Part shown: in pieces, positions 1 through 64,000 of the stretch | Layout of the letters: every line of letters starts with the position of its first letter | Numbering within the stretch: the stretch's first letter is position 1 | IMG/VR virus record: IMGVR_UViG_3300043172_001414 | Length of the DNA stretch: 64,000 nt | Reading direction: 5' to 3' (one strand) | Origin: a virus | Lineage: Duplodnaviria; Heunggongvirae; Uroviricota; Caudoviricetes | Translations under genes and position numbers: made by a program | The notes under the pieces: generated by a model | Seen by the model: the letters and a program-made list of their open reading frames with translations, nothing else | What the model was told of the DNA's origin: nothing | Databases searched by the model: none

Positions 1-426
1 CCTACTGCATTTGGCGCAGTTGATGTTGCTATCATAGATAGAAAACACAACCGCTTGCTACTTGGCAGAAAACCACATCAAAGTAAATTTAGATTTGTCG
101 GTGGGTTCCTCGATCCTGATACCAACGCTCTTGAAGGTGATTTCCTTGAAATCAATGCAAGACGAGAAGTGAAGGAAGAGACAACTCTTGAAGTTGGCAA
201 TCTAAAGTATCTTGCAAGTTTTTTAATAAACGACTGGCGATACCGGAATGAACGGGACAAAATATATTCAACGCTATTCGTAGCTGATTATACTTTTGGT
301 CGTCCTGACGCTAGAGACGATATTGATGAACTTCGTTGGTTTGACATTGACACTATTAAAGAATCGGACGTTGTTGAAGAACACAAATATTTAATAAAAA
401 CCCTATTAAATTCGTTAAAGAGTTAG
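1..426 (+). CDS. Nudix hydrolase domain, 5'-truncated; probably the C-terminal half of a bifunctional NMN adenylyltransferase/Nudix (NadM/NatV-like)
   Basis: Frame 1 is open from base 1 (PTAFGAVDVAII...). Nudix box GGFLDP...NARREVKEET. Directly upstream of NAMPT. The NMNAT half lies outside the window and is inferred. Confidence 0.8.
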   Translation, partial: PTAFGAVDVAIIDRKHNRLLLGRKPHQSKFRFVGGFLDPDTNALEGDFLEINARREVKEETTLEVGNLKYLASFLINDWRYRNERDKIYSTLFVADYTFGRPDARDDIDELRWFDIDTIKESDVVEEHKYLIKTLLNSLKS

Positions 427-435
427 GAGGAAAAT

Positions 436-1845
436 ATGGTTGCAATTAGAAAGAAATTTTATGACCCAGACTTCAATCCGATATTAGCATCGGACTCATA
501 TAAAATGACTCACCACGGGATGTATCCCGATAATACCGAATATGCTTACAGTTATTTTGAGAACCGTGATGGTGCTCAATTTCCTGTATCTAAATTTTTC
601 GGATTGCAGATATTCATTAAGCGCTTCTTAACTGGCTCTGTCGTAACGAGAGAACACATTGAGGAAGCTAAAGAAATATTGGAGTTTCACTTTATTGACG
701 GGTTAACTCACGTTGACATTGAAAGATGGGAATATATATTAGACAAATATGACGGTAGACTACCCATTAGAATTAAAGCTGTAGCGGAGGGATCTTTAGT
801 ACCAGCATCGAACGTATTGTTTGATGTTATTAATACTGACCCTAATTGCGCATGGCTCGTGGGCCACGTAGAAGATATATTGACTCACGTTTGGCACACC
901 ACAACGGTAGCAACATTGAGTTACATGGTTAAACAAGACTACCAAAAGCATCTTGAAGAAACTTGTGATGATGACAAAATCGACTCTGTAATTAAATTCA
1001 TGTTGCATGGATTTGAATATAGAGGTGGAACTAACCACTACTCCTCTAGCTGGGGTGGTGCAGCTCACTTAATCAATTTCTGGGGTACAGACAACCTTAG
1101 TGCTATTAAGACCATACGGGATTACTATAACACTAAGCACGTCAACGCATACTCTGTACACGCTACAGAGCACAGCGTAGCGACTTCTGAAGGTAGAGAA
1201 GGTGAGAGTAGACGTACAGGTAAAATTATTACCAAATATGATAAGGGTATATTATCATTAGTATGTGACAGCTATAATTACAAAAAATTTGTTGACGTAA
1301 TTATAGGTCAAACATACAAACAACTGATTCTCAAACGAGACGGTAAAGTTGTTGTACGGCCAGATTCGGGTGATTATAATGAGGTAATTCCTTACATATT
1401 ATTATCACTCGAAAAGAGTTATGGTACTAAATTAAACTCGAAAGGGTATAAAGTATTGAACCCTAAGATCGGTGTGATATGGGGAGATGGATTGAATCGT
1501 AAAGATATCAATATTATCCTCAAACTCGTAAAAGATCTTGGTTTCTCTGGTGAAAATCTATGCTTCGGAATGGGTGGAGGATTGATTCAAAAAGGAATTG
1601 ATCGTGATACTCAGAGAAGCGCATTTAAATGCTCAGCCCAGTGCAGAGATGGTAAATGGTATGATATTCAAAAAGATCCATTGGATTCAACAAAAAAGTC
1701 CAAGAAAGGTATTCAATACCTAACTCTTGACCCAGAAGGGAACTACCAAACCACGAATGTGCCGACCTTAGATGATCAGCTCAAGACGGTTTTTCTGGAC
1801 GGTGATATGGTTAAAGAATACGATTACAAGGACATAGCAGCTTAA
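436..1845 (+). CDS. nadV: Nicotinamide phosphoribosyltransferase (NAMPT)
   Basis: Motifs DSYKMTH, LHGFEYRG, ATEHSVAT, VVRPDSGD, WGDG, FGMGGGL, RDTQRSAFKCS; SD AGGAGG. Confidence 0.95.
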   Translation: MVAIRKKFYDPDFNPILASDSYKMTHHGMYPDNTEYAYSYFENRDGAQFPVSKFFGLQIFIKRFLTGSVVTREHIEEAKEILEFHFIDGLTHVDIERWEYILDKYDGRLPIRIKAVAEGSLVPASNVLFDVINTDPNCAWLVGHVEDILTHVWHTTTVATLSYMVKQDYQKHLEETCDDDKIDSVIKFMLHGFEYRGGTNHYSSSWGGAAHLINFWGTDNLSAIKTIRDYYNTKHVNAYSVHATEHSVATSEGREGESRRTGKIITKYDKGILSLVCDSYNYKKFVDVIIGQTYKQLILKRDGKVVVRPDSGDYNEVIPYILLSLEKSYGTKLNSKGYKVLNPKIGVIWGDGLNRKDINIILKLVKDLGFSGENLCFGMGGGLIQKGIDRDTQRSAFKCSAQCRDGKWYDIQKDPLDSTKKSKKGIQYLTLDPEGNYQTTNVPTLDDQLKTVFLDGDMVKEYDYKDIAA

Positions 1846-1872
1846 TCTACATCACAACTGAAGTAAATTATT

Positions 1873-1901
1873 AAACACCTGTCATCCGGCAGGTGTTTTT
1901 T
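1873..1901 (+). terminator. Intrinsic terminator after nadV
   Basis: AAACACCTG-8nt-CAGGTGTTT followed by T-tract. Confidence 0.85.
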
Positions 1902-1910
1902 CGTTACTTT

Positions 1911-1918
1911 TATAAATA
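1911..1918 (+). promoter_or_regulatory. T4-type late promoter TATAAATA
   Basis: Exact octamer between a terminator and the next ORF. Also at 11814 (+), 12282 (+), 16369 (-) and 45350 (-), each upstream of an ORF. Confidence 0.55.
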
Positions 1919-2180
1919 ATAAAAACACAAGCTCATTGGAGAATCTTATGGCATATATTATTAAAGAAGGTCACGAGTTCATGTTCCAGAATTCAAATCT
2001 TACTTTAGTTATGCGGACACCCGTTATGATTGAAGCGATCGACCAAAATGGAAAGAAAGTAAAAATTAAGAAAGAGTCTGCCCCACATTTGTGGCAAACT
2101 TTATTAACTGAAAGTATATATTAAATATTAACTTTTCTATTGACTAATTACTAAATTTTATATATAATATATAAAAGGAA

Positions 2181-2645
2181 GTGTTAATGAGAAAATTTGA
2201 ATTATTGAATAAATACATTGGAATTGAAGATTTCAAAATGCCATGCAGATCAACCAAAGCATCTGCCGGATATGACATCTTCAATAACACAGGTGAAGAA
2301 ATAGTATTGATCCCTGGACAGATGAGCGTAGCGATTACAACTAAACTACGAGCAATCTTTCCTGAAAGTGAAGTCCTTCAAATATATCCCCGAAGTTCTC
2401 ATGGATTTAAATACTCTCTTAAGCTTGCTAACTCGGTAGGAATTATTGATTCTGACTATGCTTTAGCTGACAATGAAGGTGAGATCTTTTTAAAGTTTCA
2501 TAATCAGTCACCCAGCAAAAGGCTAGTAATCAAACCTGGTGAGGCAATGGCACAAGCGATCTTCACTTCATACCTGACTACAGACGATGACGAACAAACT
2601 GTAGGTGGGAAAAGAACTGGTGGTATAGGTAGTACTACCAAATAG
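2181..2645 (+). CDS. dut: dUTPase (trimeric)
   Basis: ASAGYD, PRSS, VGIIDSDY, AQAIF, C-terminal RTGGIGST. Confidence 0.93.
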   Translation: MLMRKFELLNKYIGIEDFKMPCRSTKASAGYDIFNNTGEEIVLIPGQMSVAITTKLRAIFPESEVLQIYPRSSHGFKYSLKLANSVGIIDSDYALADNEGEIFLKFHNQSPSKRLVIKPGEAMAQAIFTSYLTTDDDEQTVGGKRTGGIGSTTK

Positions 2646-2651
2646 CACAAT

Positions 2652-2725
2652 CGGTGTGTAGGCTAGTCTGGTAAGTCGCCTGATTTGGGGTCAGGAAATC
2701 GGAGGTTCAAATCCTCCCATACCGA
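2652..2725 (+). tRNA. tRNA-Pro(TGG)
   Basis: Cloverleaf; anticodon arm CCTGA-TTTGGGG-TCAGG; T loop GGTTCAAATCC; no encoded CCA. Confidence 0.93.
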
Positions 2726-2733
2726 TTTTTTAT

Positions 2734-2807
2734 GGACGTGTAGCCCAACTGGCAGAGGCAGCGCACTTAAACTGCGTACAGCGTGAGTTCGAATCTCACT
2801 ACGTCTA
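2734..2807 (+). tRNA. tRNA-Leu(TAA) with short variable loop
   Basis: Anticodon arm GCGCA-CTTAAAC-TGCGT; T arm GTGAG-TTCGAAT-CTCAC; discriminator A. Confidence 0.88.
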
Positions 2808-2813
2808 CTTACT

Positions 2814-2886
2814 GGTCCTGTAGCCCAACGGCAGAGGCAGTTGCCTTAGAAGCAATACAGTGTGAGTTCGAATCTCACTAGGACTA
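2814..2886 (+). tRNA. tRNA-Leu(TAG) with short variable loop
   Basis: Anticodon arm GTTGC-CTTAGAA-GCAAT; D and T arms nearly identical to the neighbouring Leu tRNA. Confidence 0.88.
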
Positions 2887-2919
2887 TTATCTCGTCTGCC
2901 ATGTGTAGAAGGAGTTTCT

Positions 2920-2950
2920 GGGGTCGGACTATCAATTCGACCCCTGTTTT
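2920..2950 (+). terminator. Probable terminator after tRNA cluster
   Basis: GGGGTCG-11nt-CGACCCC then TGTTTTT. Confidence 0.6.
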
Positions 2951-3040
2951 TGCCAGGTTCTGGCAATTCTAGCGTAAAAAATATAACTAAAGTACATCTT
3001 TTTTATTGACTATTAATAATATTATTGTTATAATGGTTTT

Positions 3041-3304
3041 ATGGATATAGATAAAGCAATAAGAAACTCGAAGATATTTAAATACATAAATATTGTAGCA
3101 TGTATAATACTAACATTTTTTGCATGCATGAATGCAATCGGAGGCAGCGTATTTATTATGTTGCTTGATACAGCGATGGCAATATTTTACTTTAGATTAA
3201 TATTCGACAGAATGGAAGATATAGAAACTCTTAAAGAGATAAAAAGACTTCAAGAAGTTCTAGATAACGAGATGGCTAAAACTGTTGGAGATGAAAAAGA
3301 ATGA
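3041..3304 (+). CDS. Small membrane protein
   Basis: Two hydrophobic segments; downstream of a TTGACT promoter. Confidence 0.6.
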   Translation: MDIDKAIRNSKIFKYINIVACIILTFFACMNAIGGSVFIMLLDTAMAIFYFRLIFDRMEDIETLKEIKRLQEVLDNEMAKTVGDEKE

Positions 3305-3534
3305 AATATTTATTACTTACTTTAGTTATACTAACTATGGGTTGTGAAGACGAAACCGCTTATTATAATTGCAAAGATGCTAACAGAATACTCATGAAAG
3401 AATTTGTCGAAAAATGCATTGAAAACGGTATACGATGCACATCAGGAAATAGATATTACGAAGATGTAGTTGAAACCTGCACTATAAACGCAAAGAAGAT
3501 CTTTTGTAGCGAACCTAAACACCTAAAGGACTAG
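3301..3534 (+). CDS. Putative Cys-rich lipoprotein
   Basis: Signal peptide with lipobox-like TMGC; paralog of the next gene. Confidence 0.7.
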   Translation: MKYLLLTLVILTMGCEDETAYYNCKDANRILMKEFVEKCIENGIRCTSGNRYYEDVVETCTINAKKIFCSEPKHLKD

Positions 3535-3535
3535 C

Positions 3536-3820
3536 ATGAAATACCTTTTATTAATATTAATAATTACTTTAGTTGGGTGCAACAACAATGAACGAGAAGA
3601 AGATTTTTTCCTGTGTAATGAAGACTCTAAGATCCTCATGAACGAATTTGCTTTAGCTTGCCTGGATAAAGGTAAACCATTTATTAATATCCCAGTGGTA
3701 GACCAATATGGAAAATCTGTGTCCACACCATATCACGCAGTAGTAAAGTCATGCTCATACGCAGCAAAGAGAATGTTTTGCATGGAACCATTACAAAATA
3801 AAAAAGAATCTGAAGATTAA
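3536..3820 (+). CDS. Putative Cys-rich lipoprotein
   Basis: Lipobox LVGC; shares C...LM.EF...C...G and C...AK..FC.EP with the previous gene. Confidence 0.7.
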   Translation: MKYLLLILIITLVGCNNNEREEDFFLCNEDSKILMNEFALACLDKGKPFINIPVVDQYGKSVSTPYHAVVKSCSYAAKRMFCMEPLQNKKESED

Positions 3821-3888
3821 CTAAAGTATATTGACAAGTTAATAATATTAATATAAGTTTAATTAAAAGAAATTGAAAAAGGAATAAC

Positions 3889-4635
3889 ATGGGAAAGTTA
3901 CACGAAGCTTTAGCTGTGCACGGTTCACTTAAAAAGACAGCCGAAAAAATGCTTGAAGAAGCAGCCAAATCATTTAAAGACAAGCAACATCTTTATACAG
4001 GTCATGCAAAGACATACACGGCTCTTAATGAATCTGACAGCGAAAAACTTGAACCAGAACTCAAGCATTTAGTTGATAATGTCCAGTCTAAACTGAAGTA
4101 CATCCAGGAATCTGTTATTGAAACTACAGACTGTATGTATCAGAAAGAAGCAACAAATACGATTGCTTCAGCTGACATTGTACTTGATGGTGAAACTATC
4201 GCTTCAGAAGTACCTGCAGTTGTTCTTCTTAACCTTGAAACACAACTTAAAGAAGTCCGTAAAGCTTATGATGCAGCCCCTACATTAGACCCTGCTCAAG
4301 CTTGGAAGAAAGATGAAAATGAAGATGATGTTTATGTTACAGCACCTCATACAACCCAGAGAACAAAAAAGATCAACAAACCTGTTTCTTTAGCTGCTGC
4401 TACTGAGTTTCATCCTGAACAGGTTCAAATGGGTTCTGAAGACATTGTTACGGGGCATTGGAGTAACATTCAAAAGAGTGGTTGCTTATCCACTAAGGAT
4501 AAGCATAAGTATCTTAAACGTATTGATAATCTCATTCGTGCAGTTGTTAAAGCTAGAACAAGAGCCAATGACATGGATTTGAAAGATGTTAAGATCGGTA
4601 AGAGTTTATTCGAATATATTAATAATATCGAATAA
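3889..4635 (+). CDS. Conserved uncharacterised helical protein (resembles the family I recall as DUF7873)
   Basis: KLHEALAV...GHAKTY...ADIVLDG...VPAVVLLNLETQL...PTLDP...W...RTKK...ATEFHPEQV...GHW...SG pattern; family assignment from memory only. Confidence 0.7.
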   Translation: MGKLHEALAVHGSLKKTAEKMLEEAAKSFKDKQHLYTGHAKTYTALNESDSEKLEPELKHLVDNVQSKLKYIQESVIETTDCMYQKEATNTIASADIVLDGETIASEVPAVVLLNLETQLKEVRKAYDAAPTLDPAQAWKKDENEDDVYVTAPHTTQRTKKINKPVSLAAATEFHPEQVQMGSEDIVTGHWSNIQKSGCLSTKDKHKYLKRIDNLIRAVVKARTRANDMDLKDVKIGKSLFEYINNIE

Positions 4636-4640
4636 TAAAA

Positions 4641-4801
4641 TGGTGCAAACTTAATCTGACGTACAGTGAGTTCCTTTTGGGAAATGTGAGTTCGAATCTC
4701 AGCCACGGGCATTTAATACAACACTAGCCCGTGTGGTGCAATTGGCGACACCCACATATTGTACACTTAAATTTAGATTTAAATTTAAATTTTTGACACC
4801 A
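4641..4801 (+). ncRNA. Circularly permuted tRNA-like RNA A (YrlA-like topology)
   Basis: Terminal stem TGGTG/CACCA. Internal order: T arm (TGAG-TTCGAAT-CTCA), acceptor CACGGGC-loop-GCCCGTG, D arm TGGTGCAATTGGCGACAC. Confidence 0.75.
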
Positions 4802-4812
4802 CAGATTGATTT

Positions 4813-4977
4813 TGGTACGCATATTGATTGTGACTAGGCATTCTACACCCATGCGAGAGTTCGAATCTCTTCACCTTCACCAAGCACTTAATGAGTTCTT
4901 GGTGAAGGTGTAGCTCAGCGGAAGAGCAGGGTCTTTAAACTACGCCAACGGTCTACAAATATCAATAGTATATACCA
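4813..4977 (+). ncRNA. Circularly permuted tRNA-like RNA B (YrlA-like topology)
   Basis: Terminal stems TGGTA/TACCA and TATTGAT/ATCAATA; T arm GAGAG-TTCGAAT-CTCTT; 13-bp CACCTTCACCAAG/CTTGGTGAAGGTG; D arm TAGCTCAGCGGAAGAGC. Confidence 0.8.
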
Positions 4978-5020
4978 ACCCGTAATGGAATCCCAATTAA
5001 TGGGATATACAATATGACTC

Positions 5021-5058
5021 GCAGGGGCCTTAGGTTACTAGGCCACCTGCACTTTTTT
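5021..5058 (+). terminator. Intrinsic terminator after the permuted tRNA-like RNAs
   Basis: GCAGG-GGCC...GGCC-A-CCTGC hairpin followed by T-tract. Confidence 0.75.
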
Positions 5059-5070
5059 ATAGGCAAGAAA

Positions 5071-5940
5071 ATGGTAATTCACTTTGACTTTATATCAGAC
5101 ATACATTTGGACTTCTACGTTCCTATGCATACTATCTCTCACAAGTTAGACTTTCATATAGAAAGCTTTATTGAGAATATCGTCCCAGAGAACCCTGACG
5201 AGGTTTTACTTATTGCCGGAGACATAGGTCACAGCAACCTCCAAAACAACCTCCTACTAGCCAAGCTGGGCAAAATTTATAAGAAGGTGTTCATAGTATT
5301 CGGAAACCATGATTTGTACTTAGTTACTAAATCTATGTACCACAAATATGGCACCGGAATGAACCGTCTCGCTGAGATGAAGAAAATGACACTTGACATC
5401 GAGAACGTCTATGACCTCGATGGAGACCTGTACGAACACAACGGAGTAAAATACTCTGGAACTGATATGTGGTACGATGGAGTACTTAGCAACAATAATC
5501 TTATGTACGATATAAATAAGAAGATTATTACTCATGCAGATCTAACAGAAGACGATCTGCAGAACCTATGGTTAGATTACATGAATGACTGTAATCATAT
5601 ATACGGTATGGAACGTTACGATCAGTTCTTTGAAACTGAAGTAAAGAAACTGGAAAAGAATATTGACAAAGCTGATGTTTATATCAGTCATGTCGGCCCT
5701 GCTCTTCCTAAAAGAATACCAGCAAAATTTGATATGACTTATCTAAGGTATTTTTATTTTGACGGAATGAAGTATTTGCAAGCTGAAGCAGCCCCTAAAG
5801 TTTGGGTCTTTGGTCATGTACACGGACAATATGATTATTCAGTTAATAACACAGATCTTTTAGTCAACCCTTTAGGTTATCCTAAAGAAAGCTTTGGTAG
5901 AAAGATTAGAAATTATGAAAAACACTGTTGGGAAGATTGA
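5071..5940 (+). CDS. Calcineurin-like metallophosphoesterase
   Basis: DIH, AGDIG, GNHD, SH and FGHVH motifs. Start placed at ATG 5071 because the ORF-track start runs through the terminator. Confidence 0.9.
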   Translation: MVIHFDFISDIHLDFYVPMHTISHKLDFHIESFIENIVPENPDEVLLIAGDIGHSNLQNNLLLAKLGKIYKKVFIVFGNHDLYLVTKSMYHKYGTGMNRLAEMKKMTLDIENVYDLDGDLYEHNGVKYSGTDMWYDGVLSNNNLMYDINKKIITHADLTEDDLQNLWLDYMNDCNHIYGMERYDQFFETEVKKLEKNIDKADVYISHVGPALPKRIPAKFDMTYLRYFYFDGMKYLQAEAAPKVWVFGHVHGQYDYSVNNTDLLVNPLGYPKESFGRKIRNYEKHCWED

Positions 5941-6015
5941 CAGAGCGGTAATGTGTGGTCTTGCTAAGACCAAGCCTGGGTGAAACCAGCACTGGTTCAA
6001 ATCCAGTATCTTCCT
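5931..6015 (+). tRNA. tRNA-Ser(GCT)
   Basis: Anticodon arm TGGTC-TTGCTAA-GACCA; long variable arm; acceptor GGAAGAT/ATCTTCC; overlaps the upstream stop codon. Confidence 0.9.
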
Positions 6016-6268
6016 TATTTGTGCAGTCGGAGGACAGTATGACAGTTTTACTAGGTGGCCTAGGAGCCTTTTTATTAATTATACAATACGCAGCTCTCAT
6101 TAACTTGAAACGCTACGGATCATTTAAAGCATTCATGTACATCATCCCAATCGGGTTTTATGTTTATTGGATATTCCGCTCTGTCGGATTTATATTCGTC
6201 AATGTTGCAGAGATACTTCTGGAAGTAATCCCAGATCTCTTTGATTAATAAATTTTATTAATTACTTC

Positions 6269-6303
6269 TTGACTTTAGTTAATAAAGTTCATATACTTTA
6301 GTT
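6269..6303 (+). promoter_or_regulatory. Sigma70-type promoter with TACTTTAGTT word
   Basis: TTGACT-17-TATACT, followed by TTAGTT. Confidence 0.75.
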
Positions 6304-6352
6304 AAAATGCTATAGTATTCTAAAACAATATATACAATAGAAGGAAACAAAT

Positions 6353-6589
6353 ATGGCGAAAGCGATACTTGAATTCGATTTATCTGATCCTGACGATCGT
6401 GCTGATCATCAGAAATCAGTTAAAGCAACAGACGCATTTCTTGCGTTGTGGGATATCTCACAACTCTTTAGAAAACAATTAAAATATGGAGATCTTGACC
6501 AAGCTACTTATAATAAGATAGAAGCAATGTCAGAAGATTTCTACGACACTCTAAATCAATACGGAATAAGTATGAATATGATAGAGTAG
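6353..6589 (+). CDS. Hypothetical phage protein
   Basis: SD, promoter upstream, typical small phage ORF. Confidence 0.6.
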   Translation: MAKAILEFDLSDPDDRADHQKSVKATDAFLALWDISQLFRKQLKYGDLDQATYNKIEAMSEDFYDTLNQYGISMNMIE

Positions 6590-6743
6590 GAGTACACATG
6601 AGAATTACAGTTGAAGTAGAAAAAAGATTAGTATCTGATAATAATTTTGCGTTGATCACAACACATAAATATTATCTATTAGGGTTCATCCTAGTTTACA
6701 AGAAATCTTGGTGTGATGGTGTAATACCTAACTAGGAGGCCGT

Positions 6744-7262
6744 ATGAGCTGGATAATGATCGACGTAGAGAGCGATGGCCCTATACCAGGTGATTACTCA
6801 ATGGTAAGTTTTGGTGCAGTAATAGTAGATAATGATCTTGACAAGTTCTTCTACGGAGCAACAAAGCCTATCTCTGATAAATGGATACCTGAAGCCCTCT
6901 CAATATCTAACATTTCACGAGAACAACACGAGCAACATAATGACCCTGCAGGAGTCATGGAAAGCTTTAAAGACTGGATAGAAGAACACTCTATCGGCAG
7001 ACCTTTATTCATATCAGATAACAACGGATATGATTATATGTTCATGCATTGGTACTTTATTCACTTCCTTGGAAAAGACCCCTTCGGACATTCAAGCACG
7101 AACCTTGGATCTCTCTGGAAAGGAATGATAAAAAATACTTACAGAAATTTTAAACATTTAAGAAAAACCAAACATACCCACAATCCAGTCGATGACGCTA
7201 TGGGTAATGCTGAAGCACTATTGACAATGAAACAAAAATATAAACTCGACATTAAGTTGTAG
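6744..7262 (+). CDS. DEDDh 3'-5' exo(ribo)nuclease (Rv2179c-like)
   Basis: IDVESDG, DNNGYD, HNPVDDA. Confidence 0.88.
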   Translation: MSWIMIDVESDGPIPGDYSMVSFGAVIVDNDLDKFFYGATKPISDKWIPEALSISNISREQHEQHNDPAGVMESFKDWIEEHSIGRPLFISDNNGYDYMFMHWYFIHFLGKDPFGHSSTNLGSLWKGMIKNTYRNFKHLRKTKHTHNPVDDAMGNAEALLTMKQKYKLDIKL

Positions 7263-7270
7263 GAGCACCA

Positions 7271-7594
7271 ATGAATATCCAACCTAACAAAGACACATTA
7301 TTAATTGAAGCATATGATTATACCTCAAAAGAGAAATCTGCAATTTATTTAGCTGGTGGTGATAATGATACTTCAGTTGAAGCGTTTAACCAGGTACTCG
7401 ATTGTCATAACGATAATGTTGCCGGAGTTAAAAAGGGCGACATTATATTAGTCGATAAAAACACAGGGTTCTTCTTCCAAATTGACGGTAAGAAGTACAG
7501 AATAATTTTATACACACAAGTTCTTGCTCATATTACAGGAATAGAGAAGGAACAGACAAAACGTAAAAAAGCATTGGAAAACAAACAAGAATAA
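7271..7594 (+). CDS. GroES/Cpn10-like co-chaperonin
   Basis: IQPNKDTLLIE...SAIYL...VKKGDIILV...IDGKKYRII...VLA pattern. Confidence 0.65.
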   Translation: MNIQPNKDTLLIEAYDYTSKEKSAIYLAGGDNDTSVEAFNQVLDCHNDNVAGVKKGDIILVDKNTGFFFQIDGKKYRIILYTQVLAHITGIEKEQTKRKKALENKQE

Positions 7595-7654
7595 CACCTG
7601 GAACGTGCTGACCACTATCGATCAGCACGTTCCAGTAAAAGTAGGGAAAGGATT

Positions 7655-8197
7655 ATGAAAAAGAAAATCCTAATATTAAACGAATCATATATGCCAATCA
7701 ACATCACTACTCACAAGAAAGTAATCAAAATGATTGCCCAGGAGAAACTTGATGTCATCGAAGTATACAATAATGAATACTATCATAACGGCTTCCCTAA
7801 AAATCCATCTGTAGTTCGCCTAAGACATACTATTAAAATGGGTAAGACTCGTAAGATCTATAAAGAGTTTAACCGTAGAAACGTACTAGAACGTGATAAC
7901 TACAGGTGTCAATACTGCAGTAAGTTGATTGACCATAAAACCATGCACTGGGATCATGTTATTCCTCGTGAGCAAGGTGGGCCAACTAACTACACCAACA
8001 TTGTAGCTTGCTGCCTCAAATGTAATCAGAAGAAAGAGAACAAATCTCTGGACAAATCTGGAATGAAACTAAAGTGTACCCCTGAAGCTCCGTACGAGTC
8101 TTCATCAGTTTATGCTATTATCATAAACAGAATAAACCATCTGATTGGCCCGTCAAAAGAAATAACTTGGGAAAATTATATTTATTGGAATAAATGA
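7655..8197 (+). CDS. HNH endonuclease (McrA-like)
   Basis: RDNYRCQYC, WDHVIPREQGG, NIVACCLKCNQKK. Confidence 0.92.
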   Translation: MKKKILILNESYMPINITTHKKVIKMIAQEKLDVIEVYNNEYYHNGFPKNPSVVRLRHTIKMGKTRKIYKEFNRRNVLERDNYRCQYCSKLIDHKTMHWDHVIPREQGGPTNYTNIVACCLKCNQKKENKSLDKSGMKLKCTPEAPYESSSVYAIIINRINHLIGPSKEITWENYIYWNK

Positions 8198-8255
8198 TTG
8201 ACTTTTACCAGTATATATTTTATAATAACTATATAATTCTTAGTTAATAAAAAAT

Positions 8256-8753
8256 ATGAAAACTGATAGAGAAATTATTGAACAATATTCCGACTTCTTC
8301 CCAAACAGGGCAGACAAAACAAAATCTAATATGAAGTATGGATTTTGTTGTGATGTCGGGTGGTATCCACTTATAGTTACAGCCTTAGAACAATTAGATG
8401 AGATAGAGTATGCGGAATTTATCGAGATCGTGCAGATCAAAGAGAAATACGGTACTCTTCGCATCTACTTCGATATTAGTAAAGATTTCGAACTAAAGTT
8501 TAACGATAACATTTTTAAGAGACTGTATTACTGGGCTAAAGGTTTTAATGTAAAAACCGAGCGTAATACACTATGGAAAGTAGTTCACAAAATTACAGCT
8601 GAAGCATATAATAACTCAGTCACCACATGTGAAATTTGTGGGAAGGCTCCGGCACTAAAAGGTTATTCAGAATACTGGATTAAAACAGTATGTAAAAATT
8701 GTTCAGATGTATTTGAAAATTTCACATACGATAGTACAGACAAGAAATCATAA
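8256..8753 (+). CDS. Conserved phage hypothetical protein with C-terminal Zn ribbon
   Basis: GWYPLI, QIKEKYGTLRIY, TCEICGK...VCKNC. Confidence 0.65.
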   Translation: MKTDREIIEQYSDFFPNRADKTKSNMKYGFCCDVGWYPLIVTALEQLDEIEYAEFIEIVQIKEKYGTLRIYFDISKDFELKFNDNIFKRLYYWAKGFNVKTERNTLWKVVHKITAEAYNNSVTTCEICGKAPALKGYSEYWIKTVCKNCSDVFENFTYDSTDKKS

Positions 8754-9066
8754 CAATCAACAGGTTTACTTTAGTTGAACCGAACAACGAGGAAGGACGA
8801 ATGGAAGTAATAAACGGCTATATAATCATGGGACTTTTAACAGTATTGATAGGACTAATATTCGCATTACTAAAGGCTGTATCTGCAGTCATTGAAGAAC
8901 TAAAGTATTCAACAGTAGCTCTGCTAAATTCTAATAATGAACTTAAAGAAACCATGGAAACACAAAACAATCCATACAACAACGATTACGACGCATAAAA
9001 AATACACAATAAATACAACCGCTAATAGCAAAACGAGATATATGAAATAGTCTAAGGAAATAAATT

Positions 9067-10218
9067 ATGCCATCTGTTAAAGAACTACAGAAAATAATTG
9101 AAGCAACACCCCACAATCAACCTATCCTCTTAGAGGGTATTCACGGTATAGGTAAATCAGAATCGCTCAGAGATCACTTCGTAGCACAAGGCTATAGAAT
9201 GATCACACTATTTGTTGGTCAAATGGCTGATGCTGGTGACATGATCGGACTGCCCGACAGAACTGAAGTTGAAATCGAAATGATCGATAAAGACGGAACA
9301 GTTAGAAAAGGTACTACCAAAATAACAGAGTTTTGCCCTCCTAAATGGTGGCCTCTCGACCTGGGAGAAAAAGTCATTATCTTCCTGGATGAAATCAATC
9401 GTGGTAAACAAGAGATCATGCAATGTTTAATGGACATGATTCTTAATAGAAAACTTAATGGTTTAGACCTACCAGAGAACGCTAGAATCATCGGGGCCAT
9501 GAACCCTTTAGATGATGGTTACTATCAAGTAGACGAACTAGATCCGGCCTTTATGGATAGATGGAATATCTACCAATTCAAACCAGCTATTGAAGAATGG
9601 ATGGATTGGGGTGTGAAGAAAAAGATTCACGCTAATGTATTAGGATTTATCGCAAAACACTCTGACCATCTTGACCCACCAGATTCAAAACAGTGTGTTG
9701 CCACCAAAGTCTACCCTAGTAGACGGAGTTGGGAAAAGGTGTCAAACATCATTAACAACAACACAAGAATTCAACACCAATTGCTCGGTACTATTCTTCT
9801 CGGAGTTATTGGTGAGAGATCTACATCAGCATTCTTAAAGTATCTGAAAGAAGTTGACAATGGAGTATCTGCAGGAGCAGTCATCACCGGATGGGGTAAG
9901 AAGATAGAAAAAGCCATCGACAAAATGAATGTTCAAGAAGTTATCCACTTAAACTCTCAGCTCGCTATTTGGTTTGACGAGAACCAGACAACTTTAACAG
10001 CGTCTGATAGAATTGGTGCTAAGTACGCAAACAACTTAGAACAATACCTTAACTTCATTCCACCTGAATGTATGGCTCAGTTCTTCGACATTTGTGCACA
10101 GAATACTACAGACGGAAAACTATGGCCTGATAAAATCATGAGATTGAACGATCAAATAGCAGATAAATTTGTTGACATTCTTAATGGTGATCAAGAAGAA
10201 GAATTGGAATGGGACTAA
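9067..10218 (+). CDS. MoxR-like AAA+ ATPase
   Basis: Walker A GIHGIGKS, Walker B IFLDEINR, AMNP, DPAFMDR, SRRSW. Confidence 0.9.
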   Translation: MPSVKELQKIIEATPHNQPILLEGIHGIGKSESLRDHFVAQGYRMITLFVGQMADAGDMIGLPDRTEVEIEMIDKDGTVRKGTTKITEFCPPKWWPLDLGEKVIIFLDEINRGKQEIMQCLMDMILNRKLNGLDLPENARIIGAMNPLDDGYYQVDELDPAFMDRWNIYQFKPAIEEWMDWGVKKKIHANVLGFIAKHSDHLDPPDSKQCVATKVYPSRRSWEKVSNIINNNTRIQHQLLGTILLGVIGERSTSAFLKYLKEVDNGVSAGAVITGWGKKIEKAIDKMNVQEVIHLNSQLAIWFDENQTTLTASDRIGAKYANNLEQYLNFIPPECMAQFFDICAQNTTDGKLWPDKIMRLNDQIADKFVDILNGDQEEELEWD

Positions 10219-10219
10219 T

Positions 10220-11602
10220 ATGGCAAATGAAAGAGAAGCACGAGAAAAGATAGACCGAGTTTTAATTAACTGGTTCCATCAAGATGCAATGATGCTAGGC
10301 GCATGGTGCTTGGTTGATAAGATTGCGGATAAACACCAGAAGACTATGGGGATTGACACTCGTGTTAATCCCCCTATAATCAAGTATAATCCCAACTTTG
10401 TTAACGCTATACATCCAGAACAACTCGAAGGTGTAATGGCTGCAGAAGGCTTTAAAATGCTTCTGCGCCACCCTACGACCAGGCTAATGCATCCAAAGCA
10501 TATATCGAGTTTGTCTTCTACTGTTACCATTAATCAAATGATGAATGCTACAGGATTTGAAGACCTTGATGAAGCATACCCTTTACCAAGTCACTACGGT
10601 TTAGAAGCCAATAAGTTCTATGAAGAATACTTTCGTAATCTAATGGATCAAAAAACTGACACCGAAGATAAGATAAAAGAGATCTGGGATTCAATGTCTA
10701 AAGAAGAGCAAGATGAAGCAATTCAAAAAATGCTTGACAAGAACAAAGAAGACAGCGGTGAAGGTGAAGAAGAAGGTGACGAAAAAGGTGACGAAAAAGG
10801 TAAAGGCCCTGGCGAAGGCGATGAGGAAGGTGAAGGAGAGGGTGAAGGTGAAGGTGGTGGATGTGGTGAGGGCAAAGATGGTGATGGCTATCAAGAATAC
10901 AACAGCCCGAACTCAGCACTTAAAGATCACTTTGATCCTAATGGTACTTCTAACGAACAATGGGGGCCTAACAATCTATTCGATGCAGACGTTCAAAATA
11001 TGGTTGCTGACAATAAAGGTTCTATGAAAAAATGGGGTTCTCATACTGGCGATTTCTTAGCGGAAATTGTAGCAGCTAATGAGCCTAAAATATCATGGAA
11101 AGAAATTGTTAGAAGATTTAAGAACTCTGTTATGACAACAACTACTCGCTCATCCAGAATGAAGGTGAATAGACGATACGATTTAGATAGTCCTGGTAGC
11201 ATCAGAGAATATCAATGTAAGATTGCAATCTTTGTTGATATCAGTGGATCAATGTCTGACAAGATGCTTCAAGAAGGCTTCGCAGTAATTAATGCTGTCT
11301 GCAAACATGCTGAAATAACATATGGCACATTTGATACAGAGATTAAACAAGTCGAAACTAAGTACAAGAAAGCTAAAGCATTCAAAGTACTCGGTAGAGG
11401 TGGTACAATAGTTGAGCCTGTCATCCAATGGATCGATGAACATAAATACGATGGCCTGGTGGTGTTCTCTGATATGTACTTCAGTCCACCCCCTAAACCA
11501 AGAAATACAAAAGTGCTATGGTTATGCACAGCGAAAGATCAACATCCACCAGTGGATTGGGGTTTCGTAGCAAAATTAGATATGTATGAATCCCATTATT
11601 AG
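10220..11602 (+). CDS. Peptidase-like/vWA domain partner of MoxR
   Basis: MIDAS DISGSMS, GRGGT, VFSD; acidic Gly/Glu low-complexity linker; start at ATG 10220. Confidence 0.85.
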   Translation: MANEREAREKIDRVLINWFHQDAMMLGAWCLVDKIADKHQKTMGIDTRVNPPIIKYNPNFVNAIHPEQLEGVMAAEGFKMLLRHPTTRLMHPKHISSLSSTVTINQMMNATGFEDLDEAYPLPSHYGLEANKFYEEYFRNLMDQKTDTEDKIKEIWDSMSKEEQDEAIQKMLDKNKEDSGEGEEEGDEKGDEKGKGPGEGDEEGEGEGEGEGGGCGEGKDGDGYQEYNSPNSALKDHFDPNGTSNEQWGPNNLFDADVQNMVADNKGSMKKWGSHTGDFLAEIVAANEPKISWKEIVRRFKNSVMTTTTRSSRMKVNRRYDLDSPGSIREYQCKIAIFVDISGSMSDKMLQEGFAVINAVCKHAEITYGTFDTEIKQVETKYKKAKAFKVLGRGGTIVEPVIQWIDEHKYDGLVVFSDMYFSPPPKPRNTKVLWLCTAKDQHPPVDWGFVAKLDMYESHY

Positions 11603-11845
11603 GAGCAATAAATGAAAAGTCAAGAAATAGAAGAAGCAAAGAGATTAATCAACCAACGAATCAGGGATGTTGGAAAATTACCATATGATAAGGAATTAAA
11701 AGGTTTTTCTGTAAAGGCCGAAAAAGTGAAGAGAGAGGCATATGTTAGTGGATTAACGACCTCTATGGGCATTTTAGAGCAGGTACAAAAAAACTAGAAA
11801 TGATTCCGACCTATATAAATAGTTAATGACTTAGGAGGGTACAAT

Positions 11846-12010
11846 ATGAGTAACTTTAAAGAATTCATGTTCGCCCAGGCTCACGAGATTGAAATATACA
11901 AGTGGATTGAAAGTGAAAAAATTGGTTACGACTTAGGCACGTCTGCAGCGTCAACGTGGATCAAGTTACATGCCAAAACATTTAGAGATACCTGGAAGAT
12001 CAGTCATTAA
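11846..12010 (+). CDS. Small protein (54 aa) not in ORF track
   Basis: MSNFKEFMFAQAHEIEIYKWIESEKIGYDLG...; SD GGAGG; late promoter at 11814. Confidence 0.65.
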   Translation: MSNFKEFMFAQAHEIEIYKWIESEKIGYDLGTSAASTWIKLHAKTFRDTWKISH

Positions 12011-12028
12011 CAATTAACAAAAATTATC

Positions 12029-12058
12029 AACTACTAGTTCTACCGACTAGTAGTTTTT
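12029..12058 (+). terminator. Intrinsic terminator
   Basis: AACTACTAGT-7nt-ACTAGTAGTT then T-tract. Confidence 0.8.
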
Positions 12059-12083
12059 AGTTTTAACAAAGGATAGTACATTA

Positions 12084-12260
12084 ATGAACAACGATATTTT
12101 ATTAGCTAACAGTAAAGAAAGAACTAAATGTGAAATATGGACTCGTGTAATGGGATATCATCGTCCAATATCAGAGTTTAACACCGGAAAGAAAGCAGAA
12201 TACGCAGAACGACACGAATTTAAAGAAATTATAGAAAGAAAAGAAAGAATGACCAGCTAA
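12084..12260 (+). CDS. Small NrdD C-terminal-like protein (58 aa)
   Basis: CEIWTRVMGYHRPISEFNTGKKAEYAER resembles the C-terminus of anaerobic ribonucleotide reductase. Confidence 0.8.
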   Translation: MNNDILLANSKERTKCEIWTRVMGYHRPISEFNTGKKAEYAERHEFKEIIERKERMTS

Positions 12261-12270
12261 AGCAATACCC

Positions 12271-12307
12271 GATACCTCCGTTATAAATACTAATAAACGG
12301 AGGTATC
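12271..12307 (+). promoter_or_regulatory. Hairpin enclosing a late promoter and sequestering the RBS
   Basis: GATACCTCCGT/ACGGAGGTATC 11-bp arms; TATAAATA in the loop; GGAGG in the 3' arm. Confidence 0.75.
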
Positions 12308-12310
12308 ATT

Positions 12311-12859
12311 ATGAAAGTATTAGATGTAAGATATGAAGTCACACCTACTGTAAAGCAAGTAACGTGTAAAGCTGATTATGACAAAGTTCAAAAATATGTC
12401 TATGATACTAGAGGCGTTATTATTACTCCATGGGATGATCTCACCATCCAACACAAAGGAAACATCGTAGTATTCATAGATCCTTGGGAGTGTGAGGTAG
12501 AATTGCTTGATGGTGATAGAAGAAAGATCCTCAAGTACAACACTCAAATTGGATTCATCTCAGACAAAGGTTCGGTTCCTAAAAAATTAAGATCAATGGT
12601 AGATAATGATGACCCTCAATTCCTAATAGGGTTTTATATACACGACATTAACTACGGCTGCCACTATGTATCAAGAAGTAACTCAGATCAGCTACTAAGA
12701 GCTATGGGTCAAAATCGTGGCGCTGGTATCTATAAAAGGAATAAAGTATACTGGGCGCTTAAGATTGCAGGTGGAAAAGCCTATAAAGACGGCAAAAAAT
12801 TCCTTAAAAGATCAAAGACAAAAGCTAAATTCCAATATTATTACAAACCATTGAAATAA
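12311..12859 (+). CDS. DUF1353-like protein
   Basis: GFISDKGSVP...IHDINY pattern. Confidence 0.6.
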   Translation: MKVLDVRYEVTPTVKQVTCKADYDKVQKYVYDTRGVIITPWDDLTIQHKGNIVVFIDPWECEVELLDGDRRKILKYNTQIGFISDKGSVPKKLRSMVDNDDPQFLIGFYIHDINYGCHYVSRSNSDQLLRAMGQNRGAGIYKRNKVYWALKIAGGKAYKDGKKFLKRSKTKAKFQYYYKPLK

Positions 12860-13127
12860 GTATTGACAATACATATTATCTATTGTATAATTTATCCTAT
12901 ACATATAATTTATTAAGGAAAAGATACATGAATAATTTTGTAACTAAAGTGAAAAACTTTGCAATTTGTAACACCTGGATCGTATATTTAGCTGTAATGG
13001 GTTTGTTTTTGGCAGAAACTATAAACCCATTAAACCCAAAATACCTAGCATTGGTAGGAGTTACATTCTTACTCAATCTTTATAAAGATAAGGTTCGTGA
13101 CAAGCTAAAGGAAGTGGAACGCAACTT

Positions 13128-13523
13128 ATGAGAAAACTAATAACATGGATGATATCAATATTGTCCATGATATTATCATTTTCAGTTAAGTTGATAATAA
13201 AAAGACCTAAGCTGTGTATATTAACATTATTATTTGTAATAGTTTTTATACCGATCACTTATAAATACATTTTAACAGTAGATACTTTAGTTGCTACTGT
13301 TACTAAAACAGAAGGTAATAAGAACACAATGTATCTCGTCTATACAGATGTGGGAACATTTAAAATAGTTGATGATGTGTTCTATCTTAACTTTTATTCT
13401 GCCGATATGTATGGTAAGTTAATACCTAGAAAAAAATACAAATTAAAGGTACAAGGCATCAGATTTGGATGGTTGTCTTGGTACAGGAATATTGTTAAAG
13501 TTACTCCACTGGACAAACTTTAG
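13128..13523 (+). CDS. Membrane-anchored phage protein
   Basis: N-terminal hydrophobic helices, beta-rich C-terminal domain. Confidence 0.55.
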   Translation: MRKLITWMISILSMILSFSVKLIIKRPKLCILTLLFVIVFIPITYKYILTVDTLVATVTKTEGNKNTMYLVYTDVGTFKIVDDVFYLNFYSADMYGKLIPRKKYKLKVQGIRFGWLSWYRNIVKVTPLDKL

Positions 13524-13533
13524 GAGAAAAAAC

Positions 13534-13959
13534 ATGCACCACACTAAGACAAAAGGTGATATTGGAGTAGGATTCGTTGTCGCAGACCTGTTAGAAAACG
13601 GAATTGTACCAGCTCTTCCAATGTCAGAACACTTACCGTTTGACATAGTCGCTATTAGTGCATGTTCTCATATATCTAGGGTTTCTGTTAAGTATAGAGA
13701 AAAGAATAAATATGGTTGTGTAGTAGTACCACTATCTAGTGTTTGGGCCGATAAAAAAGGGAACCACGTTAAAAAAGCAGACAAGAGTTTATTTGACGTA
13801 ACAGCTATTTATTGTCCTGATACTAAGAAAGTTTATTACGTTAGAAATGACGAGACAAATGAAGCAATATCGTTACGAATAGACAAACCTAAAAACAATC
13901 AAATGATAAATATAACGTCCGCATCCGATTATGAAGGAGCAGAAAGATTATTTGGGTGA
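13534..13959 (+). CDS. PD-(D/E)XK endonuclease of the homing/intron-associated type, free-standing
   Basis: TKGDIGV...DL...G...PFDIV...RVSVKY...FDVTAIYCP; SD AGGAG before ATG 13534; stop codon lies inside tRNA-Arg. Confidence 0.75.
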   Translation: MHHTKTKGDIGVGFVVADLLENGIVPALPMSEHLPFDIVAISACSHISRVSVKYREKNKYGCVVVPLSSVWADKKGNHVKKADKSLFDVTAIYCPDTKKVYYVRNDETNEAISLRIDKPKNNQMINITSASDYEGAERLFG

Positions 13960-14027
13960 TTAGCTCAGTTGGATAGAGCATTGGATTTCTAATCCAAAGG
14001 CCAGGGGTTCGATTCCCTTATCACCTA
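13954..14027 (+). tRNA. tRNA-Arg(TCT)
   Basis: Anticodon arm TTGGA-TTTCTAA-TCCAA; canonical D and T arms. Confidence 0.93.
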
Positions 14028-14031
14028 CTAT

Positions 14032-14380
14032 GGGGATGCATTGGTATCGACATGGACACGGAAAATTAGATTGCATGTAGAGGATTTCGGTTGGCCTCTT
14101 AAAAAAGCCGGAAAAACAATAAATGCAAACAACACTTTTGCTGTAGCTGCTTAATCGCAACTAAACCACCTATTCTTGTCCTGGCTGGATAGACTGGTAT
14201 ATATCTCAGGATCGATTCTAAGCTATACTGAAGGGCTTTAGATTTAAACAACACTTCAGTTAAGCTTCAGCTGATCCGGCCTTTAGGGAGCCTCTGAAGA
14301 CGAAAAACAATACAAAGGAAAACATGTACCAATTTGATTGGAAATTTTTATGGACGAGAGTTCGAAACTCTCCATCTCCA
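14032..14380 (+). ncRNA. ssrA: tmRNA; tag (A)ANNTFAVAA
   Basis: 5' GGGGATG...TCGAC; 3' T arm GAGAG-TTCGAAA-CTCTC and CATCTCCA; tag frame 14125-14154 ending GCT GCT TAA. Confidence 0.92.
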
Positions 14381-14609
14381 CTAAGGAAAACAGTATGATT
14401 AACTATATTATAATCGGCATTACAGCAATCATGCTACTACCGATAATGAATAGAGAATCATTTGTTTACACAAAATTGCCGAAACATGTAGGAACCATGT
14501 ACGCAATGACAGTCGCCTCAATATTGGCGTATGCAACTTATAAGATAGGAAACTAAAGTATGGCTTATAACAAAGGAGTTCTCATGTAAATAATCACTAG
14601 GAGATTTAT

Positions 14610-14834
14610 ATGAGAACAAATAGATTAATAGAGCGTTATTTTGATGTTGATGAATATGGATTCGCAATGGTTCCACCAAAATATTCAAACGTTAGAATTG
14701 CTCGTTTCATGCATGGCGAAGAGATGGGGTGTAGTTTCTGCTTTCCACATGGTCAAGATACACACAATTCAAAATACAGTAAGAATCGCAACAACTGGAA
14801 GTATCACCGTAAGACCCAATGGAGGTCTTCATGA
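14610..14834 (+). CDS. Small basic protein, paralog 1
   Basis: DEYGF...PKYSN...CSFCFPH...WK..RK.QWR. Confidence 0.65.
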   Translation: MRTNRLIERYFDVDEYGFAMVPPKYSNVRIARFMHGEEMGCSFCFPHGQDTHNSKYSKNRNNWKYHRKTQWRSS

Positions 14835-15046
14835 GATTCAATAAAAAGTTATGTAAGCTGTTTACTACTGACGAATATGGGTATCCAATGATACCCGTTA
14901 AATATTCAAATACAATGATTTCTAGATACTGGAACCAGGGCTACGTATGCACCTGGGACTTCCCACACCATAATAGTGGAATTTACGCACCCAGATCATC
15001 TAAAAAATGCTGGAAGATGTACCGGAAACACCAGTGGAGAGATTAA
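14831..15046 (+). CDS. Small basic protein, paralog 2
   Basis: DEYGY...VKYSN...CTWDFPH...WK..RK.QWR. Confidence 0.65.
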   Translation: MRFNKKLCKLFTTDEYGYPMIPVKYSNTMISRYWNQGYVCTWDFPHHNSGIYAPRSSKKCWKMYRKHQWRD

Positions 15047-15345
15047 TCGTGCCTGATATCTCTATTCATTGATTTAAGTTTCTTAACCCAAGGCTCCTGC
15101 TCTGCTGTTATAACAGGTTCGCCAGTTATTGCAGCATGCTTCTTAGCTAAAGCAATATAGTCTTTCTCCAACTCTGAAAGTGCTTTAGCTTGCTCTCGAT
15201 GTTTAGTCATGAGTTCGCCAAAGAGTTTGTGTTGGCGAACCATAGACTCCTGCAGACCTTCAATACATTTTATAGCCTGTGTTTCACCACGAACCTTTAA
15301 GTCTTCTTTAACCCGTAAAGGATCTAGATTATTACTGACGTTCAT
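15043..15345 (-). CDS. Hypothetical coiled-coil protein
   Basis: ORF with heptad-like composition. Confidence 0.5.
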   Translation of the reverse strand: MNVSNNLDPLRVKEDLKVRGETQAIKCIEGLQESMVRQHKLFGELMTKHREQAKALSELEKDYIALAKKHAAITGEPVITAEQEPWVKKLKSMNRDIRHD

Positions 15346-15708
15346 ATTTTACCTGTTCAAACTAAAGTAAGTTAGTTATATTATTATAGGAGAATATATG
15401 ATATTTAATAAAAATAAGAAATCACGTAAACTTAAAACTGATAAACCTAAAAATAATACACTTAGATATAAACATCGAATAATAAAAAAGACCCAAATGG
15501 CTATATCTAAAACTAAAGTAATTATAATATAATAGGTTTTCCATATTTCCGGTCATATTCTACAGTTTCTTTGGAAAAATAATCTTCATGGAAGAAACCG
15601 TTTTCATCTATAATATTGGAAACCTGCAAGAGCCTCACTCGCTCTTCTCTTGAACGAGTTTTAGATTGCTCTTTTACTACTTTAGTTAATTCTTCAATAT
15701 CCATATCG

Positions 15709-16341
15709 TTATCGCATTTTCCAATTGATGGTTATAAAGTTATCTAGTAAATTTTTACATCTCCTGGCAACTTCTTTTTCATCATCTTCATCAGTCATGA
15801 TGTCATATATCTTAAAATAAAGACCTTCTTGTTCCATAGACTTAATCTTTAACTTAGTCGGAATAACAACTCGATCAACTCCTGGAAGCTTAAAGAATGT
15901 ATCATCTTCCTCACGAAGAATGGCAACCAGGTTATCCTTGATCTTATTGATCGTAGCTTCCTTGTTGTGTATGTGATTCCTTATGTAGATCTCGATGATC
16001 TCTTTTAGGATATACTTTTTGTATATGACAAACTTATCATATACTATTATTTGAATCTGGCTATCCGATAAGTTAGACTTCTGCGTTTGAATAACTGTGG
16101 ATAACATATTACTTACAGCCCCTAACATCTCATTATTTTTTTCGATGTTAGTTTCCTGAGCCTTAAGTGATTTTTCCAGGGGTGTTGTGATCCAACCTTT
16201 GTGACGTATCAGCAAAAATAAAATCCACATTATAAAGATAAATACAACAAAGTAACTAAAGTACCACACGGCATTCTCCCCATAAAGCGCCATAAATTGC
16301 GACAATACGTTTTTAAGATCGATTTTTTGTAAATTTTCCAT
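15709..16341 (-). CDS. Single-pass membrane protein under a late-type promoter
   Basis: N-terminal TM; TATAAATA on - strand at 16369-16376. Confidence 0.55.
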   Translation of the reverse strand: MENLQKIDLKNVLSQFMALYGENAVWYFSYFVVFIFIMWILFLLIRHKGWITTPLEKSLKAQETNIEKNNEMLGAVSNMLSTVIQTQKSNLSDSQIQIIVYDKFVIYKKYILKEIIEIYIRNHIHNKEATINKIKDNLVAILREEDDTFFKLPGVDRVVIPTKLKIKSMEQEGLYFKIYDIMTDEDDEKEVARRCKNLLDNFITINWKMR

Positions 16342-16621
16342 ATCTCATCTTATGTAATTATTTTAAATTATTTATAATATTTATTGACAGCGTTGTTAAG
16401 AATATGTATCATAATAACTTACCACAAGGAACAAATATGTACTCACGAGAATACGCACTACAAAAAAATTTAAACCTTGTCGTATACTATCGGGTTGTAG
16501 TCAATGGCATTACAATGTATTGTCACGATATAATGACCACATTACACTTTAACAATAATTTCCGATATCTAGAAGGAAATAGAATTATTTCAATAAAAAC
16601 TATTAATTAATAATAAATACA

Positions 16622-16650
16622 TTGACTTTATATAAATATTATTCTATAAT
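16622..16650 (+). promoter_or_regulatory. Sigma70-type promoter for the Ro60 gene
   Basis: TTGACT-17-TATAAT. Confidence 0.8.
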
Positions 16651-16719
16651 TGTTTTTACAAAGATACATGAAAAAGTAAGTCTACTGTAGACTACTAAAT
16701 TGAACAAAGGAGCTGTGCA

Positions 16720-18423
16720 ATGGCAAAGTTTAATAACACTCCAAGCAAGAACCGAAAGATGACTACATCAGAAGATGGCGTTAAAGCTTTCCAAAAATCA
16801 ATGTACCAAGATCTGTGTGATCGGGTATTGACATGTTTTTACGGCCAAGATAAATTCTATTCAAGTGGATATAAGGCCAACAAAGATCTTAGCAATCTGA
16901 TTCAGAAGGTCGGTAAAGAAGATCCAATGTTCCTAGCTAAATTGGCGATTCTAAGTCGTGAGAAATTTAACCTGAGATCTGTATCTCATGTGTTAACTGC
17001 AGAGCTATCAAGAATAGTTTCTACACTAAACACAAAAGAAGACATAGATACTTCAGTTGTTAAAACTGTAGCTGAAAGAGTTGTTGTTCGTGTTGATGAT
17101 ATCACTGAAATCCTCTCTTACTTAATCTACAACTACAGTAAAGAGAAGCAGTCTCAGCATGGTACAAGACACATGGATAAGAAATTCTCCAAACAGCTGA
17201 GAAAAGGTCTTCAGAATGCAATAGCTAAGTTTGATGCGTACCAACTCGGTAAGTATAAAGCTGCGAAGAAAGAAGTTAAACTCCGTGATGTTTTCCGCAT
17301 ACTTCGTCCTAAACCAATTGACGAAGACCAGGCGAAACTATGGGGTCAATTAATGGACGGTACTCTTGAACAATCTAACACCTGGGAGAATAAAATCTCT
17401 AGTGCTGGTCAGATTGACAAGAAAGGTAAGACTGAATCAGAAATCAAGAAAGAAGTTGATGATGCCAAGTCTGAAAACTGGGAAAAATTACTAATTTCCA
17501 AGAAGTTACCTTACATGGCGCTGTTACGTAACCTTAGAAACATTGTAGAAGCTAACGTATCTAAAGAAGCGGTTGACGCAGCTGTATCGTTCTTAACTAA
17601 CGAAAAGGCAGTTTTAAATAGTAAGCAGTTTCCATTCAGATTCTTCAGTGCATACAAAGCACTTAATGGTCAGGTTGGCTACGATCCTTATAATCGCTTA
17701 AGAGCTAAACTCACTATGGAAGTCGATCCTTTTGCATCAAAGTATGGTAGCGCCACTTCGAAACCATCTGTTGCTAATACTAAGGAAAGATTCTTAGCTG
17801 CTCTTAATAAAGCCCTCTGGCACTCTGGTAAAAATGTTCCTAAACTTGAAGGAAACACTGTGATTGCAGTTGACCTATCAGGATCAATGGATTCTAGATT
17901 ATCAGATAAATCAGAGGTTACTTACATGGAAGTCGGTGCTGTAATGGGGTCATTGGCTCAACAGTACTGTAATCAGTCTATTGTTTATGGTTTCGGGGCA
18001 ACTCAGCAGATCATAAAAGTTGATGAGCGTGGCGAAAATCCATTGGATCGTGTTCAGGAAATAATGAACACTAGCGTTGGACACTCCACAAACCTTCATG
18101 CAGTTATTAACGACATGACCAAACGTGGTATGCACGTAGATCAAATGTTCGTATTTACCGATTGTCAACTTAACGGAAGCTACTGGGGTGGATCTTCTTC
18201 TTCTCTGATGGGCGATCTTAAGACATACCAAACTAAAGTAAACAAGGATATTAAGGTTTACGAGTTTAACTTAGCAGCATCTGATGCTTCTACACAGTTA
18301 GATCCAAAGAACCCTAATTACTTCCACCTTAGCGGATGGAGTGATGGTTTACTTAAGAGCGTAGTTGAAATGGAAACCATGAAACACGGTATTTTGGACA
18401 TGGTGAACGCTGTAGAACTTTAG
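16720..18423 (+). CDS. rsr: Ro60/TROVE domain RNA-binding protein with vWA domain
   Basis: DPMFLAKLAILSREKFNLRSV, KFDAYQLGKY, VKLRDVFR..RPKP, TWE..ISSAG, LPYMALLRNLRN, QFPFRFFSAY, MIDAS DLSGSM, FTD, GWSD. Confidence 0.93.
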   Translation: MAKFNNTPSKNRKMTTSEDGVKAFQKSMYQDLCDRVLTCFYGQDKFYSSGYKANKDLSNLIQKVGKEDPMFLAKLAILSREKFNLRSVSHVLTAELSRIVSTLNTKEDIDTSVVKTVAERVVVRVDDITEILSYLIYNYSKEKQSQHGTRHMDKKFSKQLRKGLQNAIAKFDAYQLGKYKAAKKEVKLRDVFRILRPKPIDEDQAKLWGQLMDGTLEQSNTWENKISSAGQIDKKGKTESEIKKEVDDAKSENWEKLLISKKLPYMALLRNLRNIVEANVSKEAVDAAVSFLTNEKAVLNSKQFPFRFFSAYKALNGQVGYDPYNRLRAKLTMEVDPFASKYGSATSKPSVANTKERFLAALNKALWHSGKNVPKLEGNTVIAVDLSGSMDSRLSDKSEVTYMEVGAVMGSLAQQYCNQSIVYGFGATQQIIKVDERGENPLDRVQEIMNTSVGHSTNLHAVINDMTKRGMHVDQMFVFTDCQLNGSYWGGSSSSLMGDLKTYQTKVNKDIKVYEFNLAASDASTQLDPKNPNYFHLSGWSDGLLKSVVEMETMKHGILDMVNAVEL

Positions 18424-18454
18424 TTAATAAAAGTCAACTATTTGCATAAAGTAG

Positions 18455-18483
18455 TTGACTAGTTAATGAAAAGTTGCTATAAT
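18455..18483 (+). promoter_or_regulatory. Sigma70-type promoter of the Y RNA array
   Basis: TTGACT-17-TATAAT; -35 overlaps a 9-bp inverted repeat AGTCAACTA/TAGTTGACT. Confidence 0.8.
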
Positions 18484-18505
18484 TAGAATATACAAAGGAA
18501 TTAAT

Positions 18506-18593
18506 AAAAAATAATTAGCGATGCAAGAAAGAGATACTTCGAAACTCTTAATTTCATCAAGCCCTCTTTCTGCTACTTTCCTAATTATTTTTT
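18506..18593 (+). ncRNA. Y RNA-like unit 1 (short, no tRNA module)
   Basis: Terminal stem AAAATAATTAG/CTAATTATTTT; GATGCAAG...TACTTCG; inner stem GAAAGAG/CTCTTTC. Confidence 0.7.
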
Positions 18594-18618
18594 ATACCTT
18601 TGTTTAATAAATGAGATT

Positions 18619-18770
18619 TTAATAAAAAAGATGTGTTGCAAGTTTAACTTACTTCGATTATTTATACATAATAGGTTGCTGGTTCGAGTCCAGTCGTGGG
18701 AGCAATCCCATGTAGCTCAATTGGTAGAGAAAAAATATGTTAGACTGTCCCTTTCCATCTTTTTTATTAA
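18619..18770 (+). ncRNA. YrlA-like Y RNA unit 2
   Basis: Stem AATAAAAAAGATG/CATCTTTTTTATT; GTTGCAAG...TACTTCG; T arm CTGG-TTCGAGT-CCAG, closed acceptor, D arm TAGCTCAATTGGTAGAG. Confidence 0.85.
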
Positions 18771-18784
18771 GATTTTAAAAAATT

Positions 18785-18940
18785 AAAAAAATAAGTAGTG
18801 ATGCAATTAATAGTTACTTCGCAATAGGTGCTTCGGGTCGGTGGTTCGAATCCTCCTCCCTCGATAACGACGAGGGGTAGCTCAGTTTGGTAGAGCAGAA
18901 GAAAGATTCACTATAAATGGTTCTTTCCTACTTATTTTTT
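18785..18940 (+). ncRNA. YrlA-like Y RNA unit 3
   Basis: Stem AAAAAATAAGTAG/CTACTTATTTTTT; GATGCAA...TACTTCG; GGTTCGAATCC; CCCTCG/CGAGGG; TAGCTCAGTTTGGTAGAGC. Confidence 0.85.
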
Positions 18941-18947
18941 ACACTTT

Positions 18948-19101
18948 AAAAAACTGTGGTGTTGCAAGTTAAAGTTACTTCGCTATTAACGACGTGGTCG
19001 GATGTTCGAATCATTCACTCCCTGTATAACTAACCAAAGGGAGTTAGCTCAGCTGGAAGAGCACGTAAATCTCTCTAACTGATTTTTACCCACAGTTTTT
19101 T
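18948..19101 (+). ncRNA. YrlA-like Y RNA unit 4
   Basis: Stem AAAAACTGTGG/CCACAGTTTTT; GTTGCAAG...TACTTCG; GTTCGAATC; ACTCCCT/AGGGAGT; TAGCTCAGCTGGAAGAGC. Confidence 0.85.
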
Positions 19102-19108
19102 TGTTCTT

Positions 19109-19251
19109 AAATATGGCGCTGCAGATAAGAGTTACTTCGCATGCCAAGCCGGAAATACGGGTTCGAATCCCGTGCGCTCCTAAATAGGGGGGTTCGTCTA
19201 ACTGGATAGGACTCCGTAATAGATACTCTTTTTGTTTCTTGCCCATATTTT
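19109..19251 (+). ncRNA. YrlA-like Y RNA unit 5
   Basis: Stem AAATATGG/CCATATTT; GCTGCAG...TACTTCG; T arm ACGGG-TTCGAAT-CCCGT; D arm GTCTAACTGGATAGGAC. Confidence 0.82.
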
Positions 19252-19260
19252 TTGATTGAA

Positions 19261-19318
19261 AATCCTGGCTTGCAGTGAAATCTTCTCTAGCCGTTAAGAC
19301 TAACTGCTCCCAGGTTTT
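19261..19318 (+). ncRNA. Minimal Y RNA-like unit 6
   Basis: CCTGG/CCAGG stem with TTGCAGT...ACTGC; lacks TACTTCG and the tRNA module. Confidence 0.5.
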
Positions 19319-19323
19319 GATAT

Positions 19324-19437
19324 TAATCAGCACTGCAGTACGCAAATACTTCGGATAATAATTCAGCAGCAAGCGGAATTTATTAGGTTCAAACCCTAAA
19401 TAAAAACAAATCTTTGCGTATGTCTCTCGTCTGATTA
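19324..19437 (+). ncRNA. Y RNA-like unit 7 (T-arm only)
   Basis: TAATCAG/CTGATTA; ACTGCAG, TACGCAAA/TTTGCGTA, TACTTCG; TAGG-TTCAAAC-CCTA. Confidence 0.65.
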
Positions 19438-19439
19438 TA

Positions 19440-19465
19440 GGCTCCCTAATGGGGAGCCATTTTTA
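19440..19465 (+). terminator. Terminator closing the Y RNA array
   Basis: GGCTCCC-TAATG-GGGAGCC then ATTTTT. Confidence 0.8.
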
Positions 19466-19597
19466 TTTCCCCATTTTATACATTTAAACTAAAGTAATAT
19501 AAATTGTTATATTATTTAAAAAAGTATTGACTGATATTATTTTAATACTTATTATGTATACATCAATCGGACAAAATAATAATTAACAGGAGTTACA

Positions 19598-20248
19598 ATG
19601 GCAGTTATCAATCTTACAAAAGGTCAAAAGATTAACCTATCTAAAGACCATGCATCACTTAAAAAACTTGAAGTCGGAATGGGCTGGCAGGAAAGTAAAG
19701 GTTCTTCAATAGACCTTGATACTTCAGTTATAATGTTTGCCGGAAACACCGTTAAAGAAGTAGTTTCTTTTAGTAACCTTAATAGTAGAGACGGGTCTAT
19801 ACATCACCATGGTGATGATCTGACAGGTGGTGGCAGTGCAAACAAACCTAATGAGATCATCGACGTTACACTAGCTAAAGTTTCTTCGGATATCGACAAA
19901 CTTGGTTTCATTTTAAACATCTACGGATGTGCAAGTAGCAAGCAGACTTTCGGCAATCTTAAAAACTCTTGGGTTGCATTATACGATGCAGACACTAAAG
20001 TAGAACTTGCTCGTTTCAAACTCGATACTGATGATCAGCTTTCTGACAAAACTGCAATGATCATTGGTGAAGTTTACCGCCATAACGGTGAGTGGAAATT
20101 TAACTCTCTCGGTCAGGCAACATATGACAAATCAATAGCTGATGTTAAAAACAACTGGGGATCTCCTGTTTCTGAAAGACCACGTACAGCACAATCTACT
20201 GGCGGTGGTACAGGATTCCTCGGTAGACTTCGTGGTCTCATAAGCTAA
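19598..20248 (+). CDS. TerD/TerZ-family stress protein with C-terminal extension
   Basis: INLTKGQKINL, GMGW, DLDTS, HHGDDLTGG, GEVYRHNGEWKF. Confidence 0.9.
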   Translation: MAVINLTKGQKINLSKDHASLKKLEVGMGWQESKGSSIDLDTSVIMFAGNTVKEVVSFSNLNSRDGSIHHHGDDLTGGGSANKPNEIIDVTLAKVSSDIDKLGFILNIYGCASSKQTFGNLKNSWVALYDADTKVELARFKLDTDDQLSDKTAMIIGEVYRHNGEWKFNSLGQATYDKSIADVKNNWGSPVSERPRTAQSTGGGTGFLGRLRGLIS

Positions 20249-20316
20249 TCAAAATTTTATAACCTACACGGGGCAGGGTTTAATATGTCCCATAACGAAA
20301 GAAAAGGATTAACATA

Positions 20317-20847
20317 ATGTTACAAAAATTAAAAACAGATATTCTTGCAGATGGCAAAATTGACGCTGATGAAGTAGTACAACTCAGAACTGCTATTTAT
20401 GAAGATGGAAAAATTGACAAAGAAGAAGCTGACTTGTTGTTCGCATTGAATGATGCAGTTTCTGTAAGCGGTTCATTTGACCCAACTTTTACAACTCTTT
20501 TCGTAGAAGCTATTTCTGACTACGTTCTCGCTGACGAAGCAACACCTGGTGTTGTTGATGCAATCGAAGCTAAGTACCTTGTAGACCAGATCTCTGGTGA
20601 TGGTGCTATGGATGAAAACGAACAACTTCTTCTTAAGAACATCAAAGCTAAAGCAACTTCAATTGATTCAGCTCTTGACGAACTTTATAGCCTTCTTCCT
20701 GTTGAAGAAGTAGCAGCAGCAACAGAAGCAGCTCCTGTAGTAGCAGAAACTGAAGTGACTCCTGTAGCTGAAACTGAAGTAGCACCTGTAGCTGAAACTG
20801 AAGTGACTCCTGTAGCAGAAACACCAGCTCCTGAAGCAGAAGCTTAA
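20317..20847 (+). CDS. TerB-family protein with repetitive tail
   Basis: DILADGKIDADEV...DGKIDKEEADLLFALND; located between two TerD-family genes. Confidence 0.75.
   Translation: MLQKLKTDILADGKIDADEVVQLRTAIYEDGKIDKEEADLLFALNDAVSVSGSFDPTFTTLFVEAISDYVLADEATPGVVDAIEAKYLVDQISGDGAMDENEQLLLKNIKAKATSIDSALDELYSLLPVEEVAAATEAAPVVAETEVTPVAETEVAPVAETEVTPVAETPAPEAEA
20734..20829 (+). repeat. 24-bp tandem repeat encoding PVAETEV(T/A)
   Basis: CCTGTAGCTGAAACTGAAGT units at 20761 and 20785, with degenerate copies at 20734 and 20809. Confidence 0.9.
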
Positions 20848-20880
20848 TAATTAAGTTACTTAACTAATTAAATAAACCAT

Positions 20881-20913
20881 TATTCGGGATTTGCAAAATG
20901 TAAATCCCGAATA
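20881..20913. other. Intergenic hairpin inside the ter cluster
   Basis: TATTCGGGATTT/AAATCCCGAATA 12-bp arms. Confidence 0.6.
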
Positions 20914-20931
20914 TCTTTTAAAAGGAACAGT

Positions 20932-21513
20932 ATGGCTGTTATCAAATTGTCCAAAGGACAAAAAATTAATCTTACTAAAGATGCTCCTGAAATGACAGAA
21001 TTTCAAGTAGCTCTTGGATGGAACCCTTCAGAGCAACCTGGTGTAGACTTCGATCTCGACGTATCTGCATACATGATTGGGTCTGACGGCAAAGTAGTAC
21101 CTAACGAAAGCTTCGTTTACTACGGAAACCTCAAATCATTATGTGAGTCTGTTGTTCATTCAGGCGACAACCTTACTGGTGATGGTGATGGTGATGATGA
21201 AGTTATCACTGTAGACCTTACTAAAGTTCCTGCAAATATCGAAAAAATTGCTTTCATTACTACAATTCATGAAGCAGCTTCTCGTAGTCAGAACTTCGGT
21301 CAAGTTAGTGATGCGTATGTTCGTCTCGTTAACAAATCAAACGGTGAAGAAAAATTCAAATTTGATCTTTCAGAAGATCACTCAGTTGGAATTTCACTTC
21401 TTGTTTGTGAACTCTATCGTCATAATGGTGATTGGAAATTCAATCCTCAAGGACAGTCAAGCGATAAAGATCTCGGTGCAATCTGCAGCGATTTCGGTCT
21501 TGATGCAGCTTAA
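20932..21513 (+). CDS. terD: TerD family protein
   Basis: LSKGQKINLTK, LGW, FDLDVSA, VFYYGNL-like FVYYGNL, HSGDNLTGDGDGDDE, QNFGQV, ELYRHNGDWKF. Confidence 0.93.
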   Translation: MAVIKLSKGQKINLTKDAPEMTEFQVALGWNPSEQPGVDFDLDVSAYMIGSDGKVVPNESFVYYGNLKSLCESVVHSGDNLTGDGDGDDEVITVDLTKVPANIEKIAFITTIHEAASRSQNFGQVSDAYVRLVNKSNGEEKFKFDLSEDHSVGISLLVCELYRHNGDWKFNPQGQSSDKDLGAICSDFGLDAA

Positions 21514-21520
21514 TTGATCT

Positions 21521-21554
21521 GGTGTAGTGGTGGCCTTACCACTACACCTTTTTT
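21521..21554 (+). terminator. Intrinsic terminator after terD
   Basis: GGTGTAGTGGT/ACCACTACACC then T-tract. Confidence 0.9.
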
Positions 21555-21568
21555 AACAAAGGAAACCC

Positions 21569-22225
21569 ATGTCAGTACCTGTTACCAAAGAGAATGTTGA
21601 AAATGCTCGATACATAGCACGTCTTAAAAAATTAAATAATCACTGCGAAGAAAAAACAGTATGGGACTCTATAGACAGACCATTAAAGCCATTGATATAC
21701 GAACTACACAGATTAGGTCTTCAAACTAAGTTTTCATGTTGTGGATTTTCATACGAACCAAAAGAAGGTGAAGAACCTAAATCGCATTCGACTAAAAAAT
21801 GTTATGTCATGCTTCACACACCTAATAATCCAAGCACAATGCAATCCTTTATAAGGATAACTGCAATCGCCAAGCAACTAGGTTGGCGAGTACACATGGC
21901 ATTCCCAAACGTTTGGGAAATTTATATTAATAACAGCATGTTAGGATTTTATGAAGAGTGTGATCATTTAGAAGAAAGTATTCATGACTATGAAACATAT
22001 GCAATATGTATTTTTGAATTAGTAAAACAACTACATGCATTAGACACAGTATCTAAAGACGTAGTTATACAAGATGGTAATAGAACATACGGACTCGTTG
22101 ACGAATGGCAAATCAAACCTAAATTATCATGCAAAATAGAGTTTGACAGTACAACAGATGAATACACAATTACCTCATTATCAACTCAACAACTAAAAGA
22201 TTTTTACAATAAGGAAAACGATTAA
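21569..22225 (+). CDS. Hypothetical protein
   Basis: IDRPLKPLI..L...GLQTKFSCCG pattern; SD present. Confidence 0.6.
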   Translation: MSVPVTKENVENARYIARLKKLNNHCEEKTVWDSIDRPLKPLIYELHRLGLQTKFSCCGFSYEPKEGEEPKSHSTKKCYVMLHTPNNPSTMQSFIRITAIAKQLGWRVHMAFPNVWEIYINNSMLGFYEECDHLEESIHDYETYAICIFELVKQLHALDTVSKDVVIQDGNRTYGLVDEWQIKPKLSCKIEFDSTTDEYTITSLSTQQLKDFYNKEND

Positions 22226-23280
22226 TGATATTTTTATGGTTAAGTTTAGTAGTAGTCGGATGTATCTGGATAATGAAGTCATGCGACCCATTTGAAGAGG
22301 CTTCAAGCTATCTTGGAAGAAACCTCGGCCCAGGTATTAAAGGGGCATCAATCAACGCTATAGGCAGCTCTATGCCTGAATTATGGACTGCATGTCTATT
22401 CTTATTCTATTTTACAACTACTGATGGTAGTAGTGAATTTTCAGCAGGTATTGCAACAACTGCAGGTTCAGCAGTGTTTAATGCATTTATTATCCCTGGT
22501 CTAGTTATTATTACAGCATTAAAAATGCTACCTACCCTCAAAGGTATATCAATTAGTAAAACCGTTATAATAAGAGATGGATTCTTTTTCTTACTCGCAG
22601 AACTAGCCCTTATTCTTCTCCTTAAAGACGGTGAACTAAAGTGGTGGATGGGAGCAATACTAATCGGTATATACTTCATGTACGCAATAACATTGTTTGT
22701 CCATAATAAAATATCTAAAACTGAAGTAGATGATGAAGATGAAGAAGATTTTGATGGCATGACTACAAGTAAAGCATGGCTAACCCTTTGCTTATCTACA
22801 GTATTAATAGGTATTGGATGTTTTATTATGTCATACTCGGTAGTCGAAATAGCTAAAATTTGGGAGATCTCTACGTTCTTTATAGCCGTTATAATTGCTG
22901 CAGCTGCAACAAGTGTACCTGACACTATAATCAGCATGAAGGATGCTAAGAAAGGAAATTATGATGATGCTGTAAGTAATGCTGTTGGATCAAATATCTT
23001 TGACATATGTATATGTCTTGGAGTACCATTGTTAGTGTATACTTTAGTTTACGAGCCAGTTATTAAAATTGATGTAGGTGTCACAGAGTTACGCATACTT
23101 TTACTAGGTATGACTGCAGTTTTATTATTCATATTTCTTTCGTTAAAAAAGTTAGGTTATAAAACTGCAGTTGTCCTTCTTTCACTCTATGCACTTTATG
23201 CATTCTACACGTTATCTCGTGGCAAAGGTGTTGCATGGGCAAATGAAGTAGGAACAGTTATCCTGGGCATACTTAACTAG
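22225..23280 (+). CDS. Ca2+/Na+ (CaCA, YrbG-like) exchanger
   Basis: Alpha repeats AIGSSMPE...GSAVFN and AAATSVPD...GSNIFDI; about 10 TM segments; acidic central loop. Confidence 0.9.
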   Translation: MIFLWLSLVVVGCIWIMKSCDPFEEASSYLGRNLGPGIKGASINAIGSSMPELWTACLFLFYFTTTDGSSEFSAGIATTAGSAVFNAFIIPGLVIITALKMLPTLKGISISKTVIIRDGFFFLLAELALILLLKDGELKWWMGAILIGIYFMYAITLFVHNKISKTEVDDEDEEDFDGMTTSKAWLTLCLSTVLIGIGCFIMSYSVVEIAKIWEISTFFIAVIIAAAATSVPDTIISMKDAKKGNYDDAVSNAVGSNIFDICICLGVPLLVYTLVYEPVIKIDVGVTELRILLLGMTAVLLFIFLSLKKLGYKTAVVLLSLYALYAFYTLSRGKGVAWANEVGTVILGILN

Positions 23281-24072
23281 ATGTCCGTATATGAAGGCCG
23301 TACACCTAATAATAAGGCAGTGTACTTCGGCCACGATCCCGAAGATGGATGGAGAGTGGTTATCATTAAAGAATGTGGAGAGGTTGTAGTAGACCTTTCC
23401 ACTTCTAAAGATCAACTCACAAACACTCGTTTGATAAATATTCTAGAACTAAACCTCGATGAAGAACATAAACTAAAGTACCGTGTACATATGGATCTCA
23501 TTGAGAATGGCATAGACCCTCTAGAGTACGAACTATATTCATGATCAAATACCTATCAGAAAGAACCCTGTGGATCATTATCAATGATCTAAACGACCAA
23601 CTGTGTAAAGACACAGACATAACCGATATTAAGAAAAATTATATACTGAAGGAACTGAAGACTTTAGTTGTTAAGTATGAAAAAGTATTAGTATATAAAT
23701 TTAAGAATAAACTAAAAATGATTTACACAATCAAAAATAAAAAATATATTGTTATAGCACCAGAGATAAAGGATAAAGATGATCGACGTAAACCATCGAA
23801 ACCCAGAAATAACAATTCCAAGATCTCTAAAAAAGTACGGAAACAAACAAAATAAGACTCTTGGTTTATACTTAAAGGTATGCATGGAAGTATTTGGTAG
23901 CAGCTCTTCATCTGTATCATATCTTCAAGAACAGATCAAACTTGCCCCTTTAGGTGAAAAACAGCTAGTTGATGAAGATGAATCCAAGACTTTAAATTAT
24001 TTATTGCGTTTATGATAAAATATGTATACAGTTACTATTATTTTTGTTATATTATAACCACAAGGTAAATAA

Positions 24073-24495
24073 ATGAAAGGAATACATATGAAAAACGAAC
24101 TAGTGATCAATTCCAAAGAACTTAAAATGATTGAAGACTCAATTGAAGCATGGCGTGAGACTATGGAAGATCGACAGAAAGCTATGCAGATTCACGCAGA
24201 TATTTTTTGTAAAATACGTGAGAATGTTTCTAACCCAGATTTTAGCGACAATGTTAAACTTGACAATGGAGCTGAAGCAATGGTTCCAATGCAAATGATT
24301 AGAGATAATCCAGAAATAATAGACATGATGGAAAAACAGGTCAACGGCTCTATCAAGCCTTCATTGTACTACAAAGAGATTGCGTTTACAGCAATCAAAA
24401 AACTTCATAATATCAACAAATTCATAGAAGGATTTGATGAACTTCAGTTAACTAAAGTAAAAGAAGAAATAGCCGAACTAACAGAAACAAAATAA
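24073..24495 (+). CDS. Hypothetical protein
   Basis: ORF with SD. Confidence 0.55.
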   Translation: MKGIHMKNELVINSKELKMIEDSIEAWRETMEDRQKAMQIHADIFCKIRENVSNPDFSDNVKLDNGAEAMVPMQMIRDNPEIIDMMEKQVNGSIKPSLYYKEIAFTAIKKLHNINKFIEGFDELQLTKVKEEIAELTETK

Positions 24496-24579
24496 TACCC
24501 ACCCAGTTCAGTAGGTAACAGTCCCCACTTCACTCCACTTCACCTTGTTACCTACTGGACTTCTTTAAAACGGATTATC

Positions 24580-25110
24580 ATGAAATACTTAATAATAATA
24601 CTTATTTTGGCAAGTAGTGCTTTAGCTGGATCTGCATTCAGATGGTCAGAATGGAAACTAAAGTACGACAGTACATACGGAAGAACAATTAGAGATCTTG
24701 TTCTCGTTGAAAGAAGCATTCAACCTGTTACATTTTCAGATGACCGTAAGGTAATATTGGATGGGATGTGGGTTTGCGCATTCAGTGGCGACACAATATC
24801 AAACCCTTATTTGTTAGATGTTATAACATTAGTTCCAGTTATGGAAGCATGGAAATCCGGTGGTAATAAATGGTCTAAAATCAAAAAACGAGATTTCTCA
24901 AACTACTTAGAACCGTCATATCACCTGGTAGTAGTTAAGAAAAGTATGTCATATAGAAGAAAGAGTAGGGAGCCGTCTGAGTGGCTTCCATCCTTAAACA
25001 AATGTGATTATATTATTAACTGGACTAAAATCAAAAACGCATGGGGCCTTACGATGGACGTATATGAAAAGGTGAAAATAAAAGCTCTTAAGCGTAAATA
25101 TTGTAGGTAA
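24580..25110 (+). CDS. Secreted HNH-fold (DUF1524-like) protein, catalytic residues missing
   Basis: Signal peptide; aligns by eye to 25380..25925 but DH is replaced by IT and the catalytic N by Y. Confidence 0.65.
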   Translation: MKYLIIILILASSALAGSAFRWSEWKLKYDSTYGRTIRDLVLVERSIQPVTFSDDRKVILDGMWVCAFSGDTISNPYLLDVITLVPVMEAWKSGGNKWSKIKKRDFSNYLEPSYHLVVVKKSMSYRRKSREPSEWLPSLNKCDYIINWTKIKNAWGLTMDVYEKVKIKALKRKYCR

Positions 25111-25379
25111 TTATATGAAATATGAATACTGGTTTTGTACCATAGGCCCTGTTGAAAAGAGCAAGATTCCATTGGGTGGAGACTTTCCAATGCGTACAGC
25201 GGTAAAAGATGCAGTGGAGAAAATGTCAGGTGATGAAAATATTACATGTAGTAGTGGATGGGGAAGAACCGGAGAAATGGTTCATCTTATTGAAAAACTT
25301 GATTGTATGAGAATACAAGATCCTAAAAGATTTGAATTTTTGAGAAAAACAATAATGAATATGAAATATGGAGACAACA

Positions 25380-25925
25380 ATGAAAATAATACTAATACTG
25401 ATAACCTGCTACTTTAGTTTTGCTTCAGCTCAACTGAAGTATAATCGCAAAGACTTTGGTGGGTGGATCGATGCAGATAAAGATAAAATTAATACTCGTC
25501 ACGAAGTATTAATAGAAGAAAATTTAACTCCCTTAATGTTGAGAATGACTGAGAATGGTAAACGTGTGTTGTACGGTAAGTGGGTGTGCTTCTTTTCCGG
25601 TGATACAATTCTTAAAGCATCCAAACTCGATGTTGATCATGTAGTCCCACTGAAAGAAGCGTTCGTATCAGGAGCTGCAGACTGGCCTAAGAAGAAAAAG
25701 AAACAGTATGCCAACTATTTAAAAGACCCTTCACATTTAATCGCTGTTAAAGCTTCTGAGAACCGAAGGAAGGGCGCTAGAGATCCATGCAAGTATATGC
25801 CACCTATTAACAAATGTGCATACCTTGATATATGGATTAAGATTAAAACCGATTGGGATCTAATCTTTGACGATAAAGAATTCAAATGTATCATAGACCT
25901 TAGAAAAAAACACTGCGTTGAGTAA
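25380..25925 (+). CDS. Secreted HNH endonuclease (DUF1524/GmrSD-C-like)
   Basis: Signal peptide; LDVDHVVPLKEA...HLIAVKASENRRKG. Confidence 0.85.
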   Translation: MKIILILITCYFSFASAQLKYNRKDFGGWIDADKDKINTRHEVLIEENLTPLMLRMTENGKRVLYGKWVCFFSGDTILKASKLDVDHVVPLKEAFVSGAADWPKKKKKQYANYLKDPSHLIAVKASENRRKGARDPCKYMPPINKCAYLDIWIKIKTDWDLIFDDKEFKCIIDLRKKHCVE

Positions 25926-26121
25926 TTCATGAAGAAAAGAAAATTAGCCAAGATCAAATATATCTATACTAACACATCTATTGTCATTGTCAGAGGTGCT
26001 GAAAAGATAGGACATATTAAATGTTTGAATGACGGATACCAATATAAATTCAACGGGTTTGAAAAATCCGACACCTATACCACTTTACAAGCATGCAAAA
26101 TAGAAATCGAGAGATAAAATC

Positions 26122-26427
26122 ATGAAGATTGAAAAGACCCCCAACGGATTAGCAGTTATACCATTTAGAGATCAAAACTTTGTCGCATGCACTCTGCAAG
26201 AATCACATTCGAGTGGAAGATCTATAACTTTCGGGGCCGAGAGTATAGGTCTTAAAAAATTTGCACCAGGAGAAGGATGGAAAGATGTTAACCTTGACGT
26301 GTCAGCATCTGATCATTATGATGCAAATACAAAAATGCACTTAACACGAGAGCAAGTAAAATCTTTATTACCACACTTAGAACAGTTCGTACGAACAGGG
26401 GAGTTAGCCTTAAATGGATCTGATTGA
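26122..26427 (+). CDS. Hypothetical phage protein
   Basis: ORF; ends in MHLTREQVKSLLPHLEQF. Confidence 0.55.
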   Translation: MKIEKTPNGLAVIPFRDQNFVACTLQESHSSGRSITFGAESIGLKKFAPGEGWKDVNLDVSASDHYDANTKMHLTREQVKSLLPHLEQFVRTGELALNGSD

Positions 26428-27352
26428 AACAACTTATGAAAAAGAAAAACTGATTGCTAAAGAGCATTGTATCTTTAGAACCCTTACAGGTTCACGACTG
26501 TATGGAACGTTCATGGAAGACTCAGACTATGACTATAAAGGCGTAGCAATTCCACCTAAAGAATATTTCTTCGGTCTGCGTAAGTTCGAGCAGTTCGAAG
26601 ATAGAGAAACCGATAACGTAATTTATAACATTAAAAAAGCTGTCGGGCTTATGGTAAACAATAACCCCAATATGATGGACATGTTGTTTGCACCTAAAGA
26701 TTTCTGGGATATAAGTGATCCTATCTGGAACAACATTTATGATGTCAGATATATGTTCTTATCCAATCAAGTTAAGAGAACCTTTACAAGCTATGCAGCA
26801 CAACAGCTAAAGCGCATGGAGTCACACAAGTCCTGGCTTACAAAGAAACCTGCTAAACCTGAGAAACCTGAGAGTACTGACAATACTAAACAGTTCAGCA
26901 AAGCAATTCTCTCGATACCGGAAAAGTTTCTCACCACTGGTCTGCACGAACAAGTCAAGGCAGAGAAAACTTATCAGAAAGAATTAGCTGATTACAAAGC
27001 TTACAATGATCACATGGAGAAACGTAATCCCGAACGTCTTAAAACTGAAATGATTGTAGGGTACGATACTAAACACGCAATGCATATCATTAGATTGTTA
27101 AAGCAATCTAAAGAAATCTTTGAGACTGGTGAAGTTATAGTAAATCGAACTGGTATTGATGCTGACGAACTTCTTGAAATACGTCAGGGCAAATGGAAGT
27201 ATGAAACCATCATAGAACTTGCTCGTGACCTGCAGAGTGATATCGACACCCTCTATTTAACATCTCAATTTCCTGAGACCCCAGATAGACATAAAGTAGA
27301 GAAACTACTTGTAGGTGTTATGGAAGAATATTTTTATAGGGAAAAATCATAA
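26414..27352 (+). CDS. Pol-beta superfamily nucleotidyltransferase (YcgL/RlaP-like)
   Basis: GSRLYGT...SDYDYKG, NNPN..D.LF, GYDTKHAMHIIRLL. Confidence 0.88.
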   Translation: MDLIETTYEKEKLIAKEHCIFRTLTGSRLYGTFMEDSDYDYKGVAIPPKEYFFGLRKFEQFEDRETDNVIYNIKKAVGLMVNNNPNMMDMLFAPKDFWDISDPIWNNIYDVRYMFLSNQVKRTFTSYAAQQLKRMESHKSWLTKKPAKPEKPESTDNTKQFSKAILSIPEKFLTTGLHEQVKAEKTYQKELADYKAYNDHMEKRNPERLKTEMIVGYDTKHAMHIIRLLKQSKEIFETGEVIVNRTGIDADELLEIRQGKWKYETIIELARDLQSDIDTLYLTSQFPETPDRHKVEKLLVGVMEEYFYREKS

Positions 27353-27576
27353 TGGCTGAAGAAAGAACAATAGGTAACGAGTGTTATTCTTGCCAGGGAC
27401 GACGATCTGTTGCTGGTGACTGTCACTCTCAATGCGCAACACCAGACCCTGAGATGGATGGTGAACCTCATGGAAAAAAGAGTGGGTGGTTCTTTTATCC
27501 ATTTAACTTTGATCCTTGCTGGAAAACTGAATGGTGTAATAATTATATTGGAACAAAAAAAAGAGGAGCTGAATAG
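27352..27576 (+). CDS. Small Cys-rich protein
   Basis: CYSC...HSQC...FDPCW...CNNY. Confidence 0.6.
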   Translation: MAEERTIGNECYSCQGRRSVAGDCHSQCATPDPEMDGEPHGKKSGWFFYPFNFDPCWKTEWCNNYIGTKKRGAE

Positions 27577-27588
27577 CTCCTCTTTTTT
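27555..27588. terminator. Bidirectional terminator between convergent genes
   Basis: A-tract-GAGGAGCT-GAAT-AGCTCCTC-T-tract. Confidence 0.85.
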
Positions 27589-28451
27589 TATTTATTGTGT
27601 TTTGAATAAAGTTACAATCTCATCTATCTTCCGTTCACATATCTTCCATAAAATCTTCTCTCTGTGATTTTCTTTTAGAATGTTACTTAGAAGAGTGCAG
27701 AAGTCATCTTCTTGATAGTAAGGGTGATTATACATTACCAATTTCTCACAATATTCAACCTGGTATGTCTCATGATTTAACATGTTACACTCATTAAGAA
27801 ACGCAATACTCTCGGTTAAGAATTTATTATGTATGTTCAAAAAGTACTTCAGTTGTTGATTAACATCATCATAGATAGATACTGTATGCTCGACGTTAAT
27901 ATGAAACGAGTCTAATAGTTCTGGGTGCTTGCGCACAAAGTTTTCTGGGTGTAATAACTCGTATGCTATGGTGCTTGCTACAGCGTGTTGATTATTCATT
28001 AGAATATTACTCCGATTTTACATATTATTTGTTTTATTTGATCCCCGTATTGAATGTAATAAACAAATCTATTTGTGTGTGCAAATATTTTACATAACTA
28101 TCAAAAAATAAAAATAAAGAGGTTATTATATTGACTGATTTGTTATAAGTCGTTATATTATATTATTATGTAAAACATATACGTACTAAAGTACTTTATA
28201 AGGATATAAATGAAAAGTAAAATTTACACCGCAAAAATTGATTTTGAATTGAATGACAATGATGAATCTATAACACCATGTCCACACGGTAAAAAATGTG
28301 GCAGAAAAGTAATTATGGTCGCATCTGCAGACTGTGAGCGCTGTGAAGATAATTTGGAACACTTGGGACTAGCTATATCAAAAGAGCATGTGACTTGTTC
28401 AGAAGTCCCGTACTCAGCAGCTATGATTACAGCACAAGTTGGCGCACACTA

Positions 28452-28760
28452 ATGGGAGCTTCGGTTGTTGAACAACCTGAACCAGTAGCTTCCCGTGCAT
28501 TTATAGACAATCCAATCCAATTATACCTGGAAGAATATCGTAGATCTTTTGATATGACCAATAGTGACTTGGCCCGAAAACTTGGACTTCACCCACCAAC
28601 TACGAATAGAATTACTAATGGCGACCATCTACCATCAATATATCTATTCTCAAAAATATGCCTTAAGATTGAAATACCACCAGATGTAATACTAAGACTC
28701 CTCACGGATCTATCAACATATATGGATAAAAGAAATAAAACACTATACAATAATAAATAA
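28452..28760 (+). CDS. XRE-type HTH protein
   Basis: MTNSDLARKLGLHPPTTNRITNG; paralog of 49460..49873. Confidence 0.7.
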   Translation: MGASVVEQPEPVASRAFIDNPIQLYLEEYRRSFDMTNSDLARKLGLHPPTTNRITNGDHLPSIYLFSKICLKIEIPPDVILRLLTDLSTYMDKRNKTLYNNK

Positions 28761-28827
28761 ACACTTTTTATAACACCTGAGGGATATTTTTGTTATATTA
28801 TAACAAAGGTATTAATCAGGTTTTTAT

Positions 28828-29253
28828 ATGAATCAGTATGAAGTTACTTCAATCCCACACGAAGAACGTGAACTAAACACTTACTGTGTAAATAATGTTC
28901 CGACTACTAATCAACAGCCTTATTATCAAAATACTAGTCCATCACCTAAAAAAGATGAAGGCAACTTCTTCTCTTATATTGTATTTGGCGTACTGTCGTT
29001 ATTACCAATAGCTTATATCTATACATACGTAATCCCTTATTTTGACTCTTTGGGAAGCATTTCTATCGTTCCGGCATCTATATCAAGTATGGTATTTTAT
29101 GCACTAGGTTGGATAATATTACTGAAAGGTTTATCATTTATTGTTAGATTATTATTTAACATAGCAGAAAGTATATACCACTATAGAATGAGAATTGCAA
29201 AAGTAATAATTGCATTAACGGTAGGTATGTTTATATTAGCAAGGGTAATGTAG
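28828..29253 (+). CDS. Membrane protein
   Basis: Three hydrophobic segments. Confidence 0.55.
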   Translation: MNQYEVTSIPHEERELNTYCVNNVPTTNQQPYYQNTSPSPKKDEGNFFSYIVFGVLSLLPIAYIYTYVIPYFDSLGSISIVPASISSMVFYALGWIILLKGLSFIVRLLFNIAESIYHYRMRIAKVIIALTVGMFILARVM

Positions 29254-29259
29254 AGAGAA

Positions 29260-29571
29260 ATGTCAATATTTTCAGAAAATTTAAAATTCATAAGAGTACA
29301 AAGCGGCCTCAACCAAACAAAATTATCATCAATTAGTAAAGTATCACAAGCAGCTATATCACAGCTGGAAACAGGGGAGAGAACTCCTACAAATGCAATG
29401 CTACTCAAGTTAAGCATAGCATTGGCGTGTGATTTACATGACCTCACAGGCTCTGATATGGGTAAAATACGGGAACATGATATCATAGCAGACAAGATAA
29501 AAAAAGCAAATCCCAAACAGTTAGACGAGATCAATACCATCATAGATTATGTACTAAGTAAAAATAGTTAA
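29260..29571 (+). CDS. XRE/Cro-CI HTH regulator
   Basis: LKFIRVQSGLNQTKLS...VSQAAISQLETGERTP. Confidence 0.88.
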   Translation: MSIFSENLKFIRVQSGLNQTKLSSISKVSQAAISQLETGERTPTNAMLLKLSIALACDLHDLTGSDMGKIREHDIIADKIKKANPKQLDEINTIIDYVLSKNS

Positions 29572-29628
29572 TAATTATATTGCCATTTATTAACTATTAT
29601 AGTATAATATGTACTATACATATAATTT

Positions 29629-30105
29629 ATGGACAAAAGGATGAAAGACGTAATAGTAGACCTCGACGGGACAGTGGCAGACATACAACATCGAGTACAC
29701 CACATAGAAAAGCCTAACGGGCGCAAGAATTATCGAAAGTTTTTTGAAGAATGTAATCTGGATACCCCAATCCCTGAGATAATTCAACTTGTCGAGATGC
29801 TTGCCCCGTATCACAACATAATCTTCTGTACCGGAAGAAGTAAAGAGTGTGAATTGGCTACCGTAGAATGGATTACAAATCACATCAAAATTTCAGGATT
29901 CCAACTTCTAATGAAAGAAGAAAATGACCGTAGATGCGATACCATAGCTAAACCTGAGCTTCTTGAAAAAGCCGGAATTAAACATGAGAACATCGCACTG
30001 ATATTGGAAGATAGAAATAAAGTTGTTAACAAATGGAATGAACTCGGCCTACCTTGTATCCAGGTACTCGAAGGACAGATCAATCCGATAAGAGGTGATT
30101 TTTAA
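29629..30105 (+). CDS. HAD phosphatase resembling the 3'-phosphatase domain of T4 Pnkp
   Basis: VDLDGTVA, CTGR, D.R.D...K, EDRNKVV..W...G. Confidence 0.85.
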   Translation: MDKRMKDVIVDLDGTVADIQHRVHHIEKPNGRKNYRKFFEECNLDTPIPEIIQLVEMLAPYHNIIFCTGRSKECELATVEWITNHIKISGFQLLMKEENDRRCDTIAKPELLEKAGIKHENIALILEDRNKVVNKWNELGLPCIQVLEGQINPIRGDF

Positions 30106-30332
30106 TGAAAACATTTCATGTGCAGGATTCTTTTAACATAACAGGACGAGGTACTGTATTGACTGGTGAGATATTCGAGGGTTATGAAAATTGCATAGGA
30201 CAACAAATTAAATGTACAGGTAAAGTAAATGGAATATACACAGTTAAAGAAGCTGAAAAATTTCGTCAAGGTTGTTTTGGGGATACAGGTCAACCACAAA
30301 ATGTTGGAATAATAATTGAGGAAGAATTATGA
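30105..30332 (+). CDS. Stand-alone EF-Tu domain II-like beta-barrel
   Basis: VQDSFNITGRGTVLTGEI and TVKEAEKFR...QNVGIII match EF-Tu IEDVFSISGRGTVVTGRV and TCTGVEMFR...ENVGVLL. Confidence 0.7.
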   Translation: MKTFHVQDSFNITGRGTVLTGEIFEGYENCIGQQIKCTGKVNGIYTVKEAEKFRQGCFGDTGQPQNVGIIIEEEL

Positions 30333-30520
30333 GTTTATATGATTACAAAACTGCAGTTGGCCTGGAAGAAACAAGCCCATCATTCTATGCACTATTAATG
30401 GCTACAATAAGAAAAGCTGGTGACGTTGAACTAGCTAAAATTGAATCAGTATTTCCAGGCGTTGTTGCTGAAGTTAGAGCCAGGTATAATGCCCCTGGCG
30501 GCATGTTGGAAGGGGATTAA

Positions 30521-30949
30521 CTAAAGTATATCTTGTTTTACTAAAAGATCTTTAATTGTTAACCAATTAACATAATTCCTGGCATGTGCGCCTATTATTA
30601 ATGGACAACCTATTGCATCATCCCCTATGTATGCTTGCGCATATGCTTTGGGGCTAGATGTCCAACTACTCTGCTCTGGATTCTCCTGGACACCAAACAA
30701 TTCTATATCTCGATCCTCGAACCATTCCACAGCGTCTGCAAGTTCTTTACCACTTCTCATAGTAAATAATATTAACCTGTGGCCCTTAGCTCTTAACATC
30801 TTCAATACAGACTCTGCATAAGGTACATCACGGCCTACTCGTGGATACTCGTGCATTACACAAGTCCCATCAAAATCAACAGAGATATCTATTGCAACAA
30901 TATCATCACATTTACATTCATATATACCACCCATGTTATTTTTCCTCAA
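30521..30949 (-). CDS. HAD-superfamily hydrolase (BT0820-like)
   Basis: VDFDGTCV.H.YP, LILFTMR, K.YA..YIGDDA. Confidence 0.8.
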   Translation of the reverse strand: MRKNNMGGIYECKCDDIVAIDISVDFDGTCVMHEYPRVGRDVPYAESVLKMLRAKGHRLILFTMRSGKELADAVEWFEDRDIELFGVQENPEQSSWTSSPKAYAQAYIGDDAIGCPLIIGAHARNYVNWLTIKDLLVKQDIL

Positions 30950-31741
30950 TTAAGTTTACTATCTTATCAGCTAACACAGGATAATCTTTTCTCGATACTG
31001 CAAAAATATATTTTCCGGCCATGCTACCTGTACCACCATAAGCCTCATCCATTTCTTCCATAATTACCATTATTTCTTCTTTAAGATTCATGTTTTTTTC
31101 TCCACTCACTATAATACCTATCACGTTCATCAACTGCTTTTTTAGCAATCACTAATAGTATTGTTATTATTACTGTTGCTACTGCAGTAATATACCCACC
31201 AACTGTTTCACCAGTACTAAATCCATACCAACTTGCAGAACCCATTGCTAACCCCATCATACTAATAAAAATATATTGTATCATTTGTAATCCTCCACAG
31301 GAATAGTTAATTCTCCAATTTTAAAAACTAAAGTACCTTCGTGATCTTCAATCTTTGCACATGTATGTTCCAGGAAGTGTGTCATGTCTCGATGGAAACA
31401 TTTCAGAACTAAATCTTCGAACTCTTCAAGTTTTTGATCGTATAACCATTTCGGTATGACGAAAGACTTGCGAGACTTAATTACCTGCCCTATCATCTTT
31501 TTAGGGAACCACATATTAATACTATCAATAGTAAACATGTATGCCTTGTCAGTCTCTCCGACCATCTCCTCATAGAATACTTCGACGTTACCACCCTTCT
31601 CAATAGCCGGACGCTCCTCTTTAATCTCTTCATCTAAACAGATTGAATCGTCATCACCTTCTTCTTCACTAAATAAATCGTTGTACATATTTTCTCTATA
31701 ATTTTATTGGTTTCTTAATATACTTTAGTTTACTGCAGTAA

Positions 31742-32170
31742 TCATCCATTATCCTTAACTTCAAGGAAGTGAATGTTACCAATAACTTTTACTTTAGATG
31801 TCCATTCATCAGTCCATCCTTCGAGAGGAGTAAATATCATCTCGTACATTATTTCAACCCCATAACAACCGTTGTAGAACTCGATAGATCCATCATGCAA
31901 CAGCTCTTCAGGATCATCTATAACATCACCCTCGTACATCTCTACCTCTTCACAGTCAGTCATGTTCATAGATTGCTCTATGATAACATCATCACCAGAA
32001 TACGACTCTCTAAAACGTATGTTAGATTTTTCATTTATTTTAAGAACTATAACTGAAGTAACTTCGCCATTACCATCTAGTTCAATAGATTGTAATGGCA
32101 TGTACATGTTACGAGGCTTTACAAAACAACGAACCTTTAGATGGGACTTAGGTTGCTTTAGCTGATTCAT
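31742..32170 (-). CDS. YopX-family protein
   Basis: EQ..NMTDC...EMYEGDVI...VIGNIH. Confidence 0.7.
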   Translation of the reverse strand: MNQLKQPKSHLKVRCFVKPRNMYMPLQSIELDGNGEVTSVIVLKINEKSNIRFRESYSGDDVIIEQSMNMTDCEEVEMYEGDVIDDPEELLHDGSIEFYNGCYGVEIMYEMIFTPLEGWTDEWTSKVKVIGNIHFLEVKDNG

Positions 32171-32881
32171 AATAACGACAACAATACAAAGACAACTATA
32201 ACTGCAGATGTACCCAGGAATAATATCATTACCTGGACAAACTCCCAGTTAGTTGGACGCTTGCCAAACTTATGTTTCAATACTAGTTTTCGGTGATTCA
32301 TTATGTCCCCTTAAACGACTTTCAATCTTATCACAACTTCCAACAATTATACCTAGATCCAGAACTACAGACGTACACTCAAGAGACTTACCATAGTGTT
32401 TTAATGCCATAGTCTTTACGTAATGAACATCCATCATAGTCTGCTTTAGCTCGTCTTCTAACGCATGAATTCTATCTGCCATAGATTCGATAGCTGCAGG
32501 AATAAACCCTTCAAGCAATGGGTAGTCAGGGTTAATATTATGTTTTGCTATTGTTTCAAAAAATCTCTCTTCGTCAATTTGATCGCACATTACTTATTCC
32601 CTTTAGGTGATCCACGACCCTTCTTTTTAATGGGTTCATCAACTTCAGTTCCAAGTACTTCAATTGCTTTTGAATATATCGCTGTAATAACAGCACTAGT
32701 TACTTTAGCTTCAATCTTGTATTTCCCATCACCTTTACACATATCGCACTTATCATTAAATGGATCTATTCCAATCCCTGCACATATCACACATTCAACT
32801 TCCACAACATTTATAAAATTACACTCTAATACTTCTTGAGTTAATTTAACTGGCATTAAAATCTTATCTTTCATATTTCCT

Positions 32882-35700
<2,819 letters not shown>

Positions 35701-35701
35701 G

Positions 35702-36394
35702 TTAGTCCTCCGACTGAACTGAAGTTAATCCGGCAGCAATTAAACCTGTTGGTATTGCTATTACTGCTATTCCTATAATCACTACAACCGTAGTGAAGAT
35801 TTTACCACCTACAGTCATCGGATAACTATCTCCGTAACCTACAGTAGTTAATGTTACAACCGCCCACCAAAAACATTTCGGTATTGAGCCAAATGATTCC
35901 GGTTGTATTTGATGTTCAAATAGATATACACCTACACTAGATATGTACAAGAACACAAATGCTAATAAAGAGAATATAGTGAAGTCACTCTTAATTTTGT
36001 GATAAACTTTTACAAATCGTACATTTGCTTTCTGAAGAGCGCTGTTTCTGTACAATTTACCTAAACGAACTACTCTGATTATTCGTAATTCCTTTAGATC
36101 GAAGCCAAGCATTATACCTGGGAAGATAGATATGAAGTCAACCATACCCATAATACTGAATATATAATTGGCTCTGTCAGGAGCAGCCCACACTCTTAAT
36201 ATGTACTCTACACAAAACACAATAGTAATAGTGACATTTATTAATGATAAGAATCCATAATACGGGGCCATCTCAGGGATAGTTTCAAATGTAAATATCA
36301 CTAGGAATACCCAGATTAAAAACTGAGTTATTTCACTGAGCTTTCCACGGTCTAGAGAGTACATAACTAATTTTTTATTCAAAACCCCCTCCAA
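35702..36394 (-). CDS. Potassium channel (voltage-gated-type ion transporter)
   Basis: Selectivity filter TTVGYGD, WWAVVT pore helix, S4-like LRIIRVVRL. Confidence 0.92.
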   Translation of the reverse strand: MEGVLNKKLVMYSLDRGKLSEITQFLIWVFLVIFTFETIPEMAPYYGFLSLINVTITIVFCVEYILRVWAAPDRANYIFSIMGMVDFISIFPGIMLGFDLKELRIIRVVRLGKLYRNSALQKANVRFVKVYHKIKSDFTIFSLLAFVFLYISSVGVYLFEHQIQPESFGSIPKCFWWAVVTLTTVGYGDSYPMTVGGKIFTTVVVIIGIAVIAIPTGLIAAGLTSVQSED

Positions 36395-37182
36395 TTCCTT
36401 TTTAACTTAAGTATACTAGTATAAGGAGTAACTATTCCAGCTGCTTTATCTGGATACTCCTCTATAAGCTTATCAATCTGTCTCTCGTAACGATTTCTCA
36501 TAGTCCTGGTTAAGTAAGAACTCGATAATATAAACCTGCAGAGCTTGTCGTTAGCCATTATATAGGCATCAACTGAAGTCTCATACACTTGGTCTAGTGC
36601 TACTAATGAACCAGTCAAAATCTGATCATTCCTATCAGCCTTGGATAGAGATGCCTCAATTTTTCTCTTTTTATCGACAACTACTACATAAGCCTCATGC
36701 ATAGCAAGCAATCGATCTACCACTTCTTTCTCTATTATACTTAGTTCTGCTAATAACATTGGTGGATTACCTATGATAGGCTCCTTCCTGAATAGAGCTA
36801 ACATAGCAAAAATAGCACACAACGTCATAACTGATCCGAGTATTATTAACAGGATCACTCCCAGATTAAAACCATCGGACTCTGCATTATGCTGTTTTTG
36901 CATATTACTATCTAAAGACACTATCTTATCTACAATATATGCTGCAGTCTTAGTTTGTGTCATATCCATAACGGCTAATGCAACTTTAACTTCATGGATC
37001 TCTGATTGTACAGGCTTTAAATCTACAGTAGTTACTTTAGTTTGACCCTGAGGATCTGGACATGGTTTGTTTTCATTGCAAGAACAAAACGCAACCATTA
37101 ACACTATAGCTCCGACTATTACTGCAACAACCGCACACCCAACACAAGCCTCAATACTCCATATGTTATTTTTATTACTCAT
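36379..37182 (-). CDS. Membrane protein
   Basis: Two TM segments. Confidence 0.55.
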   Translation of the reverse strand: MSNKNNIWSIEACVGCAVVAVIVGAIVLMVAFCSCNENKPCPDPQGQTKVTTVDLKPVQSEIHEVKVALAVMDMTQTKTAAYIVDKIVSLDSNMQKQHNAESDGFNLGVILLIILGSVMTLCAIFAMLALFRKEPIIGNPPMLLAELSIIEKEVVDRLLAMHEAYVVVVDKKRKIEASLSKADRNDQILTGSLVALDQVYETSVDAYIMANDKLCRFILSSSYLTRTMRNRYERQIDKLIEEYPDKAAGIVTPYTSILKLKRNWRGF

Positions 37183-37287
37183 GTTAATCCTTTTTATGTA
37201 AAAAATAATACATTATTCATTTAATTGATACACTTTTAAATAAAATATAATATATTAATAATATAACAACAGATAAAAGGCATTGGC

Positions 37288-37878
37288 ATGCAAAACTTTT
37301 TAGATTCAGCACAAATATTCTTATTAGAAAAAGCAGATTACATAGTTGCACATACAGACCAAGAAATCCTTATTTACGTTATCTTTGGTGTGTTATTCTT
37401 AGGCATTGGTCTAGGCTTAAAGAAAAAGACAGTGATATTTTATGACTACGATGATATGGCATTCTCGCTAGGTATATTCATTGCTCCAATTGCAATGATG
37501 TTTATATTAATGGTACTCCAACCTGCAAATACAACACAAGCAGTTATTATCATGTCTATCCCATCAGCTGTGTTGTTTTGGTTAGTATTAAAGAAGACTT
37601 GGAAGTCGGGAGTTCGATGGACATTTCCTTTAGTATTATACACTAAGTTTTTCCTCAGTATATTTTATGTAGTAGCTATTTGGAAATTAATGGCTCCTGA
37701 TGGTGACACAAGAGGTGAAAGAAGAATTGGCAGAACTATAGCATTCTTCTTTCTTCTATTTGCTACACCCCTTATAGCAGCATTGGTACAGAACAAGCAA
37801 GGAATGTTCTTTAATGCAATTCCCCGTGGTGGGAGTGGTGGTGGTGGTACTGGTATGATCAGAAACATGATGCGGTAA
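37288..37878 (+). CDS. Multi-pass membrane protein
   Basis: About 5 TM segments, Gly-rich tail. Confidence 0.6.
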   Translation: MQNFLDSAQIFLLEKADYIVAHTDQEILIYVIFGVLFLGIGLGLKKKTVIFYDYDDMAFSLGIFIAPIAMMFILMVLQPANTTQAVIIMSIPSAVLFWLVLKKTWKSGVRWTFPLVLYTKFFLSIFYVVAIWKLMAPDGDTRGERRIGRTIAFFFLLFATPLIAALVQNKQGMFFNAIPRGGSGGGGTGMIRNMMR

Positions 37879-37964
37879 CTATTTGTTACTTACTGAAAAA
37901 ATACTCTTGCATTTTCCGTATGAAGTTTATATAATGTATATAAAATAATCAAACGGAGAATACA

Positions 37965-38531
37965 ATGAGTAATAAAAACATGATCATTCTAGGGTGTGCA
38001 ATATTTATTATAATGATCGCTATCCTTTTAAGTGTAGTATCATCAAGAAGACCAATGGGCGTTGCACCACGACCTCACTATGCATCACAAACACAACCCC
38101 AGTTCAATACTGACTATGATCAATATGACCAACAAGGTTATTACGATGATCAAGGAGCGTATCAGCAAGACTTCTATGACAACAGAGGTTACTACAACAA
38201 TAGAGGTCTGTTCATCTTTATGGATGATCCTAGATATGATAGAACTTACCACAGCAGATCTAAAAGGCTTCCAACCAGAGCTGCATACAGAAAGAAATAC
38301 CCTAACAAAAAAATATCTCCTAAGAAAAGACCTATTTCATCAGTTAAGAGAATCCCTCTTAAGAAAACAGCAGTAAAGAAGAGGATTGATCTTAAGAAGA
38401 AGCCTAACAAACGGATAGACCTTAAGAAGAAACCTGCTAAGCGAATCCAGATAAAGAAAAAACAAAAGAAAAGAATTAAAATCAAAAAGAAAAGTTATAA
38501 AAGTAGATCCTCTTCGAAAAAAAGAAGATAA
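37965..38531 (+). CDS. Membrane-anchored low-complexity protein with YYDD/N repeats and Lys/Arg tail
   Basis: N-terminal TM; GYYDD/DFYDN/GYYNN; KKRIDLKKKP-type repeats. Confidence 0.65.
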   Translation: MSNKNMIILGCAIFIIMIAILLSVVSSRRPMGVAPRPHYASQTQPQFNTDYDQYDQQGYYDDQGAYQQDFYDNRGYYNNRGLFIFMDDPRYDRTYHSRSKRLPTRAAYRKKYPNKKISPKKRPISSVKRIPLKKTAVKKRIDLKKKPNKRIDLKKKPAKRIQIKKKQKKRIKIKKKSYKSRSSSKKRR

Positions 38532-38537
38532 ACTAAT

Positions 38538-38561
38538 AGGGCTGGAAACAGCCCTTTTTTT
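38538..38561 (+). terminator. Intrinsic terminator
   Basis: AGGGCTG-GAAA-CAGCCCT then T-tract. Confidence 0.85.
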
Positions 38562-38800
38562 GTGAGTAAATATGAAGACTAGAATACTAGAAAAACAATA
38601 CGCTGACCGCTATGAATTTTTACCACAATACAGGTTCTGCTTTATGTGGATTACGATGACAGAAAATACATCATTCGGATATTACTACAATATAGTAAAA
38701 GAAACTAAAGCTGAAGCAGCAGCTTATATCAAAAATAAACATCCAGATATAATTTTTCACTATCCAGTTTAGTTGTATGAAGGGGCCTAAGCCCCCTCTA

Positions 38801-39685
38801 TTAAAATTCTTTAGTCTTCATCCAGTTTTGTACGTGCCATAGTTGACCACAACCGCCACCTATATCATCTTGACCAGCCGGATCAAATATTCTAACGTTA
38901 TAGCCATCAGCAGAAAACTTATTGGTTACTTCAGTTATCACATCCATGTTACGATACCCTGCATCCTTCATAGTTTCATCAGCAGAACAGATCACCGAGA
39001 ATGTAAAGTTAAACACTGCAGGTGAAAACAAATCTTTAAGTCTGTCTATATGCTCAGGCTCATGATTGTCACCACTCAAACAGTAATTGATATACACAGG
39101 TCGTCCAGTTCTATTCTTCCAGGTAATACCAATGTCTCTTATCTCTCGAATAGATAATTTATTCTTGTAAGGAATAAGAATGTCACGTCTTTCGTCTGAC
39201 GCTTCGTGTATTGAAAACTGAAGTCCAATCTTATCATGTACCTCACTCATCTGAGTAAACTTCTCATATGTCTCTACACCGACTCTAGGGGCCATTGTAG
39301 ATATCAGTAGCTCTGCACTTGGAAACATATGTTGAAAATCATATATAGCGCCTCCAACGTGATCAAAGTTCAGAAAAGGTTCACCCATAGACATAAACAT
39401 TATTTGAAACCTAGACCCATCTATTTCTTGATCCATGTCTTTTATAATAGATTCTACTTGAAAAATAATTTCGGTTGAACTTAAGTTCCGTATAAACTTC
39501 TTACCAGTCCCACAGAACGTACAACCAACCGGACAACCACTCTGTACAGATATACACATTACGGTACGTTTATTTACTCCCTCATAGCGATACAATATTG
39601 CTTCAGCTATAGCATGTGGAAACTTAAATACATATTTCCATATATTTCCATCTGAACTGTCGTAACGTTTAAAAACTCCTGGCAT
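38801..39685 (-). CDS. RlmN/Cfr-family radical SAM RNA methyltransferase (N-terminally short)
   Basis: MCISVQSGCPVGCTFCGTG, MSMGEP, LQFSIH, C-terminal DIGGGCGQL. Confidence 0.85.
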   Translation of the reverse strand: MPGVFKRYDSSDGNIWKYVFKFPHAIAEAILYRYEGVNKRTVMCISVQSGCPVGCTFCGTGKKFIRNLSSTEIIFQVESIIKDMDQEIDGSRFQIMFMSMGEPFLNFDHVGGAIYDFQHMFPSAELLISTMAPRVGVETYEKFTQMSEVHDKIGLQFSIHEASDERRDILIPYKNKLSIREIRDIGITWKNRTGRPVYINYCLSGDNHEPEHIDRLKDLFSPAVFNFTFSVICSADETMKDAGYRNMDVITEVTNKFSADGYNVRIFDPAGQDDIGGGCGQLWHVQNWMKTKEF

Positions 39686-40276
39686 ATTAACTCCTATTTA
39701 AATTATATTAATAGTATATAAAAAAGTATAGACAGTTGTCAATAAAATTTATATACTATATTAAAACAAGTCATTAGTGTCGGAGCTATCATGTACACAC
39801 GAATAGAAGAAATCGTACGAGGTAATATAAGTGCATTCTATCCACAACACAAAGATAGGCTATTCATGATGTGGAAACCATTTTACTTCCAGACCGATGA
39901 TGAACGGGCAGTACCTGCAGAGTTTGAAACACTTGAAGGTGCAAGACAGTATCTTATAGAGAAAAAATTAACAATCGTCACAGTAAGACATCACGACGAT
40001 ACAAGCCCGGATAGAACAGATGAAATTTAGAATTAGAGAATTAATAAAACATGGTGAGAGTACGTATTATCCAGAACGTAAAATATTATGGTGGTGGTCA
40101 GGATATTCACACGGACACCCAGAATTTAGTGACGATGTATACTTCAAAGTTATCGGTGAAGCTAAAAATTTCATAATTAGAAAGAGCGATAAAACTAAAG
40201 TAATATATCATTATTACGATCCATTAAAAAAAACTGAAGAACCAACAATTGAACCTCAATACATCACGAGATAATC

Positions 40277-41380
40277 ATGAAAGTTAAACCACATAAAATA
40301 TACGCTGAATCATTAGATCCTAAAACTCTAAGTCAGTTCTACGATGCAATGAAATGTGATTTCGTTGTTAAAGGTGCATTGATGCCTGATGCACACCTGG
40401 GGTATTCTATCCCTATAGGAGCTGTTGTAGCTACCAAAGGAATGATTGTTCCAGCATGGGTAGGCTACGACATTGGTTGCGGCATGGTAGCACTTAAGAC
40501 CACGTTTAAGATCGATGACATTAGAGAACACTCACAAGAAATATTCGATGGTATCTATAGAAGAATACCTGTCGGGGCCAATCACAATGACCGATTCACC
40601 AACTGGAAAGAAGCCGAAACACTACCATCAACTAAAGTACTTAAGGATCTGTATGATAAGAACGGTGGGAAGCAGATAGGTTCTCTTGGAGGTGGTAATC
40701 ACTTCGTTGAAATTGGTCATGATGAAAATGATGATATTTGGATTATTATTCATTCAGGTTCTAGAAACCTGGGACATAGAATAGCAACGCACTACATGAA
40801 ACTTGCTTCTGAATCTGATAAAGCAAAAGAAGGGAACTATCCTTTAGATGTTACTTCAGTTGAAGGTGAAAACTATATCATGGATCTTAACTTCTGTTTA
40901 GAGTTTGCACTGCAGAATAGAAAGATCATGATTGAAAGAGTTATTCGAGTGATCAAAGAAACCTGTGAGGGTGATGGCAACATGAGAAACATCATTAACC
41001 GTAACCATAACCATGCCACTGAAAAAGATGGATTGTGGATACACCGTAAGGGCGCTACACATGCTGAAGCAGGAATGGAAGGCGTTATACCAGGCAACAT
41101 GAGAGATGGTTCTTTTATTGTAGAAGGTAAAGGAAATCCAGAGTCTCTTTACTCATCTTCACATGGAGCTGGACGAGTTCTTAGCAGAAGACAAGCTAAA
41201 GAGACAATTGATCTTAAAGATTTTGAAGAAACAATGGGCGACATTACAGCTAAAGTAGGTCAATCAACTATTGATGAATCTCCTTTTGCTTACAAAGACA
41301 TATTCCAAGTTATGAAAGAACAAGAAGACCTGGTTCATGTTAAACATCGAGTCAAACCCTTAATTAACATAAAGGCATAA
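40277..41380 (+). CDS. rtcB: RtcB RNA ligase
   Basis: MPDAHLGY, GYDIGCG, GSLGGGNHFVE, HSGSR, HNH, HRKGAT, PGNM, SHGAGR, DESPFAYK. Confidence 0.96.
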   Translation: MKVKPHKIYAESLDPKTLSQFYDAMKCDFVVKGALMPDAHLGYSIPIGAVVATKGMIVPAWVGYDIGCGMVALKTTFKIDDIREHSQEIFDGIYRRIPVGANHNDRFTNWKEAETLPSTKVLKDLYDKNGGKQIGSLGGGNHFVEIGHDENDDIWIIIHSGSRNLGHRIATHYMKLASESDKAKEGNYPLDVTSVEGENYIMDLNFCLEFALQNRKIMIERVIRVIKETCEGDGNMRNIINRNHNHATEKDGLWIHRKGATHAEAGMEGVIPGNMRDGSFIVEGKGNPESLYSSSHGAGRVLSRRQAKETIDLKDFEETMGDITAKVGQSTIDESPFAYKDIFQVMKEQEDLVHVKHRVKPLINIKA

Positions 41381-42304
41381 TATGAAATATACTTGGATAA
41401 AAATTGAAATAGGCCGACTAAGAATCAAAATCAATTGGGTAGCGTTCGCAGTCGGTGCTCTCGTAGGATATGTACTTATTAATGTGTGGTTAAAATGAGT
41501 GAAAGAGATTATAACGTAGATGATATGGAGTACAGGCACTCCTTAAGACAATACGCATATTTGTTGAATGATGAGCTTAAAGGTGACGATACAAAACATA
41601 TTCAAATTCAGACATTGGATAGAACAGTAAACCTTGATGAGCTTGAATTGGAATCGATGGGTATGACTCATAGTGACATCTTGGATAAGTGGTTCGATGT
41701 CAATGATAACATATCTGAACACATCAGCAATGATGAGTATAGGTTGTTGGTTGCTGATAAATATCGGTATACAGTTAACGCCAAAGATCTACATAGTGAC
41801 CTTAAGTTCTATAGATATTCCAGGGATAATGATCGTACTGGTAATGATATAAATAGATACGACAAACTTATTAATTATCTTCAACTTAAAATGAAAACTG
41901 AGCAGCAGAAACTTCTTAAGACTAATTACCAGATTAAAAAGTATGAAAAAAAGCATACACTTTAGTTTAACCGGAGTATTGAAATGAAATATAGAATAAT
42001 TGTAAAAGTAAATGATGAAGGTAAAGTATATTATTGTGCTGAAATGAAAAGCTTCATATGTTGGTATAGAGTTCCCAGGTCATTTAAATCAACTTTAAAT
42101 AACCATGATATTAAAAGTGTCACAGATCATATACTAAATGACTTTAAGGTAAGACGAAAGAGATCACTGATAGAGGGTTGTCATCCAATTGCAATAAATC
42201 TTGTTCCTATGAGATTTGACAAAAGACCTAAGGTAGATCCTGACAAAGTTAGAACCATAGAGAATATAGACTTTGCCCCAATCACAATAGAATATTAACC
42301 ATAT

Positions 42305-42379
42305 AGGCGTGTAGCTCAAATGGTAGAGCGCTGGTCTCCAAAACCAGTACTAGTGAGGGTTCGATTCCTTCCATGCCTG
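42305..42379 (+). tRNA. tRNA-Trp(CCA)
   Basis: Anticodon arm CTGGT-CTCCAAA-ACCAG; acceptor AGGCGTG/CATGCCT; discriminator G. Confidence 0.92.
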
Positions 42380-43120
42380 TTTATTTAACCAGAGAAATGA
42401 AATGAAGCATAGAGTAATTGTTAAAAAGGATAAAATTGGAAGTATGAAATTCTTTCCACAGGTAAGGCTATGGTTTATATGGTTTTCTATGCGTAACAGC
42501 TATGACGATATTATTGGGCGAGACAGTATAGAAAATGCATATTTAGAGGTCTTATCTGACTACAAAGACAGGCAAAGCAGGAAATACGCAACTAGCAAAG
42601 TGGTCATGATAAAATTTGAGAAAGAGAAAAAGGCATTTAATCTTGACAAAGAAGAAATACCAAATACTAAAACCCTTATGTATTAAACTTATCTAATCCA
42701 CTAAACCTGTGTTCATTACGTTCACGGGCATTGTTTAGATAGTCTATTACCTGGGGTATCTCATCTTCTTTAATCTCTTTGATGTATGCCCCACGGGAAC
42801 AACCCTTTCTAGGGTTTATGTACCACAACTGAAGTGCTACCTTAGCTTTGTCTTCACACGGTTCACTTTTCCGGTAAACCTCGAAGTAAAAATTAACCAA
42901 CTCGTTTAATTCATCGAGATCCCAATTTTTACATTCATCCCAGTTTTCCATGATAGTTCTTGATGACCAACCTTTGTTATCATCACTCATGTAATCTTCA
43001 TAGCAACCCCACCATAAATAACTAGGATTAAGTTTTAGTAATTCTATTTGCCAGGTTTCAGCATTTAACATTGCAAGATTCTGTTGATCATCTTTTTCAT
43101 TAGATGGATATTGTCGCATT

Positions 43121-43675
43121 TTATTTTCCTTTTAATAAAGAGAAGTATATAGTTTCTACGAAATCTGTAAGCCATACCCCATTGACCGATTTGTAAAATT
43201 CTATTCCATCTTCATACATTGCATGTGCGTCTATTCGTAGAATGGCTGGTACACCATGTCTTGCGCCTACTTTCTTCGCAGTCTCTTCGTCATCCGACAT
43301 GTGAACGTGGTGACGTTTTTGTTTATTTATACCATTTTTCTCAATAATATTAACAAGGTAATGAACTGTACCATGATATAAAATATCAGGTGGTACAACA
43401 GCCCCCAGTTCAAGATCAACATCTATTGAATGCCCCTGGTTAGCTCTAATATATTTTACACCGTCACGTTCCTCGATGGCGAACCGCTGCTTATCGTTAC
43501 ACAAAACAACCTCTTCAATCTTAGTATGTGTAAGTGGCATCGAGGTAGTCTTATCAATCAACTCATCAATCGCAACCCAACCATTATAATCAAGACATAT
43601 ACCAACCGCAGAAGGCTTGTGCCTAAGAACCAAACTAAAGTATTTTGAAATGTGTGTCATCTCAGATTTTTTCAT
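43121..43675 (-). CDS. kptA: RNA 2'-phosphotransferase (Tpt1/KptA)
   Basis: SKYFSLVLRH, NDKQRF, IRANQGHS, LYHGT, RHHVHMS, NGVWLT. Confidence 0.95.
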   Translation of the reverse strand: MKKSEMTHISKYFSLVLRHKPSAVGICLDYNGWVAIDELIDKTTSMPLTHTKIEEVVLCNDKQRFAIEERDGVKYIRANQGHSIDVDLELGAVVPPDILYHGTVHYLVNIIEKNGINKQKRHHVHMSDDEETAKKVGARHGVPAILRIDAHAMYEDGIEFYKSVNGVWLTDFVETIYFSLLKGK

Positions 43676-44429
43676 TTTTCATTTCCTCAATGAACATTAT
43701 TGACCTTACATGACCCTTGGTACTTTGATGAGTCCAACCTAAAGACTGCATATGTTCCTTATCCCAATTAATCCGATCCTTCAACTCATCCAAAATATCT
43801 TTCTTAATTATATCCACTATGTGAGTCAAGTCAGATTCATATACAACATTATGCTTGTAACGTCGATCCTCTTCTTCAGATATCTCATGTAAAAAAGGCT
43901 TTAACTTTACTTTAGTTTTTAAGTCCATTATCTCTCTCGTCTACTTTAGTTTTCATTTCCTGAAGAGCCTTGATGAGCTTGTCAAGTTGATTGTCCGGTA
44001 TAGCGAGTCTGTCTTGCTGCTCCCAGTAACTTCTCTTCGTATGAATCATCGTACCACCATTAAGAGAAGAAATAATTATAGGAACATCATCTTCCACTGA
44101 GTCAAAGTAAATAGGTTCAGACTCAACAACTATTTTACTTGCCAATTGTGCTCGAATCGAACGCTCATTCTCTATCCAAAACTTGAAATCTTTTTTAGCT
44201 CCTTCAATATCAATATGACAATCAATAATATCTTCAATTTTAACATCACCTGATTCTAGCTGCTTGTTAACAACTTCTGCAGAGTCGGTTTTAATTAACG
44301 CCAGAATACCTTCAAGATATGTTTCAACTCTCTCTATTGGTATATGATTTTTATCTACACTTCTATCACATCCGACTTCACTGTACATGTCATATACTAA
44401 TTCTCTTAAATTTTTCATGCTTCCTTTTA

Positions 44430-44577
44430 TGGGTTTGGGAGGATTCGAACCTCCAAATAGGGGCATACAAGAAGTATCTGTAAAAGCTTATGATCACTCA
44501 ACTTAAACCCTTCGTTCTCTTACCTTTCCCTACACAGGTCGATATCTGTTTATGTCTACCAATTGCACCACAAACCC
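44430..44577 (-). ncRNA. tRNA-shaped RNA E1 with no canonical anticodon arm and a large insert
   Basis: Acceptor GGGTTTG/CAAACCC; D loop AATTGGTA; T arm GGAGG-TTCGAAT-CCTCC; about 100 nt between D and T arms. Confidence 0.7.
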
Positions 44578-45380
44578 GTGGTTATTTTATATATTAAATA
44601 ATATAACAATGTTAATAAGAAAAGATGTAAAAATATGACACCGGAATTAGAAAAAAAATTAGACGCTATAATAACTAAAACCCCAGGTCAAACTACAAGT
44701 TTCATAGATATGTGGAAATGCCACAAAGAAATCATAGAATCTATTCCAAATCATGAAGAATTTCTAACGAAAGAGATAGAGTGTGTCAGAGAAAGGTATA
44801 AGCAACGACTTGTAGAGAGATCTGAAGATATTTTCGATTCTTTCCACGAGGGATATTCGCTAAGGAATGAGAAATCGTTCAGCCAAGCATGGTGGAAAAG
44901 CACAGCAAAGGAAAAGTTTGATGAAGTAAATGAAATACTGCATAGAAATATAAATGAGCAACATTAATCTATTATAGTCTCTATTTTGTGTTTCTCACAA
45001 TAATTTAATATTTTACCAACAATATACGCTAAAATATAAGGCAACACTTCGTCACTCCAATCATCAAGACTAATAAATCCCTTACGTACCCCTAATTCAT
45101 ACCTCACAGCGTGTGTAACCTCATGAACTATGTTAGTTATTGGCAATGGATAGCTTATATCTAAGTGGATCTCAGGGGGCCTTAAAAGCTCTTCATCGGC
45201 TACTGTAAAACCACCAGCATCTTTATCCTCAAACCCATCTTCGTAAACAATTATAAAATGTGATCTTATAGCTGCTATTTTAATCGTCTGGGTTTTACAA
45301 ACCTTCTTTTGTTCGGACATAAAGCCCTCCAAGATAGGTTATATACTACTATTTATAAGGAATTAACTAAAGTACTTCAG

Positions 45381-46331
45381 TTAACCGCAACCACTACTAT
45401 TGCAACTTGGAGCTTCTATCCGTCCACATTCACCCCGTCCACGCTCACAATCAGCATATCCAGTATTTTGTAATTCGAAGTAACCTGAATGATTATCGAC
45501 AATAACCTCTTTAGGAGCGACAACATAAGGCTTCATGCCTTTCCAATCACGGTAAAGATTCCCATCTGGCATAAAGATAAGTTCGTATACATCATTGATA
45601 TGCTCTGATGGCTCATCTAGAGATCCTGACCATATTACAGTAACCCCTCGAATCAGCTGCTCTTTAGTTCGACATACCGGACAACTACTTTCAGATATAA
45701 CTTTATAGTGCTCATATCCGTTTTCAACTGAAGTAGGTTCTAATGTCCCACTTTCTCTTCTAAAGTTTACAGATCTAACACCAAGCTCACGAGCGTATTT
45801 AATATATCTTTCAATAAATGCTCCCATTGTGTGTTCTTTTATTACACAATTTAAAGATACATCAATTCCATGTTGACCACATTGATCTATAATCCTATGT
45901 AGATCATGAGTATCTACAGTATACGTACCTTTGAATACTTGTTTATTAAAAGCATCATCATAATGATGTCGGCTGATATTAATATGATTTACAACTGAAG
46001 ATAACAAAGGTAGCTGATTAATTAAGTGCGTCCCATTAGTAGTAAGAACTACTTTTCGGAACTGTTCACCATAAAGAGCTAACATAGATATTACATGACT
46101 GAAGTAAGGAGATATTAACGGTTCTCCACCAGTCAAACTAATCTGACGAAAATTCTCAGGCATATTTTCCAAGGTATACTTCAGTTGTTTAACATATTCA
46201 ACTAAAGGAATCTCTTCATTCGAGATGTCAGTTGAATCATTAAAACAGAAACTGCAGTGAGCATTACACCCACCTGGTAACAGTATACTGAAGTTCGGAT
46301 TGTCATTATAAGTTTTCAAAACAGCTCCCAT
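45381..46331 (-). CDS. Radical SAM protein with Cys-rich C-terminal tail
   Basis: CNAHCSFC, SLTGGEP, LTTNG, NISRHHY; ends CERGRGECGRIEAPSCNSSGCG. Confidence 0.88.
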   Translation of the reverse strand: MGAVLKTYNDNPNFSILLPGGCNAHCSFCFNDSTDISNEEIPLVEYVKQLKYTLENMPENFRQISLTGGEPLISPYFSHVISMLALYGEQFRKVVLTTNGTHLINQLPLLSSVVNHINISRHHYDDAFNKQVFKGTYTVDTHDLHRIIDQCGQHGIDVSLNCVIKEHTMGAFIERYIKYARELGVRSVNFRRESGTLEPTSVENGYEHYKVISESSCPVCRTKEQLIRGVTVIWSGSLDEPSEHINDVYELIFMPDGNLYRDWKGMKPYVVAPKEVIVDNHSGYFELQNTGYADCERGRGECGRIEAPSCNSSGCG

Positions 46332-46921
46332 TCGCTAAGATCTATATAACAGTTCTCAATATTTTCCAATACCCAGTCAATACTACAACTCGGCACACCT
46401 GCAGATCGAACAATGTCTAGCCACTCCATAGGATAAGCTACACGCTTATTTAATTTTGCTTTAGCTAAAGCCTTTGTATATGCCTTGCTGTCATTCAATC
46501 GTTTCTGTCTATCTCCCAATGAAGCTTTAACATACCAATCTGCTTCAATTTTCAAACAATGCATTTCAGATCTCGACAAGAAATCCAAATTTGGAATAAA
46601 ATAATCAAGGTTCGAATATGTTATATCACGGTAGTTCTGATCGGATATGTATATGTATTGATTATTCTTACTAATAGGAAAACAACTTTCATACTCTTTT
46701 GTTTTAAAATTTCCATAGATATAACTTGTAATGGGGCCTAACTCAGTTGCATGATGAGTAGCAATTTCTTCTATTATATGACCGTATTTTTCTAGATGTG
46801 TCAGTTGAACATAATAAAGAATAGTCATCAATTCGTTCAATCGAATCTTATAACTATCGTCAATGCGTTTCAAAACGACATAAATTATGTTTAATATTTT
46901 TGTTTTTTCATAATCATCCAT
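46316..46921 (-). CDS. Panacea/SocA (DUF4065)-like antitoxin domain protein
   Basis: ILNIIYV...LMTILYY....HL..YG..I......LGPI...Y; LSRSE..CL. Confidence 0.65.
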   Translation of the reverse strand: MDDYEKTKILNIIYVVLKRIDDSYKIRLNELMTILYYVQLTHLEKYGHIIEEIATHHATELGPITSYIYGNFKTKEYESCFPISKNNQYIYISDQNYRDITYSNLDYFIPNLDFLSRSEMHCLKIEADWYVKASLGDRQKRLNDSKAYTKALAKAKLNKRVAYPMEWLDIVRSAGVPSCSIDWVLENIENCYIDLSEWELF

Positions 46922-47483
46922 CTTCCAATCCTTTCAAGCGTTCAAAGTGTTTAACAACTAAAGTAATGCTTTCTTCGTGGTGTGGGAAAACCGTATTGAT
47001 ATCTTTAGACAATTCTACTAACTCGTCCAGGCTAATCCATTTTACTTCAGAAACTTCTTCTTCCTGTAATACAAACTCGTCTAAAAACTCGTCTTCACAT
47101 TCAGCAATATAAACAAAGTCATGTTCATTATCTTTAAATGTACCATTGTTAGTAACAGACTTCTTTGTAAATTGACCTAAGTACACTAAAGCAAGAACAC
47201 CTATATCAATACCTAACTCTTCATGAACTTCTTTAAGGACAGTATTCAATGATGAATGCCCAGCAGCTATATGACCACCACAAGAAATATCCCATTCATT
47301 AGGAAAAGAATCTTTAATCGCAGATCTCTTTTGAATTAATATCTGCCCTTTGCTATTGTACATCCATACGTGAACAGCGCAATGCCATAATCCTTCTCTA
47401 TGTACATCATCTCTGTATCTCACTTCACCAGTGAAATTGCCATCTTCGTCAATTATATCAATCAGTTCCATTACTCTTCCCAT
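46914..47483 (-). CDS. Nudix hydrolase (Idi/YfcD-like)
   Basis: HREGLWH..VHVW, QKRS..K..FP..WD..CGGH, KEVHEELGI. Confidence 0.88.
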   Translation of the reverse strand: MGRVMELIDIIDEDGNFTGEVRYRDDVHREGLWHCAVHVWMYNSKGQILIQKRSAIKDSFPNEWDISCGGHIAAGHSSLNTVLKEVHEELGIDIGVLALVYLGQFTKKSVTNNGTFKDNEHDFVYIAECEDEFLDEFVLQEEEVSEVKWISLDELVELSKDINTVFPHHEESITLVVKHFERLKGLEDG

Positions 47484-49117
47484 ATTGATGTTGAAGTTGT
47501 TCCAGGGTAATCTTATCGTCGTCCCTGTCGGTTAATATACATTTTCCATCACGCATATCAATACGGACAGTTATATATTTACATCTAGAATTCTTAGTCC
47601 AGCACCAATCGAATGCTTTAGCTTTCTCGATTACTTTAGTTACACTTTCGAATGGTATCCAACTCATTTGTTACTCATATATTTTAGCCATTTGAGATTG
47701 AATCCATTCAGGCCACAATTCGTTAAACGCTTGTTCACCATTGACACGACCGTCATAGAGGATAAAGTGAACTATATCTACAGGTAGTGCTAGACAAAGT
47801 GCAATTACACATAATACAATACCAGGTATTATCAAAATAGCATAAATTGTTCTACGTATCATTCCAATCATTATCTATCCTCGTATGGATAATCAGGACA
47901 ATCAACTTCAGAAATGTGAGTAGGTTCTATAATATCGTGTATTTTAATACCCATATTATGGTCTTCACTATCAGCATGAAACTTATTATCAAGACCAAAT
48001 GTAGCCGTAATTATAATGTCGTATTTATCATTTCTTAACGCAGCCCAATAAGATTTTTGAACTTCCAAGTCATCTTTCATTTCGTTACACACTTCTATCC
48101 AAGGATCTTTAGAATCAGCCTCTTCTTCGACCTCGTCCTCTTGACCCATATCTTCTAGAACATTAATTGCAGTATCCTTAAGTGGCTCGTACTTAACAAA
48201 AGATTTTGCCACTAAGTCAGCCATAGTAGAAGAATGACATGACATAGACAACTTTATTTCACCATCGAATTCTTTATCCATAGCCATCAATATGAAACAC
48301 TCATATTTGTCAGATATTATATCATATAATATCTGACCATCTGCCATAGGTCTTTTAGTTTCAGACAGCTCTATAGCTTCGTCTACTTGATACTGATCAA
48401 TACCATGAACTTGACTCCATTGCATCATATTGTCATCGTTAAATACGCCTATTGTATCTTTAATCAACCGCTGAAACATCTTAAGAGAATCTTCTAGTTT
48501 GACACGGATAGGATCACGAGCAACTTGGTCTTCGGTATAGTCTTGAATTAGTTTCTTTGCACCTGTTCTGTCAAGTTGACCCTGTTGAATCATATCAACA
48601 ATTTCATCCGGTGTGAATATAGTATCTTTTTCTTTACTCATGTTTACTCCTTATGCACGTCTACAACTAAAGTAATTAAAAACTAAGAACCCTGTCAATA
48701 ACTAATTAACAGGGTTCTCTAATTTAAGCCAATGAGTTATTAAATTACCCTCTGGCATCTCTCGTCCTTTACGACCCCACTTGCACATTTTTGGATTGTA
48801 CCATGCAAGAACATTAATCTTTACATTATTACGACAATACACAACCAGGTACACACGAAAATCCCTTGGCAATGCATCATTAACATCTATCCATTGGTCA
48901 ACCATTCTCTCGTTTCTCCTGGTTTTTCTGTTCATTAATATGACAATCAATAAGCCATTCCATATCAGCTAAAGACATTACTATCTCAACGTCATCTGCG
49001 ATATCGATAATAGAAATGGGATAGGCATTATCATTATACCGCTTCTTATAATGATACGATACCTTATTTTTTTTCTCAGGATTGAGCCTGGTATAAGTCA
49101 CTTCAGTTGGTGTCACA

Positions 49118-49387
49118 CTACCCATTTTTTTCCTCTGGGTAGCCCTTTAAGAAAATTCCGTTCTCTTGATCTATTAACATCTCTAAGTAATGTTTAGCCT
49201 TCATAAGGTCTTGTAAGCCGTTCTTCTCTTTATAACGAGTGACGTACTTAACAACGTTTCCTTGATAGAAATCTAATTGATTAGCATAGATGTAATGAAT
49301 TGGTTGGATTGCTTTAGATGAGTAGTGTGAGCCACCGACTTGATAATCAGACGATGTAGCATCACCCTCGTTTTCAGGATCGACCAT
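49118..49387 (-). CDS. DUF3310-like phage protein
   Basis: QVGGSHY, GNVVKYVTRY..KNG..DL.KAKHYL. Confidence 0.85.
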   Translation of the reverse strand: MVDPENEGDATSSDYQVGGSHYSSKAIQPIHYIYANQLDFYQGNVVKYVTRYKEKNGLQDLMKAKHYLEMLIDQENGIFLKGYPEEKNG

Positions 49388-49413
49388 ATTATGTACTCCG
49401 GTTAATATATATT

Positions 49414-49446
49414 AACTAAAGTACATATAATTTAGTAACTTGTCAA
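49414..49446 (-). promoter_or_regulatory. Phage promoter class TTGACA-17-TACTTT-AGTT
   Basis: Same module at 50467, 55020, 56262, 57658, 58917, 60783, 61320 and 63610 (all -); variants at 48665, 54239, 59305 (-) and 59347 (+). Confidence 0.8.
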
Positions 49447-49459
49447 TAAAATTTAGTAA

Positions 49460-49873
49460 CTACATAAAATCAACTAAAGTCTTCTTTTTGGTCTTCCGAC
49501 CTTTAATGAATTGACCTATAGAACTCATGGGACAAACTTTATCTGCAGCACTAAGCCACCTCTCTTTATTACCACACACAATTTTTTCGCTATTGGGGCC
49601 ATTAAACCGTTCATAATAATCTGACATATCTTCCATGAAATAATATATTTGCCTGGGACTCATATCTAATTTAGAAATGACTTGACAGAAACCACTCATT
49701 AAAGGTATGTGCTCACCATGAACAATCCGAGATGCTGAAGCAGGATACATGTTTAATAACTCTGCCAATGCCACATTTGACATATCATTGTTCTCTTTAA
49801 ATGATCTTACTAATAATTGGAATGGATTATCTTTTCGTATTCTGACAACGTTTTTATTAGGTTTTCGAGGCAT
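49460..49873 (-). CDS. XRE-type HTH protein
   Basis: MSNVALAELLNMYPASASRIVHG; paralog of 28452..28760. Confidence 0.65.
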   Translation of the reverse strand: MPRKPNKNVVRIRKDNPFQLLVRSFKENNDMSNVALAELLNMYPASASRIVHGEHIPLMSGFCQVISKLDMSPRQIYYFMEDMSDYYERFNGPNSEKIVCGNKERWLSAADKVCPMSSIGQFIKGRKTKKKTLVDFM

Positions 49874-50264
49874 ACTTTAATTTTCTTCCTTTGGTAACAT
49901 ACCTATGTTCATAACTAAAGTAGCTGAAGCCTTTTTAAGACTCTCGATGTTTCCCATACTGCCTTTAACAGCGGTAAAGTATTGATGCATCATACTCTTT
50001 ATATTCTTTCCACGCACACCCTCATTAGGGTTGTTTGTTAGCTTATCTGGGATTGATGCACAGTAATCATATAAAACACCCAAGAACTCTTTATCATCTT
50101 TAGGTATAGACTTGCATAACACTTGTAATCCGTTTATTAGATCATTACACAATAAAATATTTTTATTAAAGAAGCTCTCGTCTATAACATTAGGGTCTAC
50201 TATTTGCTGCAACCCTGTCACTAATACGGTTTTATATTCTATCATATTTCCTTACTTTAGTTGA

Positions 50265-50382
50265 TGAGCCTGGTAGGAGTCGAACCTACATTGGTTGCCA
50301 TTATTTTCAACCTATCGGCCTACTTGCGGACTCGAACCGCCAATCGGATATCTCCGTGCGTCTACCATTGCGCCACAGACTC
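50265..50382 (-). ncRNA. tRNA-shaped RNA E2 with two T-arm-like hairpins
   Basis: Acceptor GAGTCTG/CAGGCTC; D loop AATGGTA; mini stem CGGA-GATA-TCCG; GCGG-TTCGAGT-CCGC and GTAGG-TTCGACT-CCTAC. Confidence 0.65.
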
Positions 50383-50384
50383 TA

Positions 50385-50419
50385 AAAAAGAGGCAGTCCT
50401 TAGCCAAAAGAACTGCCTC
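50385..50419 (-). terminator. Terminator immediately upstream of E2
   Basis: GAGGCAGT/ACTGCCTC arms followed on - strand by a T-tract. Confidence 0.7.
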
Positions 50420-50626
50420 CCAGGTATAAATGAACAAGTTGAAATCTCAAATAAACAACCAGTCATAACTAAAGTACATATAATATATTTTACTGTCAAT
50501 ACAATTTTATAGACAGTAATTAATTTAACGACTATATTACAGTATACGTGTTTTATCACTTTCACGTAGAATAAATAACCGGAAAGTAGTAGAGGGAACT
50601 CTGCTACTTTTTTTAATGGAGAAATT

Positions 50627-51799
50627 ATGAAAGCCATCTATGCACTATCTGCAGACCCTATAACTTACGGACACATTGATGTTATATTACGTGCAGCAAG
50701 CATCTTCAATGAAGTTATAGTCGCTATTGGGACTAACTCAGACAAGACCTACATGTTTACTAAAGAAACTCGTGTCATGTTAGCAGCTGAAGCACTTACT
50801 AGATTTCCAAACATACGAGTGGTAGCGTTCGAAGGTCTCTTAGTTGATTATGCCTACGAACAAGACATCCCAGTAATAATAAGAGGTATTAGAAATGCTT
50901 CAGATTATGAATGTGAAAAACGATTGGCGTTGTGTGGTGAAACCCAGTCCCAGGGCATCGATACCTTCTTACTGATGGCCTCTCCTAGCATGGAACACAT
51001 AACATCCGGTACAGTAAAGTCTATTATGAAGAGTGGTGGATATATACATGACATGGTTCCGCTTAATGTTAAATTCGAATTAGAAAAAACCCTCGGTAAA
51101 AGAATTATTATCGGTGTAACCGGAACAATAGGTGCAGGTAAGTCCTATGTAACAAATCAACTCGTTGAAGCTTTTAATAAAGAAGATAGACCTGCATACA
51201 ACATAGACCTTGACGCTATCGCCCACGACATATTAGACAGCCTGGACGAACCTATATACCGTAAGGTGCGTAATGACATCACACATTCGTTCTACAATAA
51301 AGTTGATGGGTACAAAGGATCAATTGACCGAGCAAAACTTGGTGAGATAGTATTCAACGATCCTATGAAGATGCAAATACTTAATAGTATAATGATTCCT
51401 GCGATGTTAACTAGAATCAAAAGAGAGATAGCTAATAAGGAAGGCATATTCTTTATTAATGGTGCACTACTTATCGAAGCCGGATGGAACAAGCTCTGTA
51501 ACAACAACATTGTACTTGTGGGATGTGATGAGCAAACTCAACACGAGAGATTGGCAGATCGAGGCCATGATGAAGAAGAAATAAAGAAACGTGTCGGAGC
51601 ACAACTAAAGTTTCATGAAAAACATGTTCAACTTCGTGAATTAATTAAGCAAGATAGCTATGGTCGCATCTACTTATTTGATAATAGTAAGGATAATAAT
51701 AAAGCAGACCTTGCAAATGCAGTTCGTGCGATAACAACAGAGATTCTTAACCCAGAAGATAACAAAGAGTTCTTTTCTGAAGTTAATAATTTACTTTAA
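50627..51799 (+). CDS. Fused phosphopantetheine adenylyltransferase (CoaD) and dephospho-CoA kinase (CoaE)
   Basis: N: SADPITYGHID, IIRGIR..SDYE.E, ITSGTVK. C: GVTGTIGAGKS, IDLD..AH, IDRAKLG.IVFND, LLIEAGW, R...Q. Confidence 0.85.
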   Translation: MKAIYALSADPITYGHIDVILRAASIFNEVIVAIGTNSDKTYMFTKETRVMLAAEALTRFPNIRVVAFEGLLVDYAYEQDIPVIIRGIRNASDYECEKRLALCGETQSQGIDTFLLMASPSMEHITSGTVKSIMKSGGYIHDMVPLNVKFELEKTLGKRIIIGVTGTIGAGKSYVTNQLVEAFNKEDRPAYNIDLDAIAHDILDSLDEPIYRKVRNDITHSFYNKVDGYKGSIDRAKLGEIVFNDPMKMQILNSIMIPAMLTRIKREIANKEGIFFINGALLIEAGWNKLCNNNIVLVGCDEQTQHERLADRGHDEEEIKKRVGAQLKFHEKHVQLRELIKQDSYGRIYLFDNSKDNNKADLANAVRAITTEILNPEDNKEFFSEVNNLL

Positions 51800-51801
51800 T
51801 A

Positions 51802-51912
51802 AGAGGACGGCAGGATTCGAACCTGCATGAGTGGTACTGGATCACCAAAAAGGGGCTATCGCCCCAACACTCTTTATGGATTCATGCTGCTACCAATTTA
51901 CGCCACATCCTC
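51802..51912 (-). ncRNA. tRNA-shaped RNA E3 with branched insert replacing the anticodon arm
   Basis: Acceptor GAGGATG/CGTCCTC; D loop AAATTGGTA; T arm GCAGG-TTCGAAT-CCTGC; inner GGGGC-GATA-GCCCC. Confidence 0.7.
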
Positions 51913-52300
51913 GTTTATAAGCTCATTATATTTTCAATCGTGGTTACTCTAACCTTCAATTTCTCTCGTTCGTTTTTTGTCCAGTGATTGTCAGTGAAAA
52001 ACACAGAGTCGTTATCTTTAGCATTGGTAATAGATTCATCTATAACATTTCTATAATCAGCTAAAGCATTGTAGAAATTACGACAACCTACACCAAGACG
52101 TTGTGCAGCGTTTTTATCTACAACTCTATCTTGTGCCATGGAATGAAAAATCTCTACTGCTTGATACAGCATTATAATCTTATTATTAACCTTATCAGTC
52201 TTCTCTTCATCAGGAAGCTTTTCAAGCCTATCAATTTCATCATCCATAAACTTCATCATAGGTTTAATATATTCATTATCCATAATTACCTCGTTTAAAA

Positions 52301-52457
52301 TAGAAACGGCAGGGTTTGAACCTGCTCACTCATTCCACATAATGTTTTACATCTTCGTGTATCTGTAGCCACCTAACTCGATGAGTGGAATTCATCCCAG
52401 GTAATTACGCTTAACTTCCGATTCACGAAGATCACTGCTTCACACAGCACCGTTTCT
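52301..52457 (-). ncRNA. tRNA-shaped RNA E4 with possible pseudoknotted insert
   Basis: Acceptor AGAAACG/CGTTTCT; T arm GCAGG-TTCAAAC-CCTGC; ATCTTCGTG/CACGAAGAT; TTCCACTCA can pair with downstream GTGGAA or TGAGTG. Confidence 0.65.
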
Positions 52458-52459
52458 AC

Positions 52460-52490
52460 AAAAAACCGACCTTGAGTTAACAAGGTCGGT
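52460..52490 (-). terminator. Terminator immediately upstream of E4
   Basis: ACCGACCTTG/CAAGGTCGGT arms followed on - strand by a T-tract. Confidence 0.75.
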
Positions 52491-53195
52491 GCTTCATATA
52501 CTCACCCAGCGTTTCGTTCAAGGTGAATATGTACATAATGTATAATGATTACTTTAGTTTGTCAATAGATTTATATCATCGGTAACTTTTTAACATAACC
52601 TATAGTTTCTTTGAGAAGAATGGCTTGATATATAGGATTATGTCCTGGCGATGGAAACGCTACACTATATATCGTAAACCCCTCAGACAAATACTTATTT
52701 ACTGATTCATCAAATATTGAAGGAATGCCACTGCTAATGGTTTTTATTTCCTGCATACATTAAACCCCATCACTTTAGAAAAATCTGGTATGATATCTTC
52801 TGTATACAATAACCGCCACTTCTTGTCATTTAATTCTTCCAGGTATATCTTACCGCCCTGATTACTATTCATGGCTATCACTTTTCCAACTTCTAATTCT
52901 TTAACCGTACCATCGTCAAATTCTATGTTTATACTTTTTATCATCACCAATGCCCCTTAACAGTAACCTTGTTTAGGTGCCTAATAAAATAATTTACAAC
53001 TAAAGTATGATCCCATCTTCGTCTCCACCAAGGCTTATTCTTTAATTCAATTAGATCTATAATCAAATTACCTAAAGGAAATTCCAGCTCTTGCATGGGT
53101 ATTGTAATATGATCACCATTAGCGGTAGTTACTTCACGATCAACAATTTTTCCAGTTTTATATTTCTTTAATGTATCGTACATATGAACTCCATA

Positions 53196-53230
53196 TAAAA
53201 AGGTCTGGCAGGATTAACCCACCAGACCTT
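53196..53230 (-). terminator. Terminator after the coiled-coil gene
   Basis: AAGGTCTGG/CCAGACCTT with T-tract on - strand. Confidence 0.75.
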
Positions 53231-53249
53231 ATCATTATGTAATTGTTTC

Positions 53250-54206
53250 TTACTTGTTACCTGCAGCGATCTTAGAGACCTCAGCAATAGTAGCAGCATC
53301 ACCTTGAGCACCAAGAGCACTTTTAGCCATTGCAGCAAGTTGTTCATTTGCATTAATAACAGCAGTGTCAGCTTTTGATAGTTGTTGTTGTAGATCAACA
53401 ACTTTTTCTTCGAGAGAAGTAATTGTAGACTCTGCGATTTTAGCATCTGCAGCACCGTTAGCTTTAGACATGTTAGATGCGAACATCGCAGATCTTTCAG
53501 CTTTCTCTTTTCCAGATGTTGCAGCAGCTTCTACTTTAGCTTCAACAGAAGCTTCGATTTTCACGATCTTTTCATTAAGCTCAGCAACTTCAGCTTCCTG
53601 GTTTTCAACAACATCTTCACGAGCTTCCAACTCTTCCTGACGAGCATCTAAAGATTTAGCTTTAGTTCTCAGTGCATCAGTAAGTGCATCTTCAGATTGT
53701 GCTCTTTTTCTTTTCTGATCGTAGTTGTATTCTTCTTCTTCACGAACACGAGAACGCTTAGTAGCAAGATCATATTCTTTAGCAATTTTCATTTTTTCTT
53801 CATAGTAAGCATCAGCGTCATCACGAACTGTTTCAGCTCTATCAGCAGCATCTTGAACCATTTTTTCTTTAATTGCAGCTAAAGCAGCAAGATCATTGGC
53901 GGTAACTTCAATACCGTGAACTTCTTTAAGCTCTGCTTTCTTAGCGTCGATAGCTTCTACGATGTCATCGTATTGGCCTTTGAATCCAGAAATCTGATCT
54001 ACAAGATGCGAAAGAGTTCCGTCGATTGCATTAACATCCATACCGTTAGCTGAAGCAATAGAAGTTGTAATCTGTGCTTCCTTTGCTTTAGCTGTAGTAC
54101 TTACTGGGCCAGATGAGGCAGCTTCCAGCTCAGCTTTCATTTCTTTATAAGCAGCCCAAAGATCGTTCTTTGTAGACCCTGCAAATTTGATATCTTTATT
54201 TGACAT
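53250..54206 (-). CDS. Long coiled-coil protein
   Basis: Ala/Glu/Lys-rich heptads over most of its length. Confidence 0.7.
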   Translation of the reverse strand: MSNKDIKFAGSTKNDLWAAYKEMKAELEAASSGPVSTTAKAKEAQITTSIASANGMDVNAIDGTLSHLVDQISGFKGQYDDIVEAIDAKKAELKEVHGIEVTANDLAALAAIKEKMVQDAADRAETVRDDADAYYEEKMKIAKEYDLATKRSRVREEEEYNYDQKRKRAQSEDALTDALRTKAKSLDARQEELEAREDVVENQEAEVAELNEKIVKIEASVEAKVEAAATSGKEKAERSAMFASNMSKANGAADAKIAESTITSLEEKVVDLQQQLSKADTAVINANEQLAAMAKSALGAQGDAATIAEVSKIAAGNK

Positions 54207-54288
54207 ATATACTCCGTTGTTATAAATTAATAATGTCTAACTAAAGTATAATTAACAGTTAATATCTTGTCAATACTTTTTATGTACT

Positions 54289-54768
54289 TTACATATTATT
54301 ATATACTGTACGTGTGGTTATTTTTAATGCATCTGCAATATCTTGAATATTACAACCATTTGTTATCATCTCTTTTATTTTTTTATGTGTTTCTCTTTTC
54401 CTGAGTGAGTATATAGGCTCACTAGAGTTCACATTTTCTGGATGGTCTTCCAGGAATATTTCTGTAACATATTTACTAACAACTCTTGGAGAGATTCCTA
54501 ATTCATATGCAATTTCCCCAACAGTTAATTTTTCTTCTTTTAATTCTCTAATATCTTTTTTCATGGTATCAGATTTAATAATCACATCAGCCGTTAGTTC
54601 TGGCCTAACAAGAGTTCTTAGTTGGAAGAACGTTAGCTTTATAACGCTTCCTCGAAACCTGATGTGATATTTTCCTTTTGAATCTGGAAGTACCGGAGTT
54701 TTAATTCTATATACAAGTCTTTTGTCTATGTCAATAGTATGATTTGGATACGCTTGAATGCTATACAT
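54289..54768 (-). CDS. Protein with two HTH-like segments
   Basis: LTVGEIAYELGISPRVVSKY; IQDIADALKITTRTVY. Confidence 0.6.
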   Translation of the reverse strand: MYSIQAYPNHTIDIDKRLVYRIKTPVLPDSKGKYHIRFRGSVIKLTFFQLRTLVRPELTADVIIKSDTMKKDIRELKEEKLTVGEIAYELGISPRVVSKYVTEIFLEDHPENVNSSEPIYSLRKRETHKKIKEMITNGCNIQDIADALKITTRTVYNNM

Positions 54769-55064
54769 AATTACTTTTCTGCTAAGGTGTGGTTTGGTAG
54801 TACTGTTCGTACCATTTCTATAAATTCTTCTTCTGATAAAATAATAGTGGCATCTGTAAAGCCTGGATCAACTGTTTGGTCTGATTCGCTTATAGTGATT
54901 CCAACTGCAGCTCTCCTTGGTTGGTAACTTCCAACACACAGTATGTCACCATCACCATTCTTTTTCGAATATATTAAATTGTGTTTTCCCATATTATTTT
55001 ATATGTACTCCTTTAATGTAACTAAAGTAAATGTATTTGATTATATTGTCAATGTAAACTTTAG

Positions 55065-55505
55065 TTGGGCTTTAAAATGTTTTTTAAAAAATTAAAACAA
55101 ACAATAACACAGGCACTAGAATCAAATTCCAATCGCATTAATATTAATGGCCGGAATTATTCTGGAAATTCTGTAACTATTATTGGCAACAAGATTATTA
55201 TTGACGGCAACAAAGTTCCCATTGATGATAAGACCATTAACATTCATATCACAGGATCTATACTGGAACTGCAGGTAGATTCTTGTGAAGAAATACGTGT
55301 AGAGGGTTCAGTTGGCAATTTATCTACTACAAGTGGCGATGTAGACATCAACAATAATGTAATGGGTGACGTGACATCCACCAGTGGCGATATTACCTGT
55401 GACTTCATTGAAGGTAATATAAAAACTACTAGTGGTGACGTTAAGTGTAGTGGTGATATAAAGGGTAGTGTTAGTACCCTAAGTGGAAGCATTAGAAGGA
55501 AATAA
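55065..55505 (+). CDS. Beta-solenoid repeat protein (DUF4097/bactofilin-like)
   Basis: Repeated TTSGDV/STSGDI/TLSGSI units. Confidence 0.75.
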   Translation: MGFKMFFKKLKQTITQALESNSNRININGRNYSGNSVTIIGNKIIIDGNKVPIDDKTINIHITGSILELQVDSCEEIRVEGSVGNLSTTSGDVDINNNVMGDVTSTSGDITCDFIEGNIKTTSGDVKCSGDIKGSVSTLSGSIRRK

Positions 55506-55755
55506 TTTACTTTAGAAATTCTGCCAAATCTAACCATACCAGTTTATCACAAGCTTGACCAATACGTTTGTGTAAACTGGCACTCTCAATATCTTTTATT
55601 ATCTGTGTTTTTTCATGGTCTGATAATAGATGATGATATTTTTTTACTAGCTCACTTATTTCGAATGATATATATGTGCTTCTACCCAATGCGTATCTAA
55701 ACGAACATATCAATAAACTGCAGAGATCTTCAGATGGTATATCTTTTATCATTTT

Positions 55756-56238
55756 TTACCTGTTAAGTTGACCACCGACCAAACGGTCGTAAGCCTCAAT
55801 GTATTTAATTAAGTTGTTAGCAAGCTTTTCTTTGGCTTTTTTATCCCATTTTTCCATTACACGACGAGACACATCCATGTTGTGACGAAGATCTTCAAGC
55901 TTAACTGCACGGGCGATATCGTCTTTTGCTACTTGCTCGATGTAGTCATAGTATGAAACTCCTTCATCGTGAGTTAAAAATCCTACAGCACGAACAACTT
56001 CAAATGGAAACTCATGCAAGTCTCGCAATTCTTTTATAGTAATTGGATGGGCATCGTCTATAGTATCTTCGACAACATCGTGCATGACACCAGACATCAA
56101 GTAAAGACTACCGTAACCCTTCTCTTTTAGCTTATGCATGACGTGTAACGGATGTAAAATGTATGGCTGACCACTCTTGTCCACTTGATTATCGTGGCCC
56201 TTACAGGCTATCTGAATGGCTTTAATAACAGTACTCAT
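55756..56238 (-). CDS. HD-domain hydrolase, RelA/SpoT (Mesh1/SAH)-like
   Basis: AIQIA...H.NQVDKSGQPYILHP..V, MHDVVEDT, VKLEDL.HN. Confidence 0.85.
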   Translation of the reverse strand: MSTVIKAIQIACKGHDNQVDKSGQPYILHPLHVMHKLKEKGYGSLYLMSGVMHDVVEDTIDDAHPITIKELRDLHEFPFEVVRAVGFLTHDEGVSYYDYIEQVAKDDIARAVKLEDLRHNMDVSRRVMEKWDKKAKEKLANNLIKYIEAYDRLVGGQLNR

Positions 56239-56314
56239 ATTAACCTACCTTGTTATAATATAACTAAAGTACATCAATTATATTACTCTGTCAATAATTA
56301 TTTTATTATAAACT

Positions 56315-56704
56315 TTAGAACTCTGTAGTGGTATCCGGTTTAAATTCCATTGTTGGAACCGTAGGAGACCACAAAGGTAATCTTTTAATCTCATCGTTCC
56401 ACTTAATTCTCGGACAAAATGCCACTGCAACTAGCATCCCATCAAGATTAGATTCTGTGATAGAAACCCATTTACCTTGTTTTCTACACTGCTCTATTTG
56501 AGTGTGGGTAGCTTTACAAACAACTTTACGAAAGCTCTGCTCATGCCAACAACTCATTCCCACATCCCCTTGAAACTCAGTGAAACACTTTAAGCTTGCA
56601 TGTGCAGCTGATACCGGAACAAAGTTATCTGGAACATCGTCTGGTATTAATATATACATCTTCATTTTTTGTACCTCTTTAACAACTCGTATCGAGTCTT
56701 CCAA
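56315..56704 (-). CDS. Peptidyl-tRNA hydrolase, PTH2-like
   Basis: KMYILI...SAAHASL...W..QSFRKVVCK...AVAFCPR. Confidence 0.75.
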   Translation of the reverse strand: MEDSIRVVKEVQKMKMYILIPDDVPDNFVPVSAAHASLKCFTEFQGDVGMSCWHEQSFRKVVCKATHTQIEQCRKQGKWVSITESNLDGMLVAVAFCPRIKWNDEIKRLPLWSPTVPTMEFKPDTTTEF

Positions 56705-58813
56705 TAATTCTTTTCAGCCACCACAGCTCGCAATTTTATCTCTGGTGAGATAACGATATCTACGGGGCCTTTAAAGTCTGACTTAGACATTTTTTTCATT
56801 TTTAATTTCCCATGCTTGATTAGGATCTATGAAAGTAATAGTCCTGCAATGAATCAATACTAGTGGATCTTTATCTGGATTTGTATAATCACATTCAGGC
56901 AAAATTACTTTAGTTACATTTAATTTGTCAATACCATCACACTCAACTTCAAATAAATATGGGACATGATTACCATAAGGGACTTCTTTACCTTCATGGT
57001 TAAACCATTTGAATGATACCTCACTCAAATGCTTAACCACAACAAATTTATTGATAACGGCTCCCATATTATTTATGTTAGGGGTGTAGTATGATTTCAT
57101 AACTTTATCCTGGGTTGTTATAAGGAGCCTCCTTTTACCAATCACTTCTTTAATACATTCTCTAGGTTCATTCCAGTCCCGAACATAATTAATATTAAGA
57201 ACAATGGAAAACCATAAAAGATCCAAGCTAAAGCATATGCAGTTAGTATTAAACCAGAAGTAATCACTTGTATAGCCAATGCTCTTTTAGCACGTCTAGT
57301 ACGGCTATTATCGTTAATTCTATCTACCATACTACATGACCTCCATGAACACCGAACTCCCCGACTACTCTAAACCCGTGGTCACTGAGAAATTTATCCA
57401 ACTGATTTTTCCTAAAAACTAAATTAGTACCGTCCAGGATATCTACATCCTCTAGGAATATAAAGTGATCCATTTCTTCAGGACTTTCACTGAAAAAATT
57501 CCCAGACTTGCGATATTCGAAACCAGTATCTTCAAACAATTCCCCAAACTCATCACTATCTTCGTCTTCCATTAAATCTTGATACTCTATCTCGTATCCT
57601 ACACCATAAACTGCTTCGTAATCAATTCCCATATATACTCCTTGTTAACCGTTTATTAACTAAAGTACATACAATATATTAATTTGTCAATATTTTAATG
57701 ACAATAAATACTTTAGTTGTTATTATAGCATTAGGAGAATATATGTCATGTGTACCAAGAAAAGGCCAAGTGTGGCTAGTAGATCGTATTATAGGTAGAA
57801 ACCGTTTTAGCCAAAAGGTCAAAGTTATTCGTGACCCAGATCTAAAATTTGTACATGATAATGGAACCGTTGATATGTTCGAAAATGTTATATGTGAAAT
57901 TGCTGACGGTGAGAGTAAAGGCAAAACATATTTTGTCAGGATTACTAGCTTTATTGATCCTGCTTAATCTTAATTTTATTCCGGTACTCATCCATGCCAA
58001 TTTTTCGTAATTCGCTATAATCATTCGATGCTATAGCTAAGAGAATCATAATAAAATATTGCATCCAACATAAGAAACCTACAAAATCTTTATTGAAATC
58101 AAAGTAGATCATGAATGGCACTGTAAGTATAAGATGAGCTGGAAATACTATACACAATACACGAAACATATCACTGTACCAAAACCATATGAACCATCGT
58201 TCAAAGAAGCCTACTTTCATCAAGAACCCTATTTAAAAGTTAATATTTTTAGTTTCTTAAAATTGGCGAGAGATTTCTCTACAGCTTTTTTATGAAGATC
58301 AAAAGATTGGTCTTCATAATATTCGTACCGATGTAGCTCGGCTTCTAAGAACCGAATCATATGACTTATTTCTTCTTTGCTCATTTATGTTTCCTTGATA
58401 ATCTGAAACTTATAATTAGACCTATTATAATCATAGGAATATGTATATGCCAAGTTGCTGTTATCTGAGTACAAATAACACTTATCGAAAGAGATATCGC
58501 TATTAATACTTTAGTTAATAGCGATACTTTCGTATTAAATACTAGTATGATGAATAATAAACCATAAATCACCACACATTCCCAATAAAAATCTTCCATT
58601 AAAAATCAATCGGCTCAAGGTAATAGAAATAAATATCACCACAGTCTACACCTTCGACCTCACAACTTAACCACTGATATGTAATATCATCTTTAGTAGC
58701 TGTTTCAGCTTCTTCATCGACTGTATAACCTTGTTCTTCGAAATAATTCCCAGGCAACTGTGAACATCTATCTACTGCATGTATAACCATTCTATCCTAC
58801 TTTAGTTTAATGA

Positions 58814-58913
58814 TGAGCCTGGTGGGGTTCTAACCCACGACAAGGATTCCTCTAACGGTGTTGATCACAACTAGCCTTATCTACATCAACCCTCGGCCAA
58901 CGCCTTCACACTC
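58814..58913 (-). ncRNA. Degenerate tRNA-shaped RNA E5, paralog of E2
   Basis: Shares 3' end CCAGGCTCATCA with E2; T arm GTGGG-TTAGAAC-CCCAC; 5' end lies a few nt below the promoter at 58917-58949. Confidence 0.55.
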
Positions 58914-59397
58914 AGTAACTAAAGTACATCAATTATAGTAATCTGTCAACTAATTTTCCATGGTTCTTCTGGGTCTACGTAAGTTATACACATATCTACA
59001 AATTGTATATGATTAAATAACTCCCATTCTAATATAGCTATGTAGTCGTCTATATTTTCAATAACTTCAAAATTAAATACATGACCTGAACATGGAATAT
59101 GTATTATAAATTTCAATTTCATCAAATCTGATCGCATATAATTAATAGTCTTCATGAATTCATCATAACAGCTAAATGTTCGACAGTACATACTAGGAGA
59201 TAATAACTCTTCTCGTATTTTATCCTTCAACTCCATATATTCTTTATGTCTATACCATGCCATTATAGGCTTAACTGATCTATCTAATTTTTTAATATCC
59301 ATACAACTAAAGTACATATATTTTATTAATCTGTCTATAAAAACTATTGACAACAGTACATATTTAAAATATACTTTAGTTAAATAAAGGAGTAACG

Positions 59398-60207
59398 ATG
59401 ATAATCGGTCAGGAAAAGTTAAACAACGAAGTAAGTAGAATCTTTGACATATTCAAGAGCAGTAAGGGTGTTATCAGACCACATTATATATTGGCTGGGC
59501 CAAGTGGGTCAGGTAAAACTTACATCACTAAAGAACTATGTGCAAGTAAACGTATCCCGTATGTGGATATCAATGCAGCTCAGATCACTAAAGAGGGGAC
59601 ATCTGGTAACAGCTTATCGAAAGCTTTAAGTCCTGTTAGTAAGATGGGTGGCAATCCTGCAGTAGTGTTCGTAGATGAATGGGACAAGCTTTACATATCA
59701 GGTAATAATAATGACTCTTCAGCTAATGAAGTTACAATCGGAGTTCAGAACGAGTTCCTTAAAGTATTGGAGTCACCAACAACTCAAGTATTTGCAGACT
59801 ATGGAAAATACCAGGAAGTAGATATCAGCAAAACATTATTTGTATTTGCTGGTGCCTTCAATAACGAAGCTGATGTTACCATAGATAAGCTACGTAAGTA
59901 TGGGGTTAAGACAGAATTCCTCGGTCGTGTTGGTTTGATCTATAATACTGTTACATTGTCTCTTGAAGATTTGTACGCAATTCTTCACCATTCAGAACTA
60001 CTTAAACACTATCTAGAGTTGTTTGATGACGTGAAGAAACCTAAAGTTGTAGGGAAGATCAAACAGTTCTTGGAAATCAACTATAAACATAATACAGTTG
60101 GAGCCAGGACTATCAATACACTCATTCACCAATATTTTATTAAGGGTGGAAAGATTGGGTTTGAAGATGTTAAAGATATTACGTTTCAGGACAAGCTTGA
60201 GTTCTAA
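59398..60207 (+). CDS. ClpX/HslU-clade AAA+ ATPase lacking the N-terminal Zn domain
   Basis: GPSGSGKT, VFVDEWDK, GVQNEFLK, LFVFAGAF, EFLGR, VGARTI. Confidence 0.8.
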   Translation: MIIGQEKLNNEVSRIFDIFKSSKGVIRPHYILAGPSGSGKTYITKELCASKRIPYVDINAAQITKEGTSGNSLSKALSPVSKMGGNPAVVFVDEWDKLYISGNNNDSSANEVTIGVQNEFLKVLESPTTQVFADYGKYQEVDISKTLFVFAGAFNNEADVTIDKLRKYGVKTEFLGRVGLIYNTVTLSLEDLYAILHHSELLKHYLELFDDVKKPKVVGKIKQFLEINYKHNTVGARTINTLIHQYFIKGGKIGFEDVKDITFQDKLEF

Positions 60208-60559
60208 TGTTTGAATGGTATCGTAAGTACAAGAAAGATAAAGTACAGAAGAAGATGATTAAGAGGCTTGACACTTTAGTTGGGCCTCGTCTTCAGGCAC
60301 ACATGGAACTCTATAGTAGAATGTACAGAGGGATGATTAAGGCACGTCTACCTGGTATGATATATCAAGACGATGACCTAAAAATTAGACATATGTGGAC
60401 TCAAAAGAGAGGTCATCTAGACATTTACGATATCTATTATAGAGACTACCCTAAGTTTTCTTATGACCTGCACGAATATTTTGATGATGCATTAATAGAT
60501 ATGTGTAAGATAATAGTTCAATACAAAGAAATGCCCACTGAGCAGTGGGAAGTAAAATA

Positions 60560-60623
60560 AAACGGTGGGTAGACTTGAACTACACAGGTGCACCTATCTC
60601 GCTGCCAATTTGAGATCACCGCC
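60560..60623 (-). ncRNA. Mini tRNA-shaped RNA E6 (64 nt)
   Basis: Acceptor GGCGGTG/CACCGTT; D loop AAATTGGCA; GTAG-TTCAAGT-CTAC; anticodon arm reduced to AGGTGCACCT. Confidence 0.55.
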
Positions 60624-60630
60624 AGTATAA

Positions 60631-60778
60631 GTATCTTACGGTGAGCGATCAGCGTATTTCAGCTGACTCACAAGCAAGGTTATCCCACAGACTGTTTTAA
60701 GGGTCATGTACACTTCCTTCTCATCATATCTGTGGTTCCTACACGTTGCGTTGGCACGGCCAACCCTCCGTAAGATAC
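60631..60778 (-). ncRNA. Unassigned multi-stem RNA
   Basis: 11-bp terminal stem GTATCTTACGG/CCGTAAGATAC; GTTGGC/GCCAAC; CCACAGA/TCTGTGG; TCAGC/GCTGA; starts just below the promoter at 60783-60815. Confidence 0.6.
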
Positions 60779-61998
60779 CTCAAACTAAAGTATAACATTT
60801 ATACGTATTTGTCAATAGTTAGTTTAAAATTATTAACTCTCCTCGAAGTAATCCGGTTTAGCAAACCTGTCTGAGAATGTTATCTCATCCTTTTCATCGA
60901 AGTCTACGTCATACGCATCATCCCAATACTTAAGAAGATCCTCGTCCGCTGGTAGATAAGCTACAATAACATCAAAAGCACCCTCGTCCTCACCGCCAGA
61001 TCCACTGCACCACCAAGGGTACTTAGGATTGAAAACTAGCGGTCTATGATCATCTACAGCGTGTGTATAGAATCTATATCTTTTCCATTTCATTTGATAC
61101 CTTCGTCAAGCGGTTCAATATCTACTGTTATATCATGCATCTCACAATATAACTCATAACACTTGGTATGAACCTGTTCAGCTTCCATTATATTACCTCG
61201 CTCAGTTCCTGGCTTAGGAACCAAAACTACAGGCATATCCTTGTTAGAGTTACAAACATGACATCTAAAATTTGTCATGTTTGGATGATTAAATTGTCTC
61301 ATTTTATTCCTCTTTTAGCAACTAAAGTAGTATAGTGATGGTTATATGTCAATAAATTATTGACAGTGCATACTTTAGTTACTACAATTTAAGTATGAAA
61401 AAAATAATTAAAAAGAATCCGGTTGATACATTACCGCTCGATGCAGAAGAAGTGATTAATCATATTAAAAATGAGCATGCGGAATACGCTGTGTTTAATG
61501 ACGAACGAGATCCACGACGATGCGATCCTGGAATTCTGGTAATAGATAAGTCCCACGACACAATTATTATGGTTGGGGTAAAAGGGTTAAGTACTTACTC
61601 TTCTGAAGATCATACCGATAAGATAGAGTCATATATTAATGACGGATTTTTATACCAGGTAAAGGTTATAGATGTCAGATAGATTAGATTATAAGAAGAT
61701 GTGGGAAGAATTAAAAGAAGAAGTCATATTTAGGAATGATAATGGCTGGGGTGGACAAGAACTTGAAGCTATGATTGAACATGCAGAGAAATATACTTTA
61801 GTTGAAGGCAAATTAGTTATATTAACCAATAGCCAGAGAGACAGTTACGGCCATGAATCATACGGATGTCCTCATTGTAATTATGAACACTGGGAGCGTA
61901 GATGTGTAGATGATCAGTTACAGAAGGATTGCTGTGAGTGTGCAGGATTAATGCTTTTTAAACCACACCCGTTAGCTAAAACAAAATAAGGATAGGAT

Positions 61999-62241
61999 AT
62001 GTACAGAGGCAAACGAATGGACTCTAAGGAGATTGTATACGGAAATCTAGTTAAAATGGAAACTGTAGACAAGCCAGACTATCTGATCATTCCGGCTGAT
62101 AGCAATGTTACTTCAGTTGATAATCACCATCATTGTGACGATGGAAAGAATCCTATCACATTTGACAAGTGGTATACTATTAATCCATTGACTCTTCAGA
62201 AGGAGCAAGGTGGACTTTGGTGGGAATACCTACCGAGTTGA
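61999..62241 (+). CDS. YopX N-terminal-like protein
   Basis: YRGKRMD..E.VYGNLV...INP.TL. Confidence 0.55.
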   Translation: MYRGKRMDSKEIVYGNLVKMETVDKPDYLIIPADSNVTSVDNHHHCDDGKNPITFDKWYTINPLTLQKEQGGLWWEYLPS

Positions 62242-64000
62242 TCAAATATAATGTCTTGACAAACTAAAGTAGTTAGTATATGTTATCTGTATAGTTTATT
62301 TGGATACTGTAATGAAAGATAACACAGATATAATAGAGACTTTTTATAGAATCAGCTGTTGGTTAACATTAATAACAGCTGGACTATTATTGTTCGGAGT
62401 CTTTAATTAGACTTTTTATCAATATTAAACTTGGCATTCTTTCCAGTTGCAGGTTCCAACCCTAATTTAAAGCAGTACAATAATATCATCATCTGCAGTG
62501 CTTGTAGATATGTTATCTGAGATAGCTTGAATACTTCGGGTATCACTTCATTCCAAATAAGCATTACTGGTACACCAAGAACCAACATGTAACACATTTC
62601 TATACCTATATTAATTGTACCTTTCATTTAACTTTCCATCCTTCTAAATTTTTTATATCCCAATCGTCAACAAAGCAATACGTAACATATTGAAACGGTT
62701 CGCTTGCATACACGATATAGTCATCTATATTATCAATTGCTGGATACGGCCATATTCTAAGATACTTTCTGGATTCCGTAAAATCAACCAGGCTATCTAG
62801 ATAATCAACTGTCATTAAGTCGTTCTCGCTCTTCCGCTGCAGTCTCACCATAGTATATTGGACACCTGGCTAGTCTGATACACTTAGTATCTGGTTGTAT
62901 AATCTTGTAATCTGAAGGGCAATAATGCTTTCCATCATTTTCAACATTCGATGTACATACAGGATCTTTTGTGTACAGATCAAAGTCTATAACGACACCC
63001 TGCAGCGTCTCTCCTTTATGTACCCACTCAATGATATTGCCAACCTTTGCAGTGACTTTAACTGGTGTATTATTAGCTATAATAGAATCTACTACTCTGT
63101 CGGCTATCTGATTACGGATAACGTCTCTCAGTATAAGCTTTCCGATACCATATGGAATTGCCACCAGAACTACCTTCTTTAATTCGCTTTTATTCATAGC
63201 TTCTCCTATTACTTTAGTTTTTTATCTACAACTAAAGTAATTTCAATTTCCAGTTTAACCATGCACAATCCACATATATTTGCATCAGGATATGTATCAT
63301 AAATCCAATCGACAAATCCATCAGTGATGTTATACGGGACAAGACAACCTGCTACATTATATGATTGTTTGCATACGCCACAATTTCTCACTTTAAGTTC
63401 CTCCATCCATTTGCCACGCCTATGGCCGCAAACCGCATGAATACAAAACCCTGACTTAAAGGAATTAACAACGCTATAAGGAACTGTACTTTAGTTTTAT
63501 ACTCACGTTCAGATAAAAATATCATTACAAATACAAGATTGATAAATTCAAGTATTGATACCATCACTATAAAACTTACTTCAGAATCTGTCATATATAC
63601 TCCTTTATTAACTAAAGTACATATAATATATTAATCTGTCAATAATTATCTTGGGAAAGGGTTTGATTTCTTGATAGATTTTACCTCACACTGAATAGAG
63701 AGAATCTTGTTGCGAATTTCTGTATGATCTATTGGAATTTGTTTTACCTCTGTGTCTACAACAAATTCCATAAGGTCGTATAGTTTGCTCTCTAGTCTGT
63801 TGTACATACGTCCATTACAGTTTGAGTTAACTTTTCTAAAATATTTAAAATTTCACCAATAGTGTTATGATTTGATTTCAGTGATTCAGTCATAACCTCA
63901 TCGACTTCAACTGATGATGCTACAACTTCAACTGTCATATCCATTCGTTCTTCTAATAGGCTAACATCAACAATTAGATTTCCTACGATGAACACTAATA

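Follow-up and report, generated by a model that had tools for sequence, protein, structure and literature searches.

A strict, oriented 9–10 bp word repeated in genes and early promoters of an uncultured marine T4-like phage

Counts, spelling and layout of the word

The DNA analysed is a 64 kb stretch (the window) of an uncultured marine T4-like phage, in which TACTTTAGTT is present in 61 exact copies, 25 on the + strand and 36 on the − strand. According to our own ORF-based gene calls, 30 copies lie wholly in genes, three lie across gene ends and 28 are intergenic. For comparison we used a syntenic relative of about 70% nucleotide identity (G001, 104 kb). Apart from the promoters, which are given below, the following features were found.

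2001..63619, both strands: span of all 61 exact matches to TACTTTAGTT
25410..25441, unstranded: three family members in 11-bp steps (TACTTTAGTT, TGCTTCAGCT, AACTGAAGTA) in the gene of a GmrSD_C-like protein
30519..30528, − strand: copy on the stops of a convergent gene pair; the + strand reads AACTAAAGTA
34100..34109, − strand: copy in the NAD-dependent DNA ligase gene, read Y-T-L-V, identical at the aligned position of the relative
45365..45382, unstranded: two overlapping inverted copies, AACTAAAGTACTTCAGTT; in the relative a perfect 18-bp palindrome, AACTAAAGTACTTTAGTT, adjoining TTGACA
58495..58526, + strand: 13-bp hairpin between genes, its tip formed by the word
63210..63239, unstranded: inverted word pair, 10 bp apart, within a small gene

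Dinucleotide-preserving shuffles of the window gave a mean of 0.37 copies and a maximum of 3. Core sites, defined as ACTTYAGTT or GCTTYAGCT, numbered 137 in the window (62 + and 75 −, approx. one per 467 bp, from about 1857 to 63619) and 199 in the relative. An order-3 Markov model, trained with the word sites masked, predicted 1.1 occurrences of the 9-mer core in the window, where 76 were observed; over both phages the exact cores were 26–76 times over-represented. The pooled one-letter neighbours of the core occurred as often as expected (window 29 vs 26, relative 43 vs 45). Thus the specificity is all-or-none, which is typical of a dedicated reader. The first-pass annotation had reported at least 55 copies where fewer than about one was expected, and had proposed a Markov comparison. 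All positions that it listed were confirmed and six copies had been missed; the low expectation and the enrichment both held in these controls.

A strict oriented word of 9–10 bp with a core of 9 bp, t-N-CTT-Y-AG-N'-T, is most often spelled TACTTTAGTT; its positions 2 and 9 have to be complementary to one another. The pair A:T is by far preferred, followed by G:C and then C:G; the C:G spelling, CCTTTAGGT, ends in GGT and was about 10 times enriched. In every A:T or G:C spelling positions 8–10 read G-Y-T; the final T (T10) is invariant. The arms of the word are palindromic while its centre (T-Y) and its flanks (T...T) are asymmetric, and the symmetric form AACTTTAGTT was 10 times rarer. Outside genes or at gene edges the A-TT spelling was found in 31 of 35 copies, inside genes in 42%, as would be expected if coding constrains the spelling of in-gene copies. 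The core of 9 bp, the covariation of positions 2 and 9, the alternation of neighbouring copies and the several promoter registers were not part of the first-pass annotation.

Neighbouring core sites lay in opposite orientation more often than by chance, both in the window (84/136, P=0.004) and in the relative (122/198, P=0.0006); in the independent part of the latter the figure was 59% (P=0.075). Each strand carries approx. one site per kb. Sites of the same strand were spaced more regularly than when labels were shuffled (P about 0.005), and total spacing was near random (CV about 0.9–1.0). No strand skew was detected along the window or the relative, nor at the gene-orientation switch. A long hairpin was excluded as the nature of the word.

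Copies in early promoter cores

A perfect TTGACA was found upstream of 12 copies, at 17 nt in nine, at 18 nt in one and at 19 nt in two; one further copy has TAGACA at 17 nt. All copies with a TTGACA-like hexamer at this distance lie between 48.6 and 63.7 kb, and they are a minority of the copies. The following promoters were identified.

48665..48698, − strand: early-type promoter, TTGACA, 18-nt spacer, word as −10; gene start 23 nt downstream
49414..49446, − strand: TTGACA-N17-TACTTTAGTT; word also at the aligned place in the relative
50467..50499, − strand: TTGACA-N17-TACTTTAGTT before a tRNA-like RNA unit, whose end lies directly at an inverted copy (50253–50262)
52537..52565, − strand: TTGACA-N17-TACATT, with an inverted word abutting the −35 hexamer (TTGACAAACTAAAGTA)
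54239..54273, − strand: shifted register, TTGACA-N17-TATACT; word begins 2 nt further downstream than in the main class
55020..55052, − strand: TTGACA-N17-TACTTTAGTT
56262..56294, − strand: TTGACA-N17-TACTTTAGTT
57658..57718, unstranded: divergent pair; word is −10 of the minus-strand promoter (57658), and the plus-strand promoter, ATGACA-N17-TATTAT, has another copy in its spacer (57709, +)
58917..58949, − strand: TTGACA-N17-TACTTTAGTT before a tRNA-like unit, with an inverted copy (58798–58807) at the end of that unit
59347..59381, + strand: shifted register, TTGACA-N17-TATACT; ATG 16 nt downstream, at 59398
60783..60815, − strand: TTGACA-N17-TACTTTAGTT; no called protein gene downstream, and the promoter may drive a small RNA
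61320..61388, unstranded: divergent pair; word is −10 of the minus-strand promoter (61320), and TTGACA-N17-TACAAT has another copy in its spacer (61371, +)
63610..63642, − strand: TTGACA-N17-TACTTTAGTT

Within 32 nt after TTGACA the word was present at 18 of 59 hexamers in the window, compared with 1–3 of 36–50 for control hexamers, and between 48 and 64 kb it accompanied 14 of the 16 ATTGACA sites. The enrichment in the relative was modest (13/80 vs about 6.5% for controls), and the arrangement with an inverted word abutting the −35 was found there three times. Among the 28 intergenic copies 20 point at the next gene, mostly 14–49 nt before its start. The words linked to TTGACA occur in several registers and in both orientations. 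This varied register, together with the constant overlap with the core promoter, is operator-like and unlike copied cassettes.

Two known promoter elements of T4 were rejected as the identity of the word. It differs from the late promoter TATAAATA, of which the window has 11 copies and the relative 29; in the relative TATAAATA precedes an ORF in the late-gene region, upstream of a T4 neck-protein homologue. The MotA box of T4 middle promoters is (a/t)(a/t)(a/t)TGCTT(t/c)A, and the G:C spelling of the word, TGCTT(T/C)AGCT, contains it letter for letter, including the T/C choice. However, the main spelling has A instead of G, and in promoters the word takes the position of the −10, not of the −30. 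The 137 and 199 sites showed no −10 at 11–13 bp and no downstream information content, which excluded a MotA-type middle promoter. MotA and AsiA (PF09158, PF09010) were not found in the relative, whose sequence is only about 42% of a genome.

Copies inside genes and in relatives

Approximately 70% of the core sites lie within genes, on either strand, and gene orientation was irrelevant (43 sense and 52 antisense in the window, 69 and 85 in the relative). The 30 in-gene copies of TACTTTAGTT, 14 sense and 16 antisense, read in frame as T-K-V (12), T-L-V (11), L-K-Y (4) and Y-F-S (3). Synonymous-codon shuffles gave 3.1 ± 1.6 copies (maximum 8), about ten times fewer than observed. The spellings TACTTC, TGCTTT and TGCTTC were 7–11 times enriched in genes. 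The tripeptides T[LKSE]V and A[LKSE]A were enriched 2–4 times and mixed ones were not; the word copies have raised the frequency of the tripeptides that they encode.

The ligase gene contains five core sites. The triple at 25410..25441 encodes an N-terminal hydrophobic stretch of the GmrSD_C-like protein, and the cluster is not conserved in the relative. At 30519–30528 the TAA stop of the + gene (30518–20) shares the first two letters of the word site, and that of the − gene, TAG (CTA at 30521–23), falls within the word, so that the earlier description of a copy containing both stops was essentially right. The first-pass annotation had also placed about half of the copies in genes in both orientations, and had argued that the word is not only a promoter element; the former agrees with our gene calls, and the latter withstood the codon-preserving shuffles, which it had itself suggested, as well as the Markov model.

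Its further proposal was to look for conservation in relatives, and in the syntenic relative the positions of the word are conserved far above background. Aligned sites were identical in 12 of 30 cases from the window to the relative and in 13 of 28 in the reverse direction (40–46%), compared with 6.8% for control 10-mers, and 16–17 stayed in the word family. Some aligned sites switch spelling within the family, and one is flipped in orientation. No comparable word was found in 36 T4-like gp43 loci of at least 12 kb (L068 and L147 included), nor in L348 and L349, and the word was absent from gp43 relatives at 47–53% identity. Such restriction to a clade fits a lineage-specific, phage-encoded reader. 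In five marine bacterial genomes the word was at background, with 12–31 copies each, the same as a control word, and where paired copies were sought in bacterial genomes, the matches listed were all tandem repeats.

Possible readers of the word

We tentatively favour the explanation that the word is the site of one highly specific phage-encoded factor that binds double-stranded DNA, and that it doubles as an operator of early promoters. A protein as the reader, its encoding by the phage and the effect of its binding are what we infer as most likely. In sigma-70-type early promoters the word takes the place of the −10, falls into the spacer or adjoins the −35 hexamer, and a factor bound to the promoter core would occlude RNA polymerase and so turn early promoters off or time them. 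The hundreds of in-gene copies would load the same factor along the phage chromosome, where it might mark, bridge or block the DNA, and a multimer with two-fold symmetry could connect neighbours of opposite orientation. The first-pass annotation had already suggested a binding site for a phage protein, with genome organisation, regulation, packaging or recombination as possible purposes; selection, conservation, the shift in amino acids and the restriction to a clade speak for the site as such, but no candidate reader was found in the window (64 kb, about 50 of 131 proteins scanned against Pfam) or in the relative (104 kb), where the search gave only generic nucleases (HNH, PD-(D/E)XK, GmrSD_C-like). 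Further points stand against the factor, among them the modest promoter enrichment in the relative. About 100 in-gene sites per 64 kb carry an amino-acid cost and bring little gain for a regulator, and such a density would be better explained by a function per distance or per fragment. The strict 2:9 complementarity is not expected from one protein that reads half-sites independently. Alternation and regular same-strand spacing are predicted directly by strand-specific processes, by bridging only indirectly.

The closest regulatory parallel is found in the stoperators of Cluster A mycobacteriophages (L5, Bxb1, TipsytheTRex), 13-mers that number a few dozen per genome and occupy short gaps between genes; these phages are temperate, their monomeric two-domain repressor is known, stoperator orientation follows transcription and reversal abolishes function (PMC9283540). 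Both are short, asymmetric, lineage-specific words of high specificity, present in an early promoter and dispersed genome-wide. The word described here is instead 9–10 bp long, occurs about twice per kb with some 70% of sites in genes, belongs to a T4-like phage and is oriented independently of gene direction (sense/antisense 43/52 and 69/85).

It is rather unlikely, in our judgement, that the word is a strand-specific replication signal, either a gp61-type priming site of the lagging strand or the site of a nickase, with each orientation serving forks that move one way. T4 Okazaki fragments are on the order of 1 kb, close to the one site per kb per strand found here, and the alternation of orientation, the regular same-strand spacing (P about 0.005) and the lack of a link to gene direction agree with this explanation. 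The regularity is modest, however: in the independent part of the relative alternation reached 59% (P=0.075). T4 gp61 primase starts pentamer primers at 5'-GTT or 5'-GCT (bioRxiv 10.1101/2023.05.03.539249); the word has G-Y-T at its end, the T being invariant, its positions 5–9 would template a whole primer, and the relative has homologues of gp61, gp41, gp43 and gp32, including those of the gp61/gp41 primosome. Yet a trinucleotide suffices for the T4 primase, the enriched C:G spelling CCTTTAGGT ends in GGT, and a hyperabundant extended word is lacking in 40 further T4-like loci whose primase is of the same type, so that ordinary gp61 specificity is not its source. As to nicking, an HNH nuclease gene (7655–8197) is conserved in both phages, but nicks in both strands every kb would leave the DNA fragile. 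In T5, phiKMV-like and tf/LUZ24-like phages localised single-strand interruptions occur at consensus words that a phage enzyme reads and that are likewise short, exact, oriented and repeated along the genome; these are far fewer and usually on one strand, and the nicks were shown physically. Neither priming nor nicking gives a reason for the promoter-core placement or the 2:9 pairing.

Still less probable is a self mark for machinery that travels along DNA or imports it, read by a phage or host nuclease that halts at the word or by a packaging or recombination machine that prefers it, by which the phage could distinguish its own from host DNA. The uptake sequences of Pasteurellaceae (USS) and Neisseriaceae (DUS) are strict 9–12-mers at about one per kb in both orientations, with preferred frames and codons in genes, tripeptides about doubled, conservation, inverted pairs and lineage dialects (PMC2817400, PMC3630211). 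Density, use of both strands, preferred frames and tripeptides doubled or more are shared by our word, as are occasional inverted pairs and a lineage-specific spelling, and HIP1 of cyanobacteria offers similar matches (PMC5861425). HIP1 (GCGATCGC) is 15–300-fold hyperabundant inside and between genes, a perfect palindrome that is linked to two orphan methyltransferases and shows a 10–90-kb periodicity (PMC5861425, PMC4390886); its conservation between genomes means that it is selected. Our word resembles it in abundance, genic and intergenic placement, conservation and palindrome-type build, but is oriented (centre T-Y, flanks T...T) and near-randomly spaced in total. A self mark would account for the loading of genes, as every added site brings benefit, per-strand evenness suits an oriented signal, and the background level in the five bacterial genomes means that the word would discriminate. 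Against this, uptake words belong to bacterial chromosomes with a competence machinery, while ours is a phage word without excess in the bacterial genomes tested, and ours also follows a pairing rule between two of its own letters and is linked to promoter cores, a placement which a self mark does not predict. Such systems are not known in T4-type phages, and no reader was found in the window or the relative. Chi words, which RecBCD/AddAB-type enzymes recognise, have 5–8 nt and are read on a single strand, so that a 2:9 rule would make no sense there, and our word has no orientation skew in either phage or at the gene-orientation switch.

A by-product of mutational or repair drive, for instance very-short-patch-type repair linked to a methyltransferase and converting near-words, is improbable. 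A persistent drive could yield both hyperabundance and conservation, and was once proposed for HIP1. HIP1 is linked to orphan methyltransferases (PMC4390886). But the one-letter neighbours were not depleted (29 vs 26 and 43 vs 45), the C-to-T neighbour ATTTTAGTT occurred 0 times vs 1.8 expected in the window and 4 vs 4.3 in the relative, a 26–76-fold enrichment is beyond the reach of a single-position drive, and orientation pattern and promoter-core placement are left unexplained.

Sigma-70 requires T(−7) and A(−11), and the spellings TACTTC, TGCTTT and TGCTTC break one or both. A promoter element only, that is the −10 of a copied early-promoter cassette with internal or antisense promoters in genes, is very improbable: the 12 copies 17–19 nt after TTGACA, the 20 of 28 intergenic copies facing the next gene and the spreading of promoter cassettes by T4-type phages suit it, but for the in-gene copies it is largely refuted by their presence on either strand (about 70% of core sites), by the absence of a −35 or other flanking signal and by TACTTC and TGCTTT being equally enriched in genes, while TACTTT matches TATAAT in only 3/6 letters and the late promoters are the usual TATAAATA.

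The DNA-binding factor thus remains our tentative explanation. Nothing like this word is described in T4-type phages, and in this phage and its one close relative it is clearly maintained by selection at the DNA level.

Copy number and grammar of the word family

The 64-kb window contains 61 copies of the word TACTTTAGTT, 25 on the plus and 36 on the minus strand; dinucleotide-preserving shuffles gave 0.37. All the coordinates listed in the first-pass annotation were among these exact copies. Genes were called with our own ORF-based heuristic (131 genes, 86% coding); 30 copies were intragenic (14 sense, 16 antisense), 3 lay across gene ends and 28 were intergenic. The earlier statement that the word is not only a promoter element, and occurs inside genes in both directions, was thus correct for 30 of the 61 copies. 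A stop codon is present in two of the six reading frames of TACTTTAGTT and the remaining four frames were all used, the favoured ones being N-ACT-TTA-GTT (T-L-V, 11 copies) and A-ACT-AAA-GTA (T-K-V, 12 copies). Outside genes or at a gene edge 31 of 35 copies had the A-TT spelling, against 42% in genes. No paper relevant to the word was found in the searchable literature.

The next most enriched 10-mers in the window were TACTTCAGTT (20 copies), TGCTTTAGCT (16) and TGCTTCAGCT (9), and mixed forms were rare (TACTTTAGCT three times, TGCTTTAGTT not at all). The true core proved to be a 9-mer, positions 2 to 10, with an invariant T at position 10 and an obligatory T-Y as the centre. T at position 1 was found in 77% of the sites in the window and in 62% of those in its syntenic relative IMGVR_UViG_3300043172_001415 (G001), and C was avoided at position 11. 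The window has 137 core sites, ACTTYAGTT or GCTTYAGCT on either strand, which makes one per 467 bp; in G001 there are 199. The sites were masked for the training of an order-3 Markov model, from which the expected numbers were taken, and the enrichment seen in the first pass persisted under this model, as the first row below illustrates.

Core sites observed in the window and in G001, with the Markov expectation for the window
ACTTTAGTT: window 76 observed, 1.1 expected; G001 105 observed
ACTTCAGTT: window 31 observed, 1.0 expected; G001 60 observed
GCTTTAGCT: window 19 observed, 0.43 expected; G001 29 observed
GCTTCAGCT: window 11 observed, 0.43 expected; G001 5 observed

When positions 2 and 9 were tabulated against each other (4x4 table), the A:T cell held 76 sites in the window and 105 in G001, the G:C cell 19 and 29, and the C:G cell 5 and 4 (expected 0.4), while the non-complementary cells stayed close to background. 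No complementarity was found in the flanks of the word past positions 2 and 9, and a longer hairpin or cruciform was therefore ruled out. The pairing rule itself is accounted for by none of the models that we considered. One-letter neighbours of the core, summed, occurred at expectation (29 against 26 in the window, 43 against 45 in G001). We concluded that recognition is all-or-none and that precursor words are not depleted in any class, which leaves a repair drive unsupported.

Selection on the DNA and arrangement of the sites

Within the genes of the window, codons were shuffled in three ways, one of them being an exchange among synonymous codons. All four major spellings remained in clear excess.

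Intragenic copies observed in the window and mean of the synonymous-codon shuffles
TACTTTAGTT: 30 observed, shuffle mean 3.1
TACTTCAGTT: 18 observed, shuffle mean 2.6
TGCTTTAGCT: 14 observed, shuffle mean 1.3
TGCTTCAGCT: 9 observed, shuffle mean 1.2

When the order of the codons was shuffled, the mean was 0.3-0.4 for each of the four spellings. The three kinds of shuffle together ruled out a codon or peptide artefact, and the excess reported in the first pass withstood this control as well, with 30 copies of TACTTTAGTT against 3.1. The proteome of the window is bent by the word: the tripeptides T[LKSE]V and A[LKSE]A were 2-4 times more frequent than predicted from composition and were mostly spelled by the word, and in the same test T-x-A and A-x-V were not enriched. 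The same tripeptide effect has been described for uptake sequences (PMC2817400).

Conservation between the two genomes was also observed. Aligned sites were identical in 12 of 30 cases from the window to G001 and in 13 of 28 cases in the other direction, and 16-17 were still in the family, compared with 6.8% identical control 10-mers in the same alignment blocks. Some aligned sites had changed their spelling (TTT to TTC) and one was inverted in place. One gene with a tandem coding repeat, E-T-E-V...A-P-V-A (window 20317-20847, plus strand), contains three successive ACTTCAGTT cores, and the repeat expansion may have amplified the word there.

The spacing of all sites was near random, with a coefficient of variation of 1.0 in the window and 0.9 in G001, and a regular all-site spacing was rejected. 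No strand skew was detected along either genome, nor where gene orientation changes. The two orientations are not independent, since 84 of 136 pairs of neighbours in the window (P=0.004), and 122 of 198 in G001 (P=0.0006), point in opposite directions. The alternation peaked at separations of 100-300 bp (60 of 84), convergent pairs were as frequent as divergent ones, and sites on the same strand were spaced more evenly than after the labels had been shuffled (P about 0.005 for either genome). Outside its overlap with the window, G001 showed the same tendency to alternate in weaker form (45 of 76, P=0.075). The word was carried by only these two genomes, which are related to each other, so that tests on the two are not fully independent. 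Site density in G001 was fairly even, 16-37 per 13 kb, replication genes included; an enrichment at the 5' ends of genes, present in the window, was not reproduced there. Since both strands are used equally, sense and antisense, a signal at the RNA level was excluded. Additionally, a perfect palindrome, TACTGCAGTA, which shares the ACT...AGT arms of the word and has GC at its centre and a PstI site inside, occurred in 6-7 dispersed copies in the window (about 12-15-fold enriched) and in none in G001.

Relatives of the phage and the word in early promoters

No close match at the DNA level was found among sequenced phages. A search of IMG/VR with the pattern TTGACA-N17-TACTTTAGTT returned one real relative, G001, a 104-kb sequence of 30% G+C, estimated at about 42% of a genome. 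The two sequences are syntenic, with a nucleotide identity of about 64-84%. G001 encodes the T4 replication set (gp43, gp41, gp61, gp32, UvsX, UvsW, gp46/47, RNase H and gp44; gp61 at L062:2206-3213 and gp41 at L067:13650-15011), and the T4-like character of the phage was checked on this relative. The gp43 proteins of cultured T4-like phages share only about 30% identity with its own. A 248,963-bp JGI contig, which probably represents the phage of the window, carries a gp43 that is 77% identical to that of G001. In the next relatives by gp43, namely L348 (53%), L068 (IMGVR_UViG_3300035698_002326, 50%), L349 (49%) and L147 (a TARA ocean scaffold, 47%), no comparable word was found, nor was there one in 36 further T4-like loci. 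As the word is missing from the closest relatives sampled, whose polymerases are about 50% identical, we infer that a new reader of it arose or was acquired recently. Two loci were rejected as apparent carriers of such a word: L028, in which 7 copies of TGCTTTAGCT are a protein repeat, and L068, in which the repeated TTTTACTTGAAAT (8 sites) resembles the -35 region (TTGAAA) of its early promoters in extended form and is a different, ordinary kind of repeat. In contigs of bacterial genomes, paired copies among the matches listed were only tandem repeats, and five marine genomes held 12-31 copies each, equal to a control word; TACTTTAGTT is not evidently a host word.

Among the genes of the window are tRNA genes, a dUTPase, an HNH nuclease and a PD-(D/E)XK nuclease. 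A one-piece tmRNA gene (14032-14381, plus strand; tag ANNTFAVAA; 78% identity to G001) adjoins tRNA-Arg. RNA-repair genes are dense (Ro60/TROVE, RlaP, PNKP phosphatase domain, RtcB and Tpt1/KptA; 16720-18423, 26414-27352, 29641-30105, 40277-41380 and 43121-43675), with NUDIX, NAMPT and NAD-dependent ligase genes near them. Two TerD-domain proteins, a Na/Ca exchanger-type membrane protein and a voltage-gated-type ion channel are encoded at 19598-20248, 20932-21513, 22225-23280 and 35702-36382.

Twelve copies of the word follow a perfect TTGACA, nine of them at 17 nt, one at 18 nt and two at 19 nt, the latter two yielding TATACT as the -10 element. All twelve lie in the small-gene region at 48.6-63.7 kb. 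At 57709 and 61371 the word stands in the spacer of TTGACA promoters, and at 52566 an inverted word abuts the -35 element, an arrangement that was seen three times in G001. Within 32 nt after TTGACA the word was present for 18 of 59 hexamers in the window, compared with 1-3 of 36-50 for control hexamers, and for ATTGACA between 48 and 64 kb it was present at 14 of 16 sites. In G001 the figure was 13 of 80 TTGACA, with controls at about 6.5%. Intergenic copies outside the TTGACA class had no orientation bias toward the next gene. Two minus-strand tRNA-like RNA units end directly at an inverted copy of the word (50253-50262 and 58798-58807), each behind a TTGACA-N17-word promoter; they look like a duplicated cassette with the word as its boundary.

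The word was rejected as a late promoter, because TATAAATA is present and used: it is common in both genomes, and among the late genes of G001 it precedes an ORF, upstream of the neck-protein homologue. The G:C spelling contains TGCTT(T/C)A, which is the T4 MotA box. A MotA-type middle promoter was also rejected, as neither a -10 element nor other conservation was found downstream and MotA and AsiA were not found in G001 (about 42% of a genome).

A putative reader of the word

Several findings speak for a dedicated reader of double-stranded DNA: specificity is all-or-none, the word is under selection and restricted to one clade, and, most of all, it lies within the cores of early promoters, in either orientation and in several registers. 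Our best, still tentative reading is that this putative factor would bind the word as an operator at early promoters and, elsewhere, would occupy the same kind of site all along the phage chromosome. The nearest known case is that of the stoperators of Cluster A mycobacteriophages (PMC9283540), from which the word differs in that its orientation is independent of transcription and most sites are intragenic. About 100 in-gene sites per 64 kb are costly, which argues against an operator, since each site seemingly pays for itself. Functions exerted per distance would fit this cost better, among them priming, cutting and a self mark of the Chi or uptake type, and the observed orientations agree with the prediction of a strand-specific process.

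A third point against an operator is that the word ends in GTT or GCT, the two start sites of the T4 primase (bioRxiv 10.1101/2023.05.03.539249). That the word is a priming signal is nevertheless rather unlikely in our view, as other T4-like phages with the same primase have no such word and the placement in promoter cores is given no role.

The Pfam scan for a reader, which covered about 50 of the 131 window proteins, detected no helix-turn-helix or similar regulator, but only the generic nucleases listed here.

7655-8197: HNH nuclease, conserved in G001
13534-13959: PD-(D/E)XK nuclease
25380-25925: GmrSD_C-like protein

In G001 a 532-residue protein is encoded between uvsY and gp46 (locus L061, 6327-7925, minus strand), a place at which it is missing in L349 and L147. 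It belongs to an unnamed family with 99 distant relatives, has no Pfam hit and contains polymerase motifs A, B and C (...HDS...). Comparison of its modelled structure (pLDDT 80) gave matches to Bst and Taq DNA polymerase I, which suggests a divergent family-A polymerase-like gene in a phage already equipped with gp43. No close orthologue from the window's phage was found in the protein collection, and the protein was therefore rejected as the shared reader.

T4-type phages belong to the most thoroughly studied viruses, and to our knowledge a genome-wide recognition word is no part of their known biology. We regard it as improbable, though worth stating, that in the word we see one half of a self-recognition system based on sequence. 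A putative phage factor would then read the oriented 9-bp word, with its internal pairing rule, at about 500 places in the genome and so distinguish phage DNA from that of the host, be it for protection, for the start of replication or for packaging. T4 itself uses base modification; if self-recognition is true, the word would be the functional counterpart of this modification, and Chi or uptake sequences would have a phage analogue in it. The strict grammar, including the pairing of positions 2 and 9 that simple protein-DNA models do not predict, offers a sharp experimental handle. The word arose in a shallow clade, and here selection on 9-10 bp has been strong enough to reshape protein sequences. 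Once found, its reader would reveal either a new early-gene shut-off together with a new organisation of the phage chromosome, or a new marking of self DNA.

What the first reader, a model, noticed from the sequence alone, without database searches (positions are those of the whole stretch)
16622..19465. Phage Ro60 gene followed by an independently transcribed array of seven divergent Y-RNA-like units
Seen in sequence: after the TROVE gene there is a TTGACT-17-TATAAT promoter (18455), seven back-to-back units each closed by its own terminal stem and mostly a U-tract, and a terminator (19440). Units share nTGCA(A/G), and six share TACTTCG. Units 2-5 carry a permuted tRNA module (T arm, closed acceptor, D arm). 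Unit 7 has only a T arm; units 1 and 6 have none. Established: bacterial Ro60 (Rsr) binds YrlA-class Y RNAs with this permuted tRNA-like domain, and in some bacteria is co-encoded with RtcB. Inference: a seven-member, structurally graded cassette on a phage suggests modular RNA adaptors that redirect one Ro60 ring to different partners, or elbow-mimic decoys against tRNA-targeting defences.
Basis: partly seen in the sequence, partly recalled or inferred. Interest (0 to 1): 0.88.

Follow-up and report, generated by a model that had tools for sequence, protein, structure and literature searches.

The report
Phage Ro60 with six-unit Y-RNA cassette
A large phage carries the ring-shaped RNA-binding protein Ro60 followed by its own small operon of six partner-type RNAs that share one conserved 'handle' but have different, mostly tRNA-like, heads; this layout is common next to Ro60 genes in phages and bacteria, yet databases do not annotate it and I found no paper describing it.

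Summary
Window 16720-18423 encodes a true Ro60 (TROVE plus Ro60-type vWA). A TTGACT-17-TATAAT site (18455) and a terminator (19440) bracket seven back-to-back folded units.

- **Six units (u1-u5, u7) share a 'handle'.** It consists of a terminal stem, a 1-nt bulge plus 2 bp, an internal loop UGCA / GNYYYUU, an 8-bp helix, then invariant UACUUCG.
- **Heads differ.** u2-u5 carry a permuted tRNA top half (T arm, closed 7-bp acceptor, D arm; sub-threshold Rfam YrlA). u7 keeps only a T arm. u1 has no head.
- **u6 is not a Y-like unit.** It is a plain conserved hairpin.
- **The stems covary strongly.** 92% of cells are paired against 61% in shuffles.
- **The family is widespread.** My covariance model finds 2-7-unit arrays beside Ro60 in many phage contigs, in named phages such as CcrColossus, and in 77 of 80 bacterial Ro60 loci.

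So this is one good phage example of a widespread Ro60-linked Y-RNA variant. It lacks the canonical GNCGAA motif, and Rfam's YrlA model reached its threshold in none of the loci I scanned. The bacterial arrays weaken the phage-specific decoy idea. This scan has reported the same kind of handle-RNA arrays before on other DNA.

The parts
16622..16650 (+). Promoter-like site TTGACT-17-TATAAT upstream of the Ro60 gene
   Evidence: Consensus scan, 11 of 12 matches. A prediction only.
16720..18423 (+). Ro60 (Rsr-like) protein, 567 aa: TROVE ring domain plus Ro60-type vWA domain with a DxSxS motif (VDLSGSM)
   Evidence: ORF. Pfam TROVE 1.8e-25 and vWA_Ro60 3.7e-9. PHROG 850 RNA-binding protein 2.9e-52. 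Closest solved chain is Thermus phage phiLo Ro60, 9KOP/9L5Y, E 2.4e-15.
18432..18460 (+). 9-bp hairpin or palindrome AGTCAACTA...TAGTTGACT between the Ro60 stop codon and the array; its 3' arm holds the -35 hexamer
   Evidence: Read from the sequence. The 73%-identical relative L012 has the same hairpin with changed, still complementary arms (AGTCAGCCATT / AATGGTTGACT).
18455..18483 (+). Promoter-like site TTGACT-17-TATAAT with TG before the -10, in front of the array
   Evidence: Consensus scan, 11 of 12 matches. The -35 is conserved in L012; the -10 there is weaker.
18511..18588 (+). Unit 1: handle RNA with no tRNA head. The handle closes a 22-nt loop. The stem extends to about 18505-18594 through A6/U6.
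   Evidence: Family model R1, 53.6 bits, E 4.9e-14, full length. Fold z = -5.8. Handle parts listed.
18626..18763 (+). Unit 2: handle plus permuted tRNA head (T arm, 7-bp acceptor closed by GCAA, D arm)
   Evidence: R1 104.1 bits. Rfam YrlA core 29.3 bits. Acceptor 7/7 pairs.
18791..18935 (+). Unit 3: handle plus permuted tRNA head
   Evidence: R1 120.9 bits. Rfam YrlA core 35.8 bits, E 7.5e-6. Acceptor 7/7 pairs.
18952..19097 (+). Unit 4: handle plus permuted tRNA head with a 14-nt acceptor loop
   Evidence: R1 115.9 bits. Rfam YrlA core 28.3 bits. Acceptor 7/7 pairs.
19109..19250 (+). Unit 5: handle plus permuted tRNA head whose halves resemble tRNA-Glu
   Evidence: R1 105.5 bits. Rfam YrlA core 16.2 bits. 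Six of the ten best-matching tRNAs, out of 349 phage and bacterial tRNAs, are tRNA-Glu.
19259..19318 (+). Unit 6: plain hairpin (AAAAUCCUGG...CCAGGUUUU) with no handle. Possibly a processing site or weak terminator.
   Evidence: Not hit by R1. Fold -16.5 kcal/mol, z = -2.5. The L012 ortholog (8707-8772, 70% identical) keeps the basal stem and has compensatory changes in the distal stem.
19323..19438 (+). Unit 7: handle plus degenerate head that keeps only a T arm (UUAGGUUCAAACCCUAA)
   Evidence: R1 46.5 bits, E 7.6e-12. Its L012 ortholog H (8772-8912) still carries D arm, CAU anticodon arm, long variable arm and T arm in normal order (Rfam tRNA 39 bits, model 7-64).
19440..19466 (+). Intrinsic-terminator-like hairpin GGCUCCCUAAUGGGGAGCC followed by a U run, closing the cassette
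   Evidence: Terminator scan: 8 pairs, 6 of them GC. Fold -15.5 kcal/mol.

Best explanation
The locus is a phage-borne copy of a widespread Ro60 plus multi-Y-RNA cassette.

**Transcription and processing (inferred).** Directly after the Ro60 gene, one promoter-to-terminator unit is transcribed. Read-through from Ro60 is also possible. The transcript is cut into six small RNAs.

**The handle (shown).** In each RNA the 5' and 3' ends pair into the same rod-shaped handle:
- a terminal stem;
- a 1-nt bulge plus 2 bp;
- an asymmetric internal loop, 5'-UGCA against 3'-G-N-Y-Y-Y-U-U;
- an 8-bp helix;
- the invariant single-stranded UACUUCG.

This has the same topology as the Ro60-binding stem of canonical YrlA (stem, 5/8-nt loop containing UGC, stem, loop, head).

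**Binding (inferred).** The handle most likely docks on the outer face of the Ro60 ring.

**The heads (shown).** The distal heads differ. Four are permuted tRNA top halves, one of them tRNA-Glu-like. One is a decayed cloverleaf. One unit has no head.

**Function (inferred).**
- The heads give one Ro60 ring several alternative RNA adaptors or tethers, for host exoribonucleases such as PNPase or for tRNA-handling enzymes.
- The 7-bp acceptor stems make u2-u5 likely RNase P substrates, as shown for M. smegmatis YrlA.
- The particle would act in RNA quality control or repair during infection, alongside the phage's RtcB ligase, RlaP-type nucleotidyltransferase, tmRNA and tRNAs.

In short: sequence, structure, covariation and gene linkage are shown. 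Transcription, processing, Ro60 binding and function are inferred.
For: - **Ro60 identity.**
- **Motif count.** Six exact TGCAR-N8-TACTTCG matches, confined to the array, against 0.5 expected by chance.
- **tRNA-like cores.** Rfam YrlA core matches in u2-u5.
- **Covariation.** In an alignment of 22 units from 11 contigs, RNAalifold recovers both handle helices and the T, acceptor and D stems; 28 of 29 pairs show compensatory changes. 92.3% of cells are paired against 60.6% in shuffles (0 of 500 reach it) and at most 52% when partners are slid.
- **Handle conservation.** Over 64 units, U, C, U and C of UUACUUCG are invariant in 64/64, and G13 and A16 of the 5' loop are nearly invariant.
- **Linkage to Ro60 in whole records.** In the complete 213-kb phage G003 all five full-length hits lie directly upstream of Ro60. 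In CcrColossus (280 kb) all full-length hits lie at 108500-109462, next to TROVE gp139.
- **Linkage in bacteria.** The strict handle signature occurs 292 times on the Ro60 strand and 9 times on the other strand in 80 bacterial Ro60 loci. It is present in 77 of 80, with a median of 4 per locus.
- **Ortholog comparison.** A 73%-identical Ro60 (L012) has the same cassette with eight units, again between Ro60 and TerD.
- **RNA-repair genes in the window.** RtcB at 40277-41380 and RlaP at 26414-27352; tmRNA and tRNAs.
[quoted passage not shown] Phage phiLo Ro60 binds two adjacent Yrls and host PNPase (PMC12135203).
Against: - There is no experimental or read evidence for transcripts, ends or Ro60 binding in this phage.
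- The canonical Rsr-recognition motif GNCGAAN0-1G is absent from all units.
- No unit reaches the Rfam YrlA gathering score; the best is 35.8 against 69.
- Promoter-like sites are no more frequent here than in shuffles.
- Units for the first alignment were picked partly by their ability to pair, which inflates the figures for the two handle helices. The 2-bp element and the T, acceptor and D stems were not used for picking and still covary.
- Gene linkage does not prove physical binding. In Vibrio phage Va1 the units lie about 20 kb from Ro60.
Confidence: 0.75

Rival explanations
1. The handle RNAs are real structured RNAs but their direct partner is not Ro60. They would be substrates, guides or regulators for another factor of the RNA-repair toolkit (RtcB, the RlaP nucleotidyltransferase, RNase P, the CCA-adding enzyme). 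They would lie beside Ro60 only because the genes work in one pathway or operon.
For: The canonical Ro60-binding motif is missing. The window encodes RtcB and RlaP. In Vibrio phage Va1 and in the L012 phage some units lie 20-27 kb from Ro60, in tRNA regions. Heads with 7-bp acceptor stems look like RNase P substrates.
Against: Adjacency to Ro60 on the same strand holds across very different genomes, including bacterial loci. I did not check those loci for RtcB or RlaP. The topology equals the Ro60-binding stem of YrlA. Every tested Ro60 binds adjacent Y RNAs (PMC4201824, PMC12135203).
Confidence: 0.12
2. The cassette is chiefly a phage counter-defence. The tRNA-like heads act as decoys or sponges for host toxins and nucleases that recognise the tRNA elbow or acceptor, with Ro60 stabilising them.
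For: There are four different tRNA top-half mimics, one of them tRNA-Glu-like. The phage invests in tRNAs, tmRNA and RtcB, which fits a conflict over tRNA. Head content differs between related phages: u5 has no ortholog in L012, and L012 unit B has none here.
Against: The same arrays sit beside chromosomal Ro60 genes in 77 of 80 bacterial loci, so the layout did not arise as a phage weapon. The heads lack anticodon loops, the target of most known tRNA nucleases. Units without a head (u1) keep the handle.
Confidence: 0.1
3. The units are circularly permuted or decaying tRNA genes of a phage tRNA cluster. They would be matured into working tRNAs by cutting and RtcB ligation, or be non-functional remnants, and the 'handle' would be only a processing signal.
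For: Ro60 genes often lie in or beside tRNA arrays (L013 and L008). L012 unit B is called tRNA-Ser(GCU) by ARAGORN, and unit H keeps a CAU anticodon arm. RtcB is present.
Against: ARAGORN finds no tRNA in the window's array. The heads have no anticodon arm and no encoded CCA. The headless u1 and many headless relatives keep a perfectly conserved handle. The invariant UACUUCG and loop bases across 64 units point to a bound partner, not a disposable leader. Remnants would not show 92% pairing with compensatory changes.
Confidence: 0.03

Closest known systems
Bacterial and phage YrlA/YrlB Y RNAs bound by Rsr (Chen et al. 2014, PMC4201824; Rfam RF02553)
   Same: They are encoded next to Ro60 on the same strand. 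There are several RNAs per locus, processed from one precursor. One class has a permuted tRNA-like domain (T arm, closed acceptor, D arm) on a long stem with an internal loop; another class is a headless hairpin (YrlB-like, as u1). The topology stem / 5-8-nt loop with UGC / stem / loop / head matches the Rfam consensus.
   Different: There is no GNCGAAN0-1G motif. Instead the units have an invariant UACUUCG and a UGCA / GNYYYUU loop. All units score below the Rfam gathering score. There are six units here and up to seven or eight elsewhere, against two in the characterised bacteria (M. smegmatis, S. Typhimurium, D. radiodurans). All four heads have 7-bp acceptors; among the three studied species only M. 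smegmatis YrlA does.
Thermus phage phiLo Ro60 with Yrl1/Yrl2 (PMC12135203; PDB 9KOP, 9L5Y)
   Same: It is a phage-encoded Ro60 with adjacent Y-like RNAs, and it is the closest solved protein by sequence. It binds its RNAs and host PNPase in vitro, a likely working model.
   Different: phiLo has two RNAs upstream, identified by the CGAA motif. Here there are six downstream, with a different handle motif and tRNA-like heads. Protein similarity is weak: E 2.4e-15, and the best-scoring stretch covers only residues 15-314.
Deinococcus radiodurans Yrn1/Yrn2 and the Ro60-Y RNA-PNPase (RYPER) machine (Chen et al. 2013, as cited in PMC4201824)
   Same: The RNA is modular: one end binds Ro60, and the other (with a T-arm-like element) tethers an effector. 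Several small RNAs are encoded beside rsr.
   Different: The Yrn1 Ro-binding helix resembles the metazoan GGUCCGA type. The order of its tRNA-like arms differs. No PNPase link was tested here.
Metazoan Y RNAs
   Same: The 5' and 3' ends pair into a stem with a conserved asymmetric loop or bulge bound by Ro60. There is a large variable loop or head, a 3' U run, and 2-4 paralogs per genome.
   Different: There is no sequence similarity in the binding helix. Metazoan Y RNAs have no tRNA-like domain and are Pol III genes, not a polycistronic cassette.
Dictyostelium Class I RNAs (PMC7919456), a lead from earlier notes of this scan
   Same: A short terminal stem is followed on the 5' side by a conserved single-stranded motif, and the rest is variable. 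In the motif as I recall it from memory (CCUUACAGCAA; the paper's text gave only the conserved letters T3, C6, C9, A10, A11), ours matches at UUAC and the following C.
   Different: Only about five positions agree. The two most conserved terminal A's of the Class I motif are not matched. No Ro60 link is known there. This could well be chance.

Membership tests
Ro60 / Rsr (TROVE) protein | TROVE (HEAT-repeat ring) domain | tested here: met
   Pfam PF05731, E 1.8e-25, above the curated cut-off. PHROG 850, E 2.9e-52. Thousands of TROVE homologs.
Ro60 / Rsr (TROVE) protein | C-terminal Ro60-type vWA domain with a MIDAS DxSxS motif | tested here: met
   Pfam PF25045 vWA_Ro60, E 3.7e-9, residues 380-544. 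VDLSGSM is invariant in alignment A5 (D385, S387, S389).
Ro60 / Rsr (TROVE) protein | Closed ring fold that binds Y RNA on its outer face | not tested
   No structure was predicted. There is only sequence similarity to phiLo Ro60, 9KOP.
YrlA (Rfam RF02553) | Encoded within about 4 kb of Ro60 on the same strand | tested here: met
   The array starts 88 nt after the Ro60 stop codon, on the + strand.
YrlA (Rfam RF02553) | Permuted tRNA-like domain: T arm, closed acceptor-like stem, D arm | tested here: met
   u2-u5 match model positions 23-87 (25-83 for u2) at 16-36 bits. Acceptors have 6-7 of 7 pairs. u1, u6 and u7 do not have it.
YrlA (Rfam RF02553) | Score at or above the family gathering threshold (69 bits) | tested here: not met
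   The best score is 35.8 bits. No YrlA hit at gathering in the window, in 12 related phage loci or in 15 bacterial loci.
YrlA (Rfam RF02553) | GNCGAAN0-1G motif near the 5' end (proposed Rsr contact) | tested here: not met
   The regex finds none in 18490-19470. At the equivalent place the units have (G)NYGNUGCA; only UGC is shared with the Rfam consensus ..GGCGAAUGC...
YrlA (Rfam RF02553) | Physical binding to Rsr/Ro60 | not testable with these tools
   This needs RIP, CLIP or gel-shift assays.
Handle-RNA family defined here (model R1) | Terminal stem, bulge plus 2 bp, UG(C/U)A / GNYUNUU loop, 8-bp helix, UUACUUC(G) | tested here: met
   u1-u5 and u7 give full-length R1 hits of 46-121 bits. 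Parts are listed. u6 is not a member.
tRNA genes | Complete cloverleaf with anticodon arm, found by ARAGORN or Rfam tRNA at gathering | tested here: not met
   No tRNA is called in 18430-19480. The best Rfam tRNA score there is 16.7 bits.
Intrinsic terminator (end of cassette) | GC-rich hairpin followed by a U run | tested here: met
   19440-19458, 8 pairs with 6 GC, then ATTTTTATTT.

The most novel reading that the evidence does not exclude
The handle marks a general, interchangeable adaptor system. One Ro60 ring is loaded in turn with RNAs whose heads (different tRNA top halves, cloverleaves, hairpins) each recruit a different tRNA-binding enzyme, nuclease or ribosomal site. Heads with 7-bp acceptors would be cut by RNase P and given CCA, producing split, possibly chargeable, tRNA-like particles. 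Phages would swap heads to reprogramme host RNA decay and repair. A still bolder version holds that the stem plus UUAC..C signature is homologous to the orphan Class I RNAs of dictyostelids.
Probability: 0.15. Interest if true: 0.8.

Novelty: new variant of a known kind. Interest (0 to 1): 0.55.

Why it matters
What the variable end of a Y RNA does has been an open question since the tRNA-like domain was found in 2014. This locus, and the family it belongs to, offers natural sets of four to eight RNAs with one constant handle and different heads, placed next to a single Ro60 gene. That is close to a ready-made experiment:
- pull down Ro60 and ask whether every handle RNA comes with it;
- then ask what each head brings along.

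The family also occurs in culturable systems: Caulobacter phage CcrColossus, Xanthomonas, Rhizobium and Brevundimonas phages, and Flavobacterium, Chryseobacterium and Hymenobacter strains. Rfam's YrlA model reached its threshold in none of the phage and bacterial loci I scanned. In CcrColossus, part of one unit is annotated as a tRNA gene. A proper covariance model would therefore correct annotations and show how common multi-Y-RNA cassettes are.

For phage biology, it adds Ro60 particles with several RNAs to the RNA-repair kit of large phages (RtcB, nucleotidyltransferase, tmRNA, tRNAs).

Tried and rejected
**Searches that found nothing**
- Megablast of the locus against GenBank phages gave no match. 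Distant blastn gave only short T-arm/D-arm hits.
- No whole genome is held for the window.
- The metagenome-contig scan with the Ro60 alignment found nothing.
- DNA for the Logan copy of the closest relative was unavailable. It was recovered from IMG/VR instead.
- Listeria phage P100 was tried in order to link the highly expressed ncRNAs near an Rsr-like gene in the related phage CKA15 (PMC12282133). It has no full-length R1 hit, so that expression evidence cannot be transferred.

**Tools and papers not available**
- Two reviews (PMC10870794, PMC6047535) and the supplement tables of Chen et al. 2014 are not held. I could not see how many YrlA copies per phage were already listed there.

**My own errors**
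- My first unit-finding regex had the wrong spacing and returned only noise. It was corrected.

**Ideas tested and dropped**
- Ro60 clades do not split by handle type. R1 units also lie beside TROVE genes only 24-27% identical to this one.
- Not every head mimics an identifiable tRNA species. Only u5 shows a clear tRNA-Glu likeness; u2-u4 are generic.
- The region is not protein-coding. The open stretches in the array (92 and 137 codons) are not conserved in L012.
- The units are not tandem tRNA dimers mis-scored as YrlA. The acceptor strands pair within a unit across a 4-14-nt loop, and the unit ends pair with each other.

Full report
**1. What is in the sequence**

The ORF at 16720-18423 (+) encodes a 567-aa protein.
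- It matches Pfam TROVE (E 1.8e-25) and the Ro60-type vWA domain (E 3.7e-9).
- It matches PHROG 850, 'RNA-binding protein'.
- Its closest solved relative by sequence is the Ro60 of Thermus phage phiLo (9KOP/9L5Y, E 2.4e-15).
- The MIDAS-type VDLSGSM is invariant among homologs.

The gene is followed by 1.17 kb with no conserved ORF, up to a TerD gene at 19598. The consensus scan places TTGACT-17-TATAAT (11/12, with TG) at 18455-18483 and a strong terminator at 19440-19458. The count of promoter-like sites is no higher than in shuffles, so the promoter is a prediction only.

**2. The units**

Seven folded elements lie back to back. The pattern TGCAR-N8-TACTTCG occurs exactly six times in the 64-kb window, all inside the array. 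Shuffles give 0.51. These six units (u1-u5, u7) have the same layout to the base:
- an 8-bp or longer terminal stem, extended by A6/U6 in u1-u4;
- one bulged base;
- 2 bp;
- a loop with UGCA on the 5' side and seven bases G-N-Y-Y-Y-U-U on the 3' side;
- an 8-bp helix;
- then (A/U)UACUUCG.

The heads are as follows.
- **u2-u5** carry a T arm, immediately followed by a closed 7-bp acceptor hairpin (7, 7, 7 and 6 of 7 pairs) and a canonical D arm. Rfam's YrlA model matches exactly this core (positions 23-87; 25-83 for u2) at 29.3, 35.8, 28.3 and 16.2 bits, below the gathering score of 69.
- **u5** resembles tRNA-Glu in both halves; the other three are generic.
- **u7** keeps only a T arm.
- **u1** has no head.
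- **u6** (19259-19318) has TGCAG but no UACUUCG and is a plain hairpin.

ARAGORN calls no tRNA in the array.

**3. Relatives and covariation**

- A near-identical 6.3-kb metagenome contig (L009) has the same array with two substitutions.
- A phage contig whose Ro60 is 73-74% identical (L012, IMG/VR, 104 kb, CheckV 42% complete, so probably a genome of about 250 kb) has the same cassette between Ro60 and TerD, with eight elements.
- Orthologs are recognisable: u1~A, u2~C, u3~D, u4~D/E, u6~G, u7~H, at 64-77% identity. u5 has no ortholog in L012, and L012 unit B has none here.
- L012 units B and H carry tRNA-like cloverleaves in normal order inside the same handle. This shows that heads are exchangeable.

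I aligned 22 permuted-tRNA-type units from 11 contigs (A3).
- RNAalifold recovered the terminal stem, the 2-bp element, helix 2 and the T, acceptor and D stems. 28 of 29 pairs showed double changes.
- Counted against controls, 92.3% of cells pair, against 60.6% in shuffles (0 of 500 reach it) and at most 52% with slid partners.

One caveat applies. I chose units partly by their pairing in the two handle helices, which favours those two helices. The 2-bp element and the three head stems were not used for choosing, and they covary too. In the window the six units were defined by sequence motif alone.

**4. The family is very widespread**

A covariance model built from A3 (R1) hits u1-u5 and u7 full length at 46-121 bits and does not hit u6.

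It finds arrays next to Ro60 in many IMG/VR contigs:

| Locus | Units |
|---|---|
| L012 | 7 |
| L007 | 5 |
| L013 | 5 |
| L056 | 4+1 |
| L057 | 4+1 |
| L010 | 3+1 |
| L068 | 4 |
| L005 | 3 |
| L003 | 2 |
| L006 | 2 |

It also finds them in named phages:
- CcrColossus: six units upstream of TROVE gp139, one overlapping an annotated 'tRNA-Gln';
- Rhizobium RHph_Y65: five to six units;
- Brevundimonas Papperlapapp: three units;
- Xanthomonas MET23-P3: three units.

Whole-record searches show that the full-length hits cluster at Ro60 and are not scattered. Vibrio phage Va1 is an exception, with units about 20 kb away.

A scan of one genome per species with a Ro60 alignment gave 80 bacterial loci, mostly Bacteroidota with some Clostridia MAGs.
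- R1 gives 361 hits there.
- A strict handle regex gives 292 hits on the Ro60 strand against 9 on the other strand. It is present in 77 of 80 loci, with a median of 4 and a maximum of 7 per locus, mostly downstream of the gene.
- Units also lie beside TROVE genes only 24-27% identical to this one.
- At gathering thresholds, Rfam 15 reports no YrlA in any of these phage or bacterial loci.

Over 64 units, U, C, U and C of UUACUUCG are invariant, and G and A of the 5' loop and G, U and U of the 3' loop are nearly so.

**5. Relation to what is known**

Chen et al. 2014 (PMC4201824) described the following:
- YrlA RNAs with a permuted tRNA-like domain next to Ro60 in 254 bacteria and 22 phages;
- two or more Y RNAs per characterised species, processed from one precursor;
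- a second, headless hairpin class (YrlB, Yrn2);
- the idea that further Y RNAs let Ro60 form particles with more partners.

The phiLo study showed a phage Ro60 binding two adjacent Yrls and host PNPase (PMC12135203). Iyer et al. list TROVE proteins among the RNA-repair genes of jumbo phages (PMC7824862).

The present RNAs share the gene context, the modular plan and the overall topology with canonical YrlA. The Rfam consensus is stem, AUGCU / 8-nt loop, stem, loop, 4-bp stem, head. They differ in three respects:
- they lack the GNCGAAN0-1G motif and have their own invariant UACUUCG;
- they fall below the family threshold;
- they come in larger arrays with exchangeable heads.

I found no paper describing this handle or these arrays. 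However, the supplement tables of Chen et al. are not held and may already list several YrlA-like hits for phages such as CcrColossus. I therefore class this as a new variant of a known kind, not a new kind.

**6. Mechanism**

- **Most likely (about 0.75):** these are Ro60 partner RNAs. The handle is the Ro60-docking module, and the heads are alternative adaptors or tethers, or protective caps.
- Units with 7-bp acceptors are probably cut by RNase P.
- The particle would serve RNA quality control, decay or repair during infection. The same window encodes RtcB (40277-41380), an RlaP-type nucleotidyltransferase (26414-27352), tmRNA and seven tRNAs.
- Binding, processing and function are inferred, not shown.
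- The phage-specific decoy reading is weakened by the bacterial arrays and by the absence of anticodon loops.
- A partner other than Ro60 cannot be excluded.

**7. Earlier notes of this scan**

Searching the scan's own notes showed that the same kind of handle-RNA arrays beside Ro60-like genes has been reported repeatedly on other DNA. I took two leads from them.
- That bacteria carry such arrays too. I tested and confirmed this for this handle.
- A likeness to Dictyostelium Class I RNAs. On checking the paper, the match is limited to UUAC and one C.

**8. Verdict**

The locus is a clear, well-preserved phage example of a widespread, unannotated Ro60-linked Y-RNA variant. Its value lies in the family more than in this copy.

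Noticed in passing
window 4636-4775 and 4822-4968 (+): Two more permuted tRNA-like elements lie in the gap between a DUF7873 gene and a metallophosphoesterase gene. The second has a T arm, a 13-bp closed acceptor hairpin, a D arm and a long terminal stem. It folds at -50.6 kcal/mol (z = -5.3) and gives a weak full-length Rfam YrlA hit (23.4 bits). Neither element has the UGCA/UACUUCG handle.
   Followed up: partly
window 18432-18460 (+): A 9-bp palindrome or hairpin lies between the Ro60 stop codon and the array, and its 3' arm is the -35 hexamer of the array promoter. L012 keeps it with compensatory changes. It could be an operator, a Ro60 mRNA 3' structure or a processing site.
   Followed up: partly
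window 13954-14383 (+): A phage-encoded tmRNA (159.7 bits, tag ANNTFAVAA) lies directly after tRNA-Arg(TCT). The L012 phage has the same pair in the same relative place.
   Followed up: no
window 26414-27352 and 40277-41380 (+): An RlaP-type 'RNA repair pathway' nucleotidyltransferase and an RtcB RNA ligase are encoded in the same window. With Ro60 they form an RNA-repair toolkit. Also present are NAMPT (436-1845), an NAD-dependent DNA ligase (32882-34867, minus strand), a second TerD-family gene in the equivalent place downstream of Ro60 in the L012 relative, and a Na/Ca exchanger (22225-23280).
   Followed up: partly
window 50265-50382 (-): A full-length Rfam tRNA hit (34.4 bits) spans 118 nt and is not called by ARAGORN. 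It may be a tRNA with a roughly 45-nt insertion or another hybrid tRNA-like element.
   Followed up: no
L135 3158-3326 (CcrColossus JX100810 about 109122-109290): The annotated 'tRNA-Gln' of CcrColossus (109217-109284) lies inside a full-length handle unit (R1 87.3 bits). It is probably a mis-annotated Y-like RNA. In L012, unit B is likewise called tRNA-Ser(GCU) by ARAGORN although it sits inside a handle.
   Followed up: partly
L093 1-147 (G001 contig 36642-36794): The L012 phage has a solitary handle unit (R1 64.5 bits in the 5'-cut locus L093, 81 bits for the whole unit in the contig search) about 27 kb from Ro60, immediately before a tRNA cluster. Units are therefore not always in the Ro60 cassette.
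   Followed up: partly
window 18814-18822 and equivalents: The invariant loop motif ACUUCG(C) is the exact reverse complement of the canonical YrlA motif G(N)CGAAG(U). The strand assignment is secure from the D arms and U runs, so this is probably coincidence. Pairing between the two Y RNA classes was not examined.
   Followed up: no
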